Shown piece after piece: positions 1 through 44,295 of a DNA stretch of 44,295 nucleotides (within the stretch, counting starts at the first letter, position 1; each line of letters opens with the position of its first letter). Both the position numbers and the translations under genes were made by a program. The notes beneath the pieces were generated by a model. That model had not been told where the DNA came from, did no database searches, and saw nothing but the letters and a program-made list of their open reading frames with translations. This stretch comes from Escherichia phage GeorgBuechner, in the sequence record MZ501070; one strand, 5' to 3'.

Positions 1-552
1 ATGGCAGAAATTAAAGTTAAGGGCCGACGCGCCAAACTGGACGGACGAGTGGCAGTAACCCCGCGCCGTAAACCAGGCGAGCAAACCGAGCATACCAATC
101 TCGGACCTGAAATCGAGTACGGAAAGCGCCGTAAAGGCGGCAAATGTGGACGCCCTACTGACTACCGATCCGTTTACTGCGACCAGCTTCGCCGCTATTT
201 TGCCGACGCCGACGCCTGGCAGGTAAACTACTCTGATAAAGGCGCTGCGCAAGTAATCCCCCGCAACAAAATGCCAACCTTCGGTCGATTTGCCGCGGAA
301 ATCGGCGTGGGCGTAGCTTGCCTGTATCGCTGGGCGCGTGCGCATGAGGAGTTCGCTGAGGCGATGGCGGACGCAATGGAGTTACAAAAAACCTTCCTGA
401 TGGAAGCTGGCGGCGTGACCATCGCGGCGGGCTTCGCTACCTTCCTGCTTAAAGCTAACCACGGCGTCAGGGACGATGTACCGCTGGATGACGACGAAGA
501 TGATAACGGCGACGTCGTTGTGGAACCTACCGGCAAAGGCCAGGGTGATTAA
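1..552 (+). CDS. terS: Terminase small subunit (putative); ATG at window position 1, true start may lie upstream
   Basis: 183 aa ORF immediately upstream of and overlapping (ATGA-type) the large terminase; HTH-like segment FGRFAAEIGVGVACLYRWA; acidic C-terminus; position in packaging module. Confidence 0.6.
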   Translation: MAEIKVKGRRAKLDGRVAVTPRRKPGEQTEHTNLGPEIEYGKRRKGGKCGRPTDYRSVYCDQLRRYFADADAWQVNYSDKGAAQVIPRNKMPTFGRFAAEIGVGVACLYRWARAHEEFAEAMADAMELQKTFLMEAGGVTIAAGFATFLLKANHGVRDDVPLDDDEDDNGDVVVEPTGKGQGD

Positions 553-1937
553 TGCGTAACTATGCGGCAGAACATCGTGCCCTTGAACGAGCGATCGCAA
601 AGCGAAACCGACCGCCGCGCCCGACACGCGTTGCGCAGGCCGTCCGCCTTTACCAGCCTGATTGCTTGCCGCACCAGGTTGAACTACTGCGTGACACGAA
701 GACTAAAATCCTCGGCCTGTGTTCCGGCTTCGGCGGCGGTAAGTCATGGGTCGCGGCGAGAAAGGTCATCCAGCTTTTAACACTAAACCCCGGTCATGAT
801 GGCATCGTAACAGAACCGACGATTCCCCTCCTGGTTAAAATCATGTATCCGGAATTGGAAAAGGCATTCGACGAGGCGGGCTTCCGGTGGAAGTTCAATA
901 AGCAGGACAAGATCTATAACGTGCTTGTGAAAGGCAAATGGACCCGCGTTATCTGTGAGTCAATGGAGAACTATACCCGCCTGATCGGGGTTAATGCCGC
1001 GTGGATTGTTGCCGACGAGTTCGATACCACGAAGCAAGACGTCGCGCTGGCGGCATATCACAAATTGCTCGGTCGTCTGCGTGCTGGCTTCGTCCGCCAG
1101 TTCGTCATCGTGTCAACGCCTGAAGGCTACCGGGCGATGTACCAAATTTTCGAGGTGGAGAAGGATAGCCAGAAGCGTTTGATCCGGGCGAAGACCACCG
1201 ATAACCACCACTTACCGGCAGACTTTATCGACACGCTGCGCAGCCAATACCCGGCTAACCTGATTGATGCGTACCTAAACGGCCTGTTTGTCAACCTTAC
1301 GTCTGGCGCAGTATACAAGATGTTCAACCGTGAGGAGAACGCCAGCACCGAAGAAGTGCAGCCCGAAGACACGCTGATTATCGGTATGGACTTTAACGTC
1401 ACGAAAATGGCGGCGGTTGTGTATGTCAGACGGCAGCGTATCTCCGAGAACAAGGAGTTCCGCGACGAGATCCACGCAGTGGATGAGTTTGTGGACCTGT
1501 TTGATACCCCAGCTATGATTGAGGCGATCGAGGAGCGATACCCCGATCATTGTGCCGCCGGTCGGGTTGTCGTTTACCCGGATAGCAGTGGTAAGTCTCG
1601 TAAGACTGTTAACGCATCGTCGTCCGATATCGCGCAACTGGAAGACGCGGGCTTCGAGGTGGAATACGACAGCGTTAACCCGCCTGTGAAAGACCGATTG
1701 ATCGCGATGAATACGATGATGTGCAACTCGAAGGGCGTGCGCCAGTATTTTGTCAACCTGGATAAATGCCCTACACTAGCGAAATGCCTGGAACAGCAGG
1801 TTTACGACCTGAAGAAAGGCGAGCCGGATAAAACCGCTGGGGTGGACCACATGAACGATGCCGCGGGCTATCCAATTGCGCACCTGTTCCCAGTGATTCG
1901 TCCGATCGCCGTTGTTCCAACTGTAGACTTCTACTAA
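552..1937 (+). CDS. terL: Terminase large subunit
   Basis: 461 aa; Walker A-like GLCSGFGGGKS near N-terminus; acidic ATPase motif IVADEFD; followed directly by portal gene. Confidence 0.9.
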   Translation: MRNYAAEHRALERAIAKRNRPPRPTRVAQAVRLYQPDCLPHQVELLRDTKTKILGLCSGFGGGKSWVAARKVIQLLTLNPGHDGIVTEPTIPLLVKIMYPELEKAFDEAGFRWKFNKQDKIYNVLVKGKWTRVICESMENYTRLIGVNAAWIVADEFDTTKQDVALAAYHKLLGRLRAGFVRQFVIVSTPEGYRAMYQIFEVEKDSQKRLIRAKTTDNHHLPADFIDTLRSQYPANLIDAYLNGLFVNLTSGAVYKMFNREENASTEEVQPEDTLIIGMDFNVTKMAAVVYVRRQRISENKEFRDEIHAVDEFVDLFDTPAMIEAIEERYPDHCAAGRVVVYPDSSGKSRKTVNASSSDIAQLEDAGFEVEYDSVNPPVKDRLIAMNTMMCNSKGVRQYFVNLDKCPTLAKCLEQQVYDLKKGEPDKTAGVDHMNDAAGYPIAHLFPVIRPIAVVPTVDFY

Positions 1938-1948
1938 GGAAAACGACC

Positions 1949-3469
1949 ATGACCGTTAACGTTGACAACCAGCACCCGCTCTATGCGCGCATCGCGCCAG
2001 AGTGGAAAATGATCCGTGATTGTGTGGCAGGGGAGCGCGCCGTGAAGGCGTGCGGTCCTTTGTACCTGCCACACCCAGCCAGTGGCGACAACACTGACCC
2101 GAAAGCACGGGCGCGGTATAAGGCGTACAAGCAACGCGCTGTATTCCTGAACGCCACCGCCCGCACACTTAACGCACTGTTAGGCGTTGCCTTTGCTAAA
2201 CCGGTAAGTCTGGACCTTTCTGGGGCGATGGCTGACCTGATTGACGACGTAGACGGTAGCGGTATGCCGCTGCCGCAACTCCTGCGCGGTGCTATGTCGG
2301 AAGTGCTGCAATCTGGCCGCGCGGGCTTTATGGTTGACTACGACCGCCAGGCGCATTTTGACGAACTGGGTAACGTAGTGCCGCAGACCGCCGCTGAAAT
2401 GGCGGCGCACCGCCCGCTTATCCGCCTGTACACGGCAGAACAGATCATCAATTGGCGGCAAACCCACGGGGTCGATACGCTAATTGTGCTGAAGGAAACG
2501 GACGAAATCAGCACTGAAGACCCGGACGACTTCGCAAACCACGAAGTAACAATCTGGACCGAGCTTCGCATGATTAACGGTGCGGCACACGCCCGCCGCT
2601 GGTTTTATAACGCTGACACGTCCGAGGTGCAAATGGACTTGCCGCGTGGATTTACCCGCACCGACCTTGTGCCGCTGGTGGATGCCGCCGGTAAAGCGCT
2701 GACACAGCTTCCGTTTTGCTGGTGTGGCGCGGTGGACAACAACGCAACGCCTGACGCCGCCCCGCTGGCGGATATCGCATCCATCAACATTAAGCACTAC
2801 AACGCCGAAGCGGACGTCGCCGAGATTGCGCACATCGTGGGTCAACCTACCCTGGTGGCAATGGGCTTGACTCAATCATGGGCAGACAAGAACCTGAAGG
2901 GCGGCATTGCCCTCGGTGCAACTAAGGGCGTCATTCTGGGTCAGAACATGGACGCTAAACTGATTCAGGCCGAGGAGCGCAACTTGTCTGTTGCACTGTG
3001 TGAGCGCCGCGAATTGCAAATGGCTAAACTGGGCGCGGCCCTGGTCGAGAAGGGGACCGCACCTAAGACGGCAACCGAGGCGGCCTATGATGCGCAGACT
3101 GATAACAGTATCCTGTCGCTTATTGCCGGTAACGTTGAGAAGGCTTTCAACCGTGCGCTGCAAATCGTCCAGCTATTCACGGGTGACACCGCCGACCAGC
3201 GTGTGACGCTGAATAAGTTCTACACCGAGATCACGGTTGATGCGCAGCTTATGACCGCGATGATGTCTGGTGTGCAGACTGGTACGGTCCGCCTGGCTGA
3301 TTTCATCAAGTGGATGATGGCGCAGGGCGTTATCGACGACTCGCAAACCGTCGAGCAGGTGGAAGACGAATTGCGAAATCAGAATCCATTGCCTCAAATG
3401 TCCCCTGATGCGGTAGAATCTACCGAAGAAGACCCGGACAAGGTAGCGGACAATGGCGAAGACAATTAA
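1949..3469 (+). CDS. Portal protein
   Basis: 506 aa ORF between terminase and head morphogenesis gene; RBS AAGGAAAA upstream; acidic C-terminal tail typical of portals. Confidence 0.8.
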   Translation: MTVNVDNQHPLYARIAPEWKMIRDCVAGERAVKACGPLYLPHPASGDNTDPKARARYKAYKQRAVFLNATARTLNALLGVAFAKPVSLDLSGAMADLIDDVDGSGMPLPQLLRGAMSEVLQSGRAGFMVDYDRQAHFDELGNVVPQTAAEMAAHRPLIRLYTAEQIINWRQTHGVDTLIVLKETDEISTEDPDDFANHEVTIWTELRMINGAAHARRWFYNADTSEVQMDLPRGFTRTDLVPLVDAAGKALTQLPFCWCGAVDNNATPDAAPLADIASINIKHYNAEADVAEIAHIVGQPTLVAMGLTQSWADKNLKGGIALGATKGVILGQNMDAKLIQAEERNLSVALCERRELQMAKLGAALVEKGTAPKTATEAAYDAQTDNSILSLIAGNVEKAFNRALQIVQLFTGDTADQRVTLNKFYTEITVDAQLMTAMMSGVQTGTVRLADFIKWMMAQGVIDDSQTVEQVEDELRNQNPLPQMSPDAVESTEEDPDKVADNGEDN

Positions 3470-4556
3470 TCAACATTTGGCGGATCGAATGATTCGCCGT
3501 CACATCTTCACCCAGCGCCTGAGCAATGACCAGGCGCGGAGGGTGCTGGCTATGTGGGAGAAGTTCCGGCCCACATTACTGGGTAAGCTGACCGAGTTAC
3601 TTGATGGCAAAAAGTCCATGAACAACAAGGCACTTACCACACTGTTAACGCAACTCGACAAGACCGTAAAAACGGAACTGCGCGCCGAGTTTAAAGTGCT
3701 GGCGGAGAGCCTGCAGGAGTTCGCCGACACCGAGGCTGATTATCTCGCTGACACACTAACGGCAGCGATCCAGCCCGCTGTCGCCGTACCCGCTGTTGAA
3801 GTAGTTGGCGTTGTTACCGGCGCGCAGATTGCAGCGACGGCAATGAAAAACCCGTTCCAGGGTAATACTATGATGCAATGGCCTGATTCCCTTTCCGAGT
3901 GGACCAGGACGCAGATCGGCAATCAGGTGCGCGCCGGATTCATCCAGGGCAAGCCAACGATGGAAATTATCGCGGACGTGAGGCGCGCGCTCGGCGGGCG
4001 TAGTGCGCAAGCAATCGCAAGCGTTGTTAAGTCCGCGGTCAACCACTATGCGGCGACCGCCCGCGAATTAATGGTAAAAGCTAATGACGATATTCTCGAA
4101 GGTCGCCAATGGTTGGCTACATTGGACACTCATACTTCCCCTATGTGCCAGCTACGCGATCGCCTGTTTTATCCTGTTGACGTCACTCCCGACACCAAAG
4201 GCAAGCGCGGCGGGAAAGTGGTGGCGGGATCACAATATGGCGCTGGTCCGGGCAAGCTGCATTATTGCTGCCGTTCGACGGAGACGTGGAAAGTCAAAGG
4301 TATGGAAGATTGGCCCAGTGGTAAGCGTCCGGCACTGAAGGCTGACGCGGGCCGATTGCTTAGTGAGCAGGTCGACGCGCAAACTGATTTCTTCTCATGG
4401 GTGCAGCGCCAGCCGCGCCATATTCTGGAGGAATTATATGGGGTGCAGCGCGCCGATCAGATTATGCGCGGCGTGAAAGTGCCGAAGATGTTCACCGATA
4501 CTGGCGAACTAATGACTATTGCGCAGCTTAAAAACCGGGGGCTATGGCGTGATTAA
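3453..4556 (+). CDS. Head morphogenesis protein (Mu F / SPP1 gp7-like)
   Basis: 367 aa; contains ATLDTHTSPMCQLRD resembling the conserved Mu-F domain core; overlaps portal stop. Confidence 0.8.
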   Translation: MAKTINQHLADRMIRRHIFTQRLSNDQARRVLAMWEKFRPTLLGKLTELLDGKKSMNNKALTTLLTQLDKTVKTELRAEFKVLAESLQEFADTEADYLADTLTAAIQPAVAVPAVEVVGVVTGAQIAATAMKNPFQGNTMMQWPDSLSEWTRTQIGNQVRAGFIQGKPTMEIIADVRRALGGRSAQAIASVVKSAVNHYAATARELMVKANDDILEGRQWLATLDTHTSPMCQLRDRLFYPVDVTPDTKGKRGGKVVAGSQYGAGPGKLHYCCRSTETWKVKGMEDWPSGKRPALKADAGRLLSEQVDAQTDFFSWVQRQPRHILEELYGVQRADQIMRGVKVPKMFTDTGELMTIAQLKNRGLWRD

Positions 4557-4857
4557 GTATGCAGCGATTGGGTTGGTAATAGGTCTGGCGGTTGGATTCT
4601 GGCAGGGTGACTCCTACCGCACTGGCGTTGAGGCGAGAGCGGCGCAAGAAGCGCAAGCGAAAGCCCAACGGCAGCAAACTAAGGTTGTCGAGGGGGCCGT
4701 GCAGGCAGAACAGGCCCGCGACGTGGAATACCGGACTATCACGAAAGAGGTTGTAAAATATGTTACGCGTCCTAACCGTCCTGATTGCCGTTTTGATGAT
4801 GAGCGCGTGCGGATCAAGCAACGTGCCATCGACGCCGCTAACCGAGTCGGTTTATAG
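4519..4857 (+). CDS. i-spanin (Rz-like) candidate; start could be ATG 4519 or GTG 4549
   Basis: N-terminal TM segment IKYAAIGLVIGLAVGFW followed by Q/A/E-rich predicted coiled coil and C-terminal Cys; contains an embedded +1-frame lipoprotein ORF. Confidence 0.55.
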   Translation: MRSLKTGGYGVIKYAAIGLVIGLAVGFWQGDSYRTGVEARAAQEAQAKAQRQQTKVVEGAVQAEQARDVEYRTITKEVVKYVTRPNRPDCRFDDERVRIKQRAIDAANRVGL

Positions 4858-4990
4858 ACCTCCTTGCACCTTTGAGAATGCCTCGGCGGACCCAGACGAA
4901 GACTTGCTGGTTGATATTAAAAATATGGAGTGTGGTGCGAAGCTGAGGGCGCAAGTGCTGGATTTGCAGAAAATAATTCGGGGGCCGTGA
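4760..4990 (+). CDS. o-spanin (Rz1-like outer membrane lipoprotein) candidate, starts inside the i-spanin ORF in the +1 frame
   Basis: Signal peptide MLRVLTVLIAVLMMSAC with lipobox-like MSAC; +2 residue Gly; short Pro-containing mature part with Cys; stop lies in a terminator hairpin. Confidence 0.55.
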   Translation: MLRVLTVLIAVLMMSACGSSNVPSTPLTESVYRPPCTFENASADPDEDLLVDIKNMECGAKLRAQVLDLQKIIRGP

Positions 4991-5003
4991 TGGCCCCTTT
5001 TCG
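4980..5003. terminator. Stem-loop terminator between late head operon segment and the convergent minus-strand gene
   Basis: GGGGGCC-gtgat-GGCCCC followed by TTTTCGTT on plus strand. Confidence 0.55.
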
Positions 5004-5768
5004 TTAGCGCGGAATACCGCAAATCTCGTTTAGTGTTTTCACGTCCAGCGCCACCGCCGTGGACTTCGGCTTGTCCGGGTAAGGAATGAACTGTTCCACT
5101 TCAGGCCACGCCTTGATCAGCTTCTTATCGGTATTGTGCATATCCAGCACGCCGGTAACAGTTAGTTTGAACGCGTCATACTTAGCACGCAACTCACGGC
5201 GGGCCTTGTCGTTACGGTCCAGGCGCTTACAGAAATCATGGTCCGCCGGGTAGTCTATACGACCGCGTGGTATATAGATCGGCAGCGCTTTCCCGTCGTC
5301 GTCGACTTCGCACACTGACGCTAACAAAATTTCCTCATACCCTGGCACAATATCGCCGAGATCGGGAGACAGTTTATTCATGTATTTATACTCCCAGTAT
5401 CCGCGATGTACTCGGAATCGGTGTCCGTCTCCGCTCAATGACACGGTACGGACGTTTCCACCTGCGTTGATTTCGAAAGTGGCGTCGTAAACGCTGCCTA
5501 TACCATATGGGTTGTCGGCGTCATGTCTATACGTCGCCTTATTGGTGTACACACAGACGCCGTACATCTTCGACGGGTCATCGCCGATTTCTTCAATGCG
5601 CTCACGTAGCTCGGCGAACGTATGAATGCCTTCCGGCATACAGTCCAGCGTAATGGCGTACGCCAGATTTCGAGAGTCCATCATGATTGATTTGGCTTCG
5701 GTCGCGATTTCGTGGTCGCGCAGGATGTTAGCCAGAATCTGGTTTTTAATGTCTTTTGTCAGTCTCAT
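5004..5768 (-). CDS. Hypothetical protein encoded in reverse orientation inside the head gene cluster (moron-like accessory gene)
   Basis: 254 aa from ATG at 5766-5768 (MRLTKDIKNQ...) with SD ACGAGGA; the longer track ORF 5004..6215 is a low-complexity N-terminal extension overlapping the scaffold gene and is rejected; no recognisable motifs. Confidence 0.6.
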   Translation of the reverse strand: MRLTKDIKNQILANILRDHEIATEAKSIMMDSRNLAYAITLDCMPEGIHTFAELRERIEEIGDDPSKMYGVCVYTNKATYRHDADNPYGIGSVYDATFEINAGGNVRTVSLSGDGHRFRVHRGYWEYKYMNKLSPDLGDIVPGYEEILLASVCEVDDDGKALPIYIPRGRIDYPADHDFCKRLDRNDKARRELRAKYDAFKLTVTGVLDMHNTDKKLIKAWPEVEQFIPYPDKPKSTAVALDVKTLNEICGIPR

Positions 5769-5790
5769 TTTTGTGTCCTCGTTGTTGGTG

Positions 5791-5813
5791 TGCAACCAAT
5801 ATATGCAACCAAT
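5791..5813. promoter_or_regulatory. Tandem pair of TGCAACCAAT motifs in divergent intergenic region
   Basis: TGCAACCAAT at 5791-5800 and 5804-5813; on the minus strand reads ATTGGTTGCA x2 directly upstream of the SD of gene 5004..5768. Confidence 0.5.
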
Positions 5814-5916
5814 ACGAGGATTGCAAGCGAATTTTGCGATTATTTTTATCGCTGATAATATTAGAAGCGTGAAGTCGAGCGGGTGGCCCGCTCTGCCACA
5901 ATCCCAGGGGGATAGC

Positions 5917-6621
5917 ATGAAACTTACTAAAGCAGAATATGACGCGTTGCCGGAAGGTATGAAGGCGCTTTTTGTTGCCGATGGCGACGGGTATAAATCA
6001 ACGTTCATGACCGCAGAAGAAGTACAGGCGGAGATCAAGGGTCTGAAAGACAACAACGCGAAGCTGGTGAGCGAGAAGAAAGCAGAAGCTGAACGCCGCG
6101 CCGAAGCAGAGCGCCTTGCGAAAGAGAAAGAGGAAGCCGCCGCGCGCAAAAATGGCGACCTCGAAGCGATCGATAAGTCCTGGAAAGATAAGTTTGCGAA
6201 ACACGAAGCAGACACATCGGGAAAAATCGAAGCCTACCGCAAGCAGATCCACGATCTCACCATCGGCAGCGCTGCCAAAGACCTGGCATCGAAGCTGTTC
6301 GGTAAGAATGCGGGAATCATGCAACGTCACGTTATGGACCGCCTCACTCTGGAGGACGGCGAAGACGGCAGCTTGAAAGTGCGTGTATTGCAGGATGGCA
6401 AACCATCCGCGCTGACTATGGAAGAGCTTGAAAAAGAGTTCCGTAATAACGCCGATTTTGCATCCGTCCTGGCTGGCACGCCAGCCGGTGGCGCGCCTAG
6501 CAAACCGACGCAGGTTGTCGAAGATGTGAAGTCGAAAATCACTATGGGCCACAGCTTCGGTATCACTGACCTTACGAAACAGGCAGGTGAAATCATCGCG
6601 AAGATGGGCGACGACGAGTAA
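5917..6621 (+). CDS. Head scaffolding protein (putative)
   Basis: 234 aa, strongly charged and coiled-coil-like (AEAERRAEAERLAKEKEEAAARK), directly upstream of major capsid gene; SD AGGGGGA before ATG 5917; an in-frame upstream ATG at 5803 lies inside the motif and is not preferred. Confidence 0.6.
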   Translation: MKLTKAEYDALPEGMKALFVADGDGYKSTFMTAEEVQAEIKGLKDNNAKLVSEKKAEAERRAEAERLAKEKEEAAARKNGDLEAIDKSWKDKFAKHEADTSGKIEAYRKQIHDLTIGSAAKDLASKLFGKNAGIMQRHVMDRLTLEDGEDGSLKVRVLQDGKPSALTMEELEKEFRNNADFASVLAGTPAGGAPSKPTQVVEDVKSKITMGHSFGITDLTKQAGEIIAKMGDDE

Positions 6622-6718
6622 GCAGATTGCCCGCTTTCGCGGGCAATTTTGCGAGCGCGTAAATCTAAGGTAACATTAACGTCACTGGGCGAATGCTCAC
6701 AACTCAAAGGATTTCGAT

Positions 6719-7813
6719 ATGTCTTTAACAGTGTTCCAGCGTAAACTCGTTACCGCGGTTACGCAAATGATCCCCGACAACCTGAACGTTTTCAACGCCG
6801 CCGCCAATGGCGCTGTTGTTCTCGGTACTGGTGAAGTGCTGAAGGACGTTATTGAGAAAATGTCCGTAGGCTTGATCGCCAACCTCGTTACCGACCGTAA
6901 CGCCTACGCCCCCGTCGGCACTCCGGCGACCGCGAAAGTGCTGGCGCGTATGCTAACCAACTCGGTTAACCTTTCCGCAAAAGTGGGTCCGGTAGCAATC
7001 ACTAAGGCTATGATGGCTAAGATCGAAACCAACGTTAACAGCGTTGCGGCTGAGATTGCGGCACAGGCTACTCAAGCGATTATGCTGCACTACCTGAAAG
7101 CTGGTATCGGCGCAAGTAAAGCGGCGATCGAAAGCAACGCAGCGGCAAAATACACCCAACCGGCGCGCGTTGACGGCGTTGGCGGTCGTACCTTCCCGAC
7201 CCTGGCAGACTTCCCGCTGGCGGCTTCTAAGTTCGGCGATCAGGCGTCTTTGATTAAGTCCTGGTTTATGGACGGCGTTACCTGGGCAAACTTCATTGCG
7301 TACCAGGCACTCCCTTCCGCTGAACAGGTATTCGCAATTGGCGATCTCCAGGTAATGGGTGATGGCCTGGGCCGTCGCTTCATTATCTCCGATGCCGCTG
7401 CCGATGCTATGGGCGCGGGTAACATGCTGGGTCTGGTCCCTGGCGCGGTTGCAGTTACCACCAACGGCCTCGATATGCTGGCGCAGGAGAAAGGCGGTAA
7501 CGAGAACATCGAACGCTGGTGGCAGGGCGAGTTCGACTTCAACGTGGCTGTTAAAGGCTACCGTCTGAAGGCGTCCGCTCGTACCCCGATCGAAGGTGTG
7601 CGCTCGTTCAAACTGGACGATATTACCACTTCCGCTAACTGGGAACTGGACCAGGGCCAGGTAGACAACGCACCGGCAACCGTTCAGGATGTTGGCGGCG
7701 ATAGCGATACTAAAGGCCGTCGTAAGACCCAGGCCGCACAGGCAGTGCCTACCCGTCACATCAAGGAAACCGCTGGCGTACTGGTTACGCTGACTGCGAC
7801 CACCGCGTCTTAA
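6719..7813 (+). CDS. Major capsid protein
   Basis: 364 aa ORF after scaffold, followed by strong terminator; position and size typical of a major capsid protein. Confidence 0.75.
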   Translation: MSLTVFQRKLVTAVTQMIPDNLNVFNAAANGAVVLGTGEVLKDVIEKMSVGLIANLVTDRNAYAPVGTPATAKVLARMLTNSVNLSAKVGPVAITKAMMAKIETNVNSVAAEIAAQATQAIMLHYLKAGIGASKAAIESNAAAKYTQPARVDGVGGRTFPTLADFPLAASKFGDQASLIKSWFMDGVTWANFIAYQALPSAEQVFAIGDLQVMGDGLGRRFIISDAAADAMGAGNMLGLVPGAVAVTTNGLDMLAQEKGGNENIERWWQGEFDFNVAVKGYRLKASARTPIEGVRSFKLDDITTSANWELDQGQVDNAPATVQDVGGDSDTKGRRKTQAAQAVPTRHIKETAGVLVTLTATTAS

Positions 7814-7831
7814 TCGACGCACATCCCAAAT

Positions 7832-7857
7832 GGGCGGGCTTATGCCCGCCTTTTTTA
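7832..7857 (+). terminator. Rho-independent terminator after major capsid gene
   Basis: GGCGGGC-ttat-GCCCGCC followed by TTTTTT. Confidence 0.7.
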
Positions 7858-7871
7858 TAGGAGTGAATCTA

Positions 7872-8372
7872 ATGTATGGCGACCCGCAAACCTTTGTCGA
7901 TTATGCCGCCGCGCGAGGCGTTGAAGTCACGTTGGGAGATGCAACGCGACACCTTACCATCGTCAATGACTTCCTTAACGGCATCAACTGGATCGGCGAA
8001 CAGGCGGATCAGACTGGAGTAGACGCATGGCCCCGCATCAATTACCCATCGGACGGGAAACCGGTGCGCGACACGCTAACCGAAGTCGTGGAGGTAGTGC
8101 CTGTCGGGCAAATCGTAGACTTTGCATCAACCCCAGCTGCCGTTGAGCAAGCTGTTTACCGGCTGGCGCTGTTGGTGGCGGACGAGATCGATATTTCTCC
8201 GGTCGGCGATGGTAAAGAGACTATCCGCGAAACGGTCGGCCCGATCACGATGGAATATGACCCGGCGTCGATTGGTAGCGGGGTGTCGTTCCCGTGGTGG
8301 GATGGCTTGTTAGGGCACTGGGTTGATTCTGGCGGCAACGCCGCAGGCAATTTCGACGTATTCAGGGGGTAA
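7872..8372 (+). CDS. Hypothetical structural protein (head-tail joining region)
   Basis: 166 aa from ATG 7872 (MYGDPQTF) with SD GGAG; the track start at 7830 overlaps the terminator; first gene after capsid terminator. Confidence 0.45.
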   Translation: MYGDPQTFVDYAAARGVEVTLGDATRHLTIVNDFLNGINWIGEQADQTGVDAWPRINYPSDGKPVRDTLTEVVEVVPVGQIVDFASTPAAVEQAVYRLALLVADEIDISPVGDGKETIRETVGPITMEYDPASIGSGVSFPWWDGLLGHWVDSGGNAAGNFDVFRG

Positions 8373-8373
8373 T

Positions 8374-8490
8374 ATGAATCCTGCATTACTCGCGGCGATA
8401 ATCGCCGCCAACGCTAAACGGCAGCCAGAACAACCGGAGCCAGAACCAGTACCACCGGCACAGGAGAGTGAAGAAGATGGCGGGCTTTAA
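8374..8490 (+). CDS. Possible small ORF (38 aa), not in the ORF track
   Basis: ATG 8374 preceded by AGGGGG SD; Ala-rich N-terminal half, Pro/Glu-rich C-terminal half; overlaps start of next gene. Confidence 0.25.
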   Translation: MNPALLAAIIAANAKRQPEQPEPEPVPPAQESEEDGGL

Positions 8491-8830
8491 TTACGCAGGA
8501 TTAAAGCGGAAAGTGAATCCGCTGATTAAAAAATTCGGCATGACCGTTAAGGTTACGCGTCCGGGATCGGTTGACCGTGTAGACGGCGACGAAGTGGTAA
8601 TCCCGCCAACGTCGTTTGACGTCATCGGTCTTCGCGAGGAGTACAAGCCTAGCGAGATCGACGGAACGAGGATCGTTGCCGGTGATGTGAAGTTTTTATG
8701 TCGGGCGGTTGAGCAATTGCGGGTGGGCGACCTGGTTAACCTGAACGGCACTGACTACCGGGTCGTCAACCCTAACCCACTACAACCGGCTGGCACTACC
8801 ATGCTGTTTCAACTACAGCTAAGGGGCTAA
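8477..8830 (+). CDS. Putative head-tail adaptor/connector protein
   Basis: 117 aa from ATG 8477 with SD AGGAGAG (track starts at GTG 8468); position between capsid and tail genes. Confidence 0.4.
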   Translation: MAGFNYAGLKRKVNPLIKKFGMTVKVTRPGSVDRVDGDEVVIPPTSFDVIGLREEYKPSEIDGTRIVAGDVKFLCRAVEQLRVGDLVNLNGTDYRVVNPNPLQPAGTTMLFQLQLRG

Positions 8831-8831
8831 C

Positions 8832-9425
8832 GTGGCTGAAGTCTACTCATTCGCCGCCACTATTGCTACGTGGGTGGATAAGACGAAGGAGAACAACGAT
8901 AAGGCGGTGCGGGCGTACGGGATGCAAATACTCGGACGCCTTATTGAGATCTCCCCGGTGGGCGACCCTCGCCGGTGGAAGATTAACAAGGCTTATGCAA
9001 TGGCCCGCCAGCACGCGAACAAGGTGAACGCAGCACAGCGCCGCAAGAATGGCGGCAAACTGAAGCGCGGGCAGAAGAAGCACGCCAGTGTGCTCGTCTC
9101 ATTCAAAACTAAAAATGGCAACGTCACGTTCCGCCAGCGTGGCTGGGCCGCGAAGAATTACACCGGCGGACGCTTCCGGGGAAACTGGCAGGTGACGTTC
9201 GACCGCCCTGCTGTCGGCGCTATTGACCGCGTGGACAAGGCCGGAACGGCAACATTAGCCGCGGGGCGTGAAGTGCTGGCGCATTACGATTCCGGTGAAT
9301 ACGGGTCGATCTGGTTTACTAACAATGTACCGTATGCCCAGCGACTGGAATATGGCTGGAGTAAACAAGCGCCGTCGGGGATTGTTCGCGTCGTAGCGGC
9401 AGAAATTAATTCGAAGGTGAAATAA
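8832..9425 (+). CDS. Putative neck / head closure protein
   Basis: 197 aa, GTG start with SD AAGGGG; gene order in head-tail joining block. Confidence 0.4.
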   Translation: MAEVYSFAATIATWVDKTKENNDKAVRAYGMQILGRLIEISPVGDPRRWKINKAYAMARQHANKVNAAQRRKNGGKLKRGQKKHASVLVSFKTKNGNVTFRQRGWAAKNYTGGRFRGNWQVTFDRPAVGAIDRVDKAGTATLAAGREVLAHYDSGEYGSIWFTNNVPYAQRLEYGWSKQAPSGIVRVVAAEINSKVK

Positions 9426-9847
9426 TGAGCAATACTCTAATCCGCAAGGCGCTTAACAGCGTAGTAGAAGAATTATCGGTTAGCCTGAGCACTAGCACGC
9501 GCCCGATAAAGGTTAACTGGGAGAACGTGAGCGGCGACCACGCAAACGGCAGCGGTGTCTACCTGGAACCATATCTGCTTCCGGCCCCTACCCAGTTTGT
9601 GGGCTTCCAGCAGAAGGGCCGGATCTATGCAGGCGTGTATCAGATTGCCGTGGTATTTCCTGCGGGCACGGGCACACAGTATGCGAGCGAACTGGCGGAC
9701 GCCATTGCGACGTCAGACAAGTGGCAGGCCGTAAGGCTTACCGGCGCTGCATTCCAGCTTCAGGACGCGCCATACACCAGTTCAGTGATTGAGGATGTTG
9801 ACCGCGCCCGCATCGTGGTTACAGTGCCCTATTCCTGTTGTGCCTGA
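9425..9847 (+). CDS. Putative tail terminator / tail completion protein
   Basis: 140 aa ORF immediately upstream of major tail protein; ATGA-type overlap with preceding gene. Confidence 0.45.
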   Translation: MSNTLIRKALNSVVEELSVSLSTSTRPIKVNWENVSGDHANGSGVYLEPYLLPAPTQFVGFQQKGRIYAGVYQIAVVFPAGTGTQYASELADAIATSDKWQAVRLTGAAFQLQDAPYTSSVIEDVDRARIVVTVPYSCCA

Positions 9848-9908
9848 TTTGGCGCAATTCTGCGCGTGCTGTATCATTAAACCGTATATCTAAACAGGAG
9901 CGTTCATT

Positions 9909-10634
9909 ATGGGTTATCAACTTCCTAACGGGTCCAGCGTGCAGATCGGATCCGTATTGGGTGCAGGCATCGCAGTTACGGCAGCGACCAACGCCGCGGC
10001 GTCAATCTCCGATCTTACGAAAGGCTGCGTTATTACCTGTGCGGCTTCGCATGGTCTGGTTGTTGGCGACGTTGTTATGTTCACTAAAACCCCGTGGGTC
10101 CGAGCGCTGAAACGCGCCTTTATCGTGGGTAAAGTAGCCGAGAACGACGTGACGCTGGCGCGCTTCGATACTCAAGACGTAACCAAATACCCGACCGGTG
10201 CTTTCGGCGTAGGAACACCGGGTGAGGTGGTGAAGGTGTCGAGCTTTATCGACTTCCCGTTTATCACTAACGTTGGTGTGTCGGGTGGCGACCAGCAGAC
10301 CACCACCTTCCAGCCGTTGCAGGTGAATGCCGCGATCAGTCTGAACACCACGAAAAACCCGTTGGTCCAGACCTACACTTTCACCCACGACGAAGAAGAC
10401 CCGATCCGCCCGATTCTGGAAGACCTGGACGACACACAGAAAACCACTGTGATTAAGTTCACCAACCCGGCAGCGGCAAGCGGCAAAGGTGAGATCCGCA
10501 TTTACCCGGCTAAGGTGACTTTCCAGAAGATTCCGTCCGCTGAAGTAAACAACGTGGAAACAGTACAAGCCACTCTGACCTTGCAGTCTGATATGGTTAT
10601 CTACCGTAAGGATCTGGTCGAGGAATTGTCTTGA
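9909..10634 (+). CDS. Major tail (tube) protein
   Basis: 241 aa ORF preceding tail assembly chaperones and tape measure; followed by terminator. Confidence 0.75.
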   Translation: MGYQLPNGSSVQIGSVLGAGIAVTAATNAAASISDLTKGCVITCAASHGLVVGDVVMFTKTPWVRALKRAFIVGKVAENDVTLARFDTQDVTKYPTGAFGVGTPGEVVKVSSFIDFPFITNVGVSGGDQQTTTFQPLQVNAAISLNTTKNPLVQTYTFTHDEEDPIRPILEDLDDTQKTTVIKFTNPAAASGKGEIRIYPAKVTFQKIPSAEVNNVETVQATLTLQSDMVIYRKDLVEELS

Positions 10635-10664
10635 TTTGGTCGCTTAAATAGCGAGTGTTAATAT

Positions 10665-10688
10665 GGGGCCAGCACGGCCCCTTTTTTA
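10665..10688 (+). terminator. Rho-independent terminator after major tail gene
   Basis: GGGGCC-agcac-GGCCCC followed by TTTTTT. Confidence 0.7.
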
Positions 10689-10703
10689 TTGGAGAATACT
10701 ACA

Positions 10704-11066
10704 ATGGCTAAAGCACCACTCTTCACACTTGACCCTAAGCCAACCTTTAAGCTGCCGATTGAGATCCCGCGCCCTGGCGAGAACGAACCGGGCAAGATGA
10801 CGTTTACCGTCCGCCACCGCCCGATCGACGAATTTTCGCAAACCATGCAGGAAACTGAACGAAAGCTATCGGAATATGACGACAATGACCCGGACGGCTT
10901 TAACGTTATGGTCGAGGCCATCATGCACGTCGCAGAAGGCTGGAATCTGCCGGACGAATTTAACGCGGAGAACGTCCGCCGCCTGGTGGTCAACTATCCA
11001 CGCGCGTTCGGTGTGTTCCACACGTCGTACTATCTCGAACTGATGGGGTTGCGTGAAAAAAACTAA
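10704..11066 (+). CDS. Tail assembly chaperone (gpG-like), zero-frame product
   Basis: 120 aa from ATG 10704 with SD GGAG; acidic; ends at TAA 11064-11066 just after an A AAA AAC slippery heptamer. Confidence 0.7.
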   Translation: MAKAPLFTLDPKPTFKLPIEIPRPGENEPGKMTFTVRHRPIDEFSQTMQETERKLSEYDDNDPDGFNVMVEAIMHVAEGWNLPDEFNAENVRRLVVNYPRAFGVFHTSYYLELMGLREKN

Positions 11067-11383
11067 TTGAGGCGGCGCGACGCTTTTATGGCCCGCCGCC
11101 ACCCTCCGAAGATTTAGCCGCAAGTTTATGGGGTGCGGCCCCCGAAGATGTTTGTCCGCCTGTTGCGCTGTGGCCTGACAACGCGAAGGTAGTCGCAGTC
11201 TTCACAGATTGCTCCACGCAATGGCGCACCGGATTTGGTGGCGCATACGGCATAGACTACGGCGTGCTGGAGTGGCTATTTAAGATGCACGGTATCGAAA
11301 ACGAGCAGCGTGCGTTTAGAGATATCAAGCTAATGGAGCGAATCGCGCTTGATGAAATGGCGCAGCAGAACCCCGCACAATGA
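10704..11383 (+). CDS. Tail assembly chaperone frameshift product (gpGT-like), -1 programmed ribosomal frameshift at 11057-11063
   Basis: -1 frame is open from the slippery site A_AAA_AAC to TGA 11381-11383 (about 107 further codons, KKLIEAARRFYGPPPPSEDL...); conserved arrangement upstream of tape measure genes. Confidence 0.6.
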
Positions 11384-11384
11384 A

Positions 11385-11418
11385 GCGGGACAAAACGGGA
11401 CGTCCCGTTTTGTCCCGC
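11385..11418. repeat. 34 bp perfect palindrome GCGGGACAAAACGGGAC|GTCCCGTTTTGTCCCGC
   Basis: Read directly from sequence; an imperfect second copy lies at about 11462-11498; each is followed by a TGCATACCTAYTCA...TGCATAAACT segment. Confidence 0.8.
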
Positions 11419-11527
11419 ACCTGCAAAACTGCATACCTACTCACTCCCATTGCATAAACTCAAAACGGGACAAGCGGGACGTCCCGTTTTGTCCCGCCCT
11501 GTAAATGTGCATACCTATTCAGATTTC

Positions 11528-11702
11528 GTGCATAAACTAGGCGGGACAAAAAGCGGGACAGACAAGGGGCGGGACAAAGCGGGACAGCACCCCGTCCCCG
11601 CCAGTGCTGCCGCGGGTTTCAGCCGATCGGGACAAGCGGGACAAACCCCAGTCTTTCAGACTAGACGGGGGTCAACGGCCCCCCTCGTCTGAGACTGAAT
11701 AA
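11528..11702. repeat. Copy A of a duplicated ~175 bp non-coding element: GCGGGACA iterons plus terminal imperfect hairpin
   Basis: GCGGGACA boxes at irregular 10-16 bp spacing, then CCCAGTCTTTCAGACTAGACGGGGGTCAACGGCCCCCCTCGTCTGAGACTGAATAA; near-identical to 38938..39112. Confidence 0.8.
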
Positions 11703-11765
11703 GATTCGTTTTAAAATCGCTGATACAATGTCAATCGGCAACTGCATAAAAAAGGGGACTGCATA

Positions 11766-14408
11766 ATGGCAGATCAAGCAGCAGGCATCACGCTAAAGGT
11801 CGATGCCTCACAAGTCAGAACGGCTAATACAGCGCTGGACTCGTTCGCACAGAAGTCAGAGACTACGGAATGGAAAGCTAAAAAATTAAACGACACACTC
11901 GGCAACACGAAAAAGGTGACGGGTGATGCAGCAGGTGGGATGGGGAAGTTAGCGAACGAATCGCAACGCGCCGCCGATGGCATGACGAAACAGGAGCGAC
12001 TCGCCAACCGGTTGGGCATGTCGACCAAAAACCTGGGCTTTGCCTCGCGTAACGCCGCATTCCAGTTACAGGATATCGCGGTTACGCTTGAGATGGGGAT
12101 GCCGGTGCACCGCGTCATGCTTCAGCAGCTACCGCAGCTTACCGGCGCATTCGGCGGCCTGGGTAACACGCTGCGTTATGTTGTCGGGTCCGTCGGCCCG
12201 CTAGGACTCGGCATTGCTGCCTTGACGGCAACGCTAGGCGTAGGGGTGGCTATTACGTCCCGCGCAGAGAACCAGGTCGCAGCGCTTAACAAGACGCTTG
12301 CGCTGTCGGGTAACATTTCCGGCCTCACTGCAAACCAGATCCTGGTGCTATCCGAGAACGCCGAGCGCATGGGCGGGTCGTTCCGTAAGACGCGTGACAC
12401 AATCCAGGCACTGGCGGCGGCGGGTGTGAAAGCGGGTGCTGACTTCGGCGCGCTGGCGAAGGTTGTGAATGACTTCGCGAAGGCGTCTAATCAGCCGATC
12501 GCGGACGTGGTTGAATCCATCTCTAAATTGTCAAACGACCCAGTGGGCGGACTGCGTGCGCTGGCGGATAAGTATCATGTCGTAACCGAAGCGCAGATCC
12601 AGCAGGTGCAATCGCTTGTAAATATGGGGCGTGAAACGGACGCGGTTGCTCTGGCTAACAAAACCGCCGCGGCGTCGTTCGCCAGCATGACCAACGATGT
12701 AAAGGCCAACATGGGTACGCTTGAGCGGTCGATGAACGTCGTTACATCAGCAGCTAAATCTATGTGGGACGCCATCCTGGATGTGGGCCGCGCGCAGTCC
12801 TCGAATGAGTCCGAGATGAAAGCGCGTGAGTCCTTGCAGCGCATGACCACGGCTTACTATGCCGAGATGAGAGCGGTAAACGCTGCCGGTGGGGTGATGA
12901 CCGAAGCGCAGAAAGCGCGTATTAACATGCTTTACAGCGAACTGGTCGCACAGGAAAAGGTGGTGGCGTCGCTCACCCTGCGCAACCGTGCCGAGCGAGA
13001 CAACGCAAGTGCCGCGGACGAAGCAGCAAAGGCGAACGAGGAGGCCAACCGCACCGCCCGCGACCGCGCCGCGTTTGAGAAGGAGTACGCAACAAACGCG
13101 AAGAGGCGTGCCGACGAGATCGCCCGCCTCAATTTGCTGAATAAGCGCGGTGTTATTAACGAGAAAGAACTAGCCGAGGCGGTGAAGCAGGTCAACGAGC
13201 GCTACAAAGACCCCGCACCAAAAAAGGCGGCGGCAGTTCGAGTAGATGCCGGGCTGAAAATGCTGGAGGTCGCGCGAAGCGAACTGGCACAGCTTCGAGA
13301 ATCAGGCAAGCAGATCGAAGCCAACGCGTCGACGCAGACCCGAGCGCAACGCGCTCAATCAGCACTTAACAAGCTGATCGCAGATCATGAACAGTTAATC
13401 GCAGCAAGCAAAGAAAGAGCGCTAACGGCAGCGGAAAAGCAGCAAATTGCGGGTTTCGAGGCGGTTAAATCGGTACGCGAGCAGATCGTCGAAGAAGCCA
13501 AATTGCTGGACGAGAAAGAGAAGCAGATCAAGGCACATGCCCAGGTCGAGGCCTTCATCAAGAACCAGAACGCCGAGCTAAAAGCCACCGCGGCGGGCTA
13601 TGCGCTTTCTACTCGCGAAGCGGCTAACCTGCGCGAAGAATTGCAGCTAATTGACCGCCTTCAGCGTGTCGGTGCTAACGATACCGATATCGACAAGGCG
13701 GTGTCTAAGCTGCGTGAAGTTCAGGACGCACAGACCGGCGCTAACGCCTCGTTATGGGATGGATTCAGTCGCGGGCTTAAGGATAGCGTGGATGAAATGG
13801 GTAACGGATATACGCAGATGGCGTCTCTCACGAAATTCACATTCAGCGCTATGCAGGACACGATGAACGAGTTTTTCGAGACTGGCAAGCTGAACGCAAA
13901 GGATATGGTTAAGTCCATCCTGAGCGAATTAATCAAGCTGGCTACCTCGCAGGCGTTCAAGTCCATCGTTAGCGCTTTCGGTGGTGACGGCGGCAAAAAC
14001 GGATTGTTCGGCGCTATCTTCTCTGGCCTTACTAAGAATGCGGACGGCGGAGCGTACGCAGGAGGCAATCTCGCGGCCTATTCGGGGAAAGTGGTAAGCC
14101 AGCCTACCTTTTTCAGTTATGGCGTCCAGGCGTTCGCTAAGGGCGCAGGATTGATGGGTGAGGCCGGACCTGAAGCCATCATGCCACTGAAGCGCGGCCC
14201 GGACGGCAAACTTGGAGTTGCCGCTGCCGGAGGTGTCGGGGGAATGATTGTAACGACCAACGTTAACATGGGGACCGGTAAGACGGATACCAGTGTTAGC
14301 GGACCAGACCCGCGCACCGCTCAGGCGTTCGGAAAGCAAATCACCGAGTCGGTGAAGGCCGAGATCGTGAAGGCGACGAAACCGGGTGGTGTACTTTACA
14401 AACGATGA
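11766..14408 (+). CDS. Tail tape measure protein
   Basis: 880 aa, Ala/Gln/Glu-rich helical repeats, glycine-rich C-terminal region; SD AAGGGGA; followed by tail-tip genes. Confidence 0.9.
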   Translation: MADQAAGITLKVDASQVRTANTALDSFAQKSETTEWKAKKLNDTLGNTKKVTGDAAGGMGKLANESQRAADGMTKQERLANRLGMSTKNLGFASRNAAFQLQDIAVTLEMGMPVHRVMLQQLPQLTGAFGGLGNTLRYVVGSVGPLGLGIAALTATLGVGVAITSRAENQVAALNKTLALSGNISGLTANQILVLSENAERMGGSFRKTRDTIQALAAAGVKAGADFGALAKVVNDFAKASNQPIADVVESISKLSNDPVGGLRALADKYHVVTEAQIQQVQSLVNMGRETDAVALANKTAAASFASMTNDVKANMGTLERSMNVVTSAAKSMWDAILDVGRAQSSNESEMKARESLQRMTTAYYAEMRAVNAAGGVMTEAQKARINMLYSELVAQEKVVASLTLRNRAERDNASAADEAAKANEEANRTARDRAAFEKEYATNAKRRADEIARLNLLNKRGVINEKELAEAVKQVNERYKDPAPKKAAAVRVDAGLKMLEVARSELAQLRESGKQIEANASTQTRAQRAQSALNKLIADHEQLIAASKERALTAAEKQQIAGFEAVKSVREQIVEEAKLLDEKEKQIKAHAQVEAFIKNQNAELKATAAGYALSTREAANLREELQLIDRLQRVGANDTDIDKAVSKLREVQDAQTGANASLWDGFSRGLKDSVDEMGNGYTQMASLTKFTFSAMQDTMNEFFETGKLNAKDMVKSILSELIKLATSQAFKSIVSAFGGDGGKNGLFGAIFSGLTKNADGGAYAGGNLAAYSGKVVSQPTFFSYGVQAFAKGAGLMGEAGPEAIMPLKRGPDGKLGVAAAGGVGGMIVTTNVNMGTGKTDTSVSGPDPRTAQAFGKQITESVKAEIVKATKPGGVLYKR

Positions 14409-14444
14409 TAAAATGGCCCTCACATCCATCGTGGGGGCTTTTTT

Positions 14445-15044
14445 ATGTCACAAGGTACAATCACATTAACTAAGGGGAGTAAGACCGTTACTGGCGCGGG
14501 AACGGCGTTCCTTAGCGAGATCGGGAAGGTACTCGTATTCGCCCGCATCGACGGCAACGACTACACCGGCAAAATTGCGGCATTCAACTCGAACACGGTC
14601 ATTACACTGCAAGATAACTGGTCCGGCCCAACAAAAGCCGGTGCGGTGTATGAGCTAATCGAAGCACACGACCCGCGATCAAACGAATGGCCATACTACT
14701 GGCATATGCAATTGCAAGGCGGCGGAGACGTGCAGTTGGCTTTCCGGTCGGAGGAATTGCAATTTGGTAACGGTTACGGGCAGAACATCGCGGACGGCCC
14801 GAACGCCGAAACTAAACAATTCCCCGTGCAATTCGTCGGACTGACTACCGACAAGTGGTGTAACCCTAAGCTGGTTTACAACTTCCTTCGCGGGCACTTT
14901 GTAAAACCGTTCGTCGTCACCGCGCCGGATGGCGAGACAGGTTTATTCGTGGTCGAGCGTTCGAGCTTGTCGTACACTGACAACGGACACTACACGGCAA
15001 CGGTATCCGCCACCCTCAAGACTGCTATCGGATTTGTAAGATGA
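14445..15044 (+). CDS. Minor tail protein (gpM-like / distal tail protein)
   Basis: 199 aa ORF directly after tape measure in a lambda-like M-L-K-I-J order. Confidence 0.55.
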   Translation: MSQGTITLTKGSKTVTGAGTAFLSEIGKVLVFARIDGNDYTGKIAAFNSNTVITLQDNWSGPTKAGAVYELIEAHDPRSNEWPYYWHMQLQGGGDVQLAFRSEELQFGNGYGQNIADGPNAETKQFPVQFVGLTTDKWCNPKLVYNFLRGHFVKPFVVTAPDGETGLFVVERSSLSYTDNGHYTATVSATLKTAIGFVR

Positions 15045-15829
15045 ATAAATTATATCGTGAGGCGACGCGCTTTGACCCATCGGGTCGCGTTCGCCTGATT
15101 CACATTGACGCGCAGGACGTGGAACCAGGCGACGGTGCGATCGGCGCGGGCCATCACTATTTCCACTACTGCTTTATTCCACACACTGCCGAGGATATTG
15201 CTGCCGCTGGGGGTGACGAGGATAAGCTGAAGCCAAAATCCATCTTCTTCGGCGGGCAGGAGTTCGAATTTTGGCCCTTCGATTTGTCCGGCCTCAACTT
15301 CTCCACATCAACGGCAGCAGAACCGCAGCTGACCATTGTCGATATTGGCGGAATTATCACCCGGCTGTCGCTGAATCACGACCAGCTACTTGGCGCGAAG
15401 GTTGAAATAATCGACACGTTCGCGAAGTTCTTGGATAACGGGTCGGACCCAGACCCGACGCAAAAACGTGTCCAGGAGTATTACATCGACTCACAGGTCG
15501 GGCGCAATCCGGGCAAGCAGATCACCTTTGCACTATCCTCCCCCGCGGATATGGAAGGGCAGGTCGTTCCCCGTCGCCAGATCATGAACATGTGCGAATG
15601 GGCGCTCAATGGGAAGTACGCCAGCGGGGACGGTTGCACATGGAACCTTGCACAGCCGGGCATCAAGTATTACGACGAACGCGGAAACGAAGTCATCGCA
15701 ATGAATATGGACCGATGCGGAGGCTGTCTATCAGACTGCTATCTTCGTTTTGGGCAAGGGCTTGCGGACCCTAAAGCTGCGGTGCTGGACTTCGGTGGTT
15801 TTCCTGGGTCCAAATTAATCAAGGGGTAG
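15041..15829 (+). CDS. Minor tail protein L-like
   Basis: 262 aa; C-terminal cysteine cluster (CEW...C..C..C) as in gpL-type proteins; gene order. Confidence 0.7.
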   Translation: MNKLYREATRFDPSGRVRLIHIDAQDVEPGDGAIGAGHHYFHYCFIPHTAEDIAAAGGDEDKLKPKSIFFGGQEFEFWPFDLSGLNFSTSTAAEPQLTIVDIGGIITRLSLNHDQLLGAKVEIIDTFAKFLDNGSDPDPTQKRVQEYYIDSQVGRNPGKQITFALSSPADMEGQVVPRRQIMNMCEWALNGKYASGDGCTWNLAQPGIKYYDERGNEVIAMNMDRCGGCLSDCYLRFGQGLADPKAAVLDFGGFPGSKLIKG

Positions 15830-15831
15830 CC

Positions 15832-16572
15832 ATGTTAACGAAAAAGGTTAAAAGCGATATCGCCGCGCACGTTGCGGCATGTCTGCCCGAAGAAGCCTGT
15901 GGCCTGGTCGTCATGGTTGGTCGTAAGCAAGTATTCGTCCCGTGCCCGAACGTATTCGAAGACCCGACCGGCGTGCGCTCACGCAAAGACGCGTTCACGA
16001 TTAGTGATATGGCCTGGATGGACGCCGAGGATATGGGCGACGTCGTGCGAGTAGTCCACTCGCATCCAGGCCAGCGAGAGCTAACCCCGTCATTGGGCGA
16101 CGTTAATGGGTGCAACGGCAGCGGCGTAGTCTGGACCATCACTAACGAATATGGCGACTTTATCGAGATCGACCCGGAAGACCCGCCGCTGGTAGGCCGC
16201 CGATTTGTTCTCGGAATTACGGATTGTTACGGCCTCGTCATGGACTGGCACAAAAAGCAGGGGGTAAACCTGCCAGACTTCCGCGTGCCGTATAACTGGT
16301 GGGAGACAGGCGAAAATCTGTACATGGATAATTGGTACGGCGCGGGCTTCAGGGAGTGTGAGGAAAATACGCCGGGGGCAATGGTAATTATGCAAATCAG
16401 CGCGCCAGTACCGAACCATGCCGGGATATTCCTTCCGGGCAACCAACTACTACACCATATCTACGGCAGCCTGTCGAGCGTGATACCCTTCCGGGCAGGA
16501 TTTTTCCGCGACAATGTGGTTAAATGGGTGCGTCATAAAGACCTACCGGGGAATATCACAGAATGGCAATGA
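15832..16572 (+). CDS. Tail assembly protein K-like (MPN/JAMM plus NlpC/P60 domains)
   Basis: 246 aa; HSHPGQRELTPSLGD (JAMM-like H-x-H...S..D) and downstream Cys/His segment; gene order. Confidence 0.8.
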   Translation: MLTKKVKSDIAAHVAACLPEEACGLVVMVGRKQVFVPCPNVFEDPTGVRSRKDAFTISDMAWMDAEDMGDVVRVVHSHPGQRELTPSLGDVNGCNGSGVVWTITNEYGDFIEIDPEDPPLVGRRFVLGITDCYGLVMDWHKKQGVNLPDFRVPYNWWETGENLYMDNWYGAGFRECEENTPGAMVIMQISAPVPNHAGIFLPGNQLLHHIYGSLSSVIPFRAGFFRDNVVKWVRHKDLPGNITEWQ

Positions 16573-17180
16573 CCACGTTTAAATTGTACGGCGTCTTAGG
16601 GCGTCGTTTTGGTAAAGTGCATAAGCTGGACTGCTTCACACCGGGCGAAGGAATCACCGGCTTGTGTGTGAAGTTGCCAGGGTTACAAGACTTTTTAATG
16701 TCAGCCCACCTGGACAACATGATGTTCAAAGTGCGCAAGGGCAATCACACCATGACCGGCTACGATGAGCTGGGCGAGTTCCACGGCGACCGCGTAGTGA
16801 CCATCGCGCCGGTTATGACGGGCGCAAAAAGCGGACTGGGCCAATTGCTGGCGGGTGTAGCGATCGTGGTGGCGTCGTTCTATACCGGAGGGCTTGCGAC
16901 TGCCGCTTTCGGAGCTTCAGCGGCGACCGCGGCCTCTATCGGCGCAGCGACGTTTTCGTTCGGGATGTCGATGGCGCTGGGTGGCGTTATGCAATTGTTA
17001 TCACCGCAACCGAAAGGATTGCAGACACGGCAGGACGTGGATAACAAGGCGTCGTACGCGTTCGGCGGGCCGGTGAACACAACCGCGCAAGGCACGGCAC
17101 TTGGTGTATTATGGGGCGAGCGTGAGATCGGCGGCGCTATTATTTCCGCCGGAATCGTAACCGAGGACTTGAACGAATGA
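16563..17180 (+). CDS. Tail assembly protein I-like
   Basis: 205 aa; hydrophobic Gly/Ala-rich C-terminal half; immediately upstream of the J-like gene. Confidence 0.7.
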   Translation: MAMTTFKLYGVLGRRFGKVHKLDCFTPGEGITGLCVKLPGLQDFLMSAHLDNMMFKVRKGNHTMTGYDELGEFHGDRVVTIAPVMTGAKSGLGQLLAGVAIVVASFYTGGLATAAFGASAATAASIGAATFSFGMSMALGGVMQLLSPQPKGLQTRQDVDNKASYAFGGPVNTTAQGTALGVLWGEREIGGAIISAGIVTEDLNE

Positions 17181-20100
17181 CGATTATCTACGACGTCACG
17201 GGCCATAAAGGCGGCGGCGGAAAACAGCACACCCCACAGGAGACGCCAGACAGCCTGCATTCGCTGGCTAAAATCCGCATCTTGCTCGCACTGGGCGAAG
17301 GGGAATTCGAAAGTATTACCAGCGCAAGCGAATTACGGCAGCGCGTATATCTGGACGGCACGCCGATCCAGAACGCCGATCTGTCGGAAAACTTCCCCGG
17401 CGCGCGCGTGGAGTTCCGCCCCGGCACACAACACCAGGACGTGATCCACGGATTTTCAGCGGTGGAAAGTGAACAATCTGTCGGCGTAAAACTGGAAAAC
17501 GGCACGCCGTGGGTGCGCCAGATTAATGACACCAGTCTTGACGCCGTGCGCATTCGAATCGGCATTCCGGCCCTATACACTAACGAAGATAATGGCGACC
17601 TGGTGGGCGGGCGCATCGACTATAAGATCGTTGTGTATACGGATAACGCCGACCCGCGTGAGTTCAGATTCGCCGCCGTTGGTAAAACAATGTCGCTATA
17701 TGAGCGCGACCACCGCATCGAATTACCGCCGAACGTGAATACCGGCTGGCGAGTGGAGGTGCACCGCATAACGGCAGACTCCACATCGGCGAAAGTGGTT
17801 AATGATATCCGGGTGCAATCCATCACTGAGATTATCGACGCCCGCCTGCGATACCCGCTAACCGCGCTGTTGTTTGTGGAGTTCGACGCCAAAGCGTTCC
17901 AGAACATCCCGCGCGTGTCCATCAAGTGCAAAGGCCGCAAAGTTCTAATACCGAACAACTACGACCCGATTAATCATACCTATTCCGGGGACTGGGACGG
18001 CACGTTTAAACGCGCATGGACGGATAACCCCGCGTGGCACTGGTACGATATTTGTATTACTGAGCGCTTCGGCCTCGGTCGGCGTATCAAACCGCAAATG
18101 TTAAACCGGTACGCGCTCTACCAGATTGCGCAGCGCTGCGATCAGTTGGTCAGCGACGGCAACGGTGGTCGAGAAATCCGCTTTAAGAATGATATGTACA
18201 TTCAATCACAGACGGATGCCTGGACCGTGCTTAAGGATTTAGCCGCTATCTTTGCCGGTATGACCTGGTGGGGAAATCAGATGTTGAATATCGTCAGTGA
18301 CCAGCCGGTCGCAGCGGTATCGCACACCATCACCAACGCCTCGGTCATTGATGGTCGATTCGACTACGCGTCCGGTAGCCAGAAAACTCGGTATTCCACA
18401 TTCGCGGTAGCATACGGCAACCCGAAGAACCACTATGAAGATGCCATTGCTACGGGGCAGCGTGTCGAACTGGTACGCCGCCATAAGATTAACCGTCTGG
18501 ATATAACGGCGATCGGCTGTACGCGTGAGTCAGAAGCGCAACGACGTGGGCACTGGGCGCTAATCTCCAACCAGCTTGACCAGCAAGTTAGCTTTAAGGT
18601 TGGCATGGAAGGGCTATTTTTTATTCCGGGTAGCGTAGTCGCGATCGCGGATACAAACATTTCTGGCGGCTTCGAGACACGCGGCGGTCGCCTGTTGTCG
18701 GACCCTGGCACGCGTACCGTGCTTAACACGGACAGCGAAATCACGTTCCGCCTTGGTGATAAATTCCTGGTACGCACCGATAGCGGTAATGTGGAGACCC
18801 GCGAGATCGCCAGCGTCAACGGCAACAAGGTTACGCTAAAAACCGCACTGGACGCCGACCCGATTCCGGACCAGCCGTTTTGCGTTGATGGTGACGATAT
18901 CCAGTTGCAGAAGTTCCGCATTACCGACCTGGAATATGACGACTCTACCAGCACTTTTTCAGTGCGCGGGATCGAGTACAACGATAGCAAATATGATGCC
19001 GTTGATAATGGCGCTCGCCTTGATCCGGGCATCTTTACTCAAGTGCCTGACGGCGTAATGAAGGGGCCGGAGTCCGTGACCATCACCCCGTCGCAGATTT
19101 CATCGCAAGGCCAGCTAATCACCAACGTGGATATTGTATTCCCGCCGGTGAAGGATGCCGTGGTGTATGAAATCCAGTGGCGACGTACCAGCTTGCAGAA
19201 TATGGCGGTCCAGTGGGGAAACGACTGGGTAAACATCCCCCGTACGGCTTCGAACGGCGCGCACATCCCTAACGTGTTCTCCGGTAACTACCAAGCACGC
19301 GTCCGCGCAATCGGTATGGGCGAGATTTCGTCCCCGTGGGTATCGTCCGCTATCACGCCGGTGGAAGGTCGTCTCGGCGGGCTTAACGCGCCTATCATCA
19401 CCAACGCGATTTCGGGCCTCCATCAAATTTTGTGGAAGTGGAACCATAACAACGCCGCGACGGATATTTCGTACACCGAGCTTGAGGTCCGCAAGACGGG
19501 CGAAACGGAATGGAAGTTCTTAACCAACGTCCCATATCCGGGGGCGGAGTATGCGCAAACGTCGCTGGAGTTCGGCATCTACCAGCAGTTGCGCGCCCGC
19601 GTAGCGGATAAAATCGGCAACCTGTCGGACTGGTCCGCCCCGTTTGAAGGCCAGGTGAGTGACAAAGTCGACGAATACATGAAGGGGCTTGATGACGAGT
19701 TCTTGACTTCCGAGGACGGTAAACGCTTCCAGGAAGCGATCGACACCATGCCGCAAGGCATTTATGAGTCTATGCTCACCGACGCACAGCAATTATTTAA
19801 CGCCCGCGCCGAGTACAAGGGGATTTATGCAGAAATCTCGGTCGCGTATAACGTGGCGGCAGATGCCCACCAGGCGGTAGCGCAACTGGAAACGTTGATC
19901 GGTACTCGCCTTGACGATGCTGAAGCGGCAATCCACACGTTGCAGACGGCGCAAAGCACGCATGAACAAGCGTTCGCCCAGTACCAGCAAACTGTTGCCG
20001 CTAAGTTCGGGGAGCAGGAAGCCGCCATCCAGCAGGTACAAACGGCAACGGCAGACGTAGCGGGCGCGCTGGCTGAGTACAAGACCCAGGTTGCGGCGCA

Positions 20101-20596
20101 GTTCGGCCAGCAGTCCGCCGCGATCGAGCAGAAGATGACGTCCTCGTTTAACCATGCTGGAGGCAGCGCCACATATAGCCTTAAGGCCGGCGTGACGTAT
20201 AACGGGACTTACTATGACGCTGGTATGCAGCTTTCAGTTGTGACGTCTGGCAGCGCGGTTAAATCGCGTATCGCGTTCAAAGCCGACCAGTTCTACATCA
20301 TGCACCCATCTAATGGGTCGCTTTCGTCCGCGTTTATTGTTGACGGCGGGCAGGTGTATATTGACACGGCACGCATCAAGAATGCGTCCATCAACTTCGC
20401 GCAGATCACAGACACGCTGCAATCGAATAACTACGACGGCAGCACGCGCGGATGGCGCTTAGGTAAGGATGGAACGTTTATCAACCTGGGGACCGGAAGC
20501 GGTGGTGGTACAAAGCAGACCAACACCAACTACAGCGTTAAAGACGCGAACGGTGTTTTACGCGTGCAAATTGGCGAGCTTACTGGTCGCTGGTAG
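17177..20596 (+). CDS. Tail tip / host specificity protein J-like (central tail fibre)
   Basis: 1139 aa ORF last in the M-L-K-I-J block; size and position match lambda J-type proteins. Confidence 0.85.
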   Translation: MTIIYDVTGHKGGGGKQHTPQETPDSLHSLAKIRILLALGEGEFESITSASELRQRVYLDGTPIQNADLSENFPGARVEFRPGTQHQDVIHGFSAVESEQSVGVKLENGTPWVRQINDTSLDAVRIRIGIPALYTNEDNGDLVGGRIDYKIVVYTDNADPREFRFAAVGKTMSLYERDHRIELPPNVNTGWRVEVHRITADSTSAKVVNDIRVQSITEIIDARLRYPLTALLFVEFDAKAFQNIPRVSIKCKGRKVLIPNNYDPINHTYSGDWDGTFKRAWTDNPAWHWYDICITERFGLGRRIKPQMLNRYALYQIAQRCDQLVSDGNGGREIRFKNDMYIQSQTDAWTVLKDLAAIFAGMTWWGNQMLNIVSDQPVAAVSHTITNASVIDGRFDYASGSQKTRYSTFAVAYGNPKNHYEDAIATGQRVELVRRHKINRLDITAIGCTRESEAQRRGHWALISNQLDQQVSFKVGMEGLFFIPGSVVAIADTNISGGFETRGGRLLSDPGTRTVLNTDSEITFRLGDKFLVRTDSGNVETREIASVNGNKVTLKTALDADPIPDQPFCVDGDDIQLQKFRITDLEYDDSTSTFSVRGIEYNDSKYDAVDNGARLDPGIFTQVPDGVMKGPESVTITPSQISSQGQLITNVDIVFPPVKDAVVYEIQWRRTSLQNMAVQWGNDWVNIPRTASNGAHIPNVFSGNYQARVRAIGMGEISSPWVSSAITPVEGRLGGLNAPIITNAISGLHQILWKWNHNNAATDISYTELEVRKTGETEWKFLTNVPYPGAEYAQTSLEFGIYQQLRARVADKIGNLSDWSAPFEGQVSDKVDEYMKGLDDEFLTSEDGKRFQEAIDTMPQGIYESMLTDAQQLFNARAEYKGIYAEISVAYNVAADAHQAVAQLETLIGTRLDDAEAAIHTLQTAQSTHEQAFAQYQQTVAAKFGEQEAAIQQVQTATADVAGALAEYKTQVAAQFGQQSAAIEQKMTSSFNHAGGSATYSLKAGVTYNGTYYDAGMQLSVVTSGSAVKSRIAFKADQFYIMHPSNGSLSSAFIVDGGQVYIDTARIKNASINFAQITDTLQSNNYDGSTRGWRLGKDGTFINLGTGSGGGTKQTNTNYSVKDANGVLRVQIGELTGRW

Positions 20597-20598
20597 TA

Positions 20599-20620
20599 TA
20601 GGGGCTTAGGCCCCTTTTTA
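20599..20620 (+). terminator. Terminator after J-like gene
   Basis: GGGGC-tta-GCCCC followed by TTTTT. Confidence 0.6.
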
Positions 20621-20632
20621 ACGAGGTTATTT

Positions 20633-20935
20633 ATGGCATTCGGTATCGCAACGTGGGACGCGCAAGGACGCCCCAACAACTACGGCATTAAACCGGTAAG
20701 CGTGATCGGAAGGATTCATCTTGCGGAAGGACAAAAATCAGGCGCATGGTCATTCCCGGTACCGGCGGGGATGAAGGTCGGATATGTGGTCGCACTGGAT
20801 AAAGGCGCGGTCGGGCCGGGACGCAGAATAACCGCCAGCGGGAACACTATCACGGTTTCCGCGGCAAGTGCGGTAGGTGGCGGGGTTTACTCCGCATCTG
20901 AATGTGACGTTATTGTTTTTGTGGAGCGAGCATAA
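20633..20935 (+). CDS. Hypothetical protein (tail-associated by position)
   Basis: 100 aa ORF with SD-like GAGG upstream; located between J and fibre genes. Confidence 0.45.
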   Translation: MAFGIATWDAQGRPNNYGIKPVSVIGRIHLAEGQKSGAWSFPVPAGMKVGYVVALDKGAVGPGRRITASGNTITVSAASAVGGGVYSASECDVIVFVERA

Positions 20936-21609
20936 TGGCTAATTACGGCGCGCTGATTGACTTACCAAACGGCAACCCGTTTATCACGCCAGAATCGACG
21001 CCGTTTTGTCTATTCCGCCGTGTGGTTGTTGGGTCTTCGGCTAACGGCACTGCGCAGTCGGCGGCTGCCGATATTAATTTGGGGGGTGACTACCCTGCAA
21101 TAGCGTTTGTGAAAACTACGCACACCGCCCAGCCGACCGTCGTAGGGTCTTCTCGCGTTGGTAATGTGGTGAAGGTGAGCGCCAGCAATCCATTTAGGCA
21201 AGGATTCACGATGACAGCATACATCTTTGCCATATTCCCACAGACCCTTCCGCGGTGGGGCTTCGCTATTTGGGATAAGACGGGGAGGCTAGTGCTGACG
21301 AACGAGAGCCGGGTACTAAGCGATTTAGTTACCGTCGGATCGCCAGGCGCTAACGGGGGGATTAACATTGACCAGACGCTAAACGGCAGCTACGCCGTCG
21401 CTCCGGGCATATTGGGGTCTACGCTGATCCGTTTTTTTGTGCAGGGCCAGCCGCAGGTGATATCGGTAACGGCGTACACGGGGGCCAGATTTGATGGGTC
21501 GCGAACGCGTATATCGGCAGCGTCGTCGGGGAACGCCACGGGGGGTGTGGTGGGGTATACTAACAACGGCAACGCGATTATGGCGATTAACACTGCCAAT
21601 TATGATTGA
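20935..21609 (+). CDS. Hypothetical protein (tail-associated by position)
   Basis: 224 aa, Gly/Ser/Thr/Asn-rich; ATGA-type overlap with preceding gene. Confidence 0.45.
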   Translation: MANYGALIDLPNGNPFITPESTPFCLFRRVVVGSSANGTAQSAAADINLGGDYPAIAFVKTTHTAQPTVVGSSRVGNVVKVSASNPFRQGFTMTAYIFAIFPQTLPRWGFAIWDKTGRLVLTNESRVLSDLVTVGSPGANGGINIDQTLNGSYAVAPGILGSTLIRFFVQGQPQVISVTAYTGARFDGSRTRISAASSGNATGGVVGYTNNGNAIMAINTANYD

Positions 21610-21612
21610 AGA

Positions 21613-21634
21613 AGGCCCCGAAAGGGGCCTATTT
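21613..21634. terminator. Bidirectional stem-loop between convergent genes
   Basis: AGGCCCC-gaaa-GGGGCCT; stop codon of the minus-strand lipoprotein gene lies at the edge of the stem. Confidence 0.5.
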
Positions 21635-21847
21635 GCAGGTTGTGCTTTTGAAATGGTCAACTGACACATACTGGAAGTTAAACGGGTATCCCGCCCTGAG
21701 CATTTTGTGGCCGCTAAAATCCGCGACCCCAAACACGGGGACTGAGTAATCCATGCCGCTATTCTGGTACGTCGCGTCGCAGACTTTAGCTGGCATGTTG
21801 GCACAACCGGACAAAAGAACTGCACAAATCATAATTAAAGTTTTCAT
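21629..21847 (-). CDS. Small lipoprotein, candidate receptor-blocking superinfection-exclusion protein (Llp/Cor-like)
   Basis: 72 aa from ATG 21845-21847 with SD AGGGGA; signal peptide MKTLIMICAVLLSGC with lipobox LLSGC; two further Cys in the mature part; convergent with tail genes and adjacent to the fibre gene. Confidence 0.6.
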   Translation of the reverse strand: MKTLIMICAVLLSGCANMPAKVCDATYQNSGMDYSVPVFGVADFSGHKMLRAGYPFNFQYVSVDHFKSTTCK

Positions 21848-21878
21848 GGTATCATCCCCTATATTTGGTTGAGTTTTA

Positions 21879-21906
21879 GTATTACACCGCTCAATCAAGA
21901 ATGCAA
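21879..21906 (-). promoter_or_regulatory. Candidate sigma70-type promoter for the lipoprotein gene
   Basis: Minus strand reads TTGCAT - 16 nt - TAATAC about 30 nt upstream of the ATG; the -35 overlaps an ATTGGTTGCA motif. Confidence 0.35.
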
Positions 21907-21911
21907 CCAAT
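21902..21911. promoter_or_regulatory. TGCAACCAAT motif immediately upstream of the tail fibre SD
   Basis: aTGCAACCAATttACGAGGAtttagctATG; motif 17 nt from the fibre start codon. Confidence 0.5.
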
Positions 21912-21927
21912 TTACGAGGATTTAGCT

Positions 21928-23730
21928 ATGGCAGCGGGTACGCTCTCCGTAACGAACAATAGCAAGGCGGTAGTAGGGGTTGGCACAACGTTTACCGCGT
22001 TCAAGGCTGGCGACTTCTTATCACTGGTGGTGGGGCAAGTGCCTTATACAGTGGCGATCGCGTCCATTGAAAGCGCAACCGCTCTCACGCTAGTGTTGCC
22101 GTTCGATGGCCCTACGGCAACCGGACTTGCCTGGGATGGTATTAATCGCGATACCATGTCACTGGCAACGATGGGCGTTACCGTACAGGCGCAAAAAGCA
22201 TTGCGCTTGATGATTGCAGATGAAAACAACTGGCGTGCAATCTTCGGCGACGCTGAAGAAATCACAGTGACGTTACCTAACGGGCAAGTCATGCAGGGTA
22301 TGTCATGGGGATACCTGTCGGAATTGCTTAAGAACGTAGATCCGGTTGAGATGCGCGACCTCGCAGCGCAAGCCGAAGCATCGAAATCGGCAGCGCAAGG
22401 ATTTCGTAATGAGGCCGAAGGCTTCAAGAACGATACCAATACAATCAAGACGCAGACCAACCAGATTAAGGCGGATACGCAGGCTATCCACGACGCCACC
22501 AATACCATCAAGACGCAGACCAACCAGATTAAGACGGATACGCAGGCCATCAAAGACCAGACGAACCAGATCAAGACTGACACTGGCGTTATGAGGGACG
22601 AGGCCAACACCGCGAAGGCGGACGCGCAAGCTGCCAGCACTGCCGCACAGGAATTCCGCGACCAGGCAGAGGAGTGGGCGCAAAGCGTTAACGCGGATAA
22701 CCTGCTAACCAAATCCGGCAACCTGGCAGGACTTGCGGATAAAACTGAGTCGTGGGCAAACCTTATGCCTGCAGGCCCGCTACGAGTCGGCGGTGACCCC
22801 AATGCGGATCTGGATGCGGCAACTAAGCGTTGGACGTTGGGTTTATTAGACGCAGGCACGGCGAATACGTCGTGGTCGGTAATCAACGGCGACGCCACTA
22901 AACCGCCAGCGGGCACTACGGCAGACGGCGGAAGCATTATATCTGAATATCGTGTAGGTACTTCTGTACATTCGGAAGCAAAGCTGCGCGTCCGTGCGAC
23001 TATCGGCGGTGAGACTTACGCCCGCTTGGCGATCACCAACCTGGAGACGGCGCAGAGTTCGGGCATCGACTTTAACACCAAAGGCGAGATGACCTTGCCG
23101 GGCAAGTTTACGGTGAACAGTCCAGGGTCAGATGTCGTCGGCAGCTTGTCCTTAAGCCGCGGGTCTTACCTGCAATTTGCATTCGAACCGTACTACACCG
23201 TAGCCGAAACCGTGCCGAACGACGTTGTAGGCGGTAGGACGTTCTTCGAACCGGCACTAGTCAAGAGCGGCACTCGATATTTTCGCCTGTTTATGCGACG
23301 TAAGGATGGGAACCGTACCGGCGAAATTATGCTTAACTTCCCGACTACCGTATCGGGGACTATCGCGCTGCAAGGCACATCCGGCCGCGAGTATAAGAAA
23401 GATATTGCCGATGCGGACGCAAGCGAAGCTATGGACCGCATTAACAGCCAGCGCCTTGTTAACTTCGTGTATAAGGATGATGAGCAGGCCCGCCAGCGCT
23501 TCGGTATTATCGCCGAAGAAGCGGAGTTAATTGCGCCGCAGTACGTTAAACACCACGAGTTCCCGATCGAGGATATTCTCGACGAAGACGGCAACAAGAT
23601 CGGGGAGAAGATGACGGACCGCCCATCCATCGACGTTAACCCGATCGTAATGGACTTGATGGGATGTGTTCAATATCTCAATAAGCAGGTGGAGGATTTG
23701 AAGGCCGAGATCGCGGCGTTGAAGAAATAA
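21928..23730 (+). CDS. Tail fibre protein with C-terminal S74-type intramolecular chaperone domain
   Basis: 600 aa from ATG 21928 (track ORF starts at 21901 inside the motif); internal 63 bp tandem repeat encoding NTIKTQTNQIK...; C-terminal GTSGREYKKDIADADASEAMDRINSQRLVNFVYKDD resembles fibre chaperone domains. Confidence 0.8.
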   Translation: MAAGTLSVTNNSKAVVGVGTTFTAFKAGDFLSLVVGQVPYTVAIASIESATALTLVLPFDGPTATGLAWDGINRDTMSLATMGVTVQAQKALRLMIADENNWRAIFGDAEEITVTLPNGQVMQGMSWGYLSELLKNVDPVEMRDLAAQAEASKSAAQGFRNEAEGFKNDTNTIKTQTNQIKADTQAIHDATNTIKTQTNQIKTDTQAIKDQTNQIKTDTGVMRDEANTAKADAQAASTAAQEFRDQAEEWAQSVNADNLLTKSGNLAGLADKTESWANLMPAGPLRVGGDPNADLDAATKRWTLGLLDAGTANTSWSVINGDATKPPAGTTADGGSIISEYRVGTSVHSEAKLRVRATIGGETYARLAITNLETAQSSGIDFNTKGEMTLPGKFTVNSPGSDVVGSLSLSRGSYLQFAFEPYYTVAETVPNDVVGGRTFFEPALVKSGTRYFRLFMRRKDGNRTGEIMLNFPTTVSGTIALQGTSGREYKKDIADADASEAMDRINSQRLVNFVYKDDEQARQRFGIIAEEAELIAPQYVKHHEFPIEDILDEDGNKIGEKMTDRPSIDVNPIVMDLMGCVQYLNKQVEDLKAEIAALKK

Positions 23731-23736
23731 ATAGAA

Positions 23737-23758
23737 GGGGCCATGCGGCCCCTTTTTC
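23737..23758. terminator. Bidirectional terminator between fibre gene and minus-strand early cluster
   Basis: GGGGCC-atgc-GGCCCC followed by TTTTT. Confidence 0.7.
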
Positions 23759-24333
23759 TAGTTTGAGTTTTCCCAGTCCATTTTGCGCCGCACTAGCGGG
23801 CTTTCGTAATATTCCTTGCCCTCAACTTCCACTAAGGGCCAGTCATTAACAATGACGTATGGTTCCGCGATATCTTCAATAACGCCGTGCGCGCTTTGTG
23901 GCCCGAACGATACGCCCACCAGGATAACACCGGCAACTCTACGGGTGAGATACTCGCGAGCGCAACGTGCTTCCACCAATCCGCGACGGATGCCACTGGT
24001 GGCCTTAACCTCGTAGGTCCAGACGGCATCGATCACATGCTCTCGGAAGTCGGGGCCAGATTTAACCTTGCGCTTACCGACCATGATGATATCGCCGCGG
24101 TCGATGGTATTGGCGCTGAACAAGCCGGTACGCATGAGCAAGCCTTGCGGGATACAACTGCGCCCGCCTGCTTGCCCTTCAAGGTACATGCCCGCAAACA
24201 TTTCGCCCAGCACACCGACCAGTCGGCTTTGCTTGCACGCGTCGGACTTTAAGCGCCATTGGTCAAACTCGATGCTTGCTATCATTGCCGCCAGGTGGAA
24301 TTGTTTACCGGATATTTCATATTCGCCGTACAT
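23758..24333 (-). CDS. Hypothetical protein (possible PD-(D/E)xK-like fold, weak)
   Basis: 191 aa; SD GAGGA; segment GDIIMVG ... YEVKA could be a D ... E-x-K nuclease motif (inference only). Confidence 0.5.
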   Translation of the reverse strand: MYGEYEISGKQFHLAAMIASIEFDQWRLKSDACKQSRLVGVLGEMFAGMYLEGQAGGRSCIPQGLLMRTGLFSANTIDRGDIIMVGKRKVKSGPDFREHVIDAVWTYEVKATSGIRRGLVEARCAREYLTRRVAGVILVGVSFGPQSAHGVIEDIAEPYVIVNDWPLVEVEGKEYYESPLVRRKMDWENSN

Positions 24334-24375
24334 CGTGTGGTCCTCATTGATGCGGGCCGAAGCCCGCGATTAGAA

Positions 24376-24897
24376 TTATTTCAGTGCGCTACGTACCAGT
24401 GTTTTTTCCATGTTGCGGAAGTCTTCCGGCGTCATGAGGATCTTGGACCCATCCTCGCCAGTGAGCACGACCATCGGCTGGACGTCCTGGGATACGACGC
24501 CGAAATTGGCGGCTTTGACAGTCTTGCCCGCCGATGCCGAAGGATGCCACGTTCCGCCGGTGGCGATGGGCCAACCTTTAAGGCTGTCGTATTGCGCTGC
24601 CGTTGTATCGACCTGAATCTCATCATGCACGGTCATGTGGGATTCGCCCAGCAAGGCCGCATACGCTACCAGGTCGACGATATTGTCTTCCTGGTGCTTA
24701 CGGTGCTGGCGCACCAGCTTCAGGCAGATCAAGAAGGTCCAGGCTTCTTGCTCGGTAAGGTCGCGACCGGTAAGCGCGTTAAACACGGCGGCAATTTGTT
24801 TCGCGCTGCGTTCCTCTTTCGCGTTGTCATAGCCGTTTTCTTTTCCGCGCTGTTCCATAGTGGTGGCGGCGTTTTTGCAGTATTCGTATGCTTTCAT
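24376..24897 (-). CDS. Hypothetical protein
   Basis: 173 aa ORF; upstream leader contains hairpin GTTGGGGGC-aatacc-GCCCCCAAC (24916-24939) and motif palindrome. Confidence 0.5.
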   Translation of the reverse strand: MKAYEYCKNAATTMEQRGKENGYDNAKEERSAKQIAAVFNALTGRDLTEQEAWTFLICLKLVRQHRKHQEDNIVDLVAYAALLGESHMTVHDEIQVDTTAAQYDSLKGWPIATGGTWHPSASAGKTVKAANFGVVSQDVQPMVVLTGEDGSKILMTPEDFRNMEKTLVRSALK

Positions 24898-24950
24898 GAT
24901 GTTTTTCCTTTTTAGTTGGGGGCGGTATTGCCCCCAACGAGTTAACTATA

Positions 24951-24988
24951 TTGCAACCAACCTATTGGTTGCAAGTGAATTTTGCAAC
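24951..24988. promoter_or_regulatory. Inverted-repeat motif TTGCAACCAA-ccta-TTGGTTGCAA followed by conserved TTGCAAGTGAATTTTGCAAC element
   Basis: Perfect 10 bp arms; the downstream 20-mer matches 5821-5840 (TTGCAAGCGAATTTTGCGAT) at 17/20; on the minus strand TTGCAA-18 nt-TATAGT could act as a promoter for gene 24376..24897. Confidence 0.45.
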
Positions 24989-25121
24989 GTTAATTGCGTA
25001 AATATTCGGGACCAAATCGCCACACGCCCGACGAATTGCCGCGATGTTCTTCGGGCAGTCCTCAATGATGACCAGTTCAGACACGTCCGCGTAGCAGACC
25101 ATTTTGAACACGGCGCACGCC

Positions 25122-25316
25122 TTAAACTCTGGCGGAAAACTTGTTACACACAAGATGCCAATTTGCGGTTATGACAAGCCAGCCGGTAAGGTCCATACCC
25201 AGGATATATTCTGGACGTGACACTCGCTTCACACGATCGCGGCGCGGGTCGATGTTATAGTCTCTTTGCATTCGGTCTACTACCGCAGGGTCGCGGTCAA
25301 CGATTAAGATATTCAA
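25122..25316 (-). CDS. Possible small protein with TTG start
   Basis: 64 aa; strong SD AAGGAG 6 nt upstream of TTG at 25314-25316; overlaps end of Dam gene by 20 nt. Confidence 0.25.
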   Translation of the reverse strand: MNILIVDRDPAVVDRMQRDYNIDPRRDRVKRVSRPEYILGMDLTGWLVITANWHLVCNKFSARV

Positions 25317-25782
25317 GGAGTTCTCCTTCGCTCATTATTTCAATTTGTGCGCTGCCGGTTGGCGGCGCTTCGTCAAATATTATCAATTGCTGGCATTTGT
25401 TATTGCTCGGCCCGACTTCACCGGTGACAGCATGTATAAATCGTATCCGCCAGTCCAGAAGAATTATCAGGTTTGCAGTCTTCCGGGCCAGCCTCGCCCA
25501 CTTAGTCGACGTGTCCTGATTCAGCAGCATGACCGTCCGGCGTCCGTGCGCTGCGCACTCGACCCACGGCAGCGGATCTGAATACGGCGGATTGCACCAC
25601 TTCCACCCTTTCAACTCTGCCCAGTCCACATCAAGCGCGCTGTGCTCCGCCGTGAAGTAACGCGGTAGCAGATGATTGGCGTCGCTCGCCGCCATATCGT
25701 AACGGAATCGGAACTTACGGCGCAGCGGTTTAAATAAAGCTGGCGGTGTGCGCCAGCTATCTTTCTGCTCACTCTTCTGCAT
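25297..25782 (-). CDS. dam: DNA N6-adenine methyltransferase (phage Dam type)
   Basis: 161 aa; DSWRTPPALF near N-terminus and catalytic WCNPPYSD (NPPY) motif. Confidence 0.8.
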   Translation of the reverse strand: MQKSEQKDSWRTPPALFKPLRRKFRFRYDMAASDANHLLPRYFTAEHSALDVDWAELKGWKWCNPPYSDPLPWVECAAHGRRTVMLLNQDTSTKWARLARKTANLIILLDWRIRFIHAVTGEVGPSNNKCQQLIIFDEAPPTGSAQIEIMSEGELLEYLNR

Positions 25783-26233
25783 AGTCTGGGTCTATCGCAT
25801 ACAGGGCAATCTTATCGCCTTTCGTCAAGATGCGCTGCACGCGCTTTGACTCCTCGGCGCTCATAGGGCGAGCGTTCGGGTATAGGCTGCCGTTTGTGGG
25901 ATTGCGCCACGCCACAAGCACCAGGTCTTTACGGTCGATCTTAGACTGGCGGCCCTTCGCGCGCACGTATTCCTCGGCCCGTTTGCAATGCTCGCGCAGA
26001 CCTTCGGCAGTGATGCGGTTTAGCGCGACGGTGGTGGTGTATCCGGTGCGCTGCATAATACCCATCAACTCATACAGCAGATCGAAGCGCTCCTCTAATT
26101 CCTTGCGCGCCTTCTCCTCGCCTTCATAGCTCGCCAGATAGGTGTCTGCCAGCGCGCTAACACGTTCGGCATGTTCGCGGGCTTCGAGGCATTGCGCGGC
26201 CCAGTAATTTTTCTCTTCTTGTAAAATTTTCAT
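25769..26233 (-). CDS. Hypothetical protein
   Basis: 154 aa, charged/helical; SD GGAG; overlaps Dam start. Confidence 0.5.
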   Translation of the reverse strand: MKILQEEKNYWAAQCLEAREHAERVSALADTYLASYEGEEKARKELEERFDLLYELMGIMQRTGYTTTVALNRITAEGLREHCKRAEEYVRAKGRQSKIDRKDLVLVAWRNPTNGSLYPNARPMSAEESKRVQRILTKGDKIALYAIDPDYAEE

Positions 26234-26476
26234 TTATTTAATCTCCGTAGTGCGGATTTCCTTGCGCGGAATAAATTTGCCGTCTTTCTCGACCCAGCAA
26301 GTTCCGTAACGCCATTGGGTATTACGGCCTGTTTGCTCGGCATATACGGTCTTGCATTCATAGCGTTCCGTATAGTAAATAGCCGCGGTAGGTACGAAAA
26401 TACAAACGGCAAACATGAGGGTGAGTATCACCCAAAATCGAAGGTCGCCGTCGTAGTCGAAAAATAATGATCTCAT
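26234..26476 (-). CDS. Small membrane protein
   Basis: 80 aa; TM segment FWVILTLMFAVCIFVPTAAIYY; SD GGAG. Confidence 0.45.
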   Translation of the reverse strand: MRSLFFDYDGDLRFWVILTLMFAVCIFVPTAAIYYTERYECKTVYAEQTGRNTQWRYGTCWVEKDGKFIPRKEIRTTEIK

Positions 26477-26530
26477 CGTGTTGTCTCCAGGTATTAAAAA
26501 GGGCGTCCAAACCGGACACCCTTAATGTAC

Positions 26531-26557
26531 TGCAACCAATCTAATTATGCAACCAAT
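26531..26557. promoter_or_regulatory. Tandem pair of TGCAACCAAT motifs between minus-strand genes
   Basis: TGCAACCAAT at 26531-26540 and 26548-26557; on the minus strand followed by an imperfect hairpin plus T-run and the SD of gene 26234..26476. Confidence 0.5.
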
Positions 26558-26881
26558 TTACGCATAAAAGTTTGGGTCGCGTGCAACGTCTACCAGGTAA
26601 AGGTTGCTTATGCGGTTGCCGTAGTGCCCTGGAGTGCGCTGGCGGCACACAACGGCGAAGCCTGGGGGGATTGTATTGCCCGTCTCAATAATCCACGCCA
26701 CGCGTGCGCCAGACAGCGTCTTGCCGTTGCATTCGATACGAGTACCGCCATCTGCAGTATTGAGGTTGCCAATTTTGCAGCCGGTGGATTTCAGGCGAAT
26801 TACGCCGGTTTTGCTGTCGTAGGTGAATAGCTGGTTAGTCATTGCGACCGAAAAGTCGATGGCTTCGAATGAAGTATTCAT
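26558..26881 (-). CDS. HNH endonuclease-like protein (HNH_3-like, possibly degenerate)
   Basis: 107 aa; SGARVAWIIETGNTIPPGFAVVCRQRTPGHYGNRISNLYL resembles the HNH_3 pattern, but the usual D-H dyad position reads C-R; SD ACGAGGA. Confidence 0.4.
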   Translation of the reverse strand: MNTSFEAIDFSVAMTNQLFTYDSKTGVIRLKSTGCKIGNLNTADGGTRIECNGKTLSGARVAWIIETGNTIPPGFAVVCRQRTPGHYGNRISNLYLVDVARDPNFYA

Positions 26882-27588
26882 TTTAAATTTTCCTCGTTAA
26901 CCGCTATCGCGAAGCCGCGCGGAGTGAGCGACCGGATTAATTTTGTGCGGGCTGATTTGCCTCCGAGGCGACTATACTGCTTCGAGTACCCTTTTTCAAC
27001 GAAAACAGGTCTCTTCTCGGGCATACGGAAGCCGTTGCCGGTCCATAAGCAGGTCAGCTTCGGATATGAGTCGCGGGCGTTGATGTATTCAGGGAACAAC
27101 GGATGTACGTCATCCTCCGGCAGATATCCCCCATACTCCCACGGGTCGAACGAGTGATCCGGCTTTCGCCACTGGGTGGAAAGCACACTGCGCGGATTCT
27201 CAATCATATATGGCACTTCGAAGAAGTCACCCAGGTAAGCGGCGATCTTCGCGGTGCGCACCGCCTTAAGCTGAAAGGCTGGGTCTTTTGCACGCTTGCG
27301 TGGGAAAGCTGGCGCACCGCTAACCGCCAGATCCGTACACGGCGGGAACGCATAAATGATATCCGGCGTACCGAAATCGCCATTCATCGCGCGGTCCACG
27401 AAGTCCAGGTCGATAAACACATTACGATAGCGAATGCCGCGACCATAGATCCGGTAGTCCAGATAAGACCCGTGATCGGCTTCGGAGTAGTTGAAGCAGT
27501 AGCACGTATGCCCCATCTCGGCGGCACGCTCAATCATCAAGCCGCTGCCGTCAAACAATGACCAGATTGTCATTTTAGCAATAGTCAT
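26878..27588 (-). CDS. Short C5-cytosine DNA methyltransferase-like protein
   Basis: 236 aa; motif I-like LFDGSG, motif IV-like FPPCTDLAVSG (catalytic PC), motif VI-like MIENP; no obvious large target-recognition domain. Confidence 0.55.
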   Translation of the reverse strand: MTIAKMTIWSLFDGSGLMIERAAEMGHTCYCFNYSEADHGSYLDYRIYGRGIRYRNVFIDLDFVDRAMNGDFGTPDIIYAFPPCTDLAVSGAPAFPRKRAKDPAFQLKAVRTAKIAAYLGDFFEVPYMIENPRSVLSTQWRKPDHSFDPWEYGGYLPEDDVHPLFPEYINARDSYPKLTCLWTGNGFRMPEKRPVFVEKGYSKQYSRLGGKSARTKLIRSLTPRGFAIAVNEENLK

Positions 27589-29009
27589 TTGCGCGCCTTT
27601 TTAGCTTTCATGTATTCCATTAAATCGTCCTGAATGTCCCGCTTACTGTCGCGACGCTCCGCGACCAGTTCGTCCAGTGTGCCGCGCGCCTGGATAATGT
27701 AGACGAATACGGGACGAGGGTGTCCGGCTTGCATCTGGCGAACTGGCCCGATACGCTCCACGATCTGCGCGAAATGCTCATAGTTCCAGGTGTCTGAGAA
27801 GATAGCAAGGTGGTGTCCGCCGTCCTGCAAGTTAAGGCCGTGACCTGCCGATGCCGGGTGCGCAAACATGATGGGGATCTCGCCCCTGTTCCACGCTTCC
27901 ATATCCTTATTTCCTTGCTTTCCCTTACCCATCGCGACGCCGTGCGGGAATTTCTTCTTAAGACGTGCCAGGTCATGCTTGTACTGGTACGCGACGAGCA
28001 ACGGTGCGCCGTTCAACTCCTCTACGATACTTTCCAGCGCGTCCAGTTTAGCGTCGTGAATTTTCACCCATTCGTCGGTGCGCTCGCCGTCTTCGTCGAC
28101 TTTATACACGGCCCCGGAAGCAAGCTGAAGGCACTTAATAGTCTTCGAAGCAGCGTTCGCCGCCTCCACCGTCCCGCTTTCCAGTTCGGCAAATAGCTCC
28201 GCTTCGAACTGGTCATAAATCTTGCGGGCTTTCTTCGGCAGGTCAACAACAACCGGCGTATAGATTGGCTTGTCACACCCGAAGTATTCAGCCGCATCAA
28301 CGGTTAGCGACACGTCGGACAGGCGTTGTTGTATTTCTTTCTCGGAGTTCTTAAGCGGGGCGTGCTGCATAGTGAAGCTGCCAGGCTTAACCGGCTTACT
28401 AATAAACCAGCGGTCTGTGAATGCCTTATAGCTACTGCCGAGGCGTTCGCCACCGTCTACGAACCACGTCTGACCCCATAAGTCTTTCAGCCCGTTTGGC
28501 GCCGGTGTGCCGGTCAGGTTAATCCAGCGCTTGACGTGCTTATGTGCGATTGCCGCCAGTGCGCGTGCGCGCTTACTACCCTGCTTGCTTCGGTAGCCTT
28601 TCAGCTTAGTCGATTCATCGGCAACAACGACCGTAAAGGGCCACGCATCGCCGTAATAGTCAACCAGCCACTCAACCACATCATAGTTAACACAAACCAC
28701 GTTAGCGTCGCTCTCAAGCGCCGCAATACGGTCCTTCTCCGACCCAGTGCCGTCTACGACCAGCAGGGATGAGAACCGCCATTTCTCCTGCTCCGGGGGC
28801 CATGTACCCGACGCAACACGCAGCGGGGCCAGCACCAGTACGCGGTCCTCATGGTGGGACAGGACGCCAGTCTGGAACATTTTATTCAGCGCCCACATTG
28901 TCGCGCCGGTTTTACCGGACCCCATTGTCGCCCAGATATTACATCGCTTATGCTTGAGGATGAACGAGGTTATCAACTTCTGATATTCGCGGCGTCGGAA
29001 TCTTGCCAT
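27585..29009 (-). CDS. DNA helicase (SNF2/DEAD-like superfamily 2)
   Basis: 474 aa from ATG 29007-29009 with SD AAGGAGG (track ORF extends to 29099 but overlaps the upstream gene); Walker A MGSGKTGA, DExx-like VVADEST. Confidence 0.8.
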   Translation of the reverse strand: MARFRRREYQKLITSFILKHKRCNIWATMGSGKTGATMWALNKMFQTGVLSHHEDRVLVLAPLRVASGTWPPEQEKWRFSSLLVVDGTGSEKDRIAALESDANVVCVNYDVVEWLVDYYGDAWPFTVVVADESTKLKGYRSKQGSKRARALAAIAHKHVKRWINLTGTPAPNGLKDLWGQTWFVDGGERLGSSYKAFTDRWFISKPVKPGSFTMQHAPLKNSEKEIQQRLSDVSLTVDAAEYFGCDKPIYTPVVVDLPKKARKIYDQFEAELFAELESGTVEAANAASKTIKCLQLASGAVYKVDEDGERTDEWVKIHDAKLDALESIVEELNGAPLLVAYQYKHDLARLKKKFPHGVAMGKGKQGNKDMEAWNRGEIPIMFAHPASAGHGLNLQDGGHHLAIFSDTWNYEHFAQIVERIGPVRQMQAGHPRPVFVYIIQARGTLDELVAERRDSKRDIQDDLMEYMKAKKARK

Positions 29010-29013
29010 CTCT

Positions 29014-29232
29014 TTATTCCTCCTTTTTCCAGACTTCAGTTTCACTATCCCAGTTCCTCTTTGTGGCGTCGTAGTTGGTGGCGTGTCCGATGTGGACACC
29101 GGTAGCCCGGAAGCTCTTGAACTTCTGCCAGCACACCGTCAACGGCAGCGGGTGGTTCATGCCCGCAATAAACCACACGCGATCGCCCTGTTTACATTCG
29201 CCCAGCTTGGTGAGTCGGTAATGTTCTTTCAT
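29014..29232 (-). CDS. Small hypothetical protein
   Basis: 72 aa from ATG 29230-29232 (MKEHYRLTKL...) with SD GGGAG; longer TTG-initiated track ORF rejected. Confidence 0.4.
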   Translation of the reverse strand: MKEHYRLTKLGECKQGDRVWFIAGMNHPLPLTVCWQKFKSFRATGVHIGHATNYDATKRNWDSETEVWKKEE

Positions 29233-29275
29233 CGTCATGTCTCCCAAAAATGGCGGGACAAGCCCGCCATATTGA

Positions 29276-29449
29276 TTATTCTTGTTCTGCACGATAGCGG
29301 CGCTGCCGTTCGCGCTCTTTCTTATTGCGGCACGATTTGCACTCGGCCCGATGCCCGTCCGGGCTGCGCGCAGTCTTACCGGTGTATTTGTGGAACTGAG
29401 ACAGCGGCTTGATACAACCGCAATTACTACAACGTTTTTCTTCAATCAT
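29276..29449 (-). CDS. Small zinc-finger-like protein
   Basis: 57 aa from ATG 29447-29449 (MIEEKRCSNCGC...ECKSC); two Cys pairs and a basic C-terminus; SD GAGGA. Confidence 0.45.
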   Translation of the reverse strand: MIEEKRCSNCGCIKPLSQFHKYTGKTARSPDGHRAECKSCRNKKERERQRRYRAEQE

Positions 29450-29489
29450 TTCTAAAATCCTCGATAGTGCTAACCGGCACACTATACCG

Positions 29490-29768
29490 CTACGCGACCA
29501 ATTCAGCAACCAATAAATCACAGTCGGCTATGTTGTCGATAACGCGAACGTCAGCACCGCGGCGGGCCATTCGCTCATGTTCACGTACCTGGTGCGGCTT
29601 TGGTTTTCCTCCGGGGCGCTTCACTTCTACGAATACCACTTTGCCGTTTATGATTATAATCAGGTCGGGCGCGCCTGAGCGCCCCTCCCATATCACCTTA
29701 CGGCAGAATCCGCCAACCGCTTTCACCAGCTTCATCAGGTGACTTTGTACCTTGCCTTCTGGTGTCAT
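29490..29768 (-). CDS. VRR-NUC domain nuclease
   Basis: 92 aa; GAPDLIIIINGKVVFVEVKRPGGKPKPHQ matches the D ... E-V-K core of VRR-NUC proteins; start overlaps polymerase stop. Confidence 0.65.
   Translation of the reverse strand: MTPEGKVQSHLMKLVKAVGGFCRKVIWEGRSGAPDLIIIINGKVVFVEVKRPGGKPKPHQVREHERMARRGADVRVIDNIADCDLLVAELVA
29495..29514. promoter_or_regulatory. GCGACCAAT / GCAACCAAT motif pair at the 3' end of the VRR-NUC gene
   Basis: GCGACCAATtcaGCAACCAAT overlapping the last codons of 29490..29768. Confidence 0.35.
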
Positions 29769-32059
29769 TATTTTCTATACCTGTACATGATGTCGCCTTC
29801 TGCGGCAAGTGGGAAGCCTTTCGCCCAAATAGGCAGGTCGCACATCAGTGCGCAAAGCTCCTCGGTCGTGTAGTCGTCGGTGTCCGGCACTTCTGTGATC
29901 AATTCGTCGTGTACTGACAGGACTATTTCATAGCCCGCAGCTTCAACGCCAGGCATGGACCACGCGAGGATATCGCGACACAGCGCCTGTACGATGTTTT
30001 CCGTCAGTTTGCCGCCGTAGGTATACTGGAAGCCCCACTGGCGCGTCGTCTGATTCTCGCCCTGGTATTTGATGCGGGTGCTGGTGCGCTTCTTGCCGGT
30101 GTCTTCGTCGATCTCGGTAGTGACAGACAGCGCGATGCCGGGGTAGCTCATGATGCGCCCCGACGGCAACTCAATTTTCAACCACCAACCGGCGGCGTTC
30201 GGGTCGTCGCGCTCCTCGTCGAAGGTTGGGTCGTGCTTCGCCTTCGTGCGCACAATCTTAAGCGCTTTCCTACCGTCCTGGCGAACGTTCGCGCCAGCCC
30301 AGTATGCTTTGCCCGGATTGCGGATTGCACACAACACCGCGTCCTCAAGCTCGGCCCAAAAGGCTACCGTCTTCGGGTGGGCCTCACGCCACATACGTTT
30401 GATCGCGTCGCAGGTCAGCCAAACGTTTTTAGGCAGTATGTATGTTGGGCGCTCGTCTTTCTTGCCAGGCTTCGGCGGGCGTTTCGCTTCGTTAATGCGG
30501 GCGTACTCATAGCCGCGTTTCGCCGCCGCCCAAATGTGATCCGGGAACGTGCCTTTCATGACGTCAGCCATAGTGTAAAGGTCGAGGCCCAGGTTTTTAG
30601 CGAACTGCAAGAACGCCGCGACGCCGCCACCATAGCCCAGCCCCAATTCGCACGCCTTACCGATCTGGCGTAAGTCCTTGCGGTTAGCTTTAATGTAGTC
30701 CGGGTCCAGGCCGAACATTTTACCGGCAGTCTCGCAATAGATATCGCGACCGGCCTTAAACACCATGAGCGCGGTTTTCTCGCCCGCGATCCAGGCAAGT
30801 CCACGCCCTTCCACGTTGGAGTAGTCCGCTACGACAAACTTCTTGCCCTTAGCCGGGATAATGCACCCGCGAACGGTCGCGGCTGTTAGCTTAGATATGT
30901 CATACGCCCAGTGCGCGGTTCCGCGTAACAGGGCGTTGATGCCGTTGGTGAGCATGTGCGACCGGACCCAAAAAGAAACGTCGCTCTCGCCTTCTCGGCG
31001 CTTAATCTTCCCTTCGTGATCGTCGCTATACTCGCCGCGTGCCAGGTTTTGAGGCTGAAAACCTTTACCGGCCCAACGCAGTGTACGCTTTGCCCCACCA
31101 TACTGAATGCAACCACGGCGGCGTCCATCGGCAGACAGGCCGTTGACGAGCGGATTGTACTTAGTCGATGCCGTTGATGACGCACCGAGACGCATCTCAA
31201 TCAGCGCTTTGCCCTCGTCGGGGAAGTCCGGATCTTCCAGTAGGTCGTTTAGCGTGGATTTCTGCGCGTTGTGGATCGTGAACGCCGGGGCGATATCACG
31301 CAGGATTGGCAGGAAGTCATTTCCTGTCAGTTTACCGCCAAATCGCTCCCAGGCTTCTTCCTTCAATTCTTCCTTATGCGCCTGCACCGCTTTGATCGCG
31401 GCGTTCGCCAGGTCAACGTCCACATAGAAGCCGCGGTCGTTGATCAACTGGTCGATAAGCAGGATTTCATCTTCCTTCGGAGTATTACCCCAGTCCGGTA
31501 TGCGCCAGTAGACTTCACGCATTGCGATAATATCCAGCGCGGCATAGCGCAAAAATTTGGCCCATTCTTCAGGGTGAGTCTCGCGGGTGTAGCGGCGGAT
31601 TTTGTAGGTCTTCGGGGTAGGCTTGCAGAATCGTTTAATCAGCGCCTTGCCTGCCTTATCCTTCGCGTGCTCTGCGTCAACGCCCAGCACCTGGCACTGC
31701 ATATCGAGGCTACCCGGAAGCGCGTGGCGAAAGGCCATAATCATTGTGTCTTCGATCTGGCTTACCGGCAGGTCAATACCCCACTTCTCGCGGATAACCA
31801 GGCGGTCAAACAGGAGGCCGTTAGCCATCACTATTTTAGCCTTCTTGCGGCATACCTGGCGGAGCGCCTTGCGCAGTTCACGCGGCATTGTTGGGGATTC
31901 AGTGGCGTCCCATGTCTGCACGCGGCCCTCGTCGATGGCGTATGTGCAAATCATAATCTCGGTGGTTGGGTGCTCTGCGTAGGCGTACGCCCCTACTTTC
32001 TTCAGGTCCACCCCGCTAAATGTCTCGGTATCGAGAAACAGGCGTTCGAAGTCTTTCAT
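29768..32059 (-). CDS. DNA polymerase, family A, with N-terminal 3'-5' exonuclease domain
   Basis: 763 aa; exo motif LFLDTETFS; Pol A motifs VVADYSNVEGR, RQIGKACELGLGYGGG and LSVHDELITEV. Confidence 0.9.
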   Translation of the reverse strand: MKDFERLFLDTETFSGVDLKKVGAYAYAEHPTTEIMICTYAIDEGRVQTWDATESPTMPRELRKALRQVCRKKAKIVMANGLLFDRLVIREKWGIDLPVSQIEDTMIMAFRHALPGSLDMQCQVLGVDAEHAKDKAGKALIKRFCKPTPKTYKIRRYTRETHPEEWAKFLRYAALDIIAMREVYWRIPDWGNTPKEDEILLIDQLINDRGFYVDVDLANAAIKAVQAHKEELKEEAWERFGGKLTGNDFLPILRDIAPAFTIHNAQKSTLNDLLEDPDFPDEGKALIEMRLGASSTASTKYNPLVNGLSADGRRRGCIQYGGAKRTLRWAGKGFQPQNLARGEYSDDHEGKIKRREGESDVSFWVRSHMLTNGINALLRGTAHWAYDISKLTAATVRGCIIPAKGKKFVVADYSNVEGRGLAWIAGEKTALMVFKAGRDIYCETAGKMFGLDPDYIKANRKDLRQIGKACELGLGYGGGVAAFLQFAKNLGLDLYTMADVMKGTFPDHIWAAAKRGYEYARINEAKRPPKPGKKDERPTYILPKNVWLTCDAIKRMWREAHPKTVAFWAELEDAVLCAIRNPGKAYWAGANVRQDGRKALKIVRTKAKHDPTFDEERDDPNAAGWWLKIELPSGRIMSYPGIALSVTTEIDEDTGKKRTSTRIKYQGENQTTRQWGFQYTYGGKLTENIVQALCRDILAWSMPGVEAAGYEIVLSVHDELITEVPDTDDYTTEELCALMCDLPIWAKGFPLAAEGDIMYRYRK

Positions 32060-32226
32060 TGCTTTATCCTCACTACGGCGTCAGCGCTGCCGATCATGGA
32101 GAAGATGCCGTCAGACAGGGCAATCTCTTCGCCATTGTTGCGAATCTCGGCAACTGTGAAATATTCCCCCAGTAGCTTGGACCATACTTGCATTCCGACT
32201 TTTACTTCGCTGGCTTTAATACGCAT
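32056..32226 (-). CDS. Possible small protein (56 aa) translationally coupled to the polymerase gene
   Basis: ATG at 32224-32226 (MRIKASEVKVGMQVWSKLLGEYF...) ending in an ATGA overlap with the polymerase start; not in the ORF track. Confidence 0.3.
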   Translation of the reverse strand: MRIKASEVKVGMQVWSKLLGEYFTVAEIRNNGEEIALSDGIFSMIGSADAVVRIKQ

Positions 32227-32240
32227 TTTTCATTGTCCTA

Positions 32241-32268
32241 TTAAAAAGCCCGCATTAAGCGGGCTTGA
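32241..32268 (-). terminator. Rho-independent terminator (minus strand) after SSB-like gene
   Basis: Minus strand reads AAGCCCGC-ttaat-GCGGGCTT followed by TTTTT. Confidence 0.7.
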
Positions 32269-32284
32269 ATAGTGGGCTTTGCCC

Positions 32285-33019
32285 TTAACGGCGGCGACGT
32301 TTACGTGGTGCTTCGTCTTCGTCGTCGTCCTCATCTTCATCATCGCGTGGTTTACGACGTTTGCGAGGTTTTTCATCTTCCTCATCGTCGTCATCATCGC
32401 GGCGCTTGGACTTTTTGGACTTGCGCGGTTTGTCGTCTTCGTCTTCGTCATCGTTGTCCAGGTCTTCGTCGGAACATGAAGACCCGCCACCTCCGAAGGC
32501 TTCGCCGTCTTCACGGAATCGCAGACCCAGCAAACCCGCCCCGAGTCCCTTGCCGTTGGTATTGTTCCACGCCCAAATATCAAGGGACACGTTGCAATAA
32601 CAACCGGAGTAGATCTCCTGGCCTTCAATCTCGTCGCCGTCGATGGTCAGACCCTGTTCAGTCTGCTTCTCGCCTAGTGACGTTTGAATGATTGGCTGTT
32701 TGAACGATTTGGCGTTGATATACAACATGCCTTCGAATTCTTCGGTTACTTCATCGCGCTCGTCGCCATCGCGAACCGCACATTCCTTAGAATCCTGGGC
32801 GTAGTGGCGGTCCATCCACTTATCGGCATTCTTCTCGGATTTCAGCTTGTCGGTGAGCACTGCGCGCGCTGCCGCTTCCACTTTGTCCACCTGCGGATCT
32901 TCTTTATCGAGAAGAATCACGGCACGGTATGCCGGTTTTTGTCCATCCTGTTTAGGGGTATCACGTTCCCAGATTTTCAGGAAGCATACGCGCACATTTT
33001 TCAGGTTGACTTTAGCCAT
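32285..33019 (-). CDS. ssDNA-binding protein-like (gp2.5 / DUF2815-like) with repetitive charged C-terminal tail
   Basis: 244 aa from ATG 33017-33019 (MAKVNLKNVRVCF...) with SD GAGGAA; C-terminal ~60 aa are three acidic-block/basic-block repeats ending RKRRRR. Confidence 0.5.
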   Translation of the reverse strand: MAKVNLKNVRVCFLKIWERDTPKQDGQKPAYRAVILLDKEDPQVDKVEAAARAVLTDKLKSEKNADKWMDRHYAQDSKECAVRDGDERDEVTEEFEGMLYINAKSFKQPIIQTSLGEKQTEQGLTIDGDEIEGQEIYSGCYCNVSLDIWAWNNTNGKGLGAGLLGLRFREDGEAFGGGGSSCSDEDLDNDDEDEDDKPRKSKKSKRRDDDDDEEDEKPRKRRKPRDDEDEDDDEDEAPRKRRRR

Positions 33020-33076
33020 TTTCCAATTCCTCATTTTCACATGTATCGGGGTTATTGGAAGCCACCCCGTTCGGCT

Positions 33077-33100
33077 TGGTTGCCAATTTACTTGGTTGCG
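33077..33100. promoter_or_regulatory. Pair of TTGGTTGC motifs upstream of SSB-like gene
   Basis: TTGGTTGCC at 33077-33085 and TTGGTTGCG at 33092-33100. Confidence 0.45.
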
Positions 33101-33109
33101 CCTAAGCGG

Positions 33110-33352
33110 TCAAGCATTTTCGTTAAAAAGATTTCTGGTCACGTAGTTGGTCGCGTTCTCGATCCAGCTTAACGGCGGGCGGTCGATGTTCTTCTCCACC
33201 CATTCTACGGCAGCGTCGCTATAACCGTCGTCCAGCCATTTGGTTGGATGGCGAATCATCCAGGCCACCATTAAGACGCCTTGCACGCAATGCAGGATAA
33301 AGCCCAGCGCGCCGATCAAAAACATCAATAAGATTGCGAATACTTTATTCAT
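33110..33352 (-). CDS. Small membrane protein
   Basis: 80 aa; N-terminal TM segments AILLMFLIGALGFILHCVQGVLMVAWMI; SD ACGAGGA. Confidence 0.45.
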   Translation of the reverse strand: MNKVFAILLMFLIGALGFILHCVQGVLMVAWMIRHPTKWLDDGYSDAAVEWVEKNIDRPPLSWIENATNYVTRNLFNENA

Positions 33353-34778
33353 CGCTTAAGTCCTCGTCAGTAGCTTCATACCACGCAGGGCGCGGGTCGT
33401 CGATTGGTGCTAATACCGGTTTAGCCGGTGCGCGAGTGATTTTATCACACAGCTTCGCCCACACTTTCGGTTTCTCATCCTTCAATACCTTCTCGGCATC
33501 CGTAGGACTGAGCAATGTTTCTTTGTACATCACGTCGCGCTTGATTCGGGCCTTCGTGAAGATCTCAATCACTTCGCTCTCGTCCGCCCACTTGCGGATT
33601 CCTTCCTTACCGGCAACCATCTTGAGGCCCAGCGATTCGCCATCACCCGCCATTACGGCCTTGAATACCGCGGACTCGATAGCCTTGATGTGCTGGCGCA
33701 TTGCGTCAAGACCTTCATATGCCTTGCGCAGTTCCGCGGCGGTCATAGCGCCTGGGGCCGCTTCTTTCTCGCCACGCTTCGCACGTCGTGCTGCTTTGCG
33801 AGCTTCGCGGGCCATATTGCGGTCGTGATTGGCGCATTCTTCCTCTGTAGCAATACTCACGTCGTCGCCCAGGTCTTCGTCTGTTGCCGTTGGTGGGGTC
33901 ATCGTGTCGATTGCGGCCTTAGCGCGGGCGCTACACTGATCCGCAAATCGGCACCACTGGCACGCATCAACGCTGGGCCGAAAGTCGGCACGGGTTAGTC
34001 CCTTTTTGCCGCGGGCGTACGCTTCCAGGGCGGCGACAGCACGCTTGGACGCAAACTTAGCGAATATCTCCAGGGCTTCTACCGAAATATCCCACTCCGA
34101 CGCCCCGCCGCAATACGGCTGGAAGATAACCAGGCGCACGGTCGTAATGTCGTACATGGTTTGCAGCTTGCGCAGCAGGCCGAGCGCGTACAACATAATC
34201 TGTTTGTTTTCTTTCGCCTCGACCTTATGTCGTCCCGTCTTCAGGTCGCCAACAATCAGCATGTACGTGCCGTCGGTCTTCTTCATGACCATAGCCATAT
34301 CGGCAGTACCGAACGTCTTAACCCGGTTGCCGTCGATCTCGAAGCCAGAGTGTAGGACGCGGGTAAGATCGACGCGCATCTCAAGCTGAACAAACTCCGC
34401 CACTTCGAGGAGCGGTCGCCAGTGGTCGATGTATGCGTCGCACTGTTTCACCATGTCGTCGTTGACCAGCACGCCGCCTTTCGGCGCTTTCGGGTGCGCC
34501 TTTACCGGTCCCTTACCTTCGTTCTCGACGTAGCACCCTTTGTACGTCTTCGCGGTTATCAGCTTCTCCCCGGCAATGATGCGGTTGAGCACGACTTCAG
34601 ATACGGTGTGCATACTCGTACCGTTAATCGCCGCTTGCCCGGATTCGTTCGGGATATCTTTTTCCACCACCAGGGCGGCAGGGCAACCCATCCATTTTTT
34701 AGCACCGGACGGCCCGAGTAATGAATGTTCAGTATTACTACCGGATTGTGTTTTGCGCTTCGGTTTAATCGCCATCAT
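33345..34778 (-). CDS. Cas4/RecB-like PD-(D/E)xK exonuclease (DUF2800-like) with cysteine cluster
   Basis: 477 aa; DxK-type segment IVGDLKTGRHK; C-terminal cysteines in CGG...CQWCRFADQC suggest an Fe-S cluster as in Cas4-family nucleases. Confidence 0.6.
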   Translation of the reverse strand: MMAIKPKRKTQSGSNTEHSLLGPSGAKKWMGCPAALVVEKDIPNESGQAAINGTSMHTVSEVVLNRIIAGEKLITAKTYKGCYVENEGKGPVKAHPKAPKGGVLVNDDMVKQCDAYIDHWRPLLEVAEFVQLEMRVDLTRVLHSGFEIDGNRVKTFGTADMAMVMKKTDGTYMLIVGDLKTGRHKVEAKENKQIMLYALGLLRKLQTMYDITTVRLVIFQPYCGGASEWDISVEALEIFAKFASKRAVAALEAYARGKKGLTRADFRPSVDACQWCRFADQCSARAKAAIDTMTPPTATDEDLGDDVSIATEEECANHDRNMAREARKAARRAKRGEKEAAPGAMTAAELRKAYEGLDAMRQHIKAIESAVFKAVMAGDGESLGLKMVAGKEGIRKWADESEVIEIFTKARIKRDVMYKETLLSPTDAEKVLKDEKPKVWAKLCDKITRAPAKPVLAPIDDPRPAWYEATDEDLSDE

Positions 34779-34963
34779 TCCACCCTTGAAAATTGAGCAA
34801 TGTAATAATCGTGTTCAACATTGGCCCGCTTCGCGGCATTGTTCATGGTAGCCGCCAGTCCTAGAGCTTGCATCCAGCAGCAATTCCAGTTTTGATTCAT
34901 AACAATTTCTGGTTGCTCGTCGCCGGTAATACGGCAACGAAATAAAACAAAGAATATAGCCAT
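34775..34963 (-). CDS. Small hypothetical protein
   Basis: 62 aa, SD GGGAGA, overlaps start of exonuclease gene. Confidence 0.4.
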   Translation of the reverse strand: MAIFFVLFRCRITGDEQPEIVMNQNWNCCWMQALGLAATMNNAAKRANVEHDYYIAQFSRVE

Positions 34964-35215
34964 TTATTTCGTCTCCCAGCGGTCGATTGTTTTTGCTTCG
35001 GATGCAACTGCGAAGCGAACATATTCCAGATTGGAATCCGCCCAAATATAAAAGTCTGGATTAGTAAAGGTGGTGCGCTTAATTTGCGCGGGAGTGTTGC
35101 GGCGTTTATCAATTACGGCAACGCGCGATTGAAAGCTGCCGATGCGTTCGAATAGCCAATAATACGGGCGCTGGTCGCGGGAGTCCACCGCCTCGATTAG
35201 CGTGAAGCGTGCCAT
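34964..35215 (-). CDS. Hypothetical protein
   Basis: 83 aa; SD GAGGACGAG; first gene after an intra-operon terminator. Confidence 0.45.
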   Translation of the reverse strand: MARFTLIEAVDSRDQRPYYWLFERIGSFQSRVAVIDKRRNTPAQIKRTTFTNPDFYIWADSNLEYVRFAVASEAKTIDRWETK

Positions 35216-35227
35216 TGTCTCGTCCTC

Positions 35228-35257
35228 TAAAAAGAGGCCCGCAGATTAGCGGGCCGG
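35228..35257 (-). terminator. Rho-independent terminator (minus strand) after the first early gene
   Basis: Minus strand reads GGCCCGC-taatct-GCGGGCC-TC-TTTTT. Confidence 0.65.
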
Positions 35258-35263
35258 AATACA

Positions 35264-35782
35264 TTAATCTTCCAGTTCGAAATAGGTTTCGACGATTTCT
35301 TTTAGCTCTGTGTGGAAGTCTTCGACGTCGTCATCTTCCAGCTTGGCGATTGATTTGATCTCGAACGATTCCAGCAGGTCGTCGAATTCGTCGTTCGCAT
35401 CGTCGTCATCACCACCGGCGATAATCGCGGCATACTGTTTGATTTCGTCGCGCATCTCCGCCAGCGGATCGGCATCTTTCTTACCTTTGCCTTTCGCCGG
35501 TGCTTTTTTGGCCTTAGCCGGTTTTTCGTCTTCGGCGTCTTCGTCGTCGTCATCTTCTACGACTTCTTTTTTGGCCTTACCCTTCGCCGGTGCTTTTTTA
35601 GCTTTAGCCGGTTTTTCGTCTTCGGCGTCATCGTCGCCATCTTCGACAACTTCTTTTTTGGCCTTAGACGGCTTCTTGTCTTCCTGCTTACCAACGGCAG
35701 CGCCAACGGTTTCATAATGCTTTGCAATGGTTTCCAGTGCTACTACGCCGCGAGTGATCAGGTTTACGATTTGCTCAAACAT
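35264..35782 (-). CDS. Acidic/lysine-rich repeat protein, first gene of the leftward early operon
   Basis: 172 aa from ATG 35780-35782 (MFEQIVNL...) with SD GGAG; two ~29 aa tandem repeats KKEVVEDxDDDAEDEKPAKAKKAPAKGK; the longer track ORF is rejected as a 5' leader. Confidence 0.55.
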   Translation of the reverse strand: MFEQIVNLITRGVVALETIAKHYETVGAAVGKQEDKKPSKAKKEVVEDGDDDAEDEKPAKAKKAPAKGKAKKEVVEDDDDEDAEDEKPAKAKKAPAKGKGKKDADPLAEMRDEIKQYAAIIAGGDDDDANDEFDDLLESFEIKSIAKLEDDDVEDFHTELKEIVETYFELED

Positions 35783-35978
35783 GGTATATCTCCGATTGGT
35801 TAAGTTTAGGTGTCGGCAGTTAACTTCGTCGGTGGCCTTAACATATTGCCAGGTTACGCGTTCTCCCGTTCGGGTAGTGGACCTGGTTATATAATCACGG
35901 TTGGGAATCCTGACACTTCGATCCGGCCCCTGCGTTGCCCCTCTCCAGTTTGCGTCCTGCATCCTGTCGACGGGGTGA

Positions 35979-36008
35979 ATAATAGATTGGTTGCAGGATG
36001 GGCGTCAA
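35979..36008 (-). promoter_or_regulatory. Candidate leftward early promoter
   Basis: Minus strand TTGACG - 18 nt - TATTAT; the spacer contains TGCAACCAAT; about 190 nt upstream of the first leftward gene. Confidence 0.4.
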
Positions 36009-36019
36009 CAACTAATTTC

Positions 36020-36055
36020 AAAAAAAAAAGCGCCGAGGCAAAATGCGACGGCGCT
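36020..36055 (-). terminator. Strong rho-independent terminator on minus strand inside the divergent control region
   Basis: Minus strand reads AGCGCCG-tcgcattttgcct-CGGCGCT followed by T10. Confidence 0.65.
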
Positions 36056-36125
36056 AACCAATAAGAGACAATGAGACGGGAATAATTATTACACGCGTGC
36101 GCGCCCGTTTCAATATCCAAAGGAT

Positions 36126-36154
36126 TTGACACCGTGCAGTTTTGGGTGTAGTTT
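36126..36154 (+). promoter_or_regulatory. Candidate rightward promoter
   Basis: TTGACA - 17 nt - TAGTTT about 30 nt upstream of the regulator gene. Confidence 0.4.
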
Positions 36155-36185
36155 CGTTGGCCATTAACCAACTGAGGGCAGAGCA

Positions 36186-36515
36186 ATGAATGTAAACGAC
36201 GCAATCGAAATGTTAACGAAGACTGTTTGCAGTGAGACAAGCCGGTCATGGGCATATACCGATGCCGTGGGGGCGGTGTTATTTGAAATCGAACGACTGC
36301 GGCTTACCGAAAAAGAATTGCGCGCGAAGCTGGAATTACTCAACGGTACGGCAGCCAGCAAGCTGCAAAAGCACAATGAAGAAATGGAAGAATACAAAAA
36401 ACAGGTTATCCGTTTGCGCGAGGAGGGAAAGTCATGGGCGATGATCGCTGAGCTAACCGGAATTAATCAGAGCACCGTGCGCTCATGGGTACGCAATAAT
36501 AAAACTTCTAAGTAA
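36186..36515 (+). CDS. Putative transcriptional regulator with C-terminal helix-turn-helix
   Basis: 109 aa; C-terminal KSWAMIAELTGINQSTVRSWVRN is HTH-like; central coiled-coil-like segment; first gene of rightward operon. Confidence 0.5.
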   Translation: MNVNDAIEMLTKTVCSETSRSWAYTDAVGAVLFEIERLRLTEKELRAKLELLNGTAASKLQKHNEEMEEYKKQVIRLREEGKSWAMIAELTGINQSTVRSWVRNNKTSK

Positions 36516-36525
36516 GGCAACGGCA

Positions 36526-38790
36526 ATGAGCTTAATTAAATTTGCGGTAACACGACCCGCTAAAAAAGGCGAAAAAGCCAGGGCGGAAAACTTCCAGATG
36601 ACAACCGATGAGTTTTTCGAATTTATCAATGATGCGAAAGAAATCTCCTCGGTGCATATCAACAAGACGGAAGATAAAGCCGAGTATGCGCGCCGCAAGC
36701 GTAAGGCCGATGGGATTGTGGCTTATACTCGTGACGGCTTACGTCGCAAGACCAGTGCGGTGGACCGCTCGATCCTGTTCTTCGATATAGACCGTACCGA
36801 CACCCGCACCTTACGCCGCTGCCGTAAGGCGTTCATCGACGCGGGGCTGGAACACGTATTTCACACCACTACCGGCGACCGCCACCCGCTGAAAGGCGGC
36901 ACGCGTTGCGCCCGTTTCCTGGTGCTCACCGATAGGCCTGTACCTGCTGAAGACCTGGGCCGCGTCCAGTATGCACTATTACACCAACTGGGCCTGTCAG
37001 ATGTGGACTTCGATGATTGTACGAAAGACACAAACCGCCTTATGTACCTGCCTCACCAGCAATCGGTTGTCAAGTGTCACTACGGCAAACGTGCCCGCGT
37101 CCGTCGTCTGCTTCGCCTGGCGGATAAGCTGGGAGTGGAAAAAGAGGAAGTACGACGCGAACTGACCCAGGGCGATGACGGCGTGGCGGACGGTATTCTG
37201 GATTGGTGCTTCCAGGCAGGATTCGAACCGCTGTCGTCCGGTCGTGGTTATGAAGTACCGTGCCCGAACGAACACCTGCACAGTGGTGAAGGGTCCACCG
37301 CAATCATGGTTAAGGATGGCGAGATCCGTTTCAAGTGTATGCACACCGGCAACGAGTGTTGCTCGGAACTGAACAGACACCAGCACCTGGCGCTACGTCT
37401 TATCGGGATCCCGGACCACCTGAACGTCGAACCGCACAACATGTCACGTAAGCAAATCGCCGCCATCCTCCCTGGACTGGACGACGAGGAAGTGGAATCG
37501 TGCTATGCGCATATCGTTGATGCGGTCGGAGACGGCGACGAGTACGGCGTATGTACCGACGCTGACCTGGATAACGAACCGGTCGCACTGTTCAGTAAGC
37601 ACGACCCGATCATAGAAGGCCTGGTCAACTTCAAATCGACCTGGTATATGGCTGGCGAATCGAACATCGGTAAATCGTTCTACGTGCTGGGGCAAATGGG
37701 TGCGGTTGCCGCGGGGATTCCGTTCGGCGGTGCGAAGGTCGTCCAGTCCCATTGCTTCTATTTCGACGCGGAAGGTGGCGAAGCCTCCAACCAGCGTAAG
37801 GAAGCATTGCAGATCAAATACGAGCACGACCTCGACAAGCTGCACATTATCGATCTGCAATCACGCGGCTGGGATATCACCAGCAAATCCGGCTTGCGTG
37901 AAGTTATCAGCTTCATCAACCGCACCGCTAACGGCGAACCGGTTGGCCTGGTGGCGTTCGACTCACTCAACCAGACGGTTGCGCTGCGGTCCGCCGATGC
38001 CAAACCGTTCGACGAGAACAACGCCAGCGATATGGGCGAAGTGGTCAAGGCGCTGAAGGCCATCGCGGAAAATACAGGCGGCAGTGCGGGCGTTATCCAC
38101 CACCCGGCGAAGGGTGCAAACGGCAGCAGATCTCCCCGTGGGTCCGGCGCGCTGCATGGCGCTGTCGATTCTGCGTTCTTCCTGGAGCAACCGGACGACA
38201 ATCAGCCGGGCCAATTGAACCTGTATCACGAAAAGGCACGTAACGGCATCAAGCAAGCGCCACGCGGATTCGTCCTGCTCAAGTGCAAGGTTAAGGTGGA
38301 TCTCCGCAAGTCCGAAGCGTTCGAGTCACACCAGTCCACCAGCACCGGGCCTGACTTCGGCGATGTGGTTGCCGGTTGGGACGTCAAGCCAATTGCATCC
38401 ACACCACGCGACGAGACTCTGTACCTCGTACCGGTCGCCCTGGCACCGTTCGCCATCGAACAGGCGAAGGCCGCGGGCAAAGCAGCAGTTAAGGAAGAGA
38501 ACGCAGCAGGACCGCGCAACGAAAAAGAGAAAGTGCTTTATGCGGCGCTGGAAAAACTGATGGAAGATAACCCGGACCATACCGGATTCAGCAAATCGGC
38601 AATTGTCCGCCAGGCTGGGCTTGCGAAAGGTGGCACATCGACGAAGGCAATTGACGATATGGTCGAGCGCGGAGTGCTAGGTTTTTATACCGATCCGCAC
38701 ACCGGGGCCATCTATGGGTCGTCGAATATCGTCATTAAAACGAATATACCAATCACGCTTTCTGCGACCGATGACGATTTAAAAGATTAA
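36526..38790 (+). CDS. DNA primase/helicase-like replication protein with P-loop ATPase domain
   Basis: 754 aa; Walker A GESNIGKS and Walker B-like VAFDSL in the central region; large N-terminal domain of primase type by position and size. Confidence 0.65.
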   Translation: MSLIKFAVTRPAKKGEKARAENFQMTTDEFFEFINDAKEISSVHINKTEDKAEYARRKRKADGIVAYTRDGLRRKTSAVDRSILFFDIDRTDTRTLRRCRKAFIDAGLEHVFHTTTGDRHPLKGGTRCARFLVLTDRPVPAEDLGRVQYALLHQLGLSDVDFDDCTKDTNRLMYLPHQQSVVKCHYGKRARVRRLLRLADKLGVEKEEVRRELTQGDDGVADGILDWCFQAGFEPLSSGRGYEVPCPNEHLHSGEGSTAIMVKDGEIRFKCMHTGNECCSELNRHQHLALRLIGIPDHLNVEPHNMSRKQIAAILPGLDDEEVESCYAHIVDAVGDGDEYGVCTDADLDNEPVALFSKHDPIIEGLVNFKSTWYMAGESNIGKSFYVLGQMGAVAAGIPFGGAKVVQSHCFYFDAEGGEASNQRKEALQIKYEHDLDKLHIIDLQSRGWDITSKSGLREVISFINRTANGEPVGLVAFDSLNQTVALRSADAKPFDENNASDMGEVVKALKAIAENTGGSAGVIHHPAKGANGSRSPRGSGALHGAVDSAFFLEQPDDNQPGQLNLYHEKARNGIKQAPRGFVLLKCKVKVDLRKSEAFESHQSTSTGPDFGDVVAGWDVKPIASTPRDETLYLVPVALAPFAIEQAKAAGKAAVKEENAAGPRNEKEKVLYAALEKLMEDNPDHTGFSKSAIVRQAGLAKGGTSTKAIDDMVERGVLGFYTDPHTGAIYGSSNIVIKTNIPITLSATDDDLKD

Positions 38791-38865
38791 ATGCTGCGCG
38801 CATTGGTTGCCGATATGGGGATTCCCATATCGCTAAAAGATTAAATCTTGCGCGCATTGGTTGCC
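38779..38865. repeat. 32 bp direct repeat x2 flanking a palindrome, overlapping the primase stop
   Basis: TAAAAGATTAAATGCTGCGCGCATTGGTTGCC and TAAAAGATTAAATCTTGCGCGCATTGGTTGCC (2 mismatches) with GATATGGGgattCCCATATC between them; a third ATTGGTTGCC at 38891-38900. Confidence 0.8.
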
Positions 38866-38937
38866 ATTTTGAGTGTTTTTAGCTGGTCGTATTGGTTGCC
38901 GTGTAGTGTAAATATAATGCATAGTTATGCAGTTTTA

Positions 38938-39112
38938 GTGCATAAAGTAAGCGGGACAAAAAGCGGGACAAACAAGGGGCGGGACAAAGCGGGACAGCAC
39001 CCCCGTCCCGCCCCGGATGGCGCGGCTTCCAGAGGAGCGGGACAGGCGGGACAAACCCCAGTCTTTCAGACTAGACGGGGGTCAATGGCCCCCCTCGTCT
39101 GAGACTGAATAA
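38938..39112. repeat. Copy B of the duplicated ~175 bp GCGGGACA-iteron plus hairpin element
   Basis: Near-identical to 11528..11702 with a diverged central ~40 bp; ends in the same imperfect hairpin. Confidence 0.8.
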
Positions 39113-39171
39113 AATCCGGGGATTGCAAAATACACGGCAGCATGATGCGAAGCGCTGTCGTTGGTGAACTA

Positions 39172-39303
39172 GGCAACCAATGCGAGTTGCATTATGCTGA
39201 GTGAAAATGCAGTTTGCAGCCACAGCAGATAGCGATCAACTTTTTCATACGCATGATTAATATTGGTTGCATTCAGCCTGGCACCCTGCTAGATTGGTTG
39301 CAC
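39172..39303. promoter_or_regulatory. Cluster of three GCAACCAAT / ATTGGTTGCA motifs upstream of gene 39326
   Basis: GGCAACCAAT 39172-39181, ATTGGTTGCA 39262-39271, ATTGGTTGCAC 39294-39303 followed by CACCAACGAGAGGA and ATG. Confidence 0.5.
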
Positions 39304-39325
39304 ACCAACGAGAGGACCAAACAAA

Positions 39326-39805
39326 ATGAAATTTCCAGTAACCATCAAAGACGGTAAATCAACTATCACCTTCACCAGCAACGACCAGGGCACCTATGAA
39401 AGCGGGGCGACTTGCATGTCTACCCTGGACGATGTGATGATTCGTGTTAATTCCGGTAAAGCCTCGATTGTTGACGACAACACTAAGAAGGACCGAACAA
39501 TGAGAGCACTAATCTGGAATTACTCACTGGCCCTGGCAAAGCTGAACGAAGCGAAGGCGCTGAACGGCAACGTAGACCGTGCGCGCCAGTTTGCGACACT
39601 GGCACACCAGTCAATCATGTGTGCGCTAGACGATATGGACGCCAGCATGGATGGCCTGGGTCCGCTGCGTAAGGCAATCCATGAATACGCGCTGGCATTC
39701 TCCCGTGAGCGCCTGGCTTATCGCTTCGGTATTGGCGAGACGGCAGTGACAAACGTCGCCCGGATTAAAGCCCAGCGCGAACTATTCGCCCAGCTTGCGA
39801 AATAA
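39326..39805 (+). CDS. Hypothetical protein
   Basis: 159 aa; SD GAGAGGA; upstream leader nearly identical to that of minus-strand gene 5004..5768. Confidence 0.5.
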   Translation: MKFPVTIKDGKSTITFTSNDQGTYESGATCMSTLDDVMIRVNSGKASIVDDNTKKDRTMRALIWNYSLALAKLNEAKALNGNVDRARQFATLAHQSIMCALDDMDASMDGLGPLRKAIHEYALAFSRERLAYRFGIGETAVTNVARIKAQRELFAQLAK

Positions 39806-39814
39806 GGGGCCAAA

Positions 39815-40084
39815 ATGAGCCGTAGGCGCGCAAAACAGCTTTCGTGGAGCATCCCACTGCATTGCATACGAATATGGGCTAAGAATGCGGTTGAGGGCGA
39901 ATCGGTATTCTGGTGCTATCGCGACGATGTGAAGCCGTTGACGCAGACTCGCTACTTGCACCAGTTCGCAGCACAACACGATTTCAGGGTGCGGACTTCC
40001 TTGCAACCAATGGGAATACGTATTACATTACGCCGGAAGCCCGCCGTTGAGCGGGCAGGCAAACACTGGAGACTGAGCAAATGA
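39815..40084 (+). CDS. Hypothetical basic protein
   Basis: 89 aa, Arg/Lys-rich; SD AAGGGG. Confidence 0.45.
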   Translation: MSRRRAKQLSWSIPLHCIRIWAKNAVEGESVFWCYRDDVKPLTQTRYLHQFAAQHDFRVRTSLQPMGIRITLRRKPAVERAGKHWRLSK

Positions 40085-40233
40085 CACCAATGCAAAGGGC
40101 ACTAATGGCGGGATTCTCGCAGAAGTTTATTTCAGTAGACGCCTGCATAGCTGATTATGAGATGGACGGCATCGCTACGGTATGCGATGGCGACTATAAG
40201 ACTGTTGACGAGATTGAGGAGACTGAGCAATGA
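40081..40233 (+). CDS. Possible small acidic protein (50 aa)
   Basis: ATG 40081 within repeated junction GGAGACTGAGCAAATGA; ends in the same junction sequence at 40216-40233; not in the ORF track. Confidence 0.3.
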   Translation: MTPMQRALMAGFSQKFISVDACIADYEMDGIATVCDGDYKTVDEIEETEQ

Positions 40234-40784
40234 GATTACTATTCCGCCGCAAATCAGACGGGCGCATACTGAAGCCGATCCAGACCCTGGATTCCTACGT
40301 CCGCTTGCACCACGCGGCAAGCGATCGGGTATTCCGCGCATCGAAGGGCACATTGCCGCAGTTCTTCGAAGTCCTCACACACGATATCGAGCGGGGCGAT
40401 GTTCTGCGTGATATTCGCGACGGGCAATTGTGGGTCGTGGAGCACACCCACCGGCACGGCTTGCGGTTGAAGTCCGGCATCTTGCTAAAGGGTATGACGT
40501 ACTTCGGACTAATCAACTACGAGCGAGTGGGCCGCAAATACAGCCTTCGCAAACACCAGCAGCATGAGCGCGTGGAGTTCCGCAAGTCGCAGCCCGCGTA
40601 TGCCACCTACGACGCGAGCAAAGTGCAGGAGCCGATCCGCCAGGCCACGCGTGAGATAGTCAATCGCTTTGATGCCGTGACGAATGCACAGCGCCAGGCG
40701 CGGGAATACGGTGTGGGATTTATCCGTGTCGAACCAGACGGCAGCATGAAGGCCATCGACCCGCGCTCGGTGATTCTGAAATGA
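40230..40784 (+). CDS. Hypothetical protein
   Basis: 184 aa ORF, ATGA-coupled to the upstream small ORF. Confidence 0.5.
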   Translation: MRLLFRRKSDGRILKPIQTLDSYVRLHHAASDRVFRASKGTLPQFFEVLTHDIERGDVLRDIRDGQLWVVEHTHRHGLRLKSGILLKGMTYFGLINYERVGRKYSLRKHQQHERVEFRKSQPAYATYDASKVQEPIRQATREIVNRFDAVTNAQRQAREYGVGFIRVEPDGSMKAIDPRSVILK

Positions 40785-40927
40785 GTGCGTCTATCCGTGA
40801 TATGCTCATGCACAACCGCTTTGAGATAGGCGGTCGGGTGTTTCGCAATTACTTCGTGGCGCGTGCATGGGCGCGCCATATTGGCAAACCGGAAGGGGCA
40901 ATTCGATGCTATACGTCTTCGCGGTAG
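40781..40927 (+). CDS. Possible small protein (48 aa)
   Basis: ATGA overlap with preceding gene; not in the ORF track. Confidence 0.25.
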   Translation: MSASIRDMLMHNRFEIGGRVFRNYFVARAWARHIGKPEGAIRCYTSSR

Positions 40928-41007
40928 TATGTGGCGGTAGTCTGGCGGCCCTGGTGCTGTTGGCGTCGGTTATTAGTCTGGTTAAATACCTATGGGGCAG
41001 ATTATGA
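40906..41007 (+). CDS. Possible single-pass membrane peptide (33 aa)
   Basis: MLYVFAVVCGGSLAALVLLASVISLVKYLWGRL; stop overlaps next start as ATGA. Confidence 0.3.
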   Translation: MLYVFAVVCGGSLAALVLLASVISLVKYLWGRL

Positions 41008-41291
41008 TTCATGATGTGATTTATTGGTTTGGTTTGATCTGCGGGCTATGCCTGCTTACCGCGGTGCTGTTGGGCATCCTGATGTTCGTCGTATGGCCTG
41101 CAGTGGAAGCCGCCAGTATTACCCGCATGACGTTCGAGGTATACAAGCGCCGCGGGATCACGGAGCACCCGACCAGGTTGCGCATGTGGTGGCTGTGGTA
41201 TCGGGATATGATAGGCGGGCGAACATTCGAGGCCGTCCGGTCGAGTGGATGGGAGTGGAAAGGCGTCGGCAAGTGGTCCATTTTCGATTAA
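41004..41291 (+). CDS. Small membrane protein
   Basis: 95 aa from ATG 41004 (track start 40992); N-terminal TM IYWFGLICGLCLLTAVLLGILMFVVW; Trp-rich C-terminal part. Confidence 0.45.
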   Translation: MIHDVIYWFGLICGLCLLTAVLLGILMFVVWPAVEAASITRMTFEVYKRRGITEHPTRLRMWWLWYRDMIGGRTFEAVRSSGWEWKGVGKWSIFD

Positions 41292-41310
41292 TTATGCAAG
41301 CGTGATATAG

Positions 41311-41343
41311 TCCCAGTGAGATAAAACTTACTGGGACTTTTTT
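41311..41343 (+). terminator. Stem-loop plus T-run immediately upstream of the first lysis-cassette gene
   Basis: TCCCAGT-12 nt loop-ACTGGGA followed by CTTTTTT and then ATG 41344; preceded by TGaTATAGT extended -10-like element at 41303-41311. Confidence 0.5.
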
Positions 41344-41634
41344 ATGGATAAGCTAAACGAGTGGTTATTCGCCCTCGCGTGTCTGGCTGGCGGCTTCGTA
41401 GGCGCACGCATTCATGGCGAGGCTACGAAAGGGCCGCTAAACTTCGTTTTATATATCGTAGTTGGCTTCCTGTGTGCCATATTTGGTGCGCCAGCTATCG
41501 CCGAGTGGGCAGGCTTATCTGGCGAGCGCACTGTCGCCGGTTTGGGCTTCGTAACTGCAATCTTCTGGATGCCAATAGCCGCCCGGATCAGGGAGACTAT
41601 TGAGTCGTTCCGACTTCCGGGGGGCGCAAAATGA
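41344..41634 (+). CDS. Holin-like membrane protein (three predicted TM segments)
   Basis: 96 aa; hydrophobic stretches WLFALACLAGGFVGA, FVLYIVVGFLCAIFGAPAIA, GLGFVTAIFWMPIAA; positioned two genes upstream of endolysin. Confidence 0.45.
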   Translation: MDKLNEWLFALACLAGGFVGARIHGEATKGPLNFVLYIVVGFLCAIFGAPAIAEWAGLSGERTVAGLGFVTAIFWMPIAARIRETIESFRLPGGAK

Positions 41635-41876
41635 TTATCTCCGTCCTGTTGTTTGTTATCATAGGGGCTTCGTCCCTGTTTAACGTGTATGCGCCGTCCG
41701 TCCAGGATGGCATTTTAGGCCGGGTGTTATATCTGCTAACGGCGATGATCTGCGTTATCGGATTGTTGCAAACAGGAGACGTATCTGACACCACCTGGAC
41801 CGCGTTAATCTGGCTGTTTGCATTGCGCACGCTGCGTAATGCTGTTTTGAATGGGGTAAAACATGCGATTCAGTGA
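41631..41876 (+). CDS. Holin/antiholin-like membrane protein
   Basis: 81 aa; TM stretches MIISVLLFVIIGASSLF, VLYLLTAMICVIGLL, WTALIWLFAL; overlaps endolysin start. Confidence 0.45.
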   Translation: MIISVLLFVIIGASSLFNVYAPSVQDGILGRVLYLLTAMICVIGLLQTGDVSDTTWTALIWLFALRTLRNAVLNGVKHAIQ

Positions 41877-42354
41877 CAACGGTCTACGATTTACGGCAGC
41901 ATGGGAGACGTTTAGCCCGGTGCCGTATTTCGCGACTAAGAAAGAGCAGGCCCGCGGCCTGTACACCTGGGGTTATGGTCACACTGGCACTAACCCGCCT
42001 CGAAGCATTACCCGCGCGGAAGCGCTGGAGCTACTTAAGCGCGATGTGGCGTATGCTGAGGACTGGGTGAACAAATACGCGCATAAGAGCATTAACCAGG
42101 CGCAATTCGACGCGCTGGTGGACCTGGTTATCAATGCAGGTCAAGGTCCGATCGTACCGGACCATATTGCCAATGACTTCGACGACGCGGTGCGCTTGGG
42201 CGACTGGGCAAAGGTCCGTGCTACGCTGCCACAGTTCCGCAAGCAAGGCGGGGAAGTGCTTAAGGGTCTGGTCCGTCGAGCAATCGGCAGACAGGCTTTA
42301 TTCGATGGAAAGCAGTGGGACGTTGCCGAGAAGATCGGACGTAACGCAGCATAA
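41863..42354 (+). CDS. Endolysin (GH24 lysozyme/muramidase type)
   Basis: 163 aa; N-terminal Glu region (AAWETFSP) and TWGYGHTG segment typical of T4/lambda-type lysozymes; no N-terminal signal-anchor. Confidence 0.8.
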   Translation: MRFSDNGLRFTAAWETFSPVPYFATKKEQARGLYTWGYGHTGTNPPRSITRAEALELLKRDVAYAEDWVNKYAHKSINQAQFDALVDLVINAGQGPIVPDHIANDFDDAVRLGDWAKVRATLPQFRKQGGEVLKGLVRRAIGRQALFDGKQWDVAEKIGRNAA

Positions 42355-42370
42355 TACGGGGTAACACAGT

Positions 42371-42784
42371 ATGTTAAGAAGTATTCTTGATCATAACGCC
42401 GACGCGATTGCTGCGCTGGCTAAAACAGAAGACCCAGGCGCTCGCGCTATCATCGCGGACACTATCAGCCACGCGGGGGTCTTCGACGCGAAGCTGCCTA
42501 GCCCGCCGGAAAGTAAGCCGGTGACAAGTGCCACCGTAACAATCACACCGGAATCCGCCGCAGTTGGTGCGAAGGCCGCCGCTTCTGTTGCCGTCTTGCC
42601 ATCCGACGCGACTAACAAGGCAGGGAAGTGGGTGCCGTCGAATCCGGCCTGTGCGGCAATCGATCAGACTACCGGCGAAATCACAGCCCAAACGGCAGGT
42701 AGCGCCCACATCTTTTGGGTGGCCTCCGATGGTAGCGGGGTGATAGCGTCCGCCATCTTCACCGTGACGGAAGCAGGAGAATAA
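42371..42784 (+). CDS. Hypothetical protein with possible Ig-like (Big_2-type) domain
   Basis: 137 aa; Ala/Thr/Ser-rich beta-like C-terminal half ATVTITPESAAVGAKAAASVAVLP...; followed by terminator. Confidence 0.4.
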   Translation: MLRSILDHNADAIAALAKTEDPGARAIIADTISHAGVFDAKLPSPPESKPVTSATVTITPESAAVGAKAAASVAVLPSDATNKAGKWVPSNPACAAIDQTTGEITAQTAGSAHIFWVASDGSGVIASAIFTVTEAGE

Positions 42785-42788
42785 AACC

Positions 42789-42816
42789 ACAAGCCCGGTT
42801 AATTCCGGGCTTTTTA
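42789..42816 (+). terminator. Rho-independent terminator after the lysis-region operon
   Basis: AAGCCCGG-ttaatt-CCGGGCTT followed by TTTATT. Confidence 0.7.
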
Positions 42817-42826
42817 TTGCTTGACT

Positions 42827-42860
42827 CGCAACCAATTATCAGACTATACTGCGACCAATC
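42827..42860. promoter_or_regulatory. Tandem pair CGCAACCAAT / GCGACCAAT upstream of a strong SD
   Basis: CGCAACCAATtatcagactatactGCGACCAATcaACGAGAGGAG followed by ATG 42881. Confidence 0.5.
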
Positions 42861-42880
42861 AACGAGAGGAGTATTACACT

Positions 42881-42961
42881 ATGGCACGTAATGATATTTG
42901 GGTATTGGCTATCTGGTCCGCCGCAGTATTTATCGGTATGGTTATTTGCGAATTGCTATAA
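42881..42961 (+). CDS. Possible 26 aa hydrophobic peptide
   Basis: MARNDIWVLAIWSAAVFIGMVICELL; strong SD GAGAGGAG 9 nt upstream; not in the ORF track. Confidence 0.3.
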   Translation: MARNDIWVLAIWSAAVFIGMVICELL

Positions 42962-43022
42962 CCCGCCACAATAGGGACCGTGGTATATTGTCCTCGGTCC
43001 CATAATCTGGAAGTGAATTAAT

Positions 43023-44165
43023 ATGCACCCGCAAACTAAAATCACCGACGAGCAATTGATCGCTGAGCTGCAATCCGGCACTACCTCGAAAGATATTGCT
43101 AAGAAGTACGGTCTTTCCCTCCGAAATGTATACATGCGAAAAGCCCGCCTGTCGAAGAAAGGGATTGGTCACGGCAACGATGCCGTAATCCGTAAGCGCG
43201 TTGCCGATGGTTTTGGCGTTAAGCGTGTCTCAGCCCTGGTGCGCGGAAATGGCGAAGAGGTCATGTCGTGGGTTATCACTGAGCAGGACAAGGAGCGCCA
43301 GCTTGAAGCAATGCGCGCCGTTGTCGAGGGTATGAACAGCGAAATCACACCGGCAGCACCAGTAAGCGCCCCGCCAGTCCCGGTCCAGGCGCTCGACCTG
43401 CTCAACCTGTACACTGTGTCAGACTTCCACCTGGGCATGTTGGCCTGGGGCGAGGAGACTGGCGAAGACTGGGATATGGCGATTGCCGAAGACTTGTTCT
43501 ACCGCTGGTTTGTCGAAGCCTTCGCACGCGCACCGGACGCAGGCACTGCCGTTATCAATATCCTCGGAGATATGGCGCATTTTGATAGCCTCGATGCCGT
43601 CACTCCTGCCAGCGGTCACGTACTGGACGCAGACACCCGCTACCAGAAGCTGGTCCGCTACATGATTCGCATGGTGCGCAACGTGGTGGAACTGGCGCTG
43701 CAAAAGCACCACAAAGTCAAACTGCTAATCGTCCAGGGGAATCATGACGAGTCTGGCATGATTTGGCTGGCTGAAATGTTCAATACGCTGTATGAGAACG
43801 AGCCGCGCGTTGATGTGGACACGTCACCGGACGTATACAAAATGGTGCAGCACGGCAAGACCACGCTGTTCTTCCACCACGGGCACAAAGCGCGCTTCGA
43901 CGCTATTGAAACCGTCATGATTTCCAAATTCAGACAGGCTTTCGGGTCCAGCGAGTACAGCTACGCACACATAGGCCACTTGCACCACCAGAAGATTGTA
44001 GAATCCCGCAACATGATTGTTGAACAGCACAGGACGCTCGCAGCGAAAGACGCCTACGCCAGTCGTGGCGGTTGGATGTCCGGTCGCAGCGCCAACGTCA
44101 TTACCTACAGCGCCAACTACGGCGAAGTAGCGCGCTTAACCATTAGCCCGGAAATGTTGAAGTAA
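43023..44165 (+). CDS. HTH domain fused to calcineurin-like metallophosphoesterase
   Basis: 380 aa; N-terminal HTH-like TSKDIAKKYGLSLRNVYMRKARL; phosphoesterase motifs SDFHLG, GDMAHF, GNHDE, HHGH. Confidence 0.6.
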   Translation: MHPQTKITDEQLIAELQSGTTSKDIAKKYGLSLRNVYMRKARLSKKGIGHGNDAVIRKRVADGFGVKRVSALVRGNGEEVMSWVITEQDKERQLEAMRAVVEGMNSEITPAAPVSAPPVPVQALDLLNLYTVSDFHLGMLAWGEETGEDWDMAIAEDLFYRWFVEAFARAPDAGTAVINILGDMAHFDSLDAVTPASGHVLDADTRYQKLVRYMIRMVRNVVELALQKHHKVKLLIVQGNHDESGMIWLAEMFNTLYENEPRVDVDTSPDVYKMVQHGKTTLFFHHGHKARFDAIETVMISKFRQAFGSSEYSYAHIGHLHHQKIVESRNMIVEQHRTLAAKDAYASRGGWMSGRSANVITYSANYGEVARLTISPEMLK

Positions 44166-44176
44166 CGGCAGCCAGT

Positions 44177-44212
44177 AAGCCACCCAGCCTGCCGATTTGG
44201 TGGGCTTTTTTG
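44177..44212 (+). terminator. Probable terminator after the last gene of the window
   Basis: Imperfect stem AAGCCACCC ... GGTGGGCTT followed by TTTTTT. Confidence 0.5.
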
Positions 44213-44295
44213 TGCCTGTTATAATCCACCTTAGATGGCAGGGCCGTCTCCTATGTTGCCGATGGTCGGCGCATATGCACAAAAGGGCTTATATC

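Follow-up and report, generated by a model that had tools for sequence, protein, structure and literature searches.

The window, that is, the whole 44,295-nucleotide stretch of Escherichia phage GeorgBuechner DNA that was analyzed (record MZ501070), contains two overlapping plus-strand genes that bear the GenBank names i-spanin and o-spanin. As an earlier, sequence-only reading had noted, the pair directly follows a head-morphogenesis gene of the SPP1 gp7/Mu F-like type (3453–4556, plus strand; phrog_241, 8.4e-117), the stop codon of which (4554–4556) overlaps the start of the i-spanin gene by 8 nt. The i-spanin gene occupies 4549–4857 and encodes 102 amino acids. A mechanical listing of open reading frames gives this ORF as TTG 4519–4857 (112 amino acids), the extent originally proposed; the ORF and its N-terminal transmembrane helix are indeed present, but the start is GTG 4549. 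Across a comparison set of 16 Dhillonvirus genomes (76–97% DNA identity), alignment finds GTG 4549 kept in 16 of 16, whereas TTG 4519 is missing from two loci, being CTC in L013 and TCG in L015, and is rejected as the start because of this lack of conservation. Databases likewise annotate the GTG start, an equivalent position (4548) is used in the GenBank record of phage Oekolampad, and a GGGGG sequence is found 7 nt 5' of GTG 4549. The 5' extension of the mechanical ORF (4519–4548, plus strand) falls within the head-morphogenesis gene, at its 3' end, and, judged from the alignment, is probably not a translated part of the i-spanin.

The i-spanin, identical in sequence to QXV79453.1, has at its N terminus the hydrophobic segment IKYAAIGLVIGLAVGFW (15-residue Kyte-Doolittle mean of 2.2), in which a transmembrane helix covers approximately residues 2–19, Lys3 precedes the helix, and the helix is kept in aligned relatives of the protein. 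Hydropathy analysis revealed no second hydrophobic segment in the 102-residue product. The 82-residue tail that follows is 37% charged, consists to 54% of Ala, Gln, Glu, Lys and Arg, and contains a single conserved cysteine, Cys80, invariant across the 16 Dhillonvirus genomes and the aligned homologues. AlphaFold2 (AF2) placed helices at residues 3–73 and 84–97 in a low-confidence model (pLDDT 56) that was used for secondary structure alone and not for a fold search. The model supports a helical periplasmic part, consistent with the helical half of the earlier description of this region as coiled-coil-like; the coiled coil itself is not established, because of the low confidence of the prediction.

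The o-spanin gene (4760–4990, plus strand) starts at ATG 4760 in the +1 frame relative to the i-spanin gene (frame offset 1), with an AGAGG Shine-Dalgarno sequence 9 nt 5' of the ATG. The two genes share a 98-nt dual-coding overlap (4760–4857, plus strand), in which frame 0 encodes the i-spanin C terminus and frame +1 the o-spanin signal peptide and linker, and the o-spanin gene extends 133 nt beyond the i-spanin stop codon. Its product, a 76-residue prolipoprotein identical to QXV79454.1, has the N terminus MLRVLTVLIAVLMMSA↓CGSS (the arrow marking the end of signal peptide residues 1–16), with one basic residue, a hydrophobic core and the lipobox M-S-A↓C17. The lipoprotein signal and MSAC lipobox first noticed in the sequence pass a simplified PROSITE PS51257-style rule at Cys17. 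This rule is permissive: a six-frame scan of the window yields 13 start sites that satisfy it, mainly in frames that do not code, and so the pattern alone proves nothing. Cys17 is, in addition, invariant in every aligned homologue. The +2 position after Cys17 is occupied by Gly rather than by an Asp inner-membrane retention residue, which is compatible with outer-membrane sorting by the +2 rule. The mature peptide, correctly anticipated to be short and Pro-containing, comprises 60 residues with 10% Pro and includes Cys36 and Cys58. In the AF2 model of the precursor (pLDDT 76), a disordered linker connects the signal helix to a C-terminal helix at residues 45–73. At the 3' end of the gene lies a GC-rich hairpin followed by a T run (4980–4998), with an 8-bp stem containing six GC pairs on the plus strand and a mirror site on the minus strand; the o-spanin stop codon (4988–4990) falls in the hairpin loop. 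By its match to the terminator consensus, this element is likely a bidirectional terminator serving both the terS-to-spanin unit and the convergent gene at 5004–5768.

Assignment of the two products as an Rz/Rz1-like spanin pair, as first proposed, is supported by PHROG matches, GenBank names and membership in a catalogued spanin family. Against PHROGs, the i-spanin matched phrog_2536 (7e-36) and the o-spanin matched phrog_5672 (2.1e-24) and phrog_1267 (2.1e-11), all three designated 'Rz-like spanin'. The names i-spanin and o-spanin are also used in the records of phages Oekolampad, KarlBarth and PaulFeyerabend; some phage records annotate one gene of the pair only. The Jersey families of i- and o-spanins include HK578, JL1, SSL-2009a, SO-1, EP23 and EK99P-1 (Kongari et al. 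2018, PMC6139136) and belong to the overlapped class, with two constant Cys positions in the o-spanins and a layout of two helices plus linker in the shorter sub-family, EP23 to SO-1 (PMC6139136). Relative to the listed members SO-1 and the HK578-group phages, the GeorgBuechner proteins are 85–95% identical. The SO-1 pair, from the short sub-family, is 93–95% identical and has the same overlapped +1 architecture; the two-helices-plus-linker layout and the conserved o-spanin Cys pair are likewise the same, and nothing substantive differs. The long Jersey/Kaguna sub-family is distinguished by size, with products of 128 and 87–93 residues and an overlap of ∼155 nt, as compared to 102 and 76 residues and 98 nt here. 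Identity to proteins of Jerseyvirus ZCSE9 and the Kagunavirus-like phage Bas76 is 35–40% for the i-spanin and 39–42% for the o-spanin, with common motifs in each (i-spanin, EV(V/I)KY..P.R..C.F…RV.(I/L)K.RA…AN; o-spanin, PPC…DEDL..D..N.EC..LR..V..LQ).

Other resources contributed little to the assignment. Scans of both spanins gave no Pfam match at E≤0.1 and no significant NCBIfam family, and searching PDB sequences with the two family profiles produced nothing above noise. When the o-spanin model was compared to BFVD with Foldseek, the SO-1 orthologue was the sole significant match; an annotated Erwinia o-spanin appeared at a nonsignificant E value of 1.8. Literature searches for experiments on Jersey or Dhillonvirus spanins, and for comment on their head-module position, yielded annotation-level mentions only. 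All spanin naming for the Jersey family is computational, derived from SpaninDataBase and PHROGs; the BASEL authors, for example, annotated spanins with SpaninDataBase. Because the pair is already annotated in GeorgBuechner and catalogued in the literature, the finding is an ordinary one.

A profile search with the i-spanin among 1.84 billion representative proteins identified 62 clusters of relatives of 80–190 residues, two of which are informative with respect to gene order. In one (P0070, from a prophage in a bacterial contig, L021), the i-spanin relative lies directly after two holins and a GH108 endolysin, and is overlapped by a homologous lipoprotein ORF (…LSG↓C…PPCK…DEDLQADIETAEC…). The other (P0082) is an artefact of gene calling that spliced an endolysin fragment onto an i-spanin; on the contig itself, which carries P22-family genes (L020), the DNA encodes in order an endolysin, a small transmembrane protein, an i-spanin and an overlapping o-spanin. 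Distant relatives thus lie directly after endolysins, and the family therefore holds the canonical cassette position elsewhere. Within the GeorgBuechner window, Pfam analysis of the post-endolysin ORF and a six-frame lipobox scan found no alternative spanin, and no u-spanin-like ORF combining a lipobox with a C-terminal transmembrane helix was seen. Two candidates were considered and rejected: by Pfam, the post-endolysin ORF encodes a Big_2 Ig-like protein, and the only other convincing lipoprotein (21629–21847, minus strand) is a homologue of the superinfection-exclusion protein Cor. The presence of this lipoprotein bears on a different reading of the locus, in which the pair serves superinfection exclusion or receptor masking in the manner of Cor and Llp lipoproteins, and the spanin label is a propagated artefact of pattern prediction. 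Such a role would accord with the purely computational origin of the Jersey family labels, with the lack of an adjoining endolysin gene, and with the existence of phage lipoproteins that act in exclusion, one of them in this very genome. However, that Cor homologue already sits beside the tail-fibre genes, the usual location of Cor, and a transmembrane protein with an overlapping +1 lipoprotein and periplasmic Cys residues is the signature of spanins rather than of exclusion proteins. The distant homologues of both proteins directly after prophage holin-endolysin genes also argue against an exclusion role, and GeorgBuechner would be left without an outer-membrane disruption function if the pair did not supply it. 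An exclusion function is accordingly judged highly improbable.

The GeorgBuechner lysis genes lie on the plus strand at the opposite end of the window and comprise a holin (41344–41634), a second holin (41631–41876) and an endolysin (41863–42354; Pfam Phage_lysozyme, 3.5e-21), with phrog_2359, phrog_2508 and phrog_7 as the PHROG matches across these genes. The pair had been described as far from the endolysin, an impression that holds insofar as the genes are not adjacent but that overstates the distance, which is ∼6.5 kb across the genome ends and not ∼37 kb. When the last 400 nt and first 400 nt of the window were joined, they gave an uninterrupted 800-nt alignment to phage SECphi18, the circular record of which carries on one strand, in order, genes for holin, holin, endolysin, Ig-like protein, phosphoesterase/exonuclease, terS, terL, portal, head morphogenesis and spanins. 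Because the two ends of the window are contiguous in SECphi18, the i-spanin start follows the endolysin stop codon by 6489 nt on their common strand. The GeorgBuechner linear record opens at the small terminase gene, and the wide spanin-endolysin gap is mostly an effect of where this record is opened. The spanins do stand apart from the holin and endolysin genes: the pair is nonadjacent, 6.5 kb downstream, with two candidate terminator hairpins between (42791–42812 and 44186–44206, which are consensus matches only). Adjacency of spanin and endolysin genes is usual but not defining, as it is absent in T4, where pseT.3/pseT.2 are likewise separate from the holin and endolysin genes (PMC6139136).

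Comparison of gene order in related phages, as the sequence-only reading had recommended, located the same slot between head-morphogenesis and scaffold genes in Dhillonvirus, Jerseyvirus and a Kagunavirus-like phage; in Jerseyvirus SeF1, the same PHROG families are found at genes 9/10 versus 63–65 (2022, PMC9409062). This conserved placement between two head genes is what would be expected if the pair acted in head assembly or DNA packaging, e.g., as a membrane anchor for procapsid assembly. Such a function is even less probable than exclusion, given that the export and lipidation signals would carry the greater part of each protein into the periplasm, whereas capsids are assembled in the cytoplasm, that canonical lysis cassettes elsewhere contain homologues with no link to head genes, and that neither protein matched a head-protein family in Pfam or PHROGs. 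It is also doubtful that the placement of the spanins as the last genes of the packaging/head-morphogenesis operon has been functionally selected rather than being a historical accident; Dhillonvirus, Jerseyvirus and the Kagunavirus-like phage all keep it, in contrast to the distant homologues in classical cassettes. If the position were selected, spanin dosage might be tied to head-gene expression by translational coupling, independently of holin and endolysin regulation.

Conservation of the pair was evaluated at the nucleotide level. A 651-nt query around the locus matched 150 phage records, each over at least 80% of the query length, almost all of them Escherichia or Shigella Dhillonvirus (HK578-like siphoviruses) at 80–96% identity; the window is almost certainly a full-length Dhillonvirus coliphage genome belonging to the BASEL collection. 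Both ORFs are intact in all 16 genomes of the comparison set, the o-spanin being exactly 76 codons long in each; its Cys17, Cys36 and Cys58 are invariant in these genomes and in the Jersey/Kaguna-type homologues. Diversity at codon positions 1, 2 and 3 was 0.083, 0.041 and 0.233 in the i-only segment (i frame) and 0.093, 0.044 and 0.261 in the o-only segment (4858–4987, o frame). In the 95-nt overlap, third-position diversity in the i frame was lower, at 0.139, the expected effect of coding in both frames. This comparative evidence is decisive in placing both ORFs beyond chance, and the diversity patterns in the alignments show purifying selection in both reading frames. The idea that the i-spanin-like ORF alone is real, with 4760–4990 a chance open frame carrying a fortuitous lipobox, might draw on the 13 permissive lipobox matches in the window, most in non-coding frames, and on the single-gene records, but is effectively refuted by variation that falls mainly at the o-frame third position in 4858–4987, by the fixed length and invariant cysteines in 16 of 16 genomes, by PHROG E values of 2e-24 and 2e-11, and by the homologous lipoprotein ORFs that accompany the i-spanin in Jerseyvirus and Kagunavirus-like loci and in two bacterial contigs.

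Several of the characteristics by which two-component spanins are recognized (Summer 2007; Kongari 2018) are present at the locus. The i-spanin has a single N-terminal transmembrane domain with the remainder predicted to be periplasmic, and the o-spanin begins with a signal peptidase II signal, in which the lipobox Cys is followed at +2 by a residue other than Asp. The genes are adjacent, the second starting inside the first, and periplasmic cysteines are available in both products (i-spanin Cys80, o-spanin Cys36 and Cys58). On the strength of these sequence features and of family membership, the pair is very probably a two-component spanin of the overlapped class that functions in outer-membrane disruption during lysis.

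As in lambda Rz/Rz1, a type II inner-membrane protein is predicted to be paired with an outer-membrane lipoprotein whose gene uses the +1 frame, and the two systems also have in common a charged helical periplasmic domain (37% charged residues in the i-spanin versus 34% in Rz), periplasmic Cys residues, and +2 residues of the Gly/Thr type that are compatible with outer-membrane sorting. The architecture had been likened to that of lambda; lambda Rz1, however, lies wholly inside Rz, an arrangement defined as 'embedded'. With an o-spanin gene that extends 133 nt beyond the end of the i-spanin gene, the GeorgBuechner pair is instead classed as 'overlapped' (definitions and lambda class, PMC6139136). 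Lambda Rz is also longer than the i-spanin (153 versus 102 residues), as is its periplasmic domain (129 versus 82 residues), and mature Rz1 is a shorter and more Pro-rich peptide (41 residues, 24% Pro) than the mature o-spanin (60 residues, 10% Pro). Lambda Rz/Rz1 directly follow the endolysin gene R, in contrast to the position of the present pair after a head-morphogenesis gene. No homology to lambda Rz/Rz1 was detectable by hhalign (probabilities of 2.4% for Rz and 5.2% for Rz1), and neither protein matched PF03245 (Phage_lysis, Rz) or PF06085 (Rz1), which places the pair outside these families. The pair is a probable functional analogue of Rz/Rz1 and not a detectable homologue.

Phage P2 LysB/LysC is the usual example of overlapped spanins, and the P2 pair is located in a lysis cassette. 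As in GeorgBuechner, the P2 o-spanin gene starts within the i-spanin gene and continues past its end. P2 is listed under 'Overlapped' in PMC6139136. No significant similarity to LysB/LysC was found, the NCBIfam model P2_Rz1 scoring 12.8 bits against a cut-off of 27. T4 PseT.3/PseT.2 resemble the pair in having a short i-spanin (117 residues) and a larger o-spanin with a C-terminal helix, but differ in their separated architecture and belong to a different sequence family.

Starting from the gene structure, targeting signals, family membership and endolysin linkage of distant members documented in these sequences, we infer topology, complex formation, disulfides, membrane fusion and transcript structure by analogy, the mechanism being taken from the lambda Rz/Rz1 paradigm as summarized in PMC6139136. 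The pair would probably be made at the tail end of a late terS-terL-portal-head-morphogenesis transcript, with i-spanin translation probably coupled to that of the head-morphogenesis gene. The 102-residue i-spanin would insert in the inner membrane via its N-terminal helix (N-in, C-out) and project its helical domain into the periplasm, while the 76-residue o-spanin precursor would receive its lipid at Cys17 and lose its signal peptide, with the Gly at +2 targeting the lipoprotein to the outer membrane, on its inner leaflet. Binding between the C-terminal regions of i-spanin and o-spanin would give a complex that spans the periplasm, is threaded through the peptidoglycan, and is probably stabilized, in the form of dimers, by homotypic disulfides at i-spanin Cys80 and o-spanin Cys36/Cys58. 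Spanin complexes would be restrained by the peptidoglycan mesh until the holin-endolysin step, when the holins (41344–41876) trigger, the endolysin (41863–42354) removes the peptidoglycan, and the complexes fuse or disrupt both membranes so that virions are let out. Late co-expression with head genes would fit this mechanism, as spanins do no harm while the wall is intact.

The finding has little import beyond correct annotation. Lysis of Gram-negative hosts depends on spanins for its last step. With the location of the pair known to be next to the head-morphogenesis gene, in the head module and not after the endolysin, the phage need not be miscalled 'spanin-less', and in the engineering of Dhillonvirus, changes made close to that head gene could cripple lysis.

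Two small transmembrane proteins with holin PHROG matches are encoded in tandem on the plus strand (41344-41634, phrog_2359; 41631-41876, phrog_2508), directly 5' of the gene for the Phage_lysozyme-family endolysin. Inspection by eye of the endolysin N terminus revealed no hydrophobic segment of the signal-anchor-release type. The slot directly 3' of the endolysin gene, the usual place for spanins, is occupied by a gene for a 137-residue Big_2 Ig-like protein (42371-42784, plus strand; Pfam match, 9.7e-09), which is followed by a strong bidirectional hairpin at 42791-42812. In the related phage SECphi18, the counterpart of this gene is annotated as two "major tail protein" fragments.

Besides the o-spanin, the sole convincing lipoprotein in the genome is a 72-residue protein (21629-21847, minus strand) matching the Cor superinfection-exclusion family (phrog_1119, 1.5e-27), which carries MKTLIMICAVLLSG directly before C15. 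Its gene adjoins the tail-fibre gene (21901-23730).

The head module is interrupted by a convergent gene (5004-5768, minus strand; 254 residues; phrog_1965, 6.6e-61) that sits between the spanin genes and the scaffold gene and has the hairpin at 4980-4998 in common with the former. Its SECphi18 counterpart is annotated "nucleotide modification associated protein."

Among related loci elsewhere, P0082, a distant i-spanin relative (L020 3001-3768, on a bacterial contig of NCBI GCA_010458925.1), is a spliced gene call in which the end of an endolysin is fused to an i-spanin; the DNA itself holds distinct ORFs, for an endolysin, a TM protein, an i-spanin, and an o-spanin. In Salmonella phage ZCSE9, a Jerseyvirus (L016), a gene annotated "endolysin (amidase)" (666-1316) lies, on the opposite strand, between the portal and head-morphogenesis genes and ∼2 kb away from the spanin pair.

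Across the 16 genomes compared, Dhillonvirus i-spanins occur in two lengths, 102 and 109 residues. The TAG stop of the i-spanin gene (4855-4857 in the window) is replaced by TGC in 10 of these genomes (L005-L012, L014, and L015), and the 109-residue form gains seven codons (…TATAVQVR). The DNA for the seven added codons also codes for o-spanin residues 33 to 39, and the tail of this longer form resembles the AAxVQ tail of Jersey-type i-spanins.

Follow-up and report, generated by a model that had tools for sequence, protein, structure and literature searches.

The reverse-oriented gene in the head region of Escherichia phage GeorgBuechner is identified as the Dhillonvirus nmad5 gene and probably encodes a non-catalytic adaptor protein

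The reverse-oriented open reading frame located in the head gene region of Escherichia phage GeorgBuechner is, judged by its sequence, the nmad5 gene of the genus Dhillonvirus, for which the protein family as well as the phenotype of an orthologue are already known. The window analyzed here is the whole stretch of 44,295 nucleotides of record MZ501070 and represents a Dhillonvirus genome, whose capsid gene is common to 157 phage records at an identity of at least 80%. Within this genome, nmad5 is probably an accessory gene, presumably expressed early, which codes for a non-catalytic binding or adaptor protein, and the known substitution K216E would represent a gain of function at an interaction interface. 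An earlier note on this DNA had described a self-contained and reverse-oriented gene carrying non-structural cargo for the interaction with the host. The self-contained organization and the non-structural nature hold true, but the gene is found nearly universally in Dhillonvirus and has already been named and studied.

For the encoded protein, a match over the full length to the Pfam family PF18757, the "nucleotide modification associated domain 5", was obtained (E=6e-56, 190.1 bits at a gathering cut-off of 27), in which residues 1-253 align with positions 1-206 of the 206 profile positions. Within PHROGs, the protein is assigned to phrog_1965. The conserved features of PF18757 are an N-terminal R-L-T helix, a central G-G and the C-terminal elements T..KL...WPE and LN..CG.P. 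The family-conserved residues R2, G104, T213, L217, W221, P222, P229, L246, N247 and G251 are all present in Nmad5 of the window. The former statement that no motif can be assigned to the protein is thereby superseded, and several GenBank records of Dhillonvirus, including BF9, SECphi18 and UDS3lw, already annotate this open reading frame as Nmad5. The family comprises 513 clusters at 50% identity and was reportedly defined in a study by Iyer et al. in 2013. Here, the rationale for the name was taken from the Pfam naming and from later papers. The name is based on an association with nucleotide-modification genes, which is a contextual feature and no criterion for membership. In the window, nmad5 has no nucleotide-modification genes as neighbors; the adjoining genes encode the spanins and the scaffolding protein.

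That the gene of 254 codons on the minus strand is real, as proposed before, is confirmed by the open reading frame itself, and both the Pfam match and a dN/dS ratio of 0.125 among the relatives are beyond chance. The ATG at position 5768 is regarded as the true start codon, because the profile alignment begins at residue 1 of Nmad5, because MRLTK forms the N-terminus of every homologue aligned and because the Shine-Dalgarno sequence, which had been noted earlier, is found at an appropriate place upstream (Table 1). The antisense frame of nmad5 stays open beyond this ATG, over 403 codons at 5004-6215 of the window (minus strand), and runs across the intergenic DNA into the first part of the scaffold gene. 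The over-extended coding sequence in the GenBank record of the closely related phage SM_S22 results from this open frame; there, CDS0006 (5005..6009, L055) is 80 codons too long and encodes 334 amino acids. Since CDS0006 starts 80 codons too early, K296E of SM_S22 corresponds to K216E in the numbering used here. The scaffold coding sequence of SM_S22 is likewise over-extended, with a start at 5804. The described position of nmad5 between the spanin pair and the scaffold gene is correct, with the start of the latter corrected to 5917. Nmad5 has a pI of 5.8 and its maximum Kyte-Doolittle mean over 19 residues is 0.99. In line with the earlier note, no transmembrane segment was detected by the Kyte-Doolittle analysis of the whole protein, and this also applies to a signal peptide or any other hydrophobic segment. 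The GC content of the gene is 51.6% vs. 54.6% for the genome.

Table 1. Coordinates of nmad5, of the surrounding features in the window and of open reading frames found in the adjacent slot of related phages (the latter with the handle of the respective contig)
Feature	Position	Strand	Remarks
nmad5 coding sequence	5004-5768	minus	254 aa + TAA stop; stop 5004-5006, start ATG 5768-5766; full-length Pfam PF18757 Nmad5/phrog_1965
Shine-Dalgarno sequence GAGGA	5776-5780	minus	7 nt 5' of the nmad5 ATG; kept in relatives
Sigma-70-like promoter candidate	5798-5826	minus	-35 TTGCAA 5826-5821, 17-nt spacer, -10 TATATT 5803-5798; prediction
TGCAACCAATA, two exact direct copies	5791-5801, 5804-5814	unstranded	overlap spacer and -10/+1 of the nmad5 promoter
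GC-rich hairpin	4980-4998	both	between the convergent o-spanin and nmad5 stops; candidate bidirectional intrinsic terminator
Divergent intergenic region, nmad5/scaffold	5769-5916	unstranded	148 bp; extra unrelated minus-strand ORF in some relatives
Spanins	4519-4990	plus	i-spanin 4519-4857 (N-terminal TM segment, then coiled coil); convergent with nmad5
o-spanin	4760-4990	plus	lipoprotein signal ending in Cys; stop 4988-4990; overlaps i-spanin
Head scaffolding protein gene	5917-6621	plus	divergent from nmad5
172-aa orphan, slot nmad5/scaffold	L012 1913-2431	minus	SM_W22
phrog_24635 (104-109 aa), slot nmad5/scaffold	L056 5852-6166; L008 2632-2961	minus	SM_A8, JL1
phrog_2510-like ORF (105 aa), slot nmad5/scaffold	L026 5681-5998	minus	

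The upstream region of nmad5 had been described as motif-bearing, and indeed two exact copies of TGCAACCAATA as well as a sigma-70-like promoter are found there. The -10 box and the leader TATATTGGTTGCACACCAACAACGAGGAC...ATG of nmad5 are near-identical to those located 5' of the gene at 39326. There, the promoter and leader (39267-39325) consist of TTGCAT, a spacer of 17 nt, TAGATT and subsequently GGTTGCACACCAACGAGAGGACC. The gene that follows (39326-39805, plus strand) codes for a protein of 159 amino acids belonging to phrog_9839 and stands first in the small-gene cluster that follows the primase-helicase gene. The promoter region of nmad5 is kept in the relatives which harbor the one-gene cassette. 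At the other end, the gene was said to be bounded by a terminator. Here, the hairpin between the two stop codons is terminator-like in the scoring on both strands, with folding energies of -15.5 and -13.8 kcal/mol; however, since the z-scores are only -1.4 and -2.2, a terminator is plausible but not strong. The spanin pair ends at this hairpin as well, sharing it with nmad5, and is encoded among the head genes, some 36 kb away from the holin and endolysin genes (41344-42354). With a predicted promoter, a Shine-Dalgarno sequence, a hairpin and an orientation opposite to that of its neighbors, nmad5 is, as far as these predicted signals go, organized like a moron or accessory cassette.

The motif TGCAACCAATA, the gene-sense form of which is ATTGGTTGCA, occurs 13 times in the window when one mismatch is allowed, compared to an expected number of 0.77. 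Most copies are intergenic and fall into the replication and small-gene regions. Sites of the form TGCAACCAAT(A) include 5791, 5804, 21902, 24963, 26531 and 26548, and further sites are present at 29505, 35985, 39261, 39292 and 40002. A -10-like hexamer is located 16-18 nt past the embedded TTGCnn at 7 of 20 TTGGTTGC sites (background 3.8%, P ~6e-6), which suggests that the motif marks a class of sigma-70-type promoters. The ATTGGTTGCA motif probably serves as an extended -35 element, as the operator of a phage regulator, or as both. The two copies in front of nmad5 were considered as the -35 box of its promoter, and this was rejected since no -10 box is present at the right spacing. They could equally represent an operator that delays expression of the gene.

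Two further observations concern the repeats of the genome. A perfect palindrome, TGCAACCAA-CCTA-TTGGTTGCA, is present at 24952-24973. The sequence GCGGGACA is found in 16 copies vs. 2.1 expected, almost all of them in two clusters (11385-11643 and 38951-39053). The first cluster lies in a non-coding gap of about 700 bp before the tape-measure gene. The second one follows shortly after the primase-helicase gene, and repeated "aaaagattaaat..gcgcgcATTGGTTGCC" units adjoin it at 38780-38900. The repeats resemble iterons and are candidates for an origin or for regulator-binding arrays.

Within the genus, DNA of nmad5 is detectable in 148 of the 157 related records and is of full length in 139-144, and the gene occupies this slot in about 140-148 of these Dhillonvirus-like genomes. 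The pairwise dN/dS is 0.125 over the whole gene, with 0.058 for the capsid gene, and differs between the parts of the protein: it is lowest in residues 176-254 (0.02), amounts to 0.07 in residues 1-44 and is highest in the central residues 45-175 (0.19-0.21). This retention together with the purifying selection speaks for a near-core gene in Dhillonvirus rather than for sporadic cargo. The earlier note had regarded conservation in this position as part of the head module as an argument against its proposal; the position is indeed conserved, the function is not that of the head module.

The locus itself is mosaic. At synonymous sites (dS), nmad5 has diverged twice as far as the capsid gene of these phages, and in a phage with a capsid gene of 99.7% identity nmad5 is only 87% identical. 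Alleles with identities as low as 63% and 38% are present, the latter in the Dhillon-like contig L026, where it resides beside head genes that are about 90% similar, as estimated by eye from the translations. Furthermore, natural truncations exist. JL1 (L008 3001-3225) keeps only codons 1-57 of nmad5 as part of an open reading frame of 74 amino acids, and Teewinot (L011 2501-2605) keeps only the last 105 nt. Both provide independent evidence that nmad5 is dispensable. Between nmad5 and the scaffold gene, the slot is empty in the window, and in some relatives it harbors open reading frames which are unrelated to each other (Table 1) and for which no Pfam family was found. This slot looks like a hotspot for accessory genes. 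Based on these genome comparisons, nmad5 is classified as a near-core, selected gene in a mosaic and recombination-prone accessory locus.

Outside of the genus, the gene is present in different surroundings. In some phages, nmad5 takes second or third place in an early or replication operon beside a divergent HTH regulator, followed by genes for a DUF2800 nuclease, an Enc34-type ssDNA-binding protein, PolA, an SNF2 helicase and Dam. In others it is located after PolA or adjoins DEAD-helicase, VRR-NUC or PD-(D/E)XK genes. Using tblastn, the family was detected in 59 records of Stx-converting phages. In about 20 prophage-like contigs of IMG/VR, nmad5 lies just downstream of a CI-like S24 repressor, and a scan of genome contigs revealed a single Enterobacter prophage locus with Nmad5. 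Among the homologues of other phages that were examined, none was located in a structural module.

In HK542 and an Stx1 phage, nmad5 directly follows N, and no modification genes are present in the vicinity. The respective proteins, HK542_033 and SH2026Stx1 gp17, belong to the same family, are about 32% identical over the C-terminal 100 amino acids and look like accessory proteins, for which these records give no function. These lambdoid and Stx homologues comprise 207 amino acids; their genes belong to temperate phages and follow N in the pL operon, whereas the window derives from a virulent phage with nmad5 lying among the head genes. In phage lambda, the region after N contains ral and other genes for host interference. 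The small gene ral, known for restriction alleviation, is situated just downstream of N, as are the lambdoid nmad5 homologues, and this analogy is one of position only.

Only in the YuA/M6/SN1-like phages is nmad5 located inside a cluster for thymidine hypermodification. The proteins YuA gp15, M6 and SN1_019 belong to the same PF18757 family and have the conserved C-terminal segment in common. They are, however, only about 186 amino acids long, and the tblastn match to the protein of the window is restricted to residues 173-253 at 38-40% identity. Their genes lie between those for the 5-hmdU kinase/aGPT-Pplase and the dUMP hydroxymethylase, whereas the phage of the window has no such genes.

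The structure of Nmad5 was predicted with AF2. A first model, based on 29 mostly close sequences, was set aside due to a pLDDT of 62.8, and the model used here was built on an alignment of 62 sequences, representatives of the 50% clusters, and reached a pLDDT of 89.7. For this model, no match in the PDB was returned by Foldseek, and no enzyme fold was recognizable in the fold searches of the PDB. In the BFVD, the matches were restricted to proteins of the Nmad5 family. On the sequence level, nothing meaningful was obtained against all PDB chains (best E=0.97), no defense-protein model of PADLOC matched, and the only match within NCBIfam, to a sigma factor, was non-significant (E=0.17). A confident structural match to a virion component, which would have spoken for a head protein, was sought in the PDB and BFVD libraries and none was found. 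Throughout the 62 homologues (20-63% identity), the invariant positions are limited to W221, L246 and N247. Conservation in at least 90% is seen for R2, G104, T213, L217, P222, P229 and G251, and K216 is the majority residue with 63%. A conserved set of Asp, Glu, His, Cys or Ser residues is not present across these homologues.

The phenotype of the orthologue has been described in a single study, which covers the toxicity as well as the relation to Tmn (Yamashita et al., 2025, Commun Biol; PMC11846954). Mutants escaping Tmn, derived from SM_A8 as well as from SM_S22 lacking anti-Tmn, carried the same substitution, K216E. Reverting K216E restored sensitivity to Tmn, and its introduction alone was sufficient for escape. 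Deletion of nmad5 was viable, the gene thus being dispensable for plaque formation, and the deletion mutant was still Tmn-sensitive. Wild-type nmad5 gives no protection from Tmn, only K216E does, and cloning of nmad5 failed, apparently due to toxicity. The authors interpreted Nmad5 as a DNA-modification enzyme and its modification as the feature sensed by Tmn (PMC11846954).

Nmad5 of the window is identical to that of SM_S22 in 248 of 254 residues (98%), thus differs by six substitutions only, and possesses K216, the residue that is mutated in the published Tmn-escape phages. The nmad5 genes of SM_S22 (CDS0006) and SM_A8 are orthologues; in SM_S22 the position, strand, promoter region and one-gene cassette are the same as in the window, while SM_A8, unlike the window, contains an extra open reading frame of 104 amino acids upstream of nmad5. 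Since deletion of nmad5 does not lead to escape, Nmad5 is no simple trigger of Tmn. A comparison can be drawn to RIIB of phage T2, which is also a non-structural phage protein in which mutation leads to escape from Tmn (PMC13001434, preprint). In contrast to Nmad5, RIIB is sufficient to activate Tmn, and its nonsense mutants escape (PMC13001434); a sequence relationship between both proteins does not exist.

With respect to anti-Tmn, the window encodes at 25769-26233 (minus strand) a coiled-coil protein of 154 amino acids, which is 88% identical to CDS0035 of SM_S22. In SM_S22, CDS0035 is flanked by the Dam and HNH genes; SM_A8 lacks it. On this basis, CDS0035 is very probably the published anti-Tmn (ORF35), and GeorgBuechner may therefore carry both anti-Tmn and wild-type nmad5. 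The label "DNA ligase" given by PHROGs to the family of 25769-26233 looks like a misnomer. Nmad5 was furthermore considered as Ksap1, the Dhillonvirus trigger of KpAvs2, and this was rejected, since Ksap1 is a protein of 74 amino acids encoded elsewhere.

The reading of Nmad5 as a non-enzymatic adaptor is based on the absence of conserved catalytic residues, of a known fold and of hypermodification genes. The latter are not present in Dhillonvirus, and in the near-identical annotated genomes only Dam- and Dcm-type methylases are encoded, about 20 kb away. Mechanistically, transcription of nmad5 would depend on the RNA polymerase of the host and probably take place early, its promoter being a paralogue of that at 39267-39325. 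Transcription from a promoter of this type would imply that nmad5 is regulated separately from the surrounding head genes, and the gene would be expressed together with the presumably early small-gene cluster at 39326. The conserved N-terminal helices and the C-terminal segment (T213, L217, W221-P222, L246-N247, G251) would form a helical core, to which the faster-evolving, beta-rich central insert of residues 45-175 is attached. This core may contact a conserved partner, either the DNA-metabolism machinery of phage or host or a host factor. K216E would sit in the conserved segment which binds this partner, and an altered interaction would then result in Tmn no longer being activated, rather than in the loss of a DNA modification. 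The change is regarded as a gain of function, because the deletion mutant stays sensitive to Tmn while K216E escapes. More speculative is the extension to the entire Nmad5 family, namely that its members are no modification factors but non-enzymatic, probably early proteins, the fold of which is absent from solved structures, that dock with the invariant C-terminal segment on a conserved component of the host or its defense and act as hubs for takeover or anti-defense, monitored by immune sensors such as Tmn and retargetable by the one substitution K216E; we consider this to be rather doubtful.

The interpretation of Nmad5 as an enzyme of DNA modification, or as an essential subunit of one, with Tmn sensing the modified Dhillonvirus DNA, is favored by the family name, by the real association with the genes of 5-hmdU kinase, aGPT-Pplase and dUMP hydroxymethylase in YuA/M6/SN1-like phages and by the view of the authors themselves (PMC11846954). 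Yet, the deletion mutant is reported there as still Tmn-sensitive, and a product of Nmad5 is therefore ruled out as the only trigger of Tmn. [quoted passage not shown] Neither catalytic residues nor an enzyme-like fold were recognized, and the lambdoid and Stx homologues directly after N have no modification genes nearby. A new enzyme fold, which uses backbone or cofactor chemistry, is possible; as a whole, an enzymatic role is judged to be improbable. The wild-type protein might also act in anti-defense or host takeover against a defense system or host factor absent from the laboratory hosts tested, with K216E retargeting it to Tmn. The promoter type as at the head of the cluster at 39326, the placement directly after N or CI in temperate phages, the faster-evolving central domain, the allele replacement beside conserved head genes, the deep synonymous divergence and the varying orphan genes of the adjacent slot would all agree with such a role, as would the dispensability and toxicity described for the orthologue (PMC11846954). 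On the contrary, no defense system is known to be inhibited by wild-type Nmad5, protection against Tmn was not conferred (PMC11846954), and neither PADLOC nor the other searches gave a match. The near-universal retention and the very strong constraint on the C-terminal third across phages of many hosts fit a housekeeping-like accessory role at least equally well. This makes anti-defense of the wild-type protein a tentative and rather unlikely explanation.

The earlier note had also named superinfection exclusion, and some sie and cor genes are, like nmad5, reverse-oriented cassettes in a late-gene region. Since Nmad5 is a soluble, mildly acidic protein lacking a signal peptide and a transmembrane segment, this role is very unlikely, even more so as the family mostly resides in replication modules and the genome already encodes a cor-like lipoprotein. 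The latter (MKTLIMICAVLLSGC..., 21629-21847, minus strand) is placed between tail genes on the opposite strand and is preceded by a promoter of the ATTGGTTGCA type (TTGCAT, 17 nt, AATACT). Likewise very unlikely is a protein of head morphogenesis or of the virion that is merely encoded on the opposite strand of the head module. Here, only the position between the MuF-like/spanin and the scaffold/capsid genes and its conservation can be put forward. Against it stand the lack of a structural match to any virion protein, the opposite strand with a promoter of a non-late type, the homologues in replication, recombination or early modules, and the viability of the deletion mutant (PMC11846954), together with the natural truncations in JL1 and Teewinot.

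The family name as well as the sole experimental paper call Nmad5 a DNA-modification enzyme, and neither sequence, predicted fold, genomic context nor the published genetics give support for catalysis. Should Nmad5 be a binding protein at the interface to bacterial immunity instead, this would explain why the change of a single residue, and not the deletion of the gene, defeats Tmn, and several hundred clusters of phage proteins would have to be re-labelled. Since the K216E allele has already been used in the engineering of therapeutic phages, the mechanism is of practical value as well.

Follow-up and report, generated by a model that had tools for sequence, protein, structure and literature searches.

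A dispersed nine-base-pair motif in predicted promoters and around the presumed replication origin of a Dhillonvirus is a possible operator

The window (the whole stretch of 44,295 nucleotides that was analyzed) is a complete Dhillonvirus genome, that of an HK578-like E. coli siphophage, and carries 16 exact copies of the asymmetric 9-mer GCAACCAAT on its two strands, against 0.55 expected and a maximum of 3 in 100 dinucleotide-preserving shuffles. We propose, and give the proposal an even chance, that the motif is a dispersed operator, recognized by a single sequence-specific DNA-binding protein, and that RNA polymerase is occluded when the sites are occupied. No earlier description of the motif was found in the literature.

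A preliminary description had reported a recurrent motif, often paired, and both the recurrence and the pairing are real. Sites with up to one mismatch on both strands numbered 29 (12.3 expected), so that the scan against background placed the frequency well above expectation, and five one-mismatch partner copies were added to the exact ones to give a working set of 21 (Table 1). The copies first listed by eye exist, but most coordinates were one base off, five of the working set are one-mismatch variants, and 29494 (GCGACCAAT) had been missed; the pair placed at 24951/24965 is inverted as described, but is not perfect, matching at 8/9 positions (GCAACCAAC / GCAACCAAT).

Non-coding DNA makes up 7.1% of the window and fully contains 13 of the 16 exact copies (binomial p = 5e-13) and 17 of the complete set of 21 (p = 1e-16). 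Four copies are exceptions, earlier given as 29505 and 40003 only: 40003 is inside a gene, 24964 is at the end of a truncated gene remnant, and the VRR-NUC gene has 29494 and 29506 in its last codons. The motif has sharp edges: information content is at background level immediately beyond the 9-mer, except for a weak T at -1 that precedes 12/21 copies and creates a palindromic TTGCAA. Pairs are usual, both orientations relative to the downstream gene are seen, as had been noted, and copies lie 16-55 nt from the downstream start codon, within the 15-60 nt first estimated. Several are followed, again as described, by a hairpin and a ribosome-binding site of CGAGGA type, but other genomes do not retain the ACGAGGA seen after 5805.

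Comparison with homologous phages showed that eight other Dhillonvirus genomes have the motif at conserved positions, while adjacent spacers vary. A lineage about 74-75% identical has ten exact copies (0.23 expected) at equivalent places, with the orientation reversed at the origin flank, and the intragenic copy at 40003 is conserved even where the coding sequence around it differs. In the sister genus Eiauvirus the form is GCAACCAA(C/T), and in eiAU GCAACCAA occurs 23 times (1.7 expected), with the same promoter architectures among the sites and most copies clustered in origin-like regions, not at promoters. Three more distant relatives lack the motif.

Table 1. Motif copies, predicted sigma-70-type promoters and the candidate binder in the window; copy placements are relative to the predicted transcription start.
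Region	Feature	Position	Strand	Remarks
R1	copy, exact	5792..5800	+	-9..-1, inverted, of leftward promoter
R1	copy, exact	5805..5813	+	-22..-14, inverted, of leftward promoter; absent in JL1
R1	promoter TTGCAA-17-TATATT	5798..5826	-	divergent gp07/scaffold control region; Nmad5 gene (5768 to 5004); score 11.2, top 0.01% of genome positions
R2	copy, exact	21903..21911	+	-40..-32, inverted, of leftward promoter; immediately 3' of AAGAAT on + strand
R2	promoter TTGCAT-17-AATACT	21878..21906	-	divergent cor-like / tail-fibre region (two copies in LM40P1); cor-like lipoprotein gene; motif = -35; score 7.8
R3	copy GCAACCAAC	24953..24961	+	-23..-15, inverted
R3	copy, exact	24964..24972	-	-34..-26, same orientation; -35 = TTGCAA
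R3	promoter TTGCAA-18-TATAGT	24945..24974	-	then 5' hairpin, gene 24897 to 24376
R4	copy, exact	26532..26540	+	-23..-15, inverted
R4	copy, exact	26549..26557	+	-40..-32, inverted; gives -35 TTGCAT
R4	promoter TTGCAT-17-TACATT	26524..26552	-	-10 = TATATT in most relatives
R5	copy GCGACCAAT	29494..29502	+	-28..-20, inverted
R5	copy, exact	29506..29514	+	-40..-32, inverted; gives -35 TTGCTG
R5	promoter TTGCTG-17-TATAGT	29481..29509	-	Lar-like gene + helicase operon; architecture recurs in eiAU at 18115/18147
R6	copy GCAACCAAG	33075..33083	-	-5..+3
R6	copy GCAACCAAG	33091..33099	-	-21..-13
R6	promoter TTGACC-17-TAAATT	33085..33113	-	ssDNA-binding protein / DNA polymerase operon; score 12.9
R7	copy, exact	35986..35994	-	-22..-14; 9-mer invariant between genomes, spacer 5' of it variable
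R7	promoter TTGACG-18-TATTAT	35979..36008	-	leftward replication/recombination operon; in L130 spacer filled by two abutting copies
	degenerate copy TTAACCAAC, weak	36164..36172	+	downstream of HTH gene's promoter
	candidate binder, 109 aa	36186..36515	+	coiled-coil; C-terminal sigma-region-4 / resolvase-type HTH
R8	copy, exact	38802..38810	-	left flank of GCGGGACA iteron array
R8	copy, exact	38856..38864	-	
R8	copy, exact	38891..38899	-	overlaps TTGGTT-15-TATAAT on + strand
R8	copy, exact	39173..39181	+	right of iterons
	copy, exact	39262..39270	-	-40..-32, inverted; gives -35 TTGCAT
	copy, exact	39293..39301	-	-9..-1, inverted
	promoter TTGCAT-17-TAGATT	39267..39295	+	small-gene operon from 39326; score 10.1
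	intragenic copy (40003-40011) in TTGCAA-17-TACATT	40001..40029	+	upstream of gene 40081
R9	copy, exact	42828..42836	+	-29..-21
R9	copy GCGACCAAT	42851..42859	+	-6..+2
R9	promoter TTGACT-18-TATACT	42821..42850	+	26-aa ORF + HTH-phosphoesterase gene; score 13.5, best among motif-associated promoters

In all ten strongly predicted motif regions, a count that leaves aside the weak sites 38802, 38856 and 39173, the best sigma-70-type promoter aims at the downstream gene and has the copies within -40 to +3, where they overlie the -35, the spacer, or the -10 and start site; given that intergenic regions here measure only 40-220 bp, some promoter overlap is expected of any intergenic motif by crowding alone. 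The predictions score in the top 0.01-0.08% of genome positions, some of them raised by the TTGCAx of the motif itself, and have good -35 (TTGACx or TTGCAx) and -10 boxes with spacers of 17-18 bp. Every predicted motif promoter serves non-structural genes, and the predicted terminase, scaffold, tail and holin promoters lack the motif. A TGn extended -10 is found in 6/9 motif-less non-coding promoters versus 1/9 motif promoters (Fisher p = 0.05).

Provided that the predicted promoters are real, copies that overlie the promoter core in either orientation should, when occupied, block host RNA polymerase. Of the possibilities raised in the preliminary description, an operator suits every copy, given the variable positions, both orientations and ordinary strong sigma-70-type promoters. 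A "-35-like element" holds for a subset: in four promoters of the window, and in five of relatives, the -35 hexamer TTGCAT or TTGCTG comes from the inverted copy (ATTGGTTGCAt). A "phage-specific promoter" is not supported, there being no phage polymerase or sigma factor found and good -35 and -10 boxes already in place.

The motif might instead mark activated promoters, a phage factor on the 9-mer recruiting or redirecting host RNA polymerase much as MotA/AsiA does at T4 middle promoters, or as a class II activator does. The T4 MotA box is likewise an asymmetric 9-bp element of virulent-coliphage promoters, used by a small phage protein with host sigma-70 polymerase; the commonest placement here (inverted, -40..-32, over the -35) is found 9 times across three lineages, and the HTH of the candidate binder discussed below resembles sigma-70 region 4, the reader of the -35. 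However, the MotA box takes the place of the -35 at a fixed position near -30, while the present motif wanders from -40 to +3 in both orientations beside -35 boxes that are present, and activator boxes need fixed geometry; a fixed-geometry promoter element is therefore excluded. Activation is incompatible with the copies that overlie the -10 and start site (R1, R6, R8c and R9), the promoters already rank among the strongest predicted, and Pfam, PHROG and NCBIfam scans of small ORFs yielded no gene for MotA, AsiA, a sigma factor or RNA polymerase. We thus regard activation as unlikely. At R1 the pair lies over the leftward promoter and, relative to the motif-free rightward scaffold promoter, stands at roughly -55 to -76, a workable activator position, and this geometry would allow a switch of the phi29 p4 or lambda cI type, in which a regulator in a compact divergent region represses one promoter and spares or helps the other; those proteins, however, bind as dimers to inverted repeats at one or two loci, whereas here the sites are of monomer type at about ten loci.

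It is also conceivable, though distinctly improbable, that no dedicated factor exists and that host sigma-70 holoenzyme reads the 9-mer directly, as -35-like hexamers that overlap (TTGGTT, TTGCAx), together with a conserved discriminator/start region, in a promoter cassette spread by duplication. At least four window promoters take their -35 from the inverted copy, the preceding T completes TTGCAA as noted, and several copies come straight after a -10 hexamer, so that transcription would start in AAT. Yet the spacer copies (-29..-13) are equally invariant where polymerase makes no base-specific contacts, the ATTGG part is invariant though outside any hexamer, origin-like copy clusters lack good promoters, and the flanks differ between sites, and hence there is no duplicated cassette. 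An RNA-level signal, with GCAACCAAU in the 5' leader as the target of a small RNA, nuclease or translational factor, is disfavoured and very improbable. Some copies do lie just 5' of CGAGGA ribosome-binding sites (R2, R9), and a candidate small RNA (36078 to 36015, - strand) has AUUGGUUAGC in the window; but its complementary stretch is not conserved in L130, it has no Rfam match, most copies are upstream of the predicted transcription start, and orientation varies relative to the downstream gene and flips between lineages at one locus.

The GCGGGACA iteron array, which lies a short way downstream of the helicase-primase gene in a region presumed to be the replication origin, is flanked by six of the window's copies; the equivalent region of eiAU is filled with 10 copies and the second repeat region with 6, with AT-rich stretches between. 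The 9-mer might therefore be primarily the site of an origin protein, its promoter copies being secondary and coupling transcription to replication, a reading that overlaps the operator proposal rather than excluding it and that has a small but appreciable chance. DnaA boxes are asymmetric 9-bp sites in both orientations with irregular spacing, clustered at the origin and also present in promoters where DnaA acts as a transcription factor, a layout similar to that here. On the other hand, the sequences are unrelated (TTATCCACA vs GCAACCAAT), the phage has no DnaA-like gene, 15/21 window copies are elsewhere, in promoters, and the second iteron cluster (11385-11636) has none. Moreover, in its winged-helix-like C-terminal part the helicase-primase shares only 22% identity with its eiAU counterpart, a divergence that parallels that of the G-rich iterons rather than the constancy of the 9-mer.

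If a protein binds the motif, the best phage-encoded candidate is the HTH protein at 36186 named in the preliminary description, to which we give roughly a one-in-three chance; a different phage protein or a factor of the host is just as possible. Across alleles with swapped N-termini the HTH of the 36186 protein stays almost unchanged (N94, S96, T97, R99, W101), the protein is 85% identical in L130, versus 68% for helicase-primase, and at the position of the degenerate copy before its gene L130 (9979) and L129 (194) have exact GCAACCAAT. However, no homolog was detected in motif-bearing eiAU, which has an Xre-type HTH at the equivalent locus, and the candidate may therefore be wrong.

Two known systems come closest to the proposed operator. 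In temperate P1 one phage protein, C1, which maintains lysogeny, acts on asymmetric 17-bp operators, single or paired, at many promoters; the present motif is similarly scattered, asymmetric, and single or paired, with one putative protein over many operons, but is 9 bp long and flanks an iteron array, in a phage with no lysogeny genes and no C1 homolog found. The stoperators of the temperate mycobacteriophage L5 are asymmetric 13-bp sites (about 20-30 copies, nearly all in short intergenic regions) that are conserved across the phage cluster and bound by a monomeric HTH repressor, gp71; they share with the motif its shortness, asymmetry, many mostly intergenic copies and conservation among relatives. 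Unlike it, they have a single orientation relative to transcription and also stop elongation within operons, whereas the present motif is used in both orientations and has nearly all its copies inside predicted core promoters.

Repression of about ten of its own promoters by a virulent phage would demand a rationale, and this counts against the operator proposal. Under that proposal one protein would bind GCAACCAAT, usually at two copies per promoter core, and also around the iterons, placing some ten promoters of putatively early/middle non-structural genes under shared control. Bound copies on the -35, spacer, or -10/start site would block host RNA polymerase, so that the motif operons would be shut off together or held down, while the motif-free structural and lysis promoters, mostly extended -10, would remain active.

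The window is the complete 44,295-bp genome of a Dhillonvirus, an HK578/SO-1-like virulent E. coli siphophage, and 7.1% of it is non-coding. It is collinear with vB_EcoS-EE09 and Oekolampad at ~92-93% identity, and its gene map was carried over from Oekolampad by tblastn. Few E. coli siphophages are as common in collections as the Dhillonviruses, which count more than 150 genomes and members in BASEL and are being engineered for therapy.

The 9-mer GCAACCAAT occurs exactly 16 times on the two strands of the window, against 0.55 expected and at most 3 in shuffled sequences, and allowing up to one mismatch brings the number to 29, where 12.3 would be expected. The recurrent motif reported in the preliminary description is thereby confirmed. 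For further analysis we combined the exact copies with the one-mismatch sites 24953, 29494, 33075, 33091 and 42851, which were admitted as partners of exact copies or of one another, to give 21 sites at eleven loci. Seventeen of the 21 are wholly non-coding, compared with 7% of the DNA (p = 1e-16). The copies are mostly paired and, as had been claimed, run either way relative to the downstream gene. The sites listed earlier are real, although their coordinates were off by one and the figure of 17 copies mixed exact with near copies; the inverted pair described as perfect agrees at 8 of 9 positions.

When the 21 sites were aligned, information content was high across exactly nine positions and at background on either side, except that position -1 showed a slight preference for T (12 of 21) and TAnnnT was faintly visible directly 5' of the 9-mer. 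The 9-mer is asymmetric and lacks internal dyad symmetry, and start-to-start spacings of 11, 12, 13, 16, 17, 23, 31, 35 and 54 bp reveal no helical phasing. Such an anatomy marks a recognition site for a monomer-type protein; a structured RNA or a promoter built of two blocks would look different. A search of the whole window against Rfam at the gathering threshold returned no matches.

The relation of the motif to promoters was examined with a consensus scan and with a sigma-70 weight matrix applied to every position on both strands. Motif copies were contained in 6 of the ~29 promoter-like matches from the consensus scan. The weight matrix gave a strong prediction at ten motif loci, where the best promoter near the motif fell within the top 0.01-0.08% of genome positions, the motif itself adding to some of these scores and the promoters, with their start sites, being predictions; at all ten the best promoter faces the downstream gene, and a strong prediction was missing only at the origin-region copies 38802, 38856 and 39173. 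With intergenic regions of 40-220 bp, part of the overlap between motif and promoter is expected from crowding alone.

Predicted promoters and gene blocks of the window. R1-R9 are control regions with motif copies; R8c is the predicted promoter of the small-ORF operon
Feature	Coordinates	Strand	-35/spacer/-10	Motif position	Basis
R1		-	TTGCAA-17-TATATT	-22..-14, -9..-1	predicted promoter
R2		-	TTGCAT-17-AATACT	-40..-32	predicted promoter
R3		-	TTGCAA-18-TATAGT	-34..-26, -23..-15	predicted promoter
R4		-	TTGCAT-17-TACATT	-40..-32, -23..-15	predicted promoter
R5		-	TTGCTG-17-TATAGT	-40..-32, -28..-20	predicted promoter
R6		-	TTGACC-17-TAAATT	-21..-13, -5..+3	predicted promoter
R7		-	TTGACG-18-TATTAT	-22..-14	predicted promoter
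R8c	39267-39295	+	TTGCAT-17-TAGATT	-40..-32, -9..-1	predicted promoter
Intragenic copy	40003	+	TTGCAA-17-TACATT	-33..-25	predicted promoter
R9		+	TTGACT-18-TATACT	-29..-21, -6..+2	predicted promoter
Terminase promoter	44220			motif-free	predicted, non-coding
Scaffold promoter	5856			motif-free	predicted, non-coding
Tail promoters	9872, 10659, 11712, 20594			motif-free	predicted, non-coding
Holin promoter	41306			motif-free	predicted, non-coding
HTH gene promoter				motif-free	predicted
Small RNA-like unit promoter				motif-free	predicted
Terminase to spanins	1-4990	+			tblastn from Oekolampad
Scaffold to tail	5917-21609	+			tblastn from Oekolampad
Tail fibre	21928-23730	+			tblastn from Oekolampad
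Replication, recombination and modification genes	35962-23758	-			tblastn from Oekolampad
HTH protein, helicase-primase, small ORFs, lysis genes, phosphoesterase	36186-44165	+			tblastn from Oekolampad

Across the ten predicted promoters the motif positions span -40..+3, tiling the whole region of polymerase contact in either orientation, and the motif is present in all three divergent strand-switch regions. An inverted copy can itself provide the -35 hexamer (ATTGGTTGCAt), yielding TTGCAT/TTGCTG-17-TAnnnT at 26549, 29506 and 39262 and TTGCAT-17-AATACT at 21903, and a forward copy preceded by T yields TTGCAA at 24964 and 40003. The earlier suggestion of a -35-like element thus describes this subset, but the remaining copies occupy the spacer or the -10/+1 of the predicted promoters. 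The variable geometry, together with the copies on -10/+1, also leads us to disfavor activation of a MotA-like or class II kind. The T4 MotA box sits at a fixed position near -30 and replaces a missing -35, whereas the 9-mer is found from -40 to +3 at promoters that possess -35 boxes (TTGACx/TTGCAx) at 17-18 bp spacing; it fails the defining features of a MotA box, and scans of the small ORFs with Pfam, PHROG and NCBIfam found no MotA or AsiA homologs.

Several other features lie close to these control regions. A ~20-nt element, TTGCAAG(C/T)GAATTTTGC(G/A)A, is found 3' of the motif at both R1 and R3 (5820-5862, 24972-25012); the R1 copy holds the -35 of the leftward promoter, and the R3 copy overlaps the 3' terminus of what remains of a truncated phosphatase gene (24965-25135). 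Immediately 3' of the R9 promoter is a 26-codon hydrophobic ORF (42881-42961, MARNDIWVLAIWSAAVFIGMVICELL). Its ribosome-binding site is strong, and several genomes conserve the ORF, which lacks an annotation in Oekolampad. Just downstream of the intragenic promoter at 40003, the gene at 40081-40233 encodes a 50-aa product whose initial residues, MTPMQRALMAGFSQKFIS, weakly resemble helices 2 and 3 of the Xre-type HTH that is encoded upstream of the helicase-primase in Edwardsiella phage eiAU and Hafnia phage TS33 (tblastn E = 0.022).

In eight other Dhillonvirus genomes the motif sites are positionally conserved, and in control-region alignments neither the 9-mer nor the -35/-10 hexamers change, while neighboring spacer segments vary freely (e.g. 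R7, R9); invariant columns make up 76% of motif positions versus 57% of others (p = 1.5e-4). The invariance of copies within spacers, and of the ATTGG part of the motif, argues against a purely cis-acting family of promoter sequences, which we disfavor. More divergent metagenomic relatives (L129-L131), recovered through the HTH protein, share only ~74-77% identity with the window at the DNA level and 40-81% at the protein level. Their 20 kb contain 10 exact copies, against 0.23 expected, at equivalent places. At the R7-type promoter of L130 the spacer is filled by two abutting copies, TTGAC-GCAACCAAC-GCAACCAAT-c-TAATAT. Copies flanking the origin run in opposite directions in this lineage and in the window, which argues for an orientation-independent function at the level of DNA; the orientation of the motif likewise speaks against a role in RNA, which we also disfavor.

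The motif extends to eiAU, an Eiauvirus whose helicase-primase is 45% identical to that of the window. Its genome holds 23 copies of GCAACCAA, mostly GCAACCAAC, against 1.7 expected, and at four loci the promoter architectures are those of the window, for example TTGCAT-17-TATAGT ahead of the Lar-like gene, where copies occupy -40..-32 and -8..0. The motif is missing from TS33, Salmonella phage SaI_NFG_5579 and Bas75, whose helicase-primases are 34-44% identical. A scan of viral contigs for tandem motif pairs was set aside, the non-Dhillonvirus matches examined being mostly in-frame coding repeats.

A different word is also overrepresented in the window. The octamer ACGGCA[AG]C occurs 55 times in the window against ~3.6 expected (e.g. 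1430, 3759, 8418, 13425, 20436, 38120), 42 of them on the + strand; every codon phase is represented, and most copies are co-oriented with genes. The related words AACGGCAGC, ACGGCAAC and CGGCAACA are top k-mers in TS33, eiAU, SaI_NFG_5579 and Bas75 too. One idea is that it is a Chi-like or orientation-dependent signal.

Given that the promoters are strong by sequence and that the sites cover -35, spacer, -10 and start, the most economical mechanism would be occlusion, in which a protein bound to one or two motif copies would exclude polymerase.

The predicted motif promoters drive only non-structural genes, namely Nmad5, the cor-like gene, the small-ORF operon, the phosphoesterase, and the leftward replication/recombination operon, which has motif promoters at five points. 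A TGn extended -10 is present in 6 of 9 motif-free non-coding promoters versus 1 of 9 motif promoters (Fisher p = 0.05, on predicted promoters), and the motif-free predictions are conserved across genomes. As far as predictions go, this would fit early/middle promoters that depend on a -35 and carry the operator, and late promoters that are -35-independent and escape it. Extended -10-like boxes (TGnTAnnnT) also abut terminator hairpins at 10656-10690, 20591-20620 and 41303-41345 on the + strand and at 26529-26490 on the - strand, an arrangement kept across genomes. A start ~7 nt 3' of such a box would lie just beyond the 5' arm of the stem, so that upstream transcripts would end there and new ones read through.

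Six motif copies (38802-39301) flank an array of GCGGGACA repeats. There are 16 GCGGGACA(AA) repeats in the window, with clusters of 8 (11385-11636) and 6 (38951-39056) exact copies that include inverted copies forming long hairpins. These clusters match 'regions A and B' of Sodalis phage SO-1, whose GenBank record annotates only these two repeat regions, and they look like replication iterons. The cluster at 11385-11636 has no motif copies, and most copies in the window lie away from iterons. In eiAU, ATCGCCCCG-type repeats take the place of the GCGGGACA iterons, and the motif is clustered as well, with 10 copies in non-coding DNA that follows the helicase-primase gene and another 6 at a second region of repeats. 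The origin-flanking copies could stop read-through into the iterons, or could tie replication to the same signal.

A self-contained small unit lies at 36113-36013 on the - strand, with a promoter (TTGAAA-17-TGtAATAAT), a ~60-nt transcript, and a strong hairpin and T10 terminator. It has a conserved CTCATTGTCT core and no Rfam match, its terminator stem is retained in L130 with a different sequence, and the 36-aa ORF annotated here in Oekolampad begins upstream of its promoter; it is a candidate small RNA. Pairing of this RNA with the motif was rejected, since the stretch AUUGGUUAGC that the 36078 to 36015 RNA carries is not conserved in L130.

The binder put forward in the preliminary description was the 109-aa protein encoded at 36186-36515, in which two short helices and a long one are joined by a three-helix HTH at the C terminus; the HTH scores as HTH_23, sigma-70 region 4 or resolvase-like. 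The HTH is nearly invariant among alleles with unrelated N-terminal halves and 85% identical in L130; the matches from a fold search with a model of the protein were all small HTH domains of a generic kind (resolvase, LuxR, ECF sigma region 4), none with an E-value below 0.4. The family is limited to Dhillonvirus-like phages and is co-conserved with the motif there and in the L129/L130 lineage. A motif copy (degenerate in the window, exact in L129/L130) follows the gene's own predicted promoter, TTGACA-17-TAGTTT, a pattern expected of an autoregulated regulator. A dimer joined by the long helix would suit paired sites with flexible spacing. However, no homolog was detected in eiAU, profile search included, though the motif is present; the equivalent locus there encodes an Xre-type HTH, as in TS33, which is without the motif. 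We regard the 36186 protein as a possible binder, less likely than not but the likeliest of the options considered.

Other candidates were rejected. The HTH-phosphoesterase (43023-44165), annotated as 'DNA repair exonuclease / calcineurin-like phosphoesterase' and bearing an N-terminal GerE/resolvase-like HTH (aa 14-46), is effectively excluded as the binder, since it is undetected in eiAU and in the sequenced 20 kb of L130, including the syntenic position, and both carry the motif. In the helicase-primase, conservation is lowest in the winged-helix-like C-terminal domain (aa ~640-754; 22% to eiAU), which diverges along with the iterons; by analogy with P4 alpha, this domain is a candidate binder of the G-rich iterons and not of the invariant 9-mer. 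A search by phyletic pattern (in the window, L130 and eiAU, not in TS33) recovered structural proteins, one holin, Dam and an HNH endonuclease, the last two being implausible, and PHROG sharing added nothing. In eiAU, P858_54 (42365-42718, - strand), 117 aa long, has a resolvase-type HTH at its C terminus (Pfam HTH_7, E = 0.013) and is encoded directly behind a motif-bearing promoter within a motif cluster. Its overall architecture is that of the 36186 protein, but BLASTP gave no alignment, hhalign a probability of 2.4%, and the recognition-helix residues differ, and we rejected it as an analog.

Another phage protein would be a doubtful choice, and a host factor equally so. Between genomes distant enough for the iterons to have changed, the 9-mer is unchanged, as would suit a binder that is highly conserved and may be a host protein. 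We know of no host regulator that fits the invariant 9-mer or its layout among PdhR/GntR-type TTGGT..ACCAA palindromes, CytR (GTTGCATT), the NtrC half-site, IHF, DnaA and the CspA Y-box, and motif pairs in genome contigs were, among the matches listed, scattered over unrelated taxa and uninformative on this point. It is quite improbable that the 9-mer has no dedicated binder.

Among known systems, the P1 C1 operators and L5 gp71 stoperators, dispersed and asymmetric, are functionally closest, and the 9-mer shares with them its shortness, asymmetry, many copies and mainly non-coding placement. Stoperators have a single orientation relative to transcription, whereas the 9-mer has both and flips between lineages at the origin flank; the DnaA box resembles it in layout, being used at origin and promoters alike. 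The 9-mer belongs to none of these families, given unrelated sequences and proteins, both orientations and a virulent phage. A rather unlikely, DnaA-box-like scheme would have one factor, either a host protein conserved from Escherichia to Edwardsiella or a not yet recognizable phage protein, read 9-bp boxes at the origin and in all early/middle promoter cores of two genera of virulent siphophages, the same occupancy driving origin firing and a genome-wide early-to-late transcription switch while late genes escape through a -35-independent extended -10.

In the accessible papers on Dhillonvirus, SO-1-like phages and eiAU we found neither the motif nor any promoter described. The observation itself is solid, and gives a common genus of phages a regulatory map that can be tested directly. 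If occlusion at a dispersed operator is the correct reading, the 9-mer would be a ready-made map of about ten co-regulated promoters, and would offer a testable model of two classes, motif-bearing, -35-dependent and non-structural versus motif-free, extended -10, structural and lysis. As a short DNA bait, it could serve to catch the regulator. Its retention in a sister genus on another host, where there is no obvious candidate regulator, means that the phages may exploit a host protein, and the whole would be a rare case of a virulent phage with an operator system that spans its genome.

What the first reader, a model, noticed from the sequence alone, without database searches (positions are those of the whole stretch)
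11050..11383. Programmed -1 ribosomal frameshift in the tail assembly chaperone gene
The chaperone ORF ends at TAA 11064-11066 directly after the slippery heptamer A AAA AAC (11057-11063). The -1 frame is open from there for about 107 codons to TGA 11381-11383, and no independent start codon serves that extension. This matches the conserved G/GT frameshift upstream of tape measure genes and was missed by the ORF track.
Basis: partly seen in the sequence, partly recalled or inferred. Interest (0 to 1): 0.45.

Follow-up and report, generated by a model that had tools for sequence, protein, structure and literature searches.

The report
Tail chaperone G/GT -1 frameshift site
This is the ordinary, well-known ribosomal frameshift by which long-tailed phages make a short and a long tail-assembly chaperone from one gene. 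It is real here, but public records of this phage genus (Dhillonvirus) mostly leave it unannotated.

Summary
The window is a Dhillonvirus-like E. coli siphophage. The chaperone gene G (10704-11066, Pfam Phage_TAC_4) ends REKN-TAA. The -1 frame has a TGA at 11054-11056, so the two frames overlap by only 10 nt (11057-11066), and those 10 nt are A_AAA_AAC plus the stop.

The -1 extension (11063-11383, 106 codons) matches Pfam DUF1799. It varies mainly at third codon positions, as real coding sequence does. It has no ATG, GTG or TTG until codon 68. It is 36% identical to the extension annotated as a "frameshift product" in the T1-like phage U136B.

The heptamer sits in phase at the end of G in every relative examined but two. 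It is A_AAA_AAC in most clades and G_GGA_AAC in three others. A hairpin lies 7 nt downstream (11071-11100). It coincides with the least variable synonymous sites of the whole G-T region, and its stem shows compensatory changes between clades.

Best reading: a programmed -1 ribosomal frameshift gives a 14.0 kDa G and a minor 25.8 kDa GT, working like lambda G/GT. The proteins show no detectable sequence relation to lambda G and T. The kind is known, and the same frameshift is already recognised in T1-like relatives, so interest is low. The practical value is correcting annotation in about 150 Dhillonvirus genomes.

The parts
9909..10634 (+). Major tail tube protein gene. It gives the upstream context and is the presumed binding partner of the T domain.
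   Evidence: Pfam Phage_tail_3 PF08813, E 1.7e-32. PHROG 584 major tail protein, E 1e-73.
10665..10681 (+). Terminator-like GC hairpin followed by T6, between the tail tube gene and G. It probably lowers transcription into G.
   Evidence: Consensus scan. The CS16 and Motto records annotate terminators at the equivalent place.
10704..11066 (+). Gene G: tail assembly (tape measure) chaperone, 120 aa, 14.0 kDa. It is the product of standard decoding. The Shine-Dalgarno GGAG lies at 10691-10694.
   Evidence: Translation. Pfam Phage_TAC_4, E 8.7e-24. Variable sites by codon position are 11/6/79. Mass.
11054..11056 (+). TGA in the -1 frame. It closes that frame immediately before the heptamer and limits the possible shift window to 10 nt.
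   Evidence: Translation of the -1 frame. Overlap of 10 nt, AAAAAACTAA.
11057..11063 (+). Slippery heptamer A_AAA_AAC, with Lys AAA in the P site and Asn AAC in the A site.
   Evidence: Sequence. It is the only in-phase heptamer in the overlap. It is invariant in all Dhillonvirus loci and in T1-like and IMG/VR relatives, and is replaced by G_GGA_AAC in D14H, PseuP_222 and Fayden. The motif is a proven -1 frameshift site in IS1 (PMC4066793).
11064..11066 (+). 0-frame stop TAA directly abutting the heptamer. It terminates G and may act as a 'shifty stop' stimulator.
   Evidence: A stop (TAA, TGA or TAG) immediately follows the heptamer in nearly all relatives.
11071..11100 (+). Candidate stimulatory hairpin, 7 nt after the heptamer. 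The arms are GGCGGCG (11071-11077) and CGCCGCC (11094-11100), with a 16-nt loop.
   Evidence: Minimum-free-energy fold. A hairpin sits at the same offset in U136B, T1 and Motto. Cross-clade covariation. Synonymous-site variability is at its minimum here: 2 of 13 against 149 of 213, p = 1.3e-4. All 14 stem bases are invariant in the Dhillonvirus sequences.
11063..11383 (+). T extension: 106 codons in the -1 frame (CTA 11063 to TGA 11381-11383). It is translated only as the C-terminal part of GT.
   Evidence: Pfam DUF1799, E 3.9e-21. Variable sites by codon position are 26/12/72. Codon differences are 77% synonymous in this frame against 12% and 8% in the other two. 36% identity to the U136B frameshift extension.
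10704..11383 (+). GT fusion coding region, join(10704..11063, 11063..11383). It gives 226 aa, 25.8 kDa, with the junction ...LREKN|LIEAARR...
   Evidence: The fusion matches PHROG 17368 over its whole length. Mass.
11766..14408 (+). Tape measure protein gene. It gives the downstream context and is the presumed client of G and GT.
   Evidence: Pfam TMP_2, E 1e-43, and Tape_meas_lam_C, E 5e-14. PHROG 24, E 5e-180.

Best explanation
Two chaperones are made from one mRNA by a programmed -1 ribosomal frameshift.

Most ribosomes translating G (10704->) terminate at TAA 11064-11066 and release the 120-aa chaperone G. A minority slip while tRNA-Lys sits on AAA (11058-60) and tRNA-Asn on AAC (11061-63). 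Both tRNAs re-pair one base upstream, on AAA (11057-59) and AAA (11060-62). Translation resumes at CTA 11063 in the -1 frame and runs to TGA 11381-11383. The result is the 226-aa fusion GT.

The slip is probably promoted by a GC-rich hairpin whose base lies 7 nt downstream (11071-11100). The stop codon that abuts the heptamer may add to this.

By analogy with lambda G/GT, many G molecules and a few GT molecules coat the tape measure protein. The T domain recruits the tail tube protein. Neither chaperone ends up in the virion.

Shown here: the anatomy, coding in the -1 frame, family membership, conservation of the site, and a sequence constraint on the hairpin region. Inferred: that the shift occurs, its efficiency, and the roles of G and T.
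For: 1. Geometry. The frames overlap by 10 nt, and those 10 nt are the heptamer plus the stop. The background rate of in-phase heptamers is about 0.2% per codon.

2. The extension is a real, selected coding sequence.
- It matches DUF1799 at E 4e-21.
- Variation is concentrated at third positions, 26/12/72.
- Codon differences are 77% synonymous in the -1 frame, against 12% and 8% in the other frames.
- Amino-acid conservation starts at residue 1 after the junction: L1 and Y9 are invariant across clades.

3. No independent start. The first ATG, GTG or TTG is 67 codons in (GTG 11264). There is no Shine-Dalgarno sequence before the junction.

4. Conservation of the slip site.
- 79 of 80 IMG/VR relatives, at 42-99% identity, have AAAAAAC followed by a stop and a -1 extension. 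The extension is 102-106 codons in 78 of them and 39 codons in L067.
- Lytic T1, Tls-, Tempe- and Braunvirinae-type phages have the same arrangement.
- Three distant phages have G_GGA_AAC at the same place.
- The length of the A run varies (7, 6 or 3) while the X_XXY_YYZ phase is kept.

5. Homologues are already annotated or described as frameshifted: the U136B joined CDS, Stevie (PMC4319613) and Skenny (PMC6763657).

6. The motif works in E. coli. A_AAA_AAC and G_GGA_AAC are low-efficiency -1 motifs there, yet IS elements use them, and IS1 is a proven case (PMC4066793). Low efficiency fits the roughly 30:1 ratio of G to GT in lambda (PMC5009743).

7. The hairpin.
- It has a 7-nt spacer in Dhillonvirus and in T1-like phages.
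- The stem is 71% paired across clades, against 32-58% when the partner is slid. The covariation score is 0.358 against 0.261 or less.
- The lowest synonymous variability of the whole G-T region falls at 11057-11098.
Against: - No protein or ribosome data exist. The shift is inferred entirely from sequence.
- The window's own hairpin is not more stable than shuffled sequence (z = -0.23; z = -1.07).
- The stem arms are built from conserved Ala and Pro codons, so part of the apparent structural conservation may reflect protein constraint.
- The hairpin is weak or absent in the L037 clade, in TR3 and in 12397IV.
- A_AAA_AAC is a poor slippery site in E. coli (PMC4066793).
- Webervirus relatives such as Penguinator lack a canonical heptamer and have only A_AAA_G. 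The signal is therefore not universal in the family.
- HK578 and SO-1 curators chose to annotate T as a separate gene.
Confidence: 0.9

Rival explanations
1. The frameshift is ribosomal but uses a single tRNA at a 'shifty stop'. With AAC in the P site and TAA waiting in the A site for a release factor, tRNA-Asn alone slips back one base. The protein product is identical to that of tandem slippage.
For: A stop codon (TAA, TGA or TAG) directly abuts the heptamer in almost every clade. The first T-domain codon is CTA or CTG in all of them, which creates the 0-frame stop. CTA is the rarest Leu codon in E. coli (established knowledge), so selection seems to act on the stop rather than on codon preference. 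Lambda's slip site, by contrast, lies 15 nt before its stop.
Against: The full heptamer is conserved, not just a tetramer, which argues that the upstream Lys codon matters. In PseuP_222 one sense codon separates the heptamer from the stop. tRNA-Asn re-pairing on AAA is near-cognate only.
Confidence: 0.15
2. Transcriptional slippage. RNA polymerase adds one extra A in the A7 run (11056-11062), and the resulting mRNAs encode G fused to T in frame, with the junction ...REKK-LIEAAR...
For: The window has seven consecutive A residues. An insertion of one A gives the same downstream frame. Slippage on A or T runs is known in bacteria (PMC5009743).
Against: The run length is not conserved. It is A7 in Dhillonvirus, A6 in T1-like phages and L051, and only A3 in the G_GGA_AAC clades, while the in-phase X_XXY_YYZ pattern is always kept. 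Efficient slippage by E. coli RNA polymerase usually needs longer runs (established knowledge). A conserved downstream hairpin and its spacer are features of ribosomal signals.
Confidence: 0.05
3. T is a separate gene, translated on its own from ATT 11066 (as the HK578 and SO-1 records annotate gp16) or by termination-reinitiation. It would give a free 105-aa protein and no fusion.
For: HK578 gp16 and SO-1 gp15/gp16 are deposited as adjacent CDSs that share one base, which implies an ATT start. ATT is present in all Dhillonvirus sequences.
Against: There is no Shine-Dalgarno sequence upstream: the preceding bases are GCGTGAAAAAAACTA. The equivalent codon is AAA, ATA, AGG, GTC or AAG in other clades, so no start is conserved, whereas the heptamer is. 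Homologues are annotated as fusions, and PHROG 17368 is a full-length fusion family. In lambda, T acts as part of GT (PMC5009743).
Confidence: 0.04
4. Artefact or pseudogene: a single G-T gene broken by a sequencing error or a recent 1-nt indel in a homopolymer.
For: Homopolymer runs are prone to indel errors.
Against: The identical arrangement appears in 34 independently sequenced Dhillonvirus loci and in more than 80 distant relatives, with three different stop codons. Both parts are under purifying selection in their own frames.
Confidence: 0.01

Closest known systems
Phage lambda G/GT tail assembly chaperones (Levin, Hendrix & Casjens 1993; Xu, Hendrix & Duda 2004, 2013, 2014)
   Same: The gene order is tail tube, then G, then T, then tape measure. 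T lies in the -1 frame and has no start of its own. An X_XXY_YYZ heptamer sits near the end of G. The expected output is low-level GT alongside abundant G (PMC5009743).
   Different: There is no detectable sequence relationship. Lambda G and T are PF06894 and PF06223; here the families are PF08748 and PF08809. hhalign probabilities are 0.3% and 1.8%. Lambda uses G_GGA_AAG placed 15 nt before the G stop. Here the heptamer is A_AAA_AAC, directly abutting the stop, with a candidate hairpin 7 nt downstream.
Tape measure chaperone frameshift of T1-like phages (Drexlerviridae: U136B, Stevie, Skenny, T1, Motto)
   Same: The proteins are homologous: G is 38-43% identical and T is 36% identical. The Pfam pair is the same. 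The signal A_AAA_AAC plus TAA is identical, and a hairpin lies 6-7 nt downstream. The frameshift is already annotated or described for these phages (PMC4319613; PMC6763657).
   Different: They belong to a different genus and family. The stem sequence differs: GGCGGTTT/AAACCGCC against GGCGGCG/CGCCGCC. In T1-like phages the tape measure gene follows T within about 20-40 nt, whereas here a 382-nt repeat region intervenes. Dhillonvirus records do not annotate the fusion.
IS1 insA-insB' -1 frameshift (A_AAA_AAC)
   Same: It has the same low-efficiency heptamer, used in E. coli to make a small amount of a fusion protein (PMC4066793).
   Different: It is a transposase, not a chaperone. No stimulator has been established for IS1 (PMC4066793), whereas here a hairpin and an adjacent stop are candidates.

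Membership tests
G/GT-type tail assembly chaperone frameshift (criteria of Xu, Hendrix & Duda 2004) | Two ORFs lie between the major tail gene and the tape measure gene. | tested here: met
   Tail tube 9909-10634, G 10704-11066, T to 11383, tape measure 11766-14408.
G/GT-type tail assembly chaperone frameshift (criteria of Xu, Hendrix & Duda 2004) | The second ORF overlaps the end of the first in another frame and lacks its own start and ribosome-binding site. | tested here: met
   The second ORF is in the -1 frame with a 10-nt overlap. The first ATG, GTG or TTG is at codon 68, and there is no Shine-Dalgarno sequence.
G/GT-type tail assembly chaperone frameshift (criteria of Xu, Hendrix & Duda 2004) | A slippery sequence lies in phase within the overlap. 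| tested here: met
   A_AAA_AAC at 11057-11063 is the only possible in-phase position.
G/GT-type tail assembly chaperone frameshift (criteria of Xu, Hendrix & Duda 2004) | The arrangement is conserved in diverged relatives. | tested here: met
   34 Dhillonvirus loci, 79 of 80 IMG/VR relatives, T1-like phages, and Pseudomonas and Vibrio phages with G_GGA_AAC.
G/GT-type tail assembly chaperone frameshift (criteria of Xu, Hendrix & Duda 2004) | A fusion protein is made at a low, fixed ratio. Both products are needed for tail assembly and are absent from virions. | not testable with these tools
   This needs expression, mass spectrometry and genetics.
Pfam PF08748 Phage_TAC_4 | The score exceeds the gathering threshold over the full domain. 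| tested here: met
   84.5 bits against 21.1; residues 1-120 on profile positions 1-124 of 124.
Pfam PF08809 DUF1799 (T domain of this chaperone family) | The score exceeds the gathering threshold. | tested here: met
   75.5 bits against 26; profile positions 1-80 of 80. The same family is found in the U136B and D14H extensions.
Lambda gpG (PF06894) and gpT (PF06223) protein families | Sequence homology to lambda G and T. | tested here: not met
   No Pfam hit at E <= 1. hhalign probability is 0.3% for G and 1.8% for T. The element works like lambda G/GT but is not a member of those protein families.
Structured -1 frameshift cassette (heptamer, 5-9 nt spacer, 3' stem-loop) | A downstream structure at the correct spacing, supported by covariation or sequence constraint. 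| tested here: inconclusive
   For: a 7-nt spacer; covariation 0.358 against 0.261 or less in slid controls; synonymous-site minimum, p = 1.3e-4. Against: the window's fold z-score is -0.23, and the structure is weak in some clades. No Rfam family matches.

The most novel reading that the evidence does not exclude
The TAC_4/DUF1799 chaperone family may use a distinct design of -1 frameshift cassette. It would combine a weak heptamer (A_AAA_AAC or G_GGA_AAC) that always abuts the 0-frame stop (a 'shifty stop') with, in some clades, a hairpin 7 nt downstream. In that design the G:GT ratio would depend on release-factor kinetics as well as on RNA structure. The ratio could then respond to the host's translational state.
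Probability: 0.25. Interest if true: 0.35.

Novelty: new member of a known kind. Interest (0 to 1): 0.2.

Why it matters
The main value is for annotation. About 150 deposited Dhillonvirus genomes carry this cassette. None of the nine records inspected feature by feature has a joined CDS, and none of the roughly 100 further records seen only as lists of feature names shows a second chaperone entry over the T region. In these records the T region is left empty, is cut into spurious small "hypothetical proteins", or is called a separate ATT-initiated gene. A correct GT product is needed for proteomics, for tail-assembly studies and for engineering these phages, which are widely used as E. coli therapy and model phages.

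A smaller point concerns mechanism. The stop codon invariably abuts a weak heptamer, and the hairpin lies in a trough of synonymous variation. Together these give a compact, easily mutated system for testing how stops and structures combine to set a low frameshift ratio.

Tried and rejected
- Protein database search. The search for homologous proteins with the fusion returned only two G-only proteins of 125 aa. It gave no information on deposited fusions and no alignment for structure prediction, so no structure was predicted.
- PDB sequence search. No relative was found; the best E-value was 0.86.
- NCBIfam. No family matched.
- Rfam. Only chance-level matches far below the gathering scores.
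- Remote homology to lambda G and T by hhalign: none.
- Upstream Shine-Dalgarno-like stimulator. The GGGG at 11045-11048 varies at 11048 within the genus (G, A or C) and is absent in other clades, so I rejected it.
- Thermodynamic significance of the window's hairpin alone. It is not significant (z = -0.23 and -1.07). The case for the hairpin rests on position, covariation and synonymous-site suppression.
- A biased first test. My first synonymous-site test selected loci with a regular expression that covered part of the tested region. I repeated it with BLAST-selected loci. That run was inflated by N characters in L111.
- Literature search. Searches for a described frameshift in Dhillonvirus or HK578 found nothing relevant.
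- Count of AAAAAAC in the window. It is not enriched.

Full report
**1. What is in the sequence**

The region reads ...CTG ATG GGG TTG CGT GAA AAA AAC TAA TTG AGG.... The chaperone ORF starts at ATG 10704, nine bases after a GGAG at 10691-10694. It encodes 120 aa ending REKN and stops at TAA 11064-11066.

In the -1 frame there is a TGA at 11054-11056. After it the frame is open to TGA 11381-11383. The two frames can therefore be joined only within 11057-11066, ten bases that read AAAAAAC TAA. This stretch holds a single in-phase position for an X_XXY_YYZ heptamer, and A_AAA_AAC occupies it.

Across the long ORFs of the window, in-phase heptamers occur at 27 of 14,239 codon positions. This is the only ORF end in the window where such a heptamer lies in the overlap and the downstream -1 ORF has no start codon of its own. 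The bare word AAAAAAC is not enriched: 5 copies against 7.5 expected. The argument rests on placement, not frequency.

The first ATG, GTG or TTG in the extension is GTG 11264, 67 codons in. That is why no ORF of 40 aa or more is listed in that frame.

**2. What the two parts are**

The window is a Dhillonvirus-like E. coli siphophage. The stretch 10600-11800 is 95-96% identical to Teewinot, BF9, Pubbukkers and others.

- G matches Pfam Phage_TAC_4 (PF08748, E 8.7e-24).
- The -1 extension matches Pfam DUF1799 (PF08809, E 3.9e-21).
- Upstream is a tail tube gene (PF08813). Downstream is a tape measure gene (PF06791 and PF09718).
Full-length fusions of this type therefore already exist among annotated phage proteins.
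- The extension is 36% identical (E 7e-20) over its whole length to the -1 extension of the Tlsvirus U136B. That record carries a joined CDS noted as "tape measure chaperone protein frameshift product".

**3. Is the extension really translated in the -1 frame?**

I compared 26 distinct Dhillonvirus sequences. Variable sites by codon position are 11/6/79 in G and 26/12/72 in the extension read in the -1 frame. In the first set of 22 distinct sequences, pairwise codon differences were 77% synonymous in the -1 frame, against 12% and 8% in the other two frames.

Across nine diverged clades the extension has invariant motifs (TQWR, G..G.DY..L, D...ME..AL). Conservation begins at the very first residue after the junction: L1 and Y9 are invariant. 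This fits translation that enters from the junction rather than from an internal start.

**4. Conservation of the signal**

- All 34 Dhillonvirus loci retrieved carry the same GAAAAAAACTAA.
- Of 80 IMG/VR relatives of G at 42-99% identity, 79 have AAAAAAC followed directly by TAA, TGA or TAG and a -1 extension, which is 102-106 codons long in 78 of them and 39 codons in L067. The exception, L070, has AAAAAAT TAG and no extension.
- T1, U136B, Motto, TR3 and 12397IV have A_AAA_AAC TAA.
- Pseudomonas phage D14H and Vibrio phage Fayden have G_GGA_AAC followed by a stop. PseuP_222 has G_GGA_AAC, one sense codon, then a stop.
- The A run is 7, 6 or 3 bases long in different clades, but the in-phase heptamer pattern is always kept. 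This favours tandem tRNA slippage over RNA polymerase slippage.
- No start codon is conserved at the junction. The codon is ATT, AAA, ATA, AGG, GTC or AAG, depending on clade. This argues against independent initiation of T, which is how HK578 and SO-1 annotate gp16, implying an ATT start at the last base of the G stop.
- The Webervirus phage Penguinator lacks a canonical heptamer and has only A_AAA_G. The signal is therefore not universal in the family.

**5. Stimulators**

*The fold.* The minimum-free-energy fold of the 84 nt from the heptamer onward places a stem GGCGGCG (11071-11077) against CGCCGCC (11094-11100), exactly 7 nt after the heptamer. U136B, T1 and Motto have a stem at the same offset with a different sequence, GGCGGTTT against AAACCGCC. 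Their z-scores are -3.1 to -4.0 against mononucleotide shuffles, and -2.3 for U136B against dinucleotide shuffles. The window's own hairpin is not more stable than shuffled GC-rich sequence (z = -0.23 and -1.07).

*Covariation.* I aligned 14 sequences from about six clades without gaps.
- RNAalifold kept a four-pair helix at columns 15-18 and 41-44, with compensatory changes at two pairs.
- For the seven-pair stem, 71% of cells pair, against 32-58% when the 3' partner is slid by 1-3 columns.
- The covariation score is 0.358, against 0.261 or less in the slid controls.

*Synonymous-site constraint.* Within Dhillonvirus, only 2 of 13 third-codon positions vary in 11064-11101, against 149 of 213 elsewhere in G and T (Fisher p = 1.3e-4). 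The sliding-window minimum for the whole region is 11057-11098. All 14 stem bases, the spacer and the heptamer are invariant. The few changes fall in the loop (11078, 11080) or just outside the stem (11101).

*Caveats.* The arms are made of conserved Ala and Pro codons. The structure is weak in the L037 clade, TR3 and 12397IV. I rate the hairpin a probable stimulator, at about 0.55-0.6, but not a proven one.

*Upstream signal.* An upstream Shine-Dalgarno-like sequence is not conserved.

*The abutting stop.* The stop codon that abuts the heptamer in nearly all clades is a second candidate stimulator. It is kept through use of CTA or CTG as the first T-domain codon, and CTA is a rare codon in E. 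coli (established knowledge).

**6. Mechanism and function**

According to a systematic study in E. coli, A_AAA_AAC and G_GGA_AAC are both low-efficiency -1 motifs. A_AAA_AAC gives more than 0.1% frameshifting without stimulators. Both are nevertheless used by IS elements, and IS1 is a proven case (PMC4066793). A weak site with modest stimulators suits a system that needs little of the long product. In lambda the G:GT ratio is about 30:1 and is critical for tail assembly (PMC5009743).

The predicted products are G (120 aa, 13,975 Da) and GT (226 aa, 25,781 Da), with the junction ...LREKN-LIEAARR....

The roles are inferred by analogy with lambda and were not tested here. G and the G part of GT would bind the tape measure protein. 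T would recruit the tail tube protein. Both chaperones would leave the finished tail (PMC5009743).

**7. Comparison with known systems**

In function and position this is the lambda-type G/GT frameshift. It is not a member of the lambda protein families.
- Lambda G and T are PF06894 and PF06223.
- Neither family hits the window's proteins.
- Profile comparison gives probabilities of 0.3% and 1.8%.
- Lambda's G_GGA_AAG lies 15 nt before its stop, whereas here the stop abuts the heptamer.

The closest known case is the homologous chaperone pair of T1-like phages. Its conserved frameshift has been noted in genome announcements (Stevie, PMC4319613; Skenny, PMC6763657) and is annotated in U136B.

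For Dhillonvirus I found no record that annotates the fusion.
- Nine records were inspected in detail: UDS3lw, EE09, SECphi18, McMelon, phiEco273, SM_S22, Pandora71, mckay and CS16. All show only G, sometimes followed by small hypothetical ORFs.
- HK578 and SO-1 call T a separate gene.
- The feature lists of about 100 further records show "none" or "hypothetical protein" over the T region.
- Literature searches found no description.

**8. Verdict**

This is a new, unannotated member of a well-known kind. Modest points of interest are the stop-abutting weak heptamer and the constrained hairpin. Confidence that GT is made by a -1 ribosomal frameshift is 0.9. Interest is 0.2.

Noticed in passing
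window 11383-11765 and 38940-39110: A 382-nt non-coding, repeat-rich region separates the T stop from the tape measure start. CGGGACAA occurs 13 times in the window against 1.7 expected: 8 copies at 11386-11644 and 4 at 38952-39054. A perfect 34-nt palindrome (11385-11418) directly follows the T stop. The 3' half (about 11536-11700) is duplicated almost verbatim at 38940-39110. Both copies end in a GC hairpin and then a promoter-like CTGAGA-17-TAAAAT. The motif is present in all Dhillonvirus loci. The SO-1 record labels these stretches repeat 'region A' and 'region B', and HK578 annotates a terminator here. It is probably a regulator-binding and terminator-promoter module. The small 'hypothetical' ORFs annotated here in relatives lie in differing frames and are probably spurious.
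   Followed up: partly
window 10665-10681: A terminator-like hairpin, GGGGCC-AGCAC-GGCCCC followed by T6, lies between the tail tube gene and G. It may lower expression of G, GT and the tape measure protein relative to the tube protein.
   Followed up: no
L112 (HK578) 1796-2110; L110 (SO-1) 700-1014: The genus reference genomes annotate the T domain as an independent CDS that starts at the last base of G's stop codon, implying an ATT start. RefSeq SECphi18 labels G 'major tail protein' and adds a minus-strand ORF over the T region. These look like annotation errors that have spread to other records.
   Followed up: partly
L121 (Klebsiella phage Penguinator, Webervirus) 1200-1230: A homologous G/T pair lacks the canonical heptamer. 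G ends ...GCA AAA GTC TAA, which leaves only an A_AAA_G tetramer-type site. This may represent a different slip mechanism within the same protein family.
   Followed up: no
L070 (IMGVR_UViG_3300010279_000018) about 1500-1560: This is the only one of 80 relatives in which G ends AAAAAAT TAG, the -1 frame closes after 6 codons, and unrelated AT-rich sequence follows. It may be a rearranged or chimeric contig, or a lineage that has lost T.
   Followed up: no
public records MG065648.1, OQ221563.1, PQ843332.1: Records named 'Campylobacter phage A144' and 'Acinetobacter phage NJ01' are 93-99% identical to E. coli Dhillonviruses in this region. PQ843332.1 is 88.6 kb long and matches in several places. 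These look like host mis-assignment or contamination, and a concatenated assembly.
   Followed up: no
window 26878-26890, minus strand: In-phase heptamers AAATTTA and TTTAAAA sit at the end of minus-strand ORF 26878-27588, with a 107-codon -1 ORF downstream (26558-26881). That downstream ORF has its own ATG, which overlaps the upstream stop. This looks like ordinary translational coupling rather than a frameshift.
   Followed up: no

Follow-up and report, generated by a model that had tools for sequence, protein, structure and literature searches.

What a repeat-rich, non-coding gap is doing between two late genes of a tail operon is the question raised by this locus. The window analysed here, a stretch of 44,295 bp, is a complete Dhillonvirus genome (SO-1/HK578-like virulent coliphage), opened at terS. 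The plus strand encodes the genes from about 36.2 kb, across the window end, to about 23.7 kb, and the minus strand those in the remaining part; no tRNA or tmRNA genes were found. The gap, called region A below, is flanked on the left by the tail assembly chaperone gene with its downstream extension (10689 to 11383, plus strand; Phage_TAC_4 at 10689 to 11066; gp15 and gp16 of SO-1) and on the right by the tape measure gene (11766 to 14408, plus strand). A preliminary description of the sequence had placed 320 bp of non-coding DNA here (11384 to 11703); the gap is indeed non-coding, but it runs for 382 bp, from the chaperone end at 11383 to the tape measure ATG at 11766. That description read the locus as a multimeric protein-binding array, serving as an origin, a late-operon control site or a packaging-related site.

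The CGGGAC(A) box is present 14 times in region A, along with two box palindromes and one bulged 49-nt hairpin (coordinates below are on the plus strand). The 14 CGGGAC boxes fall within 258 bp, and seven more lie in a second locus, region B; spacings are 9 to 16 bp, and both box orientations are present. Short boxes are thus clustered at about one helical turn, as iteron-type origins require. Within roughly 360 bp are found 21 of the 32 copies of the CGGGAC 6-mer in the window. The longer form, GCGGGACA, has 16 copies in the window where 2.1 would be expected (a count reached by 0 of 100 shuffles), and 14 of these 16 copies are inside regions A and B.

From left to right, region A opens with palindrome P1 (11385 to 11418), which begins one base past the chaperone stop codon. 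P1 is a perfect 34-bp inverted repeat with the halves GCGGGACAAAACGGGAC and GTCCCGTTTTGTCCCGC, and carries four CGGGAC boxes in the order forward, forward, reverse, reverse; folded as a DNA hairpin it reaches −20 kcal/mol (z = −8.8; equalled by 0 of 200 shuffles). It is kept in SO-1 and is degenerate in LM40P1, with its boxes retained. Palindrome P2 (11466 to 11499), 81 bp downstream, is an imperfect second forward, forward, reverse, reverse unit (96% complementary to P1 over 26 nt, as an inverted repeat). After each box cluster comes a TGCATA/TGCATAA pair: the first lies between P1 and P2 (11430 to 11457; boxes at 11430 to 11435 and 11451 to 11457), and the second (11508 to 11535; column identity 0.96) is the start of a 201-nt repeat common to region B. 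TGCATAA occurs 14 times in the window against 5.1 expected, with five of its seven plus-strand copies in regions A and B. Its complement, TTATGCAC, matches the DnaA box at 8 of 9 positions; one-mismatch DnaA boxes showed no window-wide enrichment (29 against 26 expected), so the resemblance is no more than a lead.

Four direct GCGGGACA boxes follow (11541 to 11586; at 11541, 11553, 11569 and 11579, hence spacings of 12, 16 and 10 bp), then a degenerate inverted box (11594 to 11601), and a further direct copy at 11636 within the box doublet TCGGGACA A GCGGGACA (11627 to 11643). The doublet abuts the bulged 49-nt hairpin (11649 to 11697; CAGTCTTTCAGACTAGACGGGGG-loop-CCCCCCTCGTCTGAGACTG, with a G-run/C-run top; −15 kcal/mol, z = −2.5), and the same order of doublet and then palindrome is seen in unrelated phages. 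An AT-rich spacer found at site A only (11698 to 11765) completes the gap, with TGCATAA at 11743 and 11760 and the tape measure ribosome-binding site. AT-rich DNA near the boxes is confined to modest flanks (11500 to 11540 and 11698 to 11765), and a G/C-rich hairpin lies between the boxes. The perfect palindrome, a second imperfect copy about 80 bp on, at least four boxes at 10- to 16-bp spacing and a long imperfect hairpin had all been noted in the preliminary description, and each is present as it said. A likeness of 11594 to 11620 to the E. coli type I-E CRISPR repeat, seen by eye, was dropped as too weak.

The distal unit of region A recurs as region B (38918 to 39118, plus strand), which starts 128 bp past the stop codon of the helicase-primase gene; the two copies (11508 to 11708 and 38918 to 39118) are 88% identical over 201 nt. 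This recurrence after the primase gene had been noticed earlier, with a shorter extent of 175 bp (38938 to 39112). Region B contains direct boxes at 38951, 38963, 38979, 38989, 39037 and 39046, an inverted box at 39005 to 39010 and the hairpin at 39059 to 39107. Region A is about 25 kb from the helicase-primase gene, inside the tail operon. A search of related phages with positions 11000 to 12200 of the window matched 157 phage records in GenBank at 80 to 93% identity, almost exclusively from Dhillonviruses of Escherichia or Shigella, and in these records both regions occupy the positions that they have in the window. When 29 distinct copies were aligned, the central 30 nt proved to be of an A type or a B type according to site, so the duplication is old; and since both copies sit at two fixed positions in 157 records with site-specific differences, the suspicion that one copy might be an assembly duplication did not hold.

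Regions A and B are not new as an observation. Both names already stand as repeat_region features in GenBank record GQ502199 (Sodalis phage SO-1, 2009), at the same two loci, orthologous to those of the window at 89% identity. The SO-1 entry speaks of repeats that are direct, inverted and palindromic and that resemble each other between the two regions; it adds a remark opening with "possible", with no evidence or mechanism attached.

Conservation within the repeats is concentrated in the motifs. Among 27 distinct A and B copies, column identity was highest in the hairpin stems (0.99), followed by the boxes and the TGCATA motifs (0.96 each), the hairpin loop (0.81) and all remaining positions (0.79); the box and stem values are inflated, as some loci were retrieved by exact box or hairpin matches. 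LM40P1, the most divergent genome and one fetched independently, keeps the positions and orientations of the boxes and has changed spacers. Among 30 distinct hairpin variants, the stems, bulges included, are almost invariant and the loop varies. Region A as a whole is less conserved than its flanking genes, and the small open reading frames annotated in the gap in some records (e.g., PaulFeyerabend) were rejected as coding on account of 1-nt indels between copies. As read from these alignments, the motif-specific conservation indicates purifying selection. Because boxes are conserved while spacers drift, the idea of a multimeric protein-binding array is supported.

Closer relatives bear on which copy came first. 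In L155, a metagenomic relative whose helicase is 68% identical, CGGGACA boxes form an array resembling region B, accompanied by the same long hairpin, in which one G-to-TC change breaks a pair and is uncompensated. The helicase of Cornellvirus VSiP is 44% identical overall to the helicase-primase of the window, and the layout is kept directly after its stop codon, including a shared TGAATAGTTATGCA motif; the box there is GGGGGAGA, with 6 of its 12 genome copies within 140 bp. At the chaperone/tape measure junction of VSiP there is nothing comparable to region A, and to call the element of the window an insert between these two genes, as was done at first, is therefore fair. Given a post-helicase array with no tail-operon copy in VSiP, the site of region B is, by sequence comparison, the ancestral one, and region A is an addition peculiar to the Dhillonviruses. 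In another relative, whose helicase is 46% identical, a gap of 645 bp behind the helicase gene contains other repeats.

Similar arrays were sought in unrelated phages by scanning IMG/VR viral contigs for CGGGACA-N(2-5)-CGGGACA, which gave at least 120 loci with G+C contents of 35% to 71%. Isolated doublets of this kind are expected by chance in a collection of the size of IMG/VR; dense clusters (5 to 24 boxes per 400 bp) were present at 44 loci. When all proteins of the window were compared with open reading frames near the clusters, the helicase-primase was the sole consistent match, via its AAA_25 core, and a profile of that core found a homologue at 16 of the 44 loci with at least five boxes per 400 bp against 0 of the 72 sparser loci. 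At 15 of these 16 loci the helicase stop codon is within about 225 bp of the array edge; the array trails the 3' end of the gene and overlaps it in several cases. Five further loci have the array inside genes that PHROGs labels replication initiation, O-like or DnaD-like, and at two loci it abuts D5/VapE-type primases. The array is thus inside or next to a predicted initiator gene at 22 unrelated loci and at region B; region A is not so placed.

Read on the helicase strand, the common layout consists of direct boxes, a box doublet, a G/C-run palindrome (such as CACCCCTATAGGGGTG or C9-TAAA-G9) and inverted boxes, and the distal unit of the Dhillonviruses has the same layout as these unrelated loci. 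All six array-adjacent helicases scanned against Pfam carried AAA_25, with N termini that have Toprim plus a zinc ribbon, Prim-Pol or neither, and a C-terminal motif, W..FY...(K/R)KAF.RA...L...G.I, is common to 11 array-adjacent helicases. On these comparisons, CGGGACA boxes are recurrently tied to genes for replication initiators of three predicted kinds. A literature search found the box sequence, as a word, in no paper, and the cross-phage module of CGGGACA boxes and a G/C palindrome beside replication genes appears to be new here and not described before.

The replication genes of the window encode an AAA_25 helicase-primase, a DUF2800 protein, an Enc34-type single-stranded DNA-binding protein and PolA. 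The helicase-primase (36526 to 38790, plus strand; 754 aa) is the main candidate for a box-binding protein. AAA_25 is its sole Pfam domain, in a RepA-like core at residues ~357 to 574, and its best sequence match in the PDB is a weak one, to RSF1010 RepA. An AlphaFold model of residues 561 to 754, built with 37 homologues, predicts a C-terminal winged helix at residues ~661 to 740 (nt ~38506 to 38745, plus strand), with pLDDT values of 80 to 92 over these residues and the order helix-helix-helix-strand-wing-strand. In a Foldseek search with the C-terminal model, the best 50 PDB matches were all winged-helix DNA binders, with weak E-values (0.05 to 0.3) and, for the strongest matches, probabilities of ~0.9 to 0.99. 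A protein search gave matches with the full-length query and none with the last 189 aa by themselves. The predicted winged helix is the most likely candidate for binding the CGGGAC(A) boxes. An alternative binder could be the 109-aa helix-turn-helix protein encoded just upstream of the helicase-primase gene (36186 to 36515, plus strand; Pfam HTH_23 and Sigma70_r4_2), which has a small helix-turn-helix counterpart at the matching position in L155 and in a further locus, L156.

VSiP offers one comparison in favor of box and binding domain changing together: its helicase is 66% identical to that of the window in the core and 29% identical over the C-terminal 94 residues. Unrelated initiators, on the other side, share CGGGACA with no detectable similarity of their winged helices; between initiator classes, profile-profile comparison (hhalign) of these regions gave no significant mutual similarity.

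From the sequence comparisons, we infer that the genome probably has an origin-type iteron array in duplicate, with region A as one copy. Among the three functions first proposed, an origin is favored because the same boxes lie beside or inside initiator genes in unrelated phages, and because region B directly follows a helicase-primase gene whose product has a predicted winged-helix C terminus. In the mechanism we propose, the CGGGAC(A) boxes would be the iterons bound by the phage replication initiator. With boxes paired about one helical turn apart, and six direct boxes to each distal unit, a ring helicase could dock through several of its subunits in a row, close to the G/C-rich palindrome or hairpin at which loading or priming would start. 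The primary origin would be region B, just past the helicase-primase gene; its duplicate in the late operon, region A, would have been enlarged by the two forward, forward, reverse, reverse palindromes to twice the number of boxes. By analogy with oriR of SPP1 and crr of P4, region A may act as a second origin, as an enhancer looping to region B or as a fork barrier. Bound by the initiator, it might stall the first forks and so bring about the switch to the concatemer-producing replication needed for headful packaging.

Several observations sit uneasily with the origin reading. GC skew has no inflection at region A or B, where the preliminary description had proposed to look for one; it follows gene orientation, with extremes at about 23.7 kb and about 36 kb. 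No classical AT-rich unwinding element was found between the iterons, the center being G/C-rich. That the same 7-mer box should serve initiators with dissimilar winged helices lacks an explanation and counts against this reading. So do the Kagunavirus and Jerseyvirus relatives checked, in which, from their sequences, there is no post-helicase array, and the orientation of both copies, which run with transcription and leave room for an RNA role.

A wider proposal is more tentative, and we would sooner expect it to need revision than to stand in full. The CGGGACA array with its central G/C-run palindrome may be a widespread, undescribed origin module common to at least three unrelated classes of initiator (AAA_25 winged-helix helicases, O-like/DnaD-like proteins and D5/VapE-type primases), which would imply a portable DNA-recognition specificity or a common partner; the tail-operon copy of the Dhillonviruses would then be a programmed fork barrier or a second origin that times the switch to concatemers. 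The signature of CGGGACA boxes and a G/C palindrome could serve to mark origins in metagenomic phage contigs.

Of the other readings, transcriptional control of the late operon survives best, although we consider it unlikely as the main function. The palindromes would work as terminators or attenuators, so that less transcription passes from the chaperone gene into the tape measure and distal tail genes, and the boxes or TGCATA motifs would bind a regulator or form a late promoter. Region A does sit between two late genes and has strong hairpins, and region B is likewise upstream of a gene block; the TGCATA(A) boxes are enriched and conserved, the palindrome is entered as a putative terminator in the record of phage WFI, and a related motif, GTGAATAGTTCAC, overlaps a promoter in Kagunavirus. 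Yet no hairpin is followed by a plus-strand T-run, the terminator scan flagged the minus strand only and at chance level, and no sigma-70 promoter scored above chance. A control site also leaves the same boxes beside or inside the replication genes of unrelated phages unexplained. Such a role could coexist with that of an origin.

Less probable still is a structured RNA made from both copies, be it an antitermination RNA like put of HK022, a hairpin for RNase III processing or stabilization, or a small regulatory or decoy RNA. HK022 has two copies of put, a parallel for this reading. Both copies of the repeat are on the transcribed strand, fold energies beat those of shuffled sequences, and the bulged hairpin is near-invariant down to its bulges while its loop varies, a pattern for which we still have no detailed explanation. 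Invariant stems, in general, say little either way about conserved RNA structure. Against an RNA, a search of the whole window with Rfam 15 gave 0 matches at gathering thresholds, and permissive settings brought up weak microRNA models far below their gathering scores. The 30 distinct hairpin variants include no compensatory stem change, and several single-sided changes break or weaken pairs. In other phages the boxes stand in both orientations around the palindrome, which fits recognition of double-stranded DNA, and the boxes of P1 and P2 would be enclosed in a perfect stem. A CsrA sponge, considered for its GGA motifs, was dropped because perfect stems would hide most of the boxes.

A packaging site (pac or cos) recognized by the small terminase, the third function suggested for the locus at the outset, is very improbable. 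The repeated boxes resemble the terminase-binding arrays of some phages, and several GenBank records begin or finish within region A. The two ends of one such record, Maverick, share 127 nt of the repeat, as is typical of a k-mer overlap left by an assembler; region A was for this reason rejected as a place of physical genome ends, and the record breaks are taken as assembly artefacts. The 201-nt repeat would account for the breaks at region A in several published Dhillonvirus assemblies. SO-1-like Dhillonviruses give circular assemblies, and one member was predicted by PhageTerm to use headful packaging (PMC9022532). There are, moreover, two copies, at distances from terS of 11 kb (region A) and 5 kb, and the boxes go with helicase genes, not terminase genes. 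Equally doubtful is a selfish or neutral repeat with no phage function (MITE-like, or a homing remnant) or a duplication made in assembly, for which two copies at 88% identity in one genome might speak, given the fixed positions and site-specific differences already described, the motif-specific conservation and the lack of terminal inverted repeats or target-site duplications.

We know of no mapped replication origin for the Dhillonviruses or for most of the virulent coliphages used as model collections or therapy candidates. If the origin reading is right, regions A and B would provide a concrete, testable origin pair, together with a candidate origin-binding domain, in phages that are easily engineered on E. 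coli K-12.

Parts of the arrangement have counterparts in known systems. Arrays of short direct repeats are familiar from phage lambda, whose origin lies inside gene O, and from the iteron plasmids P1, F, RK2 and pSC101. These origins have short direct-repeat arrays at helical-turn spacing that are recognized by an initiator, as we suppose the Dhillonvirus boxes to be. The likeness to lambda is closest in the five unrelated contigs with the CGGGACA array inside an O-like or DnaD-like initiator gene; in the Dhillonviruses, unlike lambda, the array is outside the gene and duplicated. The repeats of the iteron plasmids and lambda are 17 to 22 bp long, whereas the CGGGACA boxes are 7 to 8 bp and many are inverted, and where lambda and the iteron plasmids have an AT-rich region the CGGGACA arrays have a G/C palindrome.

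Satellite phage P4 offers a likeness in the kind of protein. Its octamer iterons lie in ori and crr, kilobases apart, and are bound by the C-terminal winged-helix domain of alpha, a single polypeptide with primase and helicase, of the SF3/D5 type. If the predicted winged helix of the Dhillonvirus protein binds its boxes, P4 and the Dhillonvirus would share a primase-helicase with a C-terminal origin-binding domain and two iteron regions. They differ in the enzyme core, SF3/D5-type in alpha against AAA_25/RepA-like in the window protein, and in the box, TGTTCACC in P4 against GCGGGACA in the Dhillonviruses, and P4 has no long bulged hairpin. The origin-binding domain of P4 was absent among the fold-search matches listed for the C terminus of the helicase-primase.

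A parallel in genome arrangement is the Bacillus phage SPP1, whose oriL is located within the initiator gene, 38, and whose oriR breaks the otherwise conserved late-gene order; both are bound by gp38, and collision of a replication fork with gp38 at oriR has been proposed to trigger the theta-to-sigma switch to concatemers (PMC6316719). SPP1 and the Dhillonviruses alike are siphoviruses of about 44 kb with headful packaging and two distant, similar repeat regions, one at the initiator gene (a candidate initiator in the Dhillonviruses) and the other interrupting the late genes. SPP1 has a separate initiator (gp38), loader (gp39) and DnaB-type helicase (gp40), whereas the Dhillonvirus candidate is a helicase-primase with an AAA_25 domain; its origins have an AT-rich unwinding element where the Dhillonviruses have a G/C-rich palindrome or hairpin at the center; and binding of gp38 has been demonstrated, whereas the helicase-primase is a putative binder. 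No homology to the gp38/gp39/gp40 module was found, and the window replication proteins scanned match no O-like or DnaD-like family; lacking such homology, the Dhillonvirus pair is an analogue of the SPP1 system, not a member of it. If the origin reading is right, the pair would be a Gram-negative counterpart to the oriL/oriR model of the passage from circle-to-circle to concatemer replication in headful phages. Judged from these comparisons, the Dhillonvirus feature is most likely an iteron-type origin in two copies, a known arrangement rather than a new system.

A second motif, TTGGTTGC(A/C), occurred 20 times in the GeorgBuechner genome (2.1 expected), with copies at 5792-5812, 24953-24972, 26532-26556, 33076-33099, 35987, 38803-38899, 39173-39301, and 42828, among others. 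Most copies were apparently intergenic and were frequently paired or palindromic (TTGCAACCAA...TTGGTTGCA), and six flanked region B (38918-39118), the second copy of the distal 201 nt of the iteron array that lies between the tail chaperone and tape measure genes (region A). One pair had a promoter-like fit (TTGCAT-17 nt-TAGATT), with the start site covered by the second box. The motif is probably a promoter or operator motif of the phage; its counterparts were TGTTGGCAGCA in a relative with a similarly placed small helix-turn-helix (HTH) gene and TGTTGGCTG in Cornellvirus VSiP. Near-identical leaders (TTGGTTGCACACCAAC..GAGGAC..AAAATG) preceded two different genes, at 5770-5812 on the minus strand and 39290-39330 on the plus strand, and look like a duplicated promoter-leader cassette.

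A motif, TG(A/C)ATAGTTATGCA, was located 5' of the iterons in Dhillonvirus and Cornellvirus and resembled GTGAATAGTTCAC, found 3' of the helicase gene in two Kagunavirus genomes (L158 and L159). In both, GTGAATAGTTCAC overlapped a promoter (TTGACA...TATTAT) adjacent to a divergent gene for a DicA-like repressor; this resemblance suggests that TG(A/C)ATAGTTATGCA serves as an operator. Salmonella virus VSiP (NC_069153) carried an analogous array 3' of the helicase (37144-37290), composed of GGGGGAGA boxes and a G-run/C-run hairpin, and had the TGAATAGTTATGCA motif in common with region B of Dhillonvirus. Very large CGGGAC arrays were also present in some unrelated viral contigs (L040, 6124-6365; L095, 4563-4858 and about 5967-6016; L062 and L065, ~340 bp each). 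One of these large-array contigs packed 24 boxes into 240 bp (period, 22 bp), and another had 43 boxes in two clusters separated by 1.2 kb; no recognizable helicase was found near the arrays of L040 or L095.

Several published Dhillonvirus assemblies open or break within region A (Maverick [LR990702], CHD5UKE2, BEK2-2, PNS1, Kente, and Sponge), and 127 nt were common to both ends of the Maverick record. Short-read assemblies are evidently broken by the 201-nt repeat.

Repeats were also found within genes. Acidic/basic coding repeats with runs of GTCTTCGTCGTC-type codons lay at 32307-32464 and 35318-35683 in minus-strand genes; among them was a 90-nt tandem duplication (35470-35649) inside the gene for a 232-amino-acid protein (35264-35962). 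A 63-nt coding repeat occurred three times (22430-22597; 89% and 60% identity) within a 609-amino-acid gene (21901-23730); in Sodalis phage SO-1, the counterpart of this gene carries the annotation "putative tail fiber." A 380-amino-acid protein (43023-44165) weakly matched a metallophosphatase domain, with a faint LuxR/GerE-type HTH at its N terminus; the SO-1 record labels the corresponding protein a "putative transcriptional regulator."

TGCATAA boxes adjoined the iterons (11506-11535 and 38937-38945) and read on the complementary (minus) strand as TTATGCAC, which agrees with the DnaA box TTATNCACA at 8 of 9 positions. Matches of this kind were not enriched genome-wide (29 versus 26 expected); their placement beside the iterons resembles that in iteron plasmids.

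Follow-up and report, generated by a model that had tools for sequence, protein, structure and literature searches.

We identified a cor gene in the genome of Escherichia phage GeorgBuechner (MZ501070), a Dhillonvirus whose whole sequence of 44,295 nucleotides was analysed and is referred to here as the window. The gene very probably encodes the superinfection-exclusion lipoprotein of an FhuA-dependent Dhillonvirus, with a proposed block of FhuA similar to that exerted by Llp of phage T5. A preliminary description had proposed an Llp/Cor-type protein, which is supported by profile matches, by complete identity to the Cor protein of phage BMA1 and by a position in the host-recognition cassette as in T1, phi80 and N15. 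The gene is already annotated in near-identical phages and the family is well studied, so that the identification is a correct and ordinary finding. In the literature searched, no experiment on the Cor protein of the window or of any Dhillonvirus was found. The features relevant to the analysis are:

4519..4857 and 4760..4990: overlapping i-spanin/o-spanin pair (PHROG 2536, E = 5.5e-36; PHROG 5672, E = 2.1e-24)
17177..20596, plus strand: GpJ-like central tail tip protein of 1139 aa, encoded by the opening gene of the host-recognition module
20633..20935, plus strand: gp22-like accessory protein, 100 aa (PHROG 557 'outer membrane protein', E = 1.1e-32)
20935..21609, plus strand: gp23-like protein, 224 aa, putative FhuA-specific receptor-binding protein (RBP) (PHROG 425 'membrane associated protein', E = 2.8e-69)
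21614..21629: GC-rich hairpin GGCCCC-GAAA-GGGGCC, 6-bp G/C stem and 4-nt loop, between convergent stop codons
21629..21847, minus strand: cor gene, 72-aa prolipoprotein plus stop, ATG start
21848..21927: divergent intergenic region of 80 nt containing the cor SD and the candidate promoter
21855..21860, minus strand: cor SD AGGGGA, 7 nt before the ATG; AGGAGA in relatives
21879..21906, minus strand: candidate promoter TTGCAT-16-TAATAC, with TTGCAT at 21901..21906
21928..23730, plus strand: lateral tail fibre gene, 600 aa (PHROG 1980, E = 1.9e-131; annotated as tail fibre in relatives)

The predicted 72-aa product is a bona fide full-length Cor-family lipoprotein. It is identified as Cor because it matches curated profiles, is 100% identical to the annotated Cor of BMA1 and shares 40-49% identity with the characterised Cor proteins of T1 (49%), phi80 (40%) and N15 (42%); identity to Cor of JLBYU37 is 91.7%. 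Residues 1-72 align with positions 1-75 of the 78 positions of PHROG 1119 ('Cor superinfection exclusion protein', E = 1.5e-27), and residues 2-71 align with positions 2-76 of the 78 positions of NF047972 ('phage exclusion lipoprotein Cor'), an NCBIfam equivalog with a cutoff of 31 bits, at a score of 58.4 bits. A Pfam-A scan of the protein detected no family at E <= 1, and PHROGs and NCBIfam were therefore needed for the assignment. A single-sequence word-indexed search reached only six close relatives, and a profile built from T1, phi80 and N15 Cor was needed to retrieve 210 homologues, many of which bear the name 'phage exclusion lipoprotein Cor'. Six residues (C15, C23, C71, A52, G53 and P55) are invariant in 53 Cor homologues. 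The remaining residues of the RAGYPF core are conserved in at least 90% (Y54, F56) or at least 70% (R51) of them. C23 and C71 are the two further cysteines that had been noted in the mature part of the protein.

The product of the minus-strand ORF 21629..21847 translates as MKTLIMICAVLLSGC followed by ANMPAKVCDATYQNSGMDYSVPVFGVADFSGHKMLRAGYPFNFQYVSVDHFKSTTCK. Residues 1-14 form the signal peptide, followed by the lipobox LSGC and a 58-aa mature protein with the RAGYPF motif, which bears out the 72-aa lipoprotein precursor of the preliminary description. The n-region consists of K2, the hydrophobic core is 10 residues long and the lipobox reads L-S-G-C with Cys15. The residue at +2 is Ala, and the lack of an Asp at this position is an outer-membrane sorting signal. 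In its length and its lipobox the precursor agrees with the Cor family, whose precursors are of about 70-80 aa. A longer 93-aa ORF with a TTG start (21629..21910) was rejected, as the additional residues lie ahead of the signal peptide and no homologue has them. The start was placed at 21847 because the TTG at 21910 would bury the signal peptide and because all homologues begin with MKT or MKK.

MKTLIMICAVLLSGC satisfies a PROSITE-PS51257-like lipoprotein rule with Cys15 as the predicted lipidation site. This rule is loose: 12 candidate starts pass it in the window, compared to 3.7 ± 2.4 in shuffled sequences, and only the cor ORF and the o-spanin at 4760..4990 look like real lipoproteins among them. 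The looseness of the rule, together with a marginal PHROG 'Rz-like spanin' match (E = 0.088, signal peptide only), could be taken to point to an unrelated small lipoprotein, such as an Rz1-like o-spanin or a Bor-like moron, or to an ORF carrying a lipobox by chance. Such an origin is hardly credible in view of the strong full-length Cor profile matches and of the variation of cor among its relatives, which reads as a coding signature. Of the 60 nucleotide columns that vary among six Dhillonvirus copies, 36 are at third codon positions, and the nine nucleotide differences from BMA1 cor, which fall in eight codons, are all synonymous. Synonymous changes dominate, and cor appears to be under purifying selection. 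An Rz1-like o-spanin was rejected as the spanin role is filled by the pair 4519..4857 / 4760..4990 and the spanin match is at the level of the signal peptide only. Lambda Bor or another Pfam moron was rejected as the Pfam-A scan gave no Bor-family model. By these sequence comparisons the reading as an unrelated lipoprotein or a chance ORF is already effectively refuted.

The cor gene is convergent with the 224-aa gene at 20935..21609 (plus strand) and divergent from the lateral tail fibre gene at 21928..23730 (plus strand). The gene order gpJ - gp22 - gp23 - cor is common to the window, T1, phi80, N15, JLBYU37 and BMA1, with gp22/gp23 identities of 52-100%. The GpJ-like protein is 35-38% identical over its full length to the J proteins of T1, phi80 and N15 and 98% identical to those of JLBYU37 and BMA1. 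The gp22-like protein is 100% identical to its JLBYU37 counterpart and 54-73% identical to gp22 of T1, phi80 and N15, and for the gp23-like protein these values are 98.7% and 52-63%, respectively. This cassette of gpJ, gp22-like, gp23-like and cor genes, which is closed by cor, marks FhuA-targeting siphophages. The reading of the gp23-like gene follows the RBP-locus concept, and the lateral fibre has been assigned to glycan binding (PMC8594841). The gene had been described as lying beside the tail fibre gene, with reference to T5, phi80 and N15, in which genes of small receptor-blocking lipoproteins adjoin those of the receptor-binding proteins. The adjacency to the tail fibre gene is correct, but the receptor-binding partner is most likely the gp23-like protein encoded at 20935..21609, on the 3' side of cor, and not the product of the tail fibre gene, which lies 5' of cor. 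This fibre gene is a neighbour of cor and lies outside the exclusion cassette. A strong terminator hairpin is found past the lateral tail fibre gene, at 23733..23756.

JLBYU37 is experimentally FhuA-dependent (PMC10373560), and from the 98.7% identity of the putative RBP to that of JLBYU37 we infer that the phage of the window depends on FhuA as well. In BASEL phages, Dhillonvirus included, the cor cassette is linked with FhuA use (PMC13164509; PMC8594841). A Cor/Llp-type lipoprotein directed at another target (e.g. BtuB, LptD or YncD), matching another receptor specificity, was also considered. Cor-like proteins occur in BtuB-targeting phages too (PMC13164509), small siphophages swap their RBP loci among seven receptors (PMC8594841) and Rtp45, a presumably unrelated small lipoprotein, does the equivalent job on LptD (PMC12685063). 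Nevertheless, a target other than FhuA is very unlikely: the adjoining gp22 and gp23 alleles are nearly or fully identical to those of FhuA-dependent JLBYU37, the protein passes the cutoff of the NF047972 equivalog and the full three-gene cassette has been found in FhuA users only (PMC13164509). The gp23 allele of BMA1, which lies beside an identical Cor, is only 52% identical to that of the window, whereas the JLBYU37 allele is 98.7% identical. Over its C-terminal 125 aa, this BMA1 allele shares 99% identity with the allele of phage bob, which is reported to be FhuA-dependent (PMC10373560).

The Cor proteins of the Dhillonviruses BMA1, JLBYU37, Envy, bob, rolling and UAE_MI-01 are 72 aa long and are 100% (BMA1) or 85-96% (the others) identical to that of the window. 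The strand arrangement, the 80-nt upstream region and the terminator hairpin are shared as well, and there is no difference of substance. These genes are already annotated as 'Cor superinfection exclusion protein' or 'super-infection exclusion protein'. The Cor proteins of T1 (ST30) and other Drexlerviridae share 49-57% identity, the 8-residue spacing from the lipid Cys to the second Cys, the RAGYPF motif and the C-terminal Cys. T1 cor likewise runs towards the gp23 homologue from the opposite strand, and a terminator separates the two genes; it adjoins a gpJ-gp22-gp23 cassette in a phage with FhuA as receptor. T1 differs in belonging to the Drexlerviridae and not to Dhillonvirus, and upstream of its cor gene there are a 527-nt intergenic region and genes for recombination instead of a lateral fibre gene. 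Cor of phi80, N15, HK022 and mEp167 has 40-42% identity, the three cysteines, RAGYPF, the cassette and the FhuA target in common with Cor of the window. In these temperate phages, by contrast, cor has the same orientation as the tail genes and is expressed from the prophage, and the protein has a 3-residue insertion between Cys1 and Cys2. There it acts in lysogenic conversion, whereas in the phage of the window, which is of a virulent genus, it would act in exclusion during the lytic cycle and in protection of the progeny. Exclusion of FhuA phages and inactivation of FhuA by Cor of phi80, N15, mEp167 and T1 have been shown genetically, according to the accounts in which this work is cited. The lipoproteins Rtp45 and Bas18_0026 of LptD-targeting siphophages are likewise small periplasmic superinfection-exclusion lipoproteins. 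Their genes lie next to the RBP locus and downstream of gpJ, and the proteins distort the outer loops of their receptor from the periplasmic side; their target is LptDE and not a TonB-dependent transporter (PMC12685063).

T5 Llp is probably a distant homologue of Cor, best described as a member of the same superfamily but of a different family. Llp matches PHROG 1119 too (E = 1.1e-19), and an hhalign comparison of the Cor profile with Llp gave a probability of 91% (E = 1.1e-6) over 73 columns, end to end and with all three cysteines aligned. The BLASTP match between Cor and Llp was weak (22.7 bits over 40 residues, signal peptide included), and a PDB sequence search with Cor of the window returned nothing even at E <= 10, Llp being too distant for phmmer. 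An AF2 model of Cor (mean pLDDT 83.6, about 93 for residues 21-70) is all-beta. A Foldseek search of this model against the PDB gave no match at E <= 0.001; the best E-value (0.032) was obtained with Tudor domains, and the best compact match was Llp chain 8A60_B (TM 0.54/0.61, rmsd 3.0 Å over 59 columns, E = 0.067). Tudor/chromo-type small barrels score like Llp against the model in this search, and the modelled similarity between Cor and Llp is suggestive only for its full-length coverage and low rmsd. In BFVD, the matches that follow Dhillonvirus Cor are small proteins (75-94 aa) of phages DT571/2, slur09, Providencia PSTCR5 and Proteus Stubb, which we take to be T5-like phages; three of these proteins bear the name 'Lipoprotein'. 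The grouping of Llp with Cor is justified because of the shared PHROG, the end-to-end profile alignment and the best compact PDB match, and published work likewise groups the two (PMC9586334; bioRxiv 10.64898/2026.03.26.714494; PMC13164509).

Llp is a small lipoprotein of the outer membrane, as predicted for Cor. Its lipid Cys and its two disulfide cysteines are at positions equivalent to those of the three Cor cysteines, and its gene lies beside the gene of an FhuA-binding RBP, with its own promoter, in a virulent phage (annotation; PMC9586334). It differs in sharing only about 22-26% identity with Cor and in having no RAGYPF motif. Its partner RBP, pb5, is unrelated to the gp22/gp23 cassette, and by name Llp falls outside the Cor equivalog. 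Beside cor of the window no pb5 (oad)-type RBP gene was found, the neighbours being the gp23-like (PHROG 425) and lateral fibre (PHROG 1980) genes. The mechanism of Llp is solved, with a crystal structure of FhuA-Llp and a reverse-allostery model (PMC9586334), and that of Cor is not.

We propose that cor would form a transcription unit of its own, read from the conserved 80-nt intergenic region against the direction of the late tail operon. Its expression would be independent of the virion genes and probably earlier, a timing suggested by gene orientation only. The precursor would leave the cytoplasm via Sec, receive its lipid at Cys15 and be processed by signal peptidase II, and an intramolecular disulfide between Cys23 and Cys71 would tie both ends of a small beta-barrel, like C11-C58 in Llp. 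Mature Cor would then bind the periplasmic face or the plug of the TonB-dependent transporter FhuA and lock it with the extracellular loops EL7/EL8 folded inward, resulting in loss of phage RBP binding. For T5 Llp such an inward-fold lock of FhuA has been shown structurally (PMC9586334), and locking by Cor is inferred by analogy.

In an alternative that we consider unlikely, Cor would exclude FhuA phages in a way that does not involve reverse allostery of the Llp type, either via or together with other outer-membrane proteins or by a block after adsorption, at DNA entry. Arguijo-Hernandez (2018) reportedly found that Cor requires further outer-membrane proteins or interacts with them. The mechanism of Cor has explicitly been called unresolved (bioRxiv 10.64898/2026.03.26.714494), Cor has been described as a blocker of phage DNA entry (PMC12373910) and the identity between Cor and Llp is about 20-25% only. 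On the other hand, the profile alignment is full-length with all cysteines matched, both proteins belong to the same PHROG and the predicted fold of Cor resembles FhuA-bound Llp. Cor is also reported to inactivate FhuA transport (Uc-Mass 2004, as cited elsewhere), which fits direct jamming of the transporter. An Llp-like block of FhuA is the preferred reading.

The preliminary description had attributed to cor its own sigma70-like promoter and a strong SD. Both are present and plausible, the SD as AGGGGA at a distance of 7 nt, but 'strong' is weak by consensus for the SD, and the candidate promoter matches the sigma-70 consensus poorly (3/6 + 3/6). The TTGCAT-16-TAATAC motif was not called in a consensus promoter scan. 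As 0.15 patterns of exactly this kind are expected by chance per window, the motif alone proves little. It can alternatively be read as TGt-AATACT (21878..21886, minus strand), an extended -10 with a 17-nt spacer. The intergenic region is better conserved than the coding region, with about 10 of 80 columns variable compared to 60 of 216 among six Dhillonviruses. Two sites called by the scan with a score of 9/12, within or overlapping the 5' end of cor (21808..21835, plus strand; 21855..21828, minus strand), were disregarded, as their density is as in shuffled sequences (3 against 3.1 expected).

At the other end of the gene, the GC-rich hairpin is flanked by the stop codons of the gp23-like gene (TGA, 21607..21609) and of cor (TAA, 21629..21631), with its final base doubling as the final base of the latter stop codon. 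The fold has z-scores of -3.3 on the plus strand and -2.0 on the minus strand; a terminator scan did not call it, the T-tract being below threshold. Among relatives the stem is conserved and the loop is inverted, and in T1 a rho-independent terminator is annotated at the equivalent place, between cor and gp23. The hairpin is likely both a bidirectional terminator and a mosaic junction.

An identical Cor accompanies two RBP alleles sharing only 52% identity, and the alleles are swapped at this hairpin; cor would in this view be a receptor-directed, RBP-agnostic module that recombines independently of the RBP. The Dhillonvirus Cor clade could have a distinct exclusion spectrum or mode. This is conceivable because Cor of the window has 49% identity to T1 Cor, no 3-residue insert, a location on the opposite strand and its own conserved extended -10-like promoter, but we regard this reading as a whole as quite improbable. 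For example, closure of FhuA loop 8, which is needed by the JLBYU37-type and T5 RBPs, could lead to cross-exclusion of T5-like but not of T1-like phages.

Beyond correct annotation the finding has little import, and the copy in the window adds nothing over the identical BMA1 protein already deposited. Any variant of Cor that expresses well could serve as a reagent for obtaining a structure of Cor together with FhuA. The presence of a complete FhuA host-recognition and exclusion cassette in this Dhillonvirus makes FhuA predictable as its terminal receptor from sequence. Infected cells would be expected to exclude the phage of the window as well as other FhuA-dependent phages and to lose ferrichrome uptake, and released progeny would be spared futile adsorption to FhuA on cell debris. 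Cells infected by the phage or engineered with cor are expected to resist T1, T5 and phi80, which matters for phage cocktails and for engineering of T1 resistance.

A small gene was identified on the strand opposite to the tail genes:

21629..21847, minus strand, cor, ATG start, 72 codons plus stop, product MKTLIMICAVLLSGCANMPAKVCDATYQNSGMDYSVPVFGVADFSGHKMLRAGYPFNFQYVSVDHFKSTTCK

The preliminary description had extended this locus further because a mechanical open reading frame (93 amino acids) reaches a TTG at 21910. This longer frame was rejected, as it would bury the signal peptide and the extension is absent from all homologues. The lipoprotein precursor of 72 amino acids and the two additional cysteines of its mature part (C23 and C71) were borne out. 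The N-terminus, composed of Lys2 and ten hydrophobic residues followed by an L-S-G-C lipobox with Cys15, is a textbook lipoprotein signal and lipidation is predicted from it. The residue following Cys15 (+2) is Ala; under established rules of lipoprotein sorting, Cor is therefore expected to be carried to the outer membrane by Lol. Cor passes a PROSITE-like lipobox rule, but this rule is loose (12 candidate starts pass in the window compared to 3.7 ± 2.4 in shuffles), so that the lipobox by itself is unconvincing. Among six Dhillonvirus copies of cor, 36 of the 60 variable nucleotide columns in the coding sequence are third codon positions. The copy of the relative BMA1 differs from that of the window by nine nucleotides, and the eight codons affected are all changed synonymously. 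cor is a real gene under selection.

The proposed Llp/Cor-type identity was supported by full-length profile matches. PHROG 1119 (Cor superinfection exclusion protein) matched the protein end to end (E = 1.5e-27), and the NCBIfam equivalog NF047972 (phage exclusion lipoprotein Cor) scored 58.4 bits (curated cutoff 31). A Pfam scan of the protein matched no family of any kind. An o-spanin or unrelated lipoprotein was considered and rejected, given the spanin pair elsewhere in the window, the lack of a Pfam match and the full-length Cor profile matches. A tblastn search of 50,697 phage records matched 237 records, including the 'Cor superinfection exclusion protein' of Escherichia phage BMA1 (100% identity), copies across the genus Dhillonvirus (85-96%) and copies in T1-like phages, phi80, N15, ES18 and HK lambdoids (40-57%). 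BLASTP identity was 49% to Cor of T1, 42% to that of N15 and 40% to that of phi80. A profile search yielded 210 homologues, many of which bear a Cor name ('phage exclusion lipoprotein Cor', 'cor protein'). When 53 of these homologues are aligned, M1, C15, C23, A52, G53, P55 and C71 never vary, and G14, G31, V36, G40, Y54, F56 and F66 hardly do. This defines a conserved anatomy: the lipid cysteine, two cysteines, one close to either end of the mature chain, and the (R)AGYPF core. The gene is a known one: it already carries the annotation Cor in phages that are identical or nearly so, and its family is curated and well studied. Several homologues (P0020, P0022, P0108) were named 'uncharacterized protein YceK' by JGI, and a distant link to this chromosomal lipoprotein family is possible; Pfam YceK/DUF1375 did not match the window protein.

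The window amounts to a practically complete genome of a Dhillonvirus; many members of the genus share 92-95% nucleotide identity with it, and none is identical. The following genes surround cor:

17177..20596, gpJ-like tail tip protein gene, head of the cassette
20633..20935, gp22-like gene, 100 amino acids, PHROG 557
20935..21609, gp23-like gene, 224 amino acids, PHROG 425, putative receptor-binding protein (RBP)
21614..21629, hairpin GGCCCC-GAAA-GGGGCC between the convergent stop codons, its last base being also the last of the cor stop codon
21928..23730, plus strand, lateral tail fibre gene, 600 amino acids, PHROG 1980, next after cor

cor lies inverted between the gp23-like gene, with which it is convergent, and the fibre gene, from which it is divergent. 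The order gpJ-gp22-gp23-cor is common to T1, phi80, N15, JLBYU37 and BMA1, with gp22 and gp23 identities of 52-100%. In the temperate phages cor points the same way as the tail genes. T1 resembles the window in having cor on the opposite strand, with a terminator between it and gp23. Family, anatomy and cassette position of Cor are established in the window. The three-gene cor cassette is specific to FhuA-targeting phages in BASEL, Dhillonvirus among them (PMC13164509), and the association of Cor with FhuA-targeting Dhillonviruses has already been published. The fibre downstream of the cassette is considered lateral and glycan-binding (PMC8594841). Its residues 1-311 are 89% identical to the 805-amino-acid fibre of JLBYU37 and residues 312-600 are 95% identical to residues 517-805 of that fibre; about 205 central residues are therefore missing from the window fibre. 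Identity to the BMA1 fibre is only 44%, and the N-terminal third contains TNQIK(T/A)DTQAI-type heptad-like repeats.

The window gp22 shares 100% identity with its JLBYU37 counterpart, and the window gp23 98.7%. JLBYU37 is FhuA-dependent and requires FhuA loop 8 (PMC10373560), which suggests FhuA as the receptor of the window phage. That Cor targets another receptor is very improbable given these cassette alleles. BMA1 encodes an identical Cor beside a gp23 allele only 52% identical (gp22, 73%); over the C-terminal 125 amino acids this gp23 is 99% identical to that of phage bob, also reported as FhuA-dependent (PMC10373560). The same Cor thus travels with two divergent FhuA-linked RBP alleles, which fits a protein whose target is the receptor and not the RBP. 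Compared with BMA1, JLBYU37 and bob, a mosaic junction lies at the hairpin (21607..21631): the stem is kept with its loop in inverted form (TTTC versus GAAA), and on the far side of the hairpin the sequence is of one or the other of two allele types.

The sigma70-like promoter suggested for cor, TTGCAT-16-TAATAC, occurs once (21879..21906, minus strand), but agrees with the consensus at just 3+3 of 12 positions and went uncalled in a consensus promoter scan. Shifted by one base, TG-t-AATACT with a 17-nt spacer reads to us as an extended -10-like element; about 0.15 matches to such a pattern are expected by chance per window. More telling is the conservation of the intergenic region (21848..21927, 80 nt), with about 10 variable columns among the six phages versus 60 of 216 in the coding sequence, and with TTGCA and GGTG(T/C)AATACT kept among relatives. 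A Shine-Dalgarno sequence AGGGGA (AGGAGA in relatives) precedes the ATG by 7 nt. The hairpin folds with z = -3.3 (plus strand) and -2.0 (minus strand), and T1 has an annotated rho-independent terminator at the equivalent position. Because of intergenic conservation, Shine-Dalgarno sequence, promoter-like motif and hairpin, cor is plausibly a stand-alone transcription unit.

Further loci of the window were:

4519..4857, plus strand, i-spanin, PHROG 2536 (E = 5.5e-36), overlapping the o-spanin gene
4760..4990, plus strand, o-spanin (MLRVLTVLIAVLMMSAC...), PHROG 5672 (E = 2.1e-24), overlapping the i-spanin gene
5004..5768, minus strand, 254-amino-acid gene between spanins and scaffold protein gene, PHROG 1965 (E = 6.6e-61)
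23758..24333, minus strand, conserved gene directly after the fibre terminator, PHROG 10558 (E = 1.2e-118)
24376..24897, minus strand, conserved gene after the preceding one, PHROG 9871 (E = 3.8e-110)

The o-spanin is the only other convincing lipoprotein of the window; the spanin pair lies between a head-morphogenesis gene and the scaffold gene, outside any obvious lysis cluster. The gene at 5004..5768, inverted inside an otherwise plus-strand head module, is a second inverted, moron-like insertion in addition to cor. The gene at 24376..24897 also matches, more weakly, families labelled 'phosphofructokinase'.

Llp, the lytic conversion lipoprotein of T5 (query sequence 100% identical to the T5 records), matches the same PHROG 1119 (E = 1.1e-19). 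Pairwise BLASTP between Cor and Llp is weak (22.7 bits); hhalign of the Cor profile against Llp gave a probability of 91% (E = 1.1e-6, 73 columns) with all three cysteines in register. An AlphaFold2 model of Cor from the 53-sequence alignment (mean pLDDT 83.6, about 93 over residues 21-70) has five beta strands and is of high confidence in the mature domain. Foldseek found no significant match to this model in the PDB; the sole full-length, low-rmsd match was Llp in the FhuA-Llp crystal (8A60_B; TM 0.54/0.61, rmsd 3.0 Å, 59 columns, E = 0.067). In BFVD, the best matches after Dhillonvirus Cor were 75-94-amino-acid proteins, three named 'Lipoprotein', of DT571/2, slur09, Providencia PSTCR5 and Proteus Stubb, which we take to be T5-like phages. 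These profile, fold and BFVD results agree with the published view that Cor and Llp are one family, probably alike in action (PMC9586334; bioRxiv 10.64898/2026.03.26.714494; PMC13164509).

Llp is a periplasmic lipoprotein. It engages the FhuA plug in a non-native conformation and draws the loops EL7 and EL8 inward, over the RBP site; the C11-C58 disulfide of Llp is essential (PMC9586334). Given the homology, the same mechanism is proposed for the window Cor. Lipidated Cor would be placed at the inner leaflet of the outer membrane, with C23-C71 as a putative disulfide counterpart of C11-C58, and may bind FhuA directly as Llp does, closing EL7/EL8 and covering the RBP site; from its orientation, cor is presumed to be expressed earlier than the virion genes. 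As the solved mechanism is that of Llp and not of Cor itself, Cor might instead act in concert with further outer-membrane proteins or block DNA entry, which we consider unlikely. For a virulent phage, the gains expected from the proposed Llp-like action would be that competitors are excluded during infection and that progeny are spared adsorption to debris, benefits argued for Llp and superinfection exclusion lipoproteins generally (PMC12685063).
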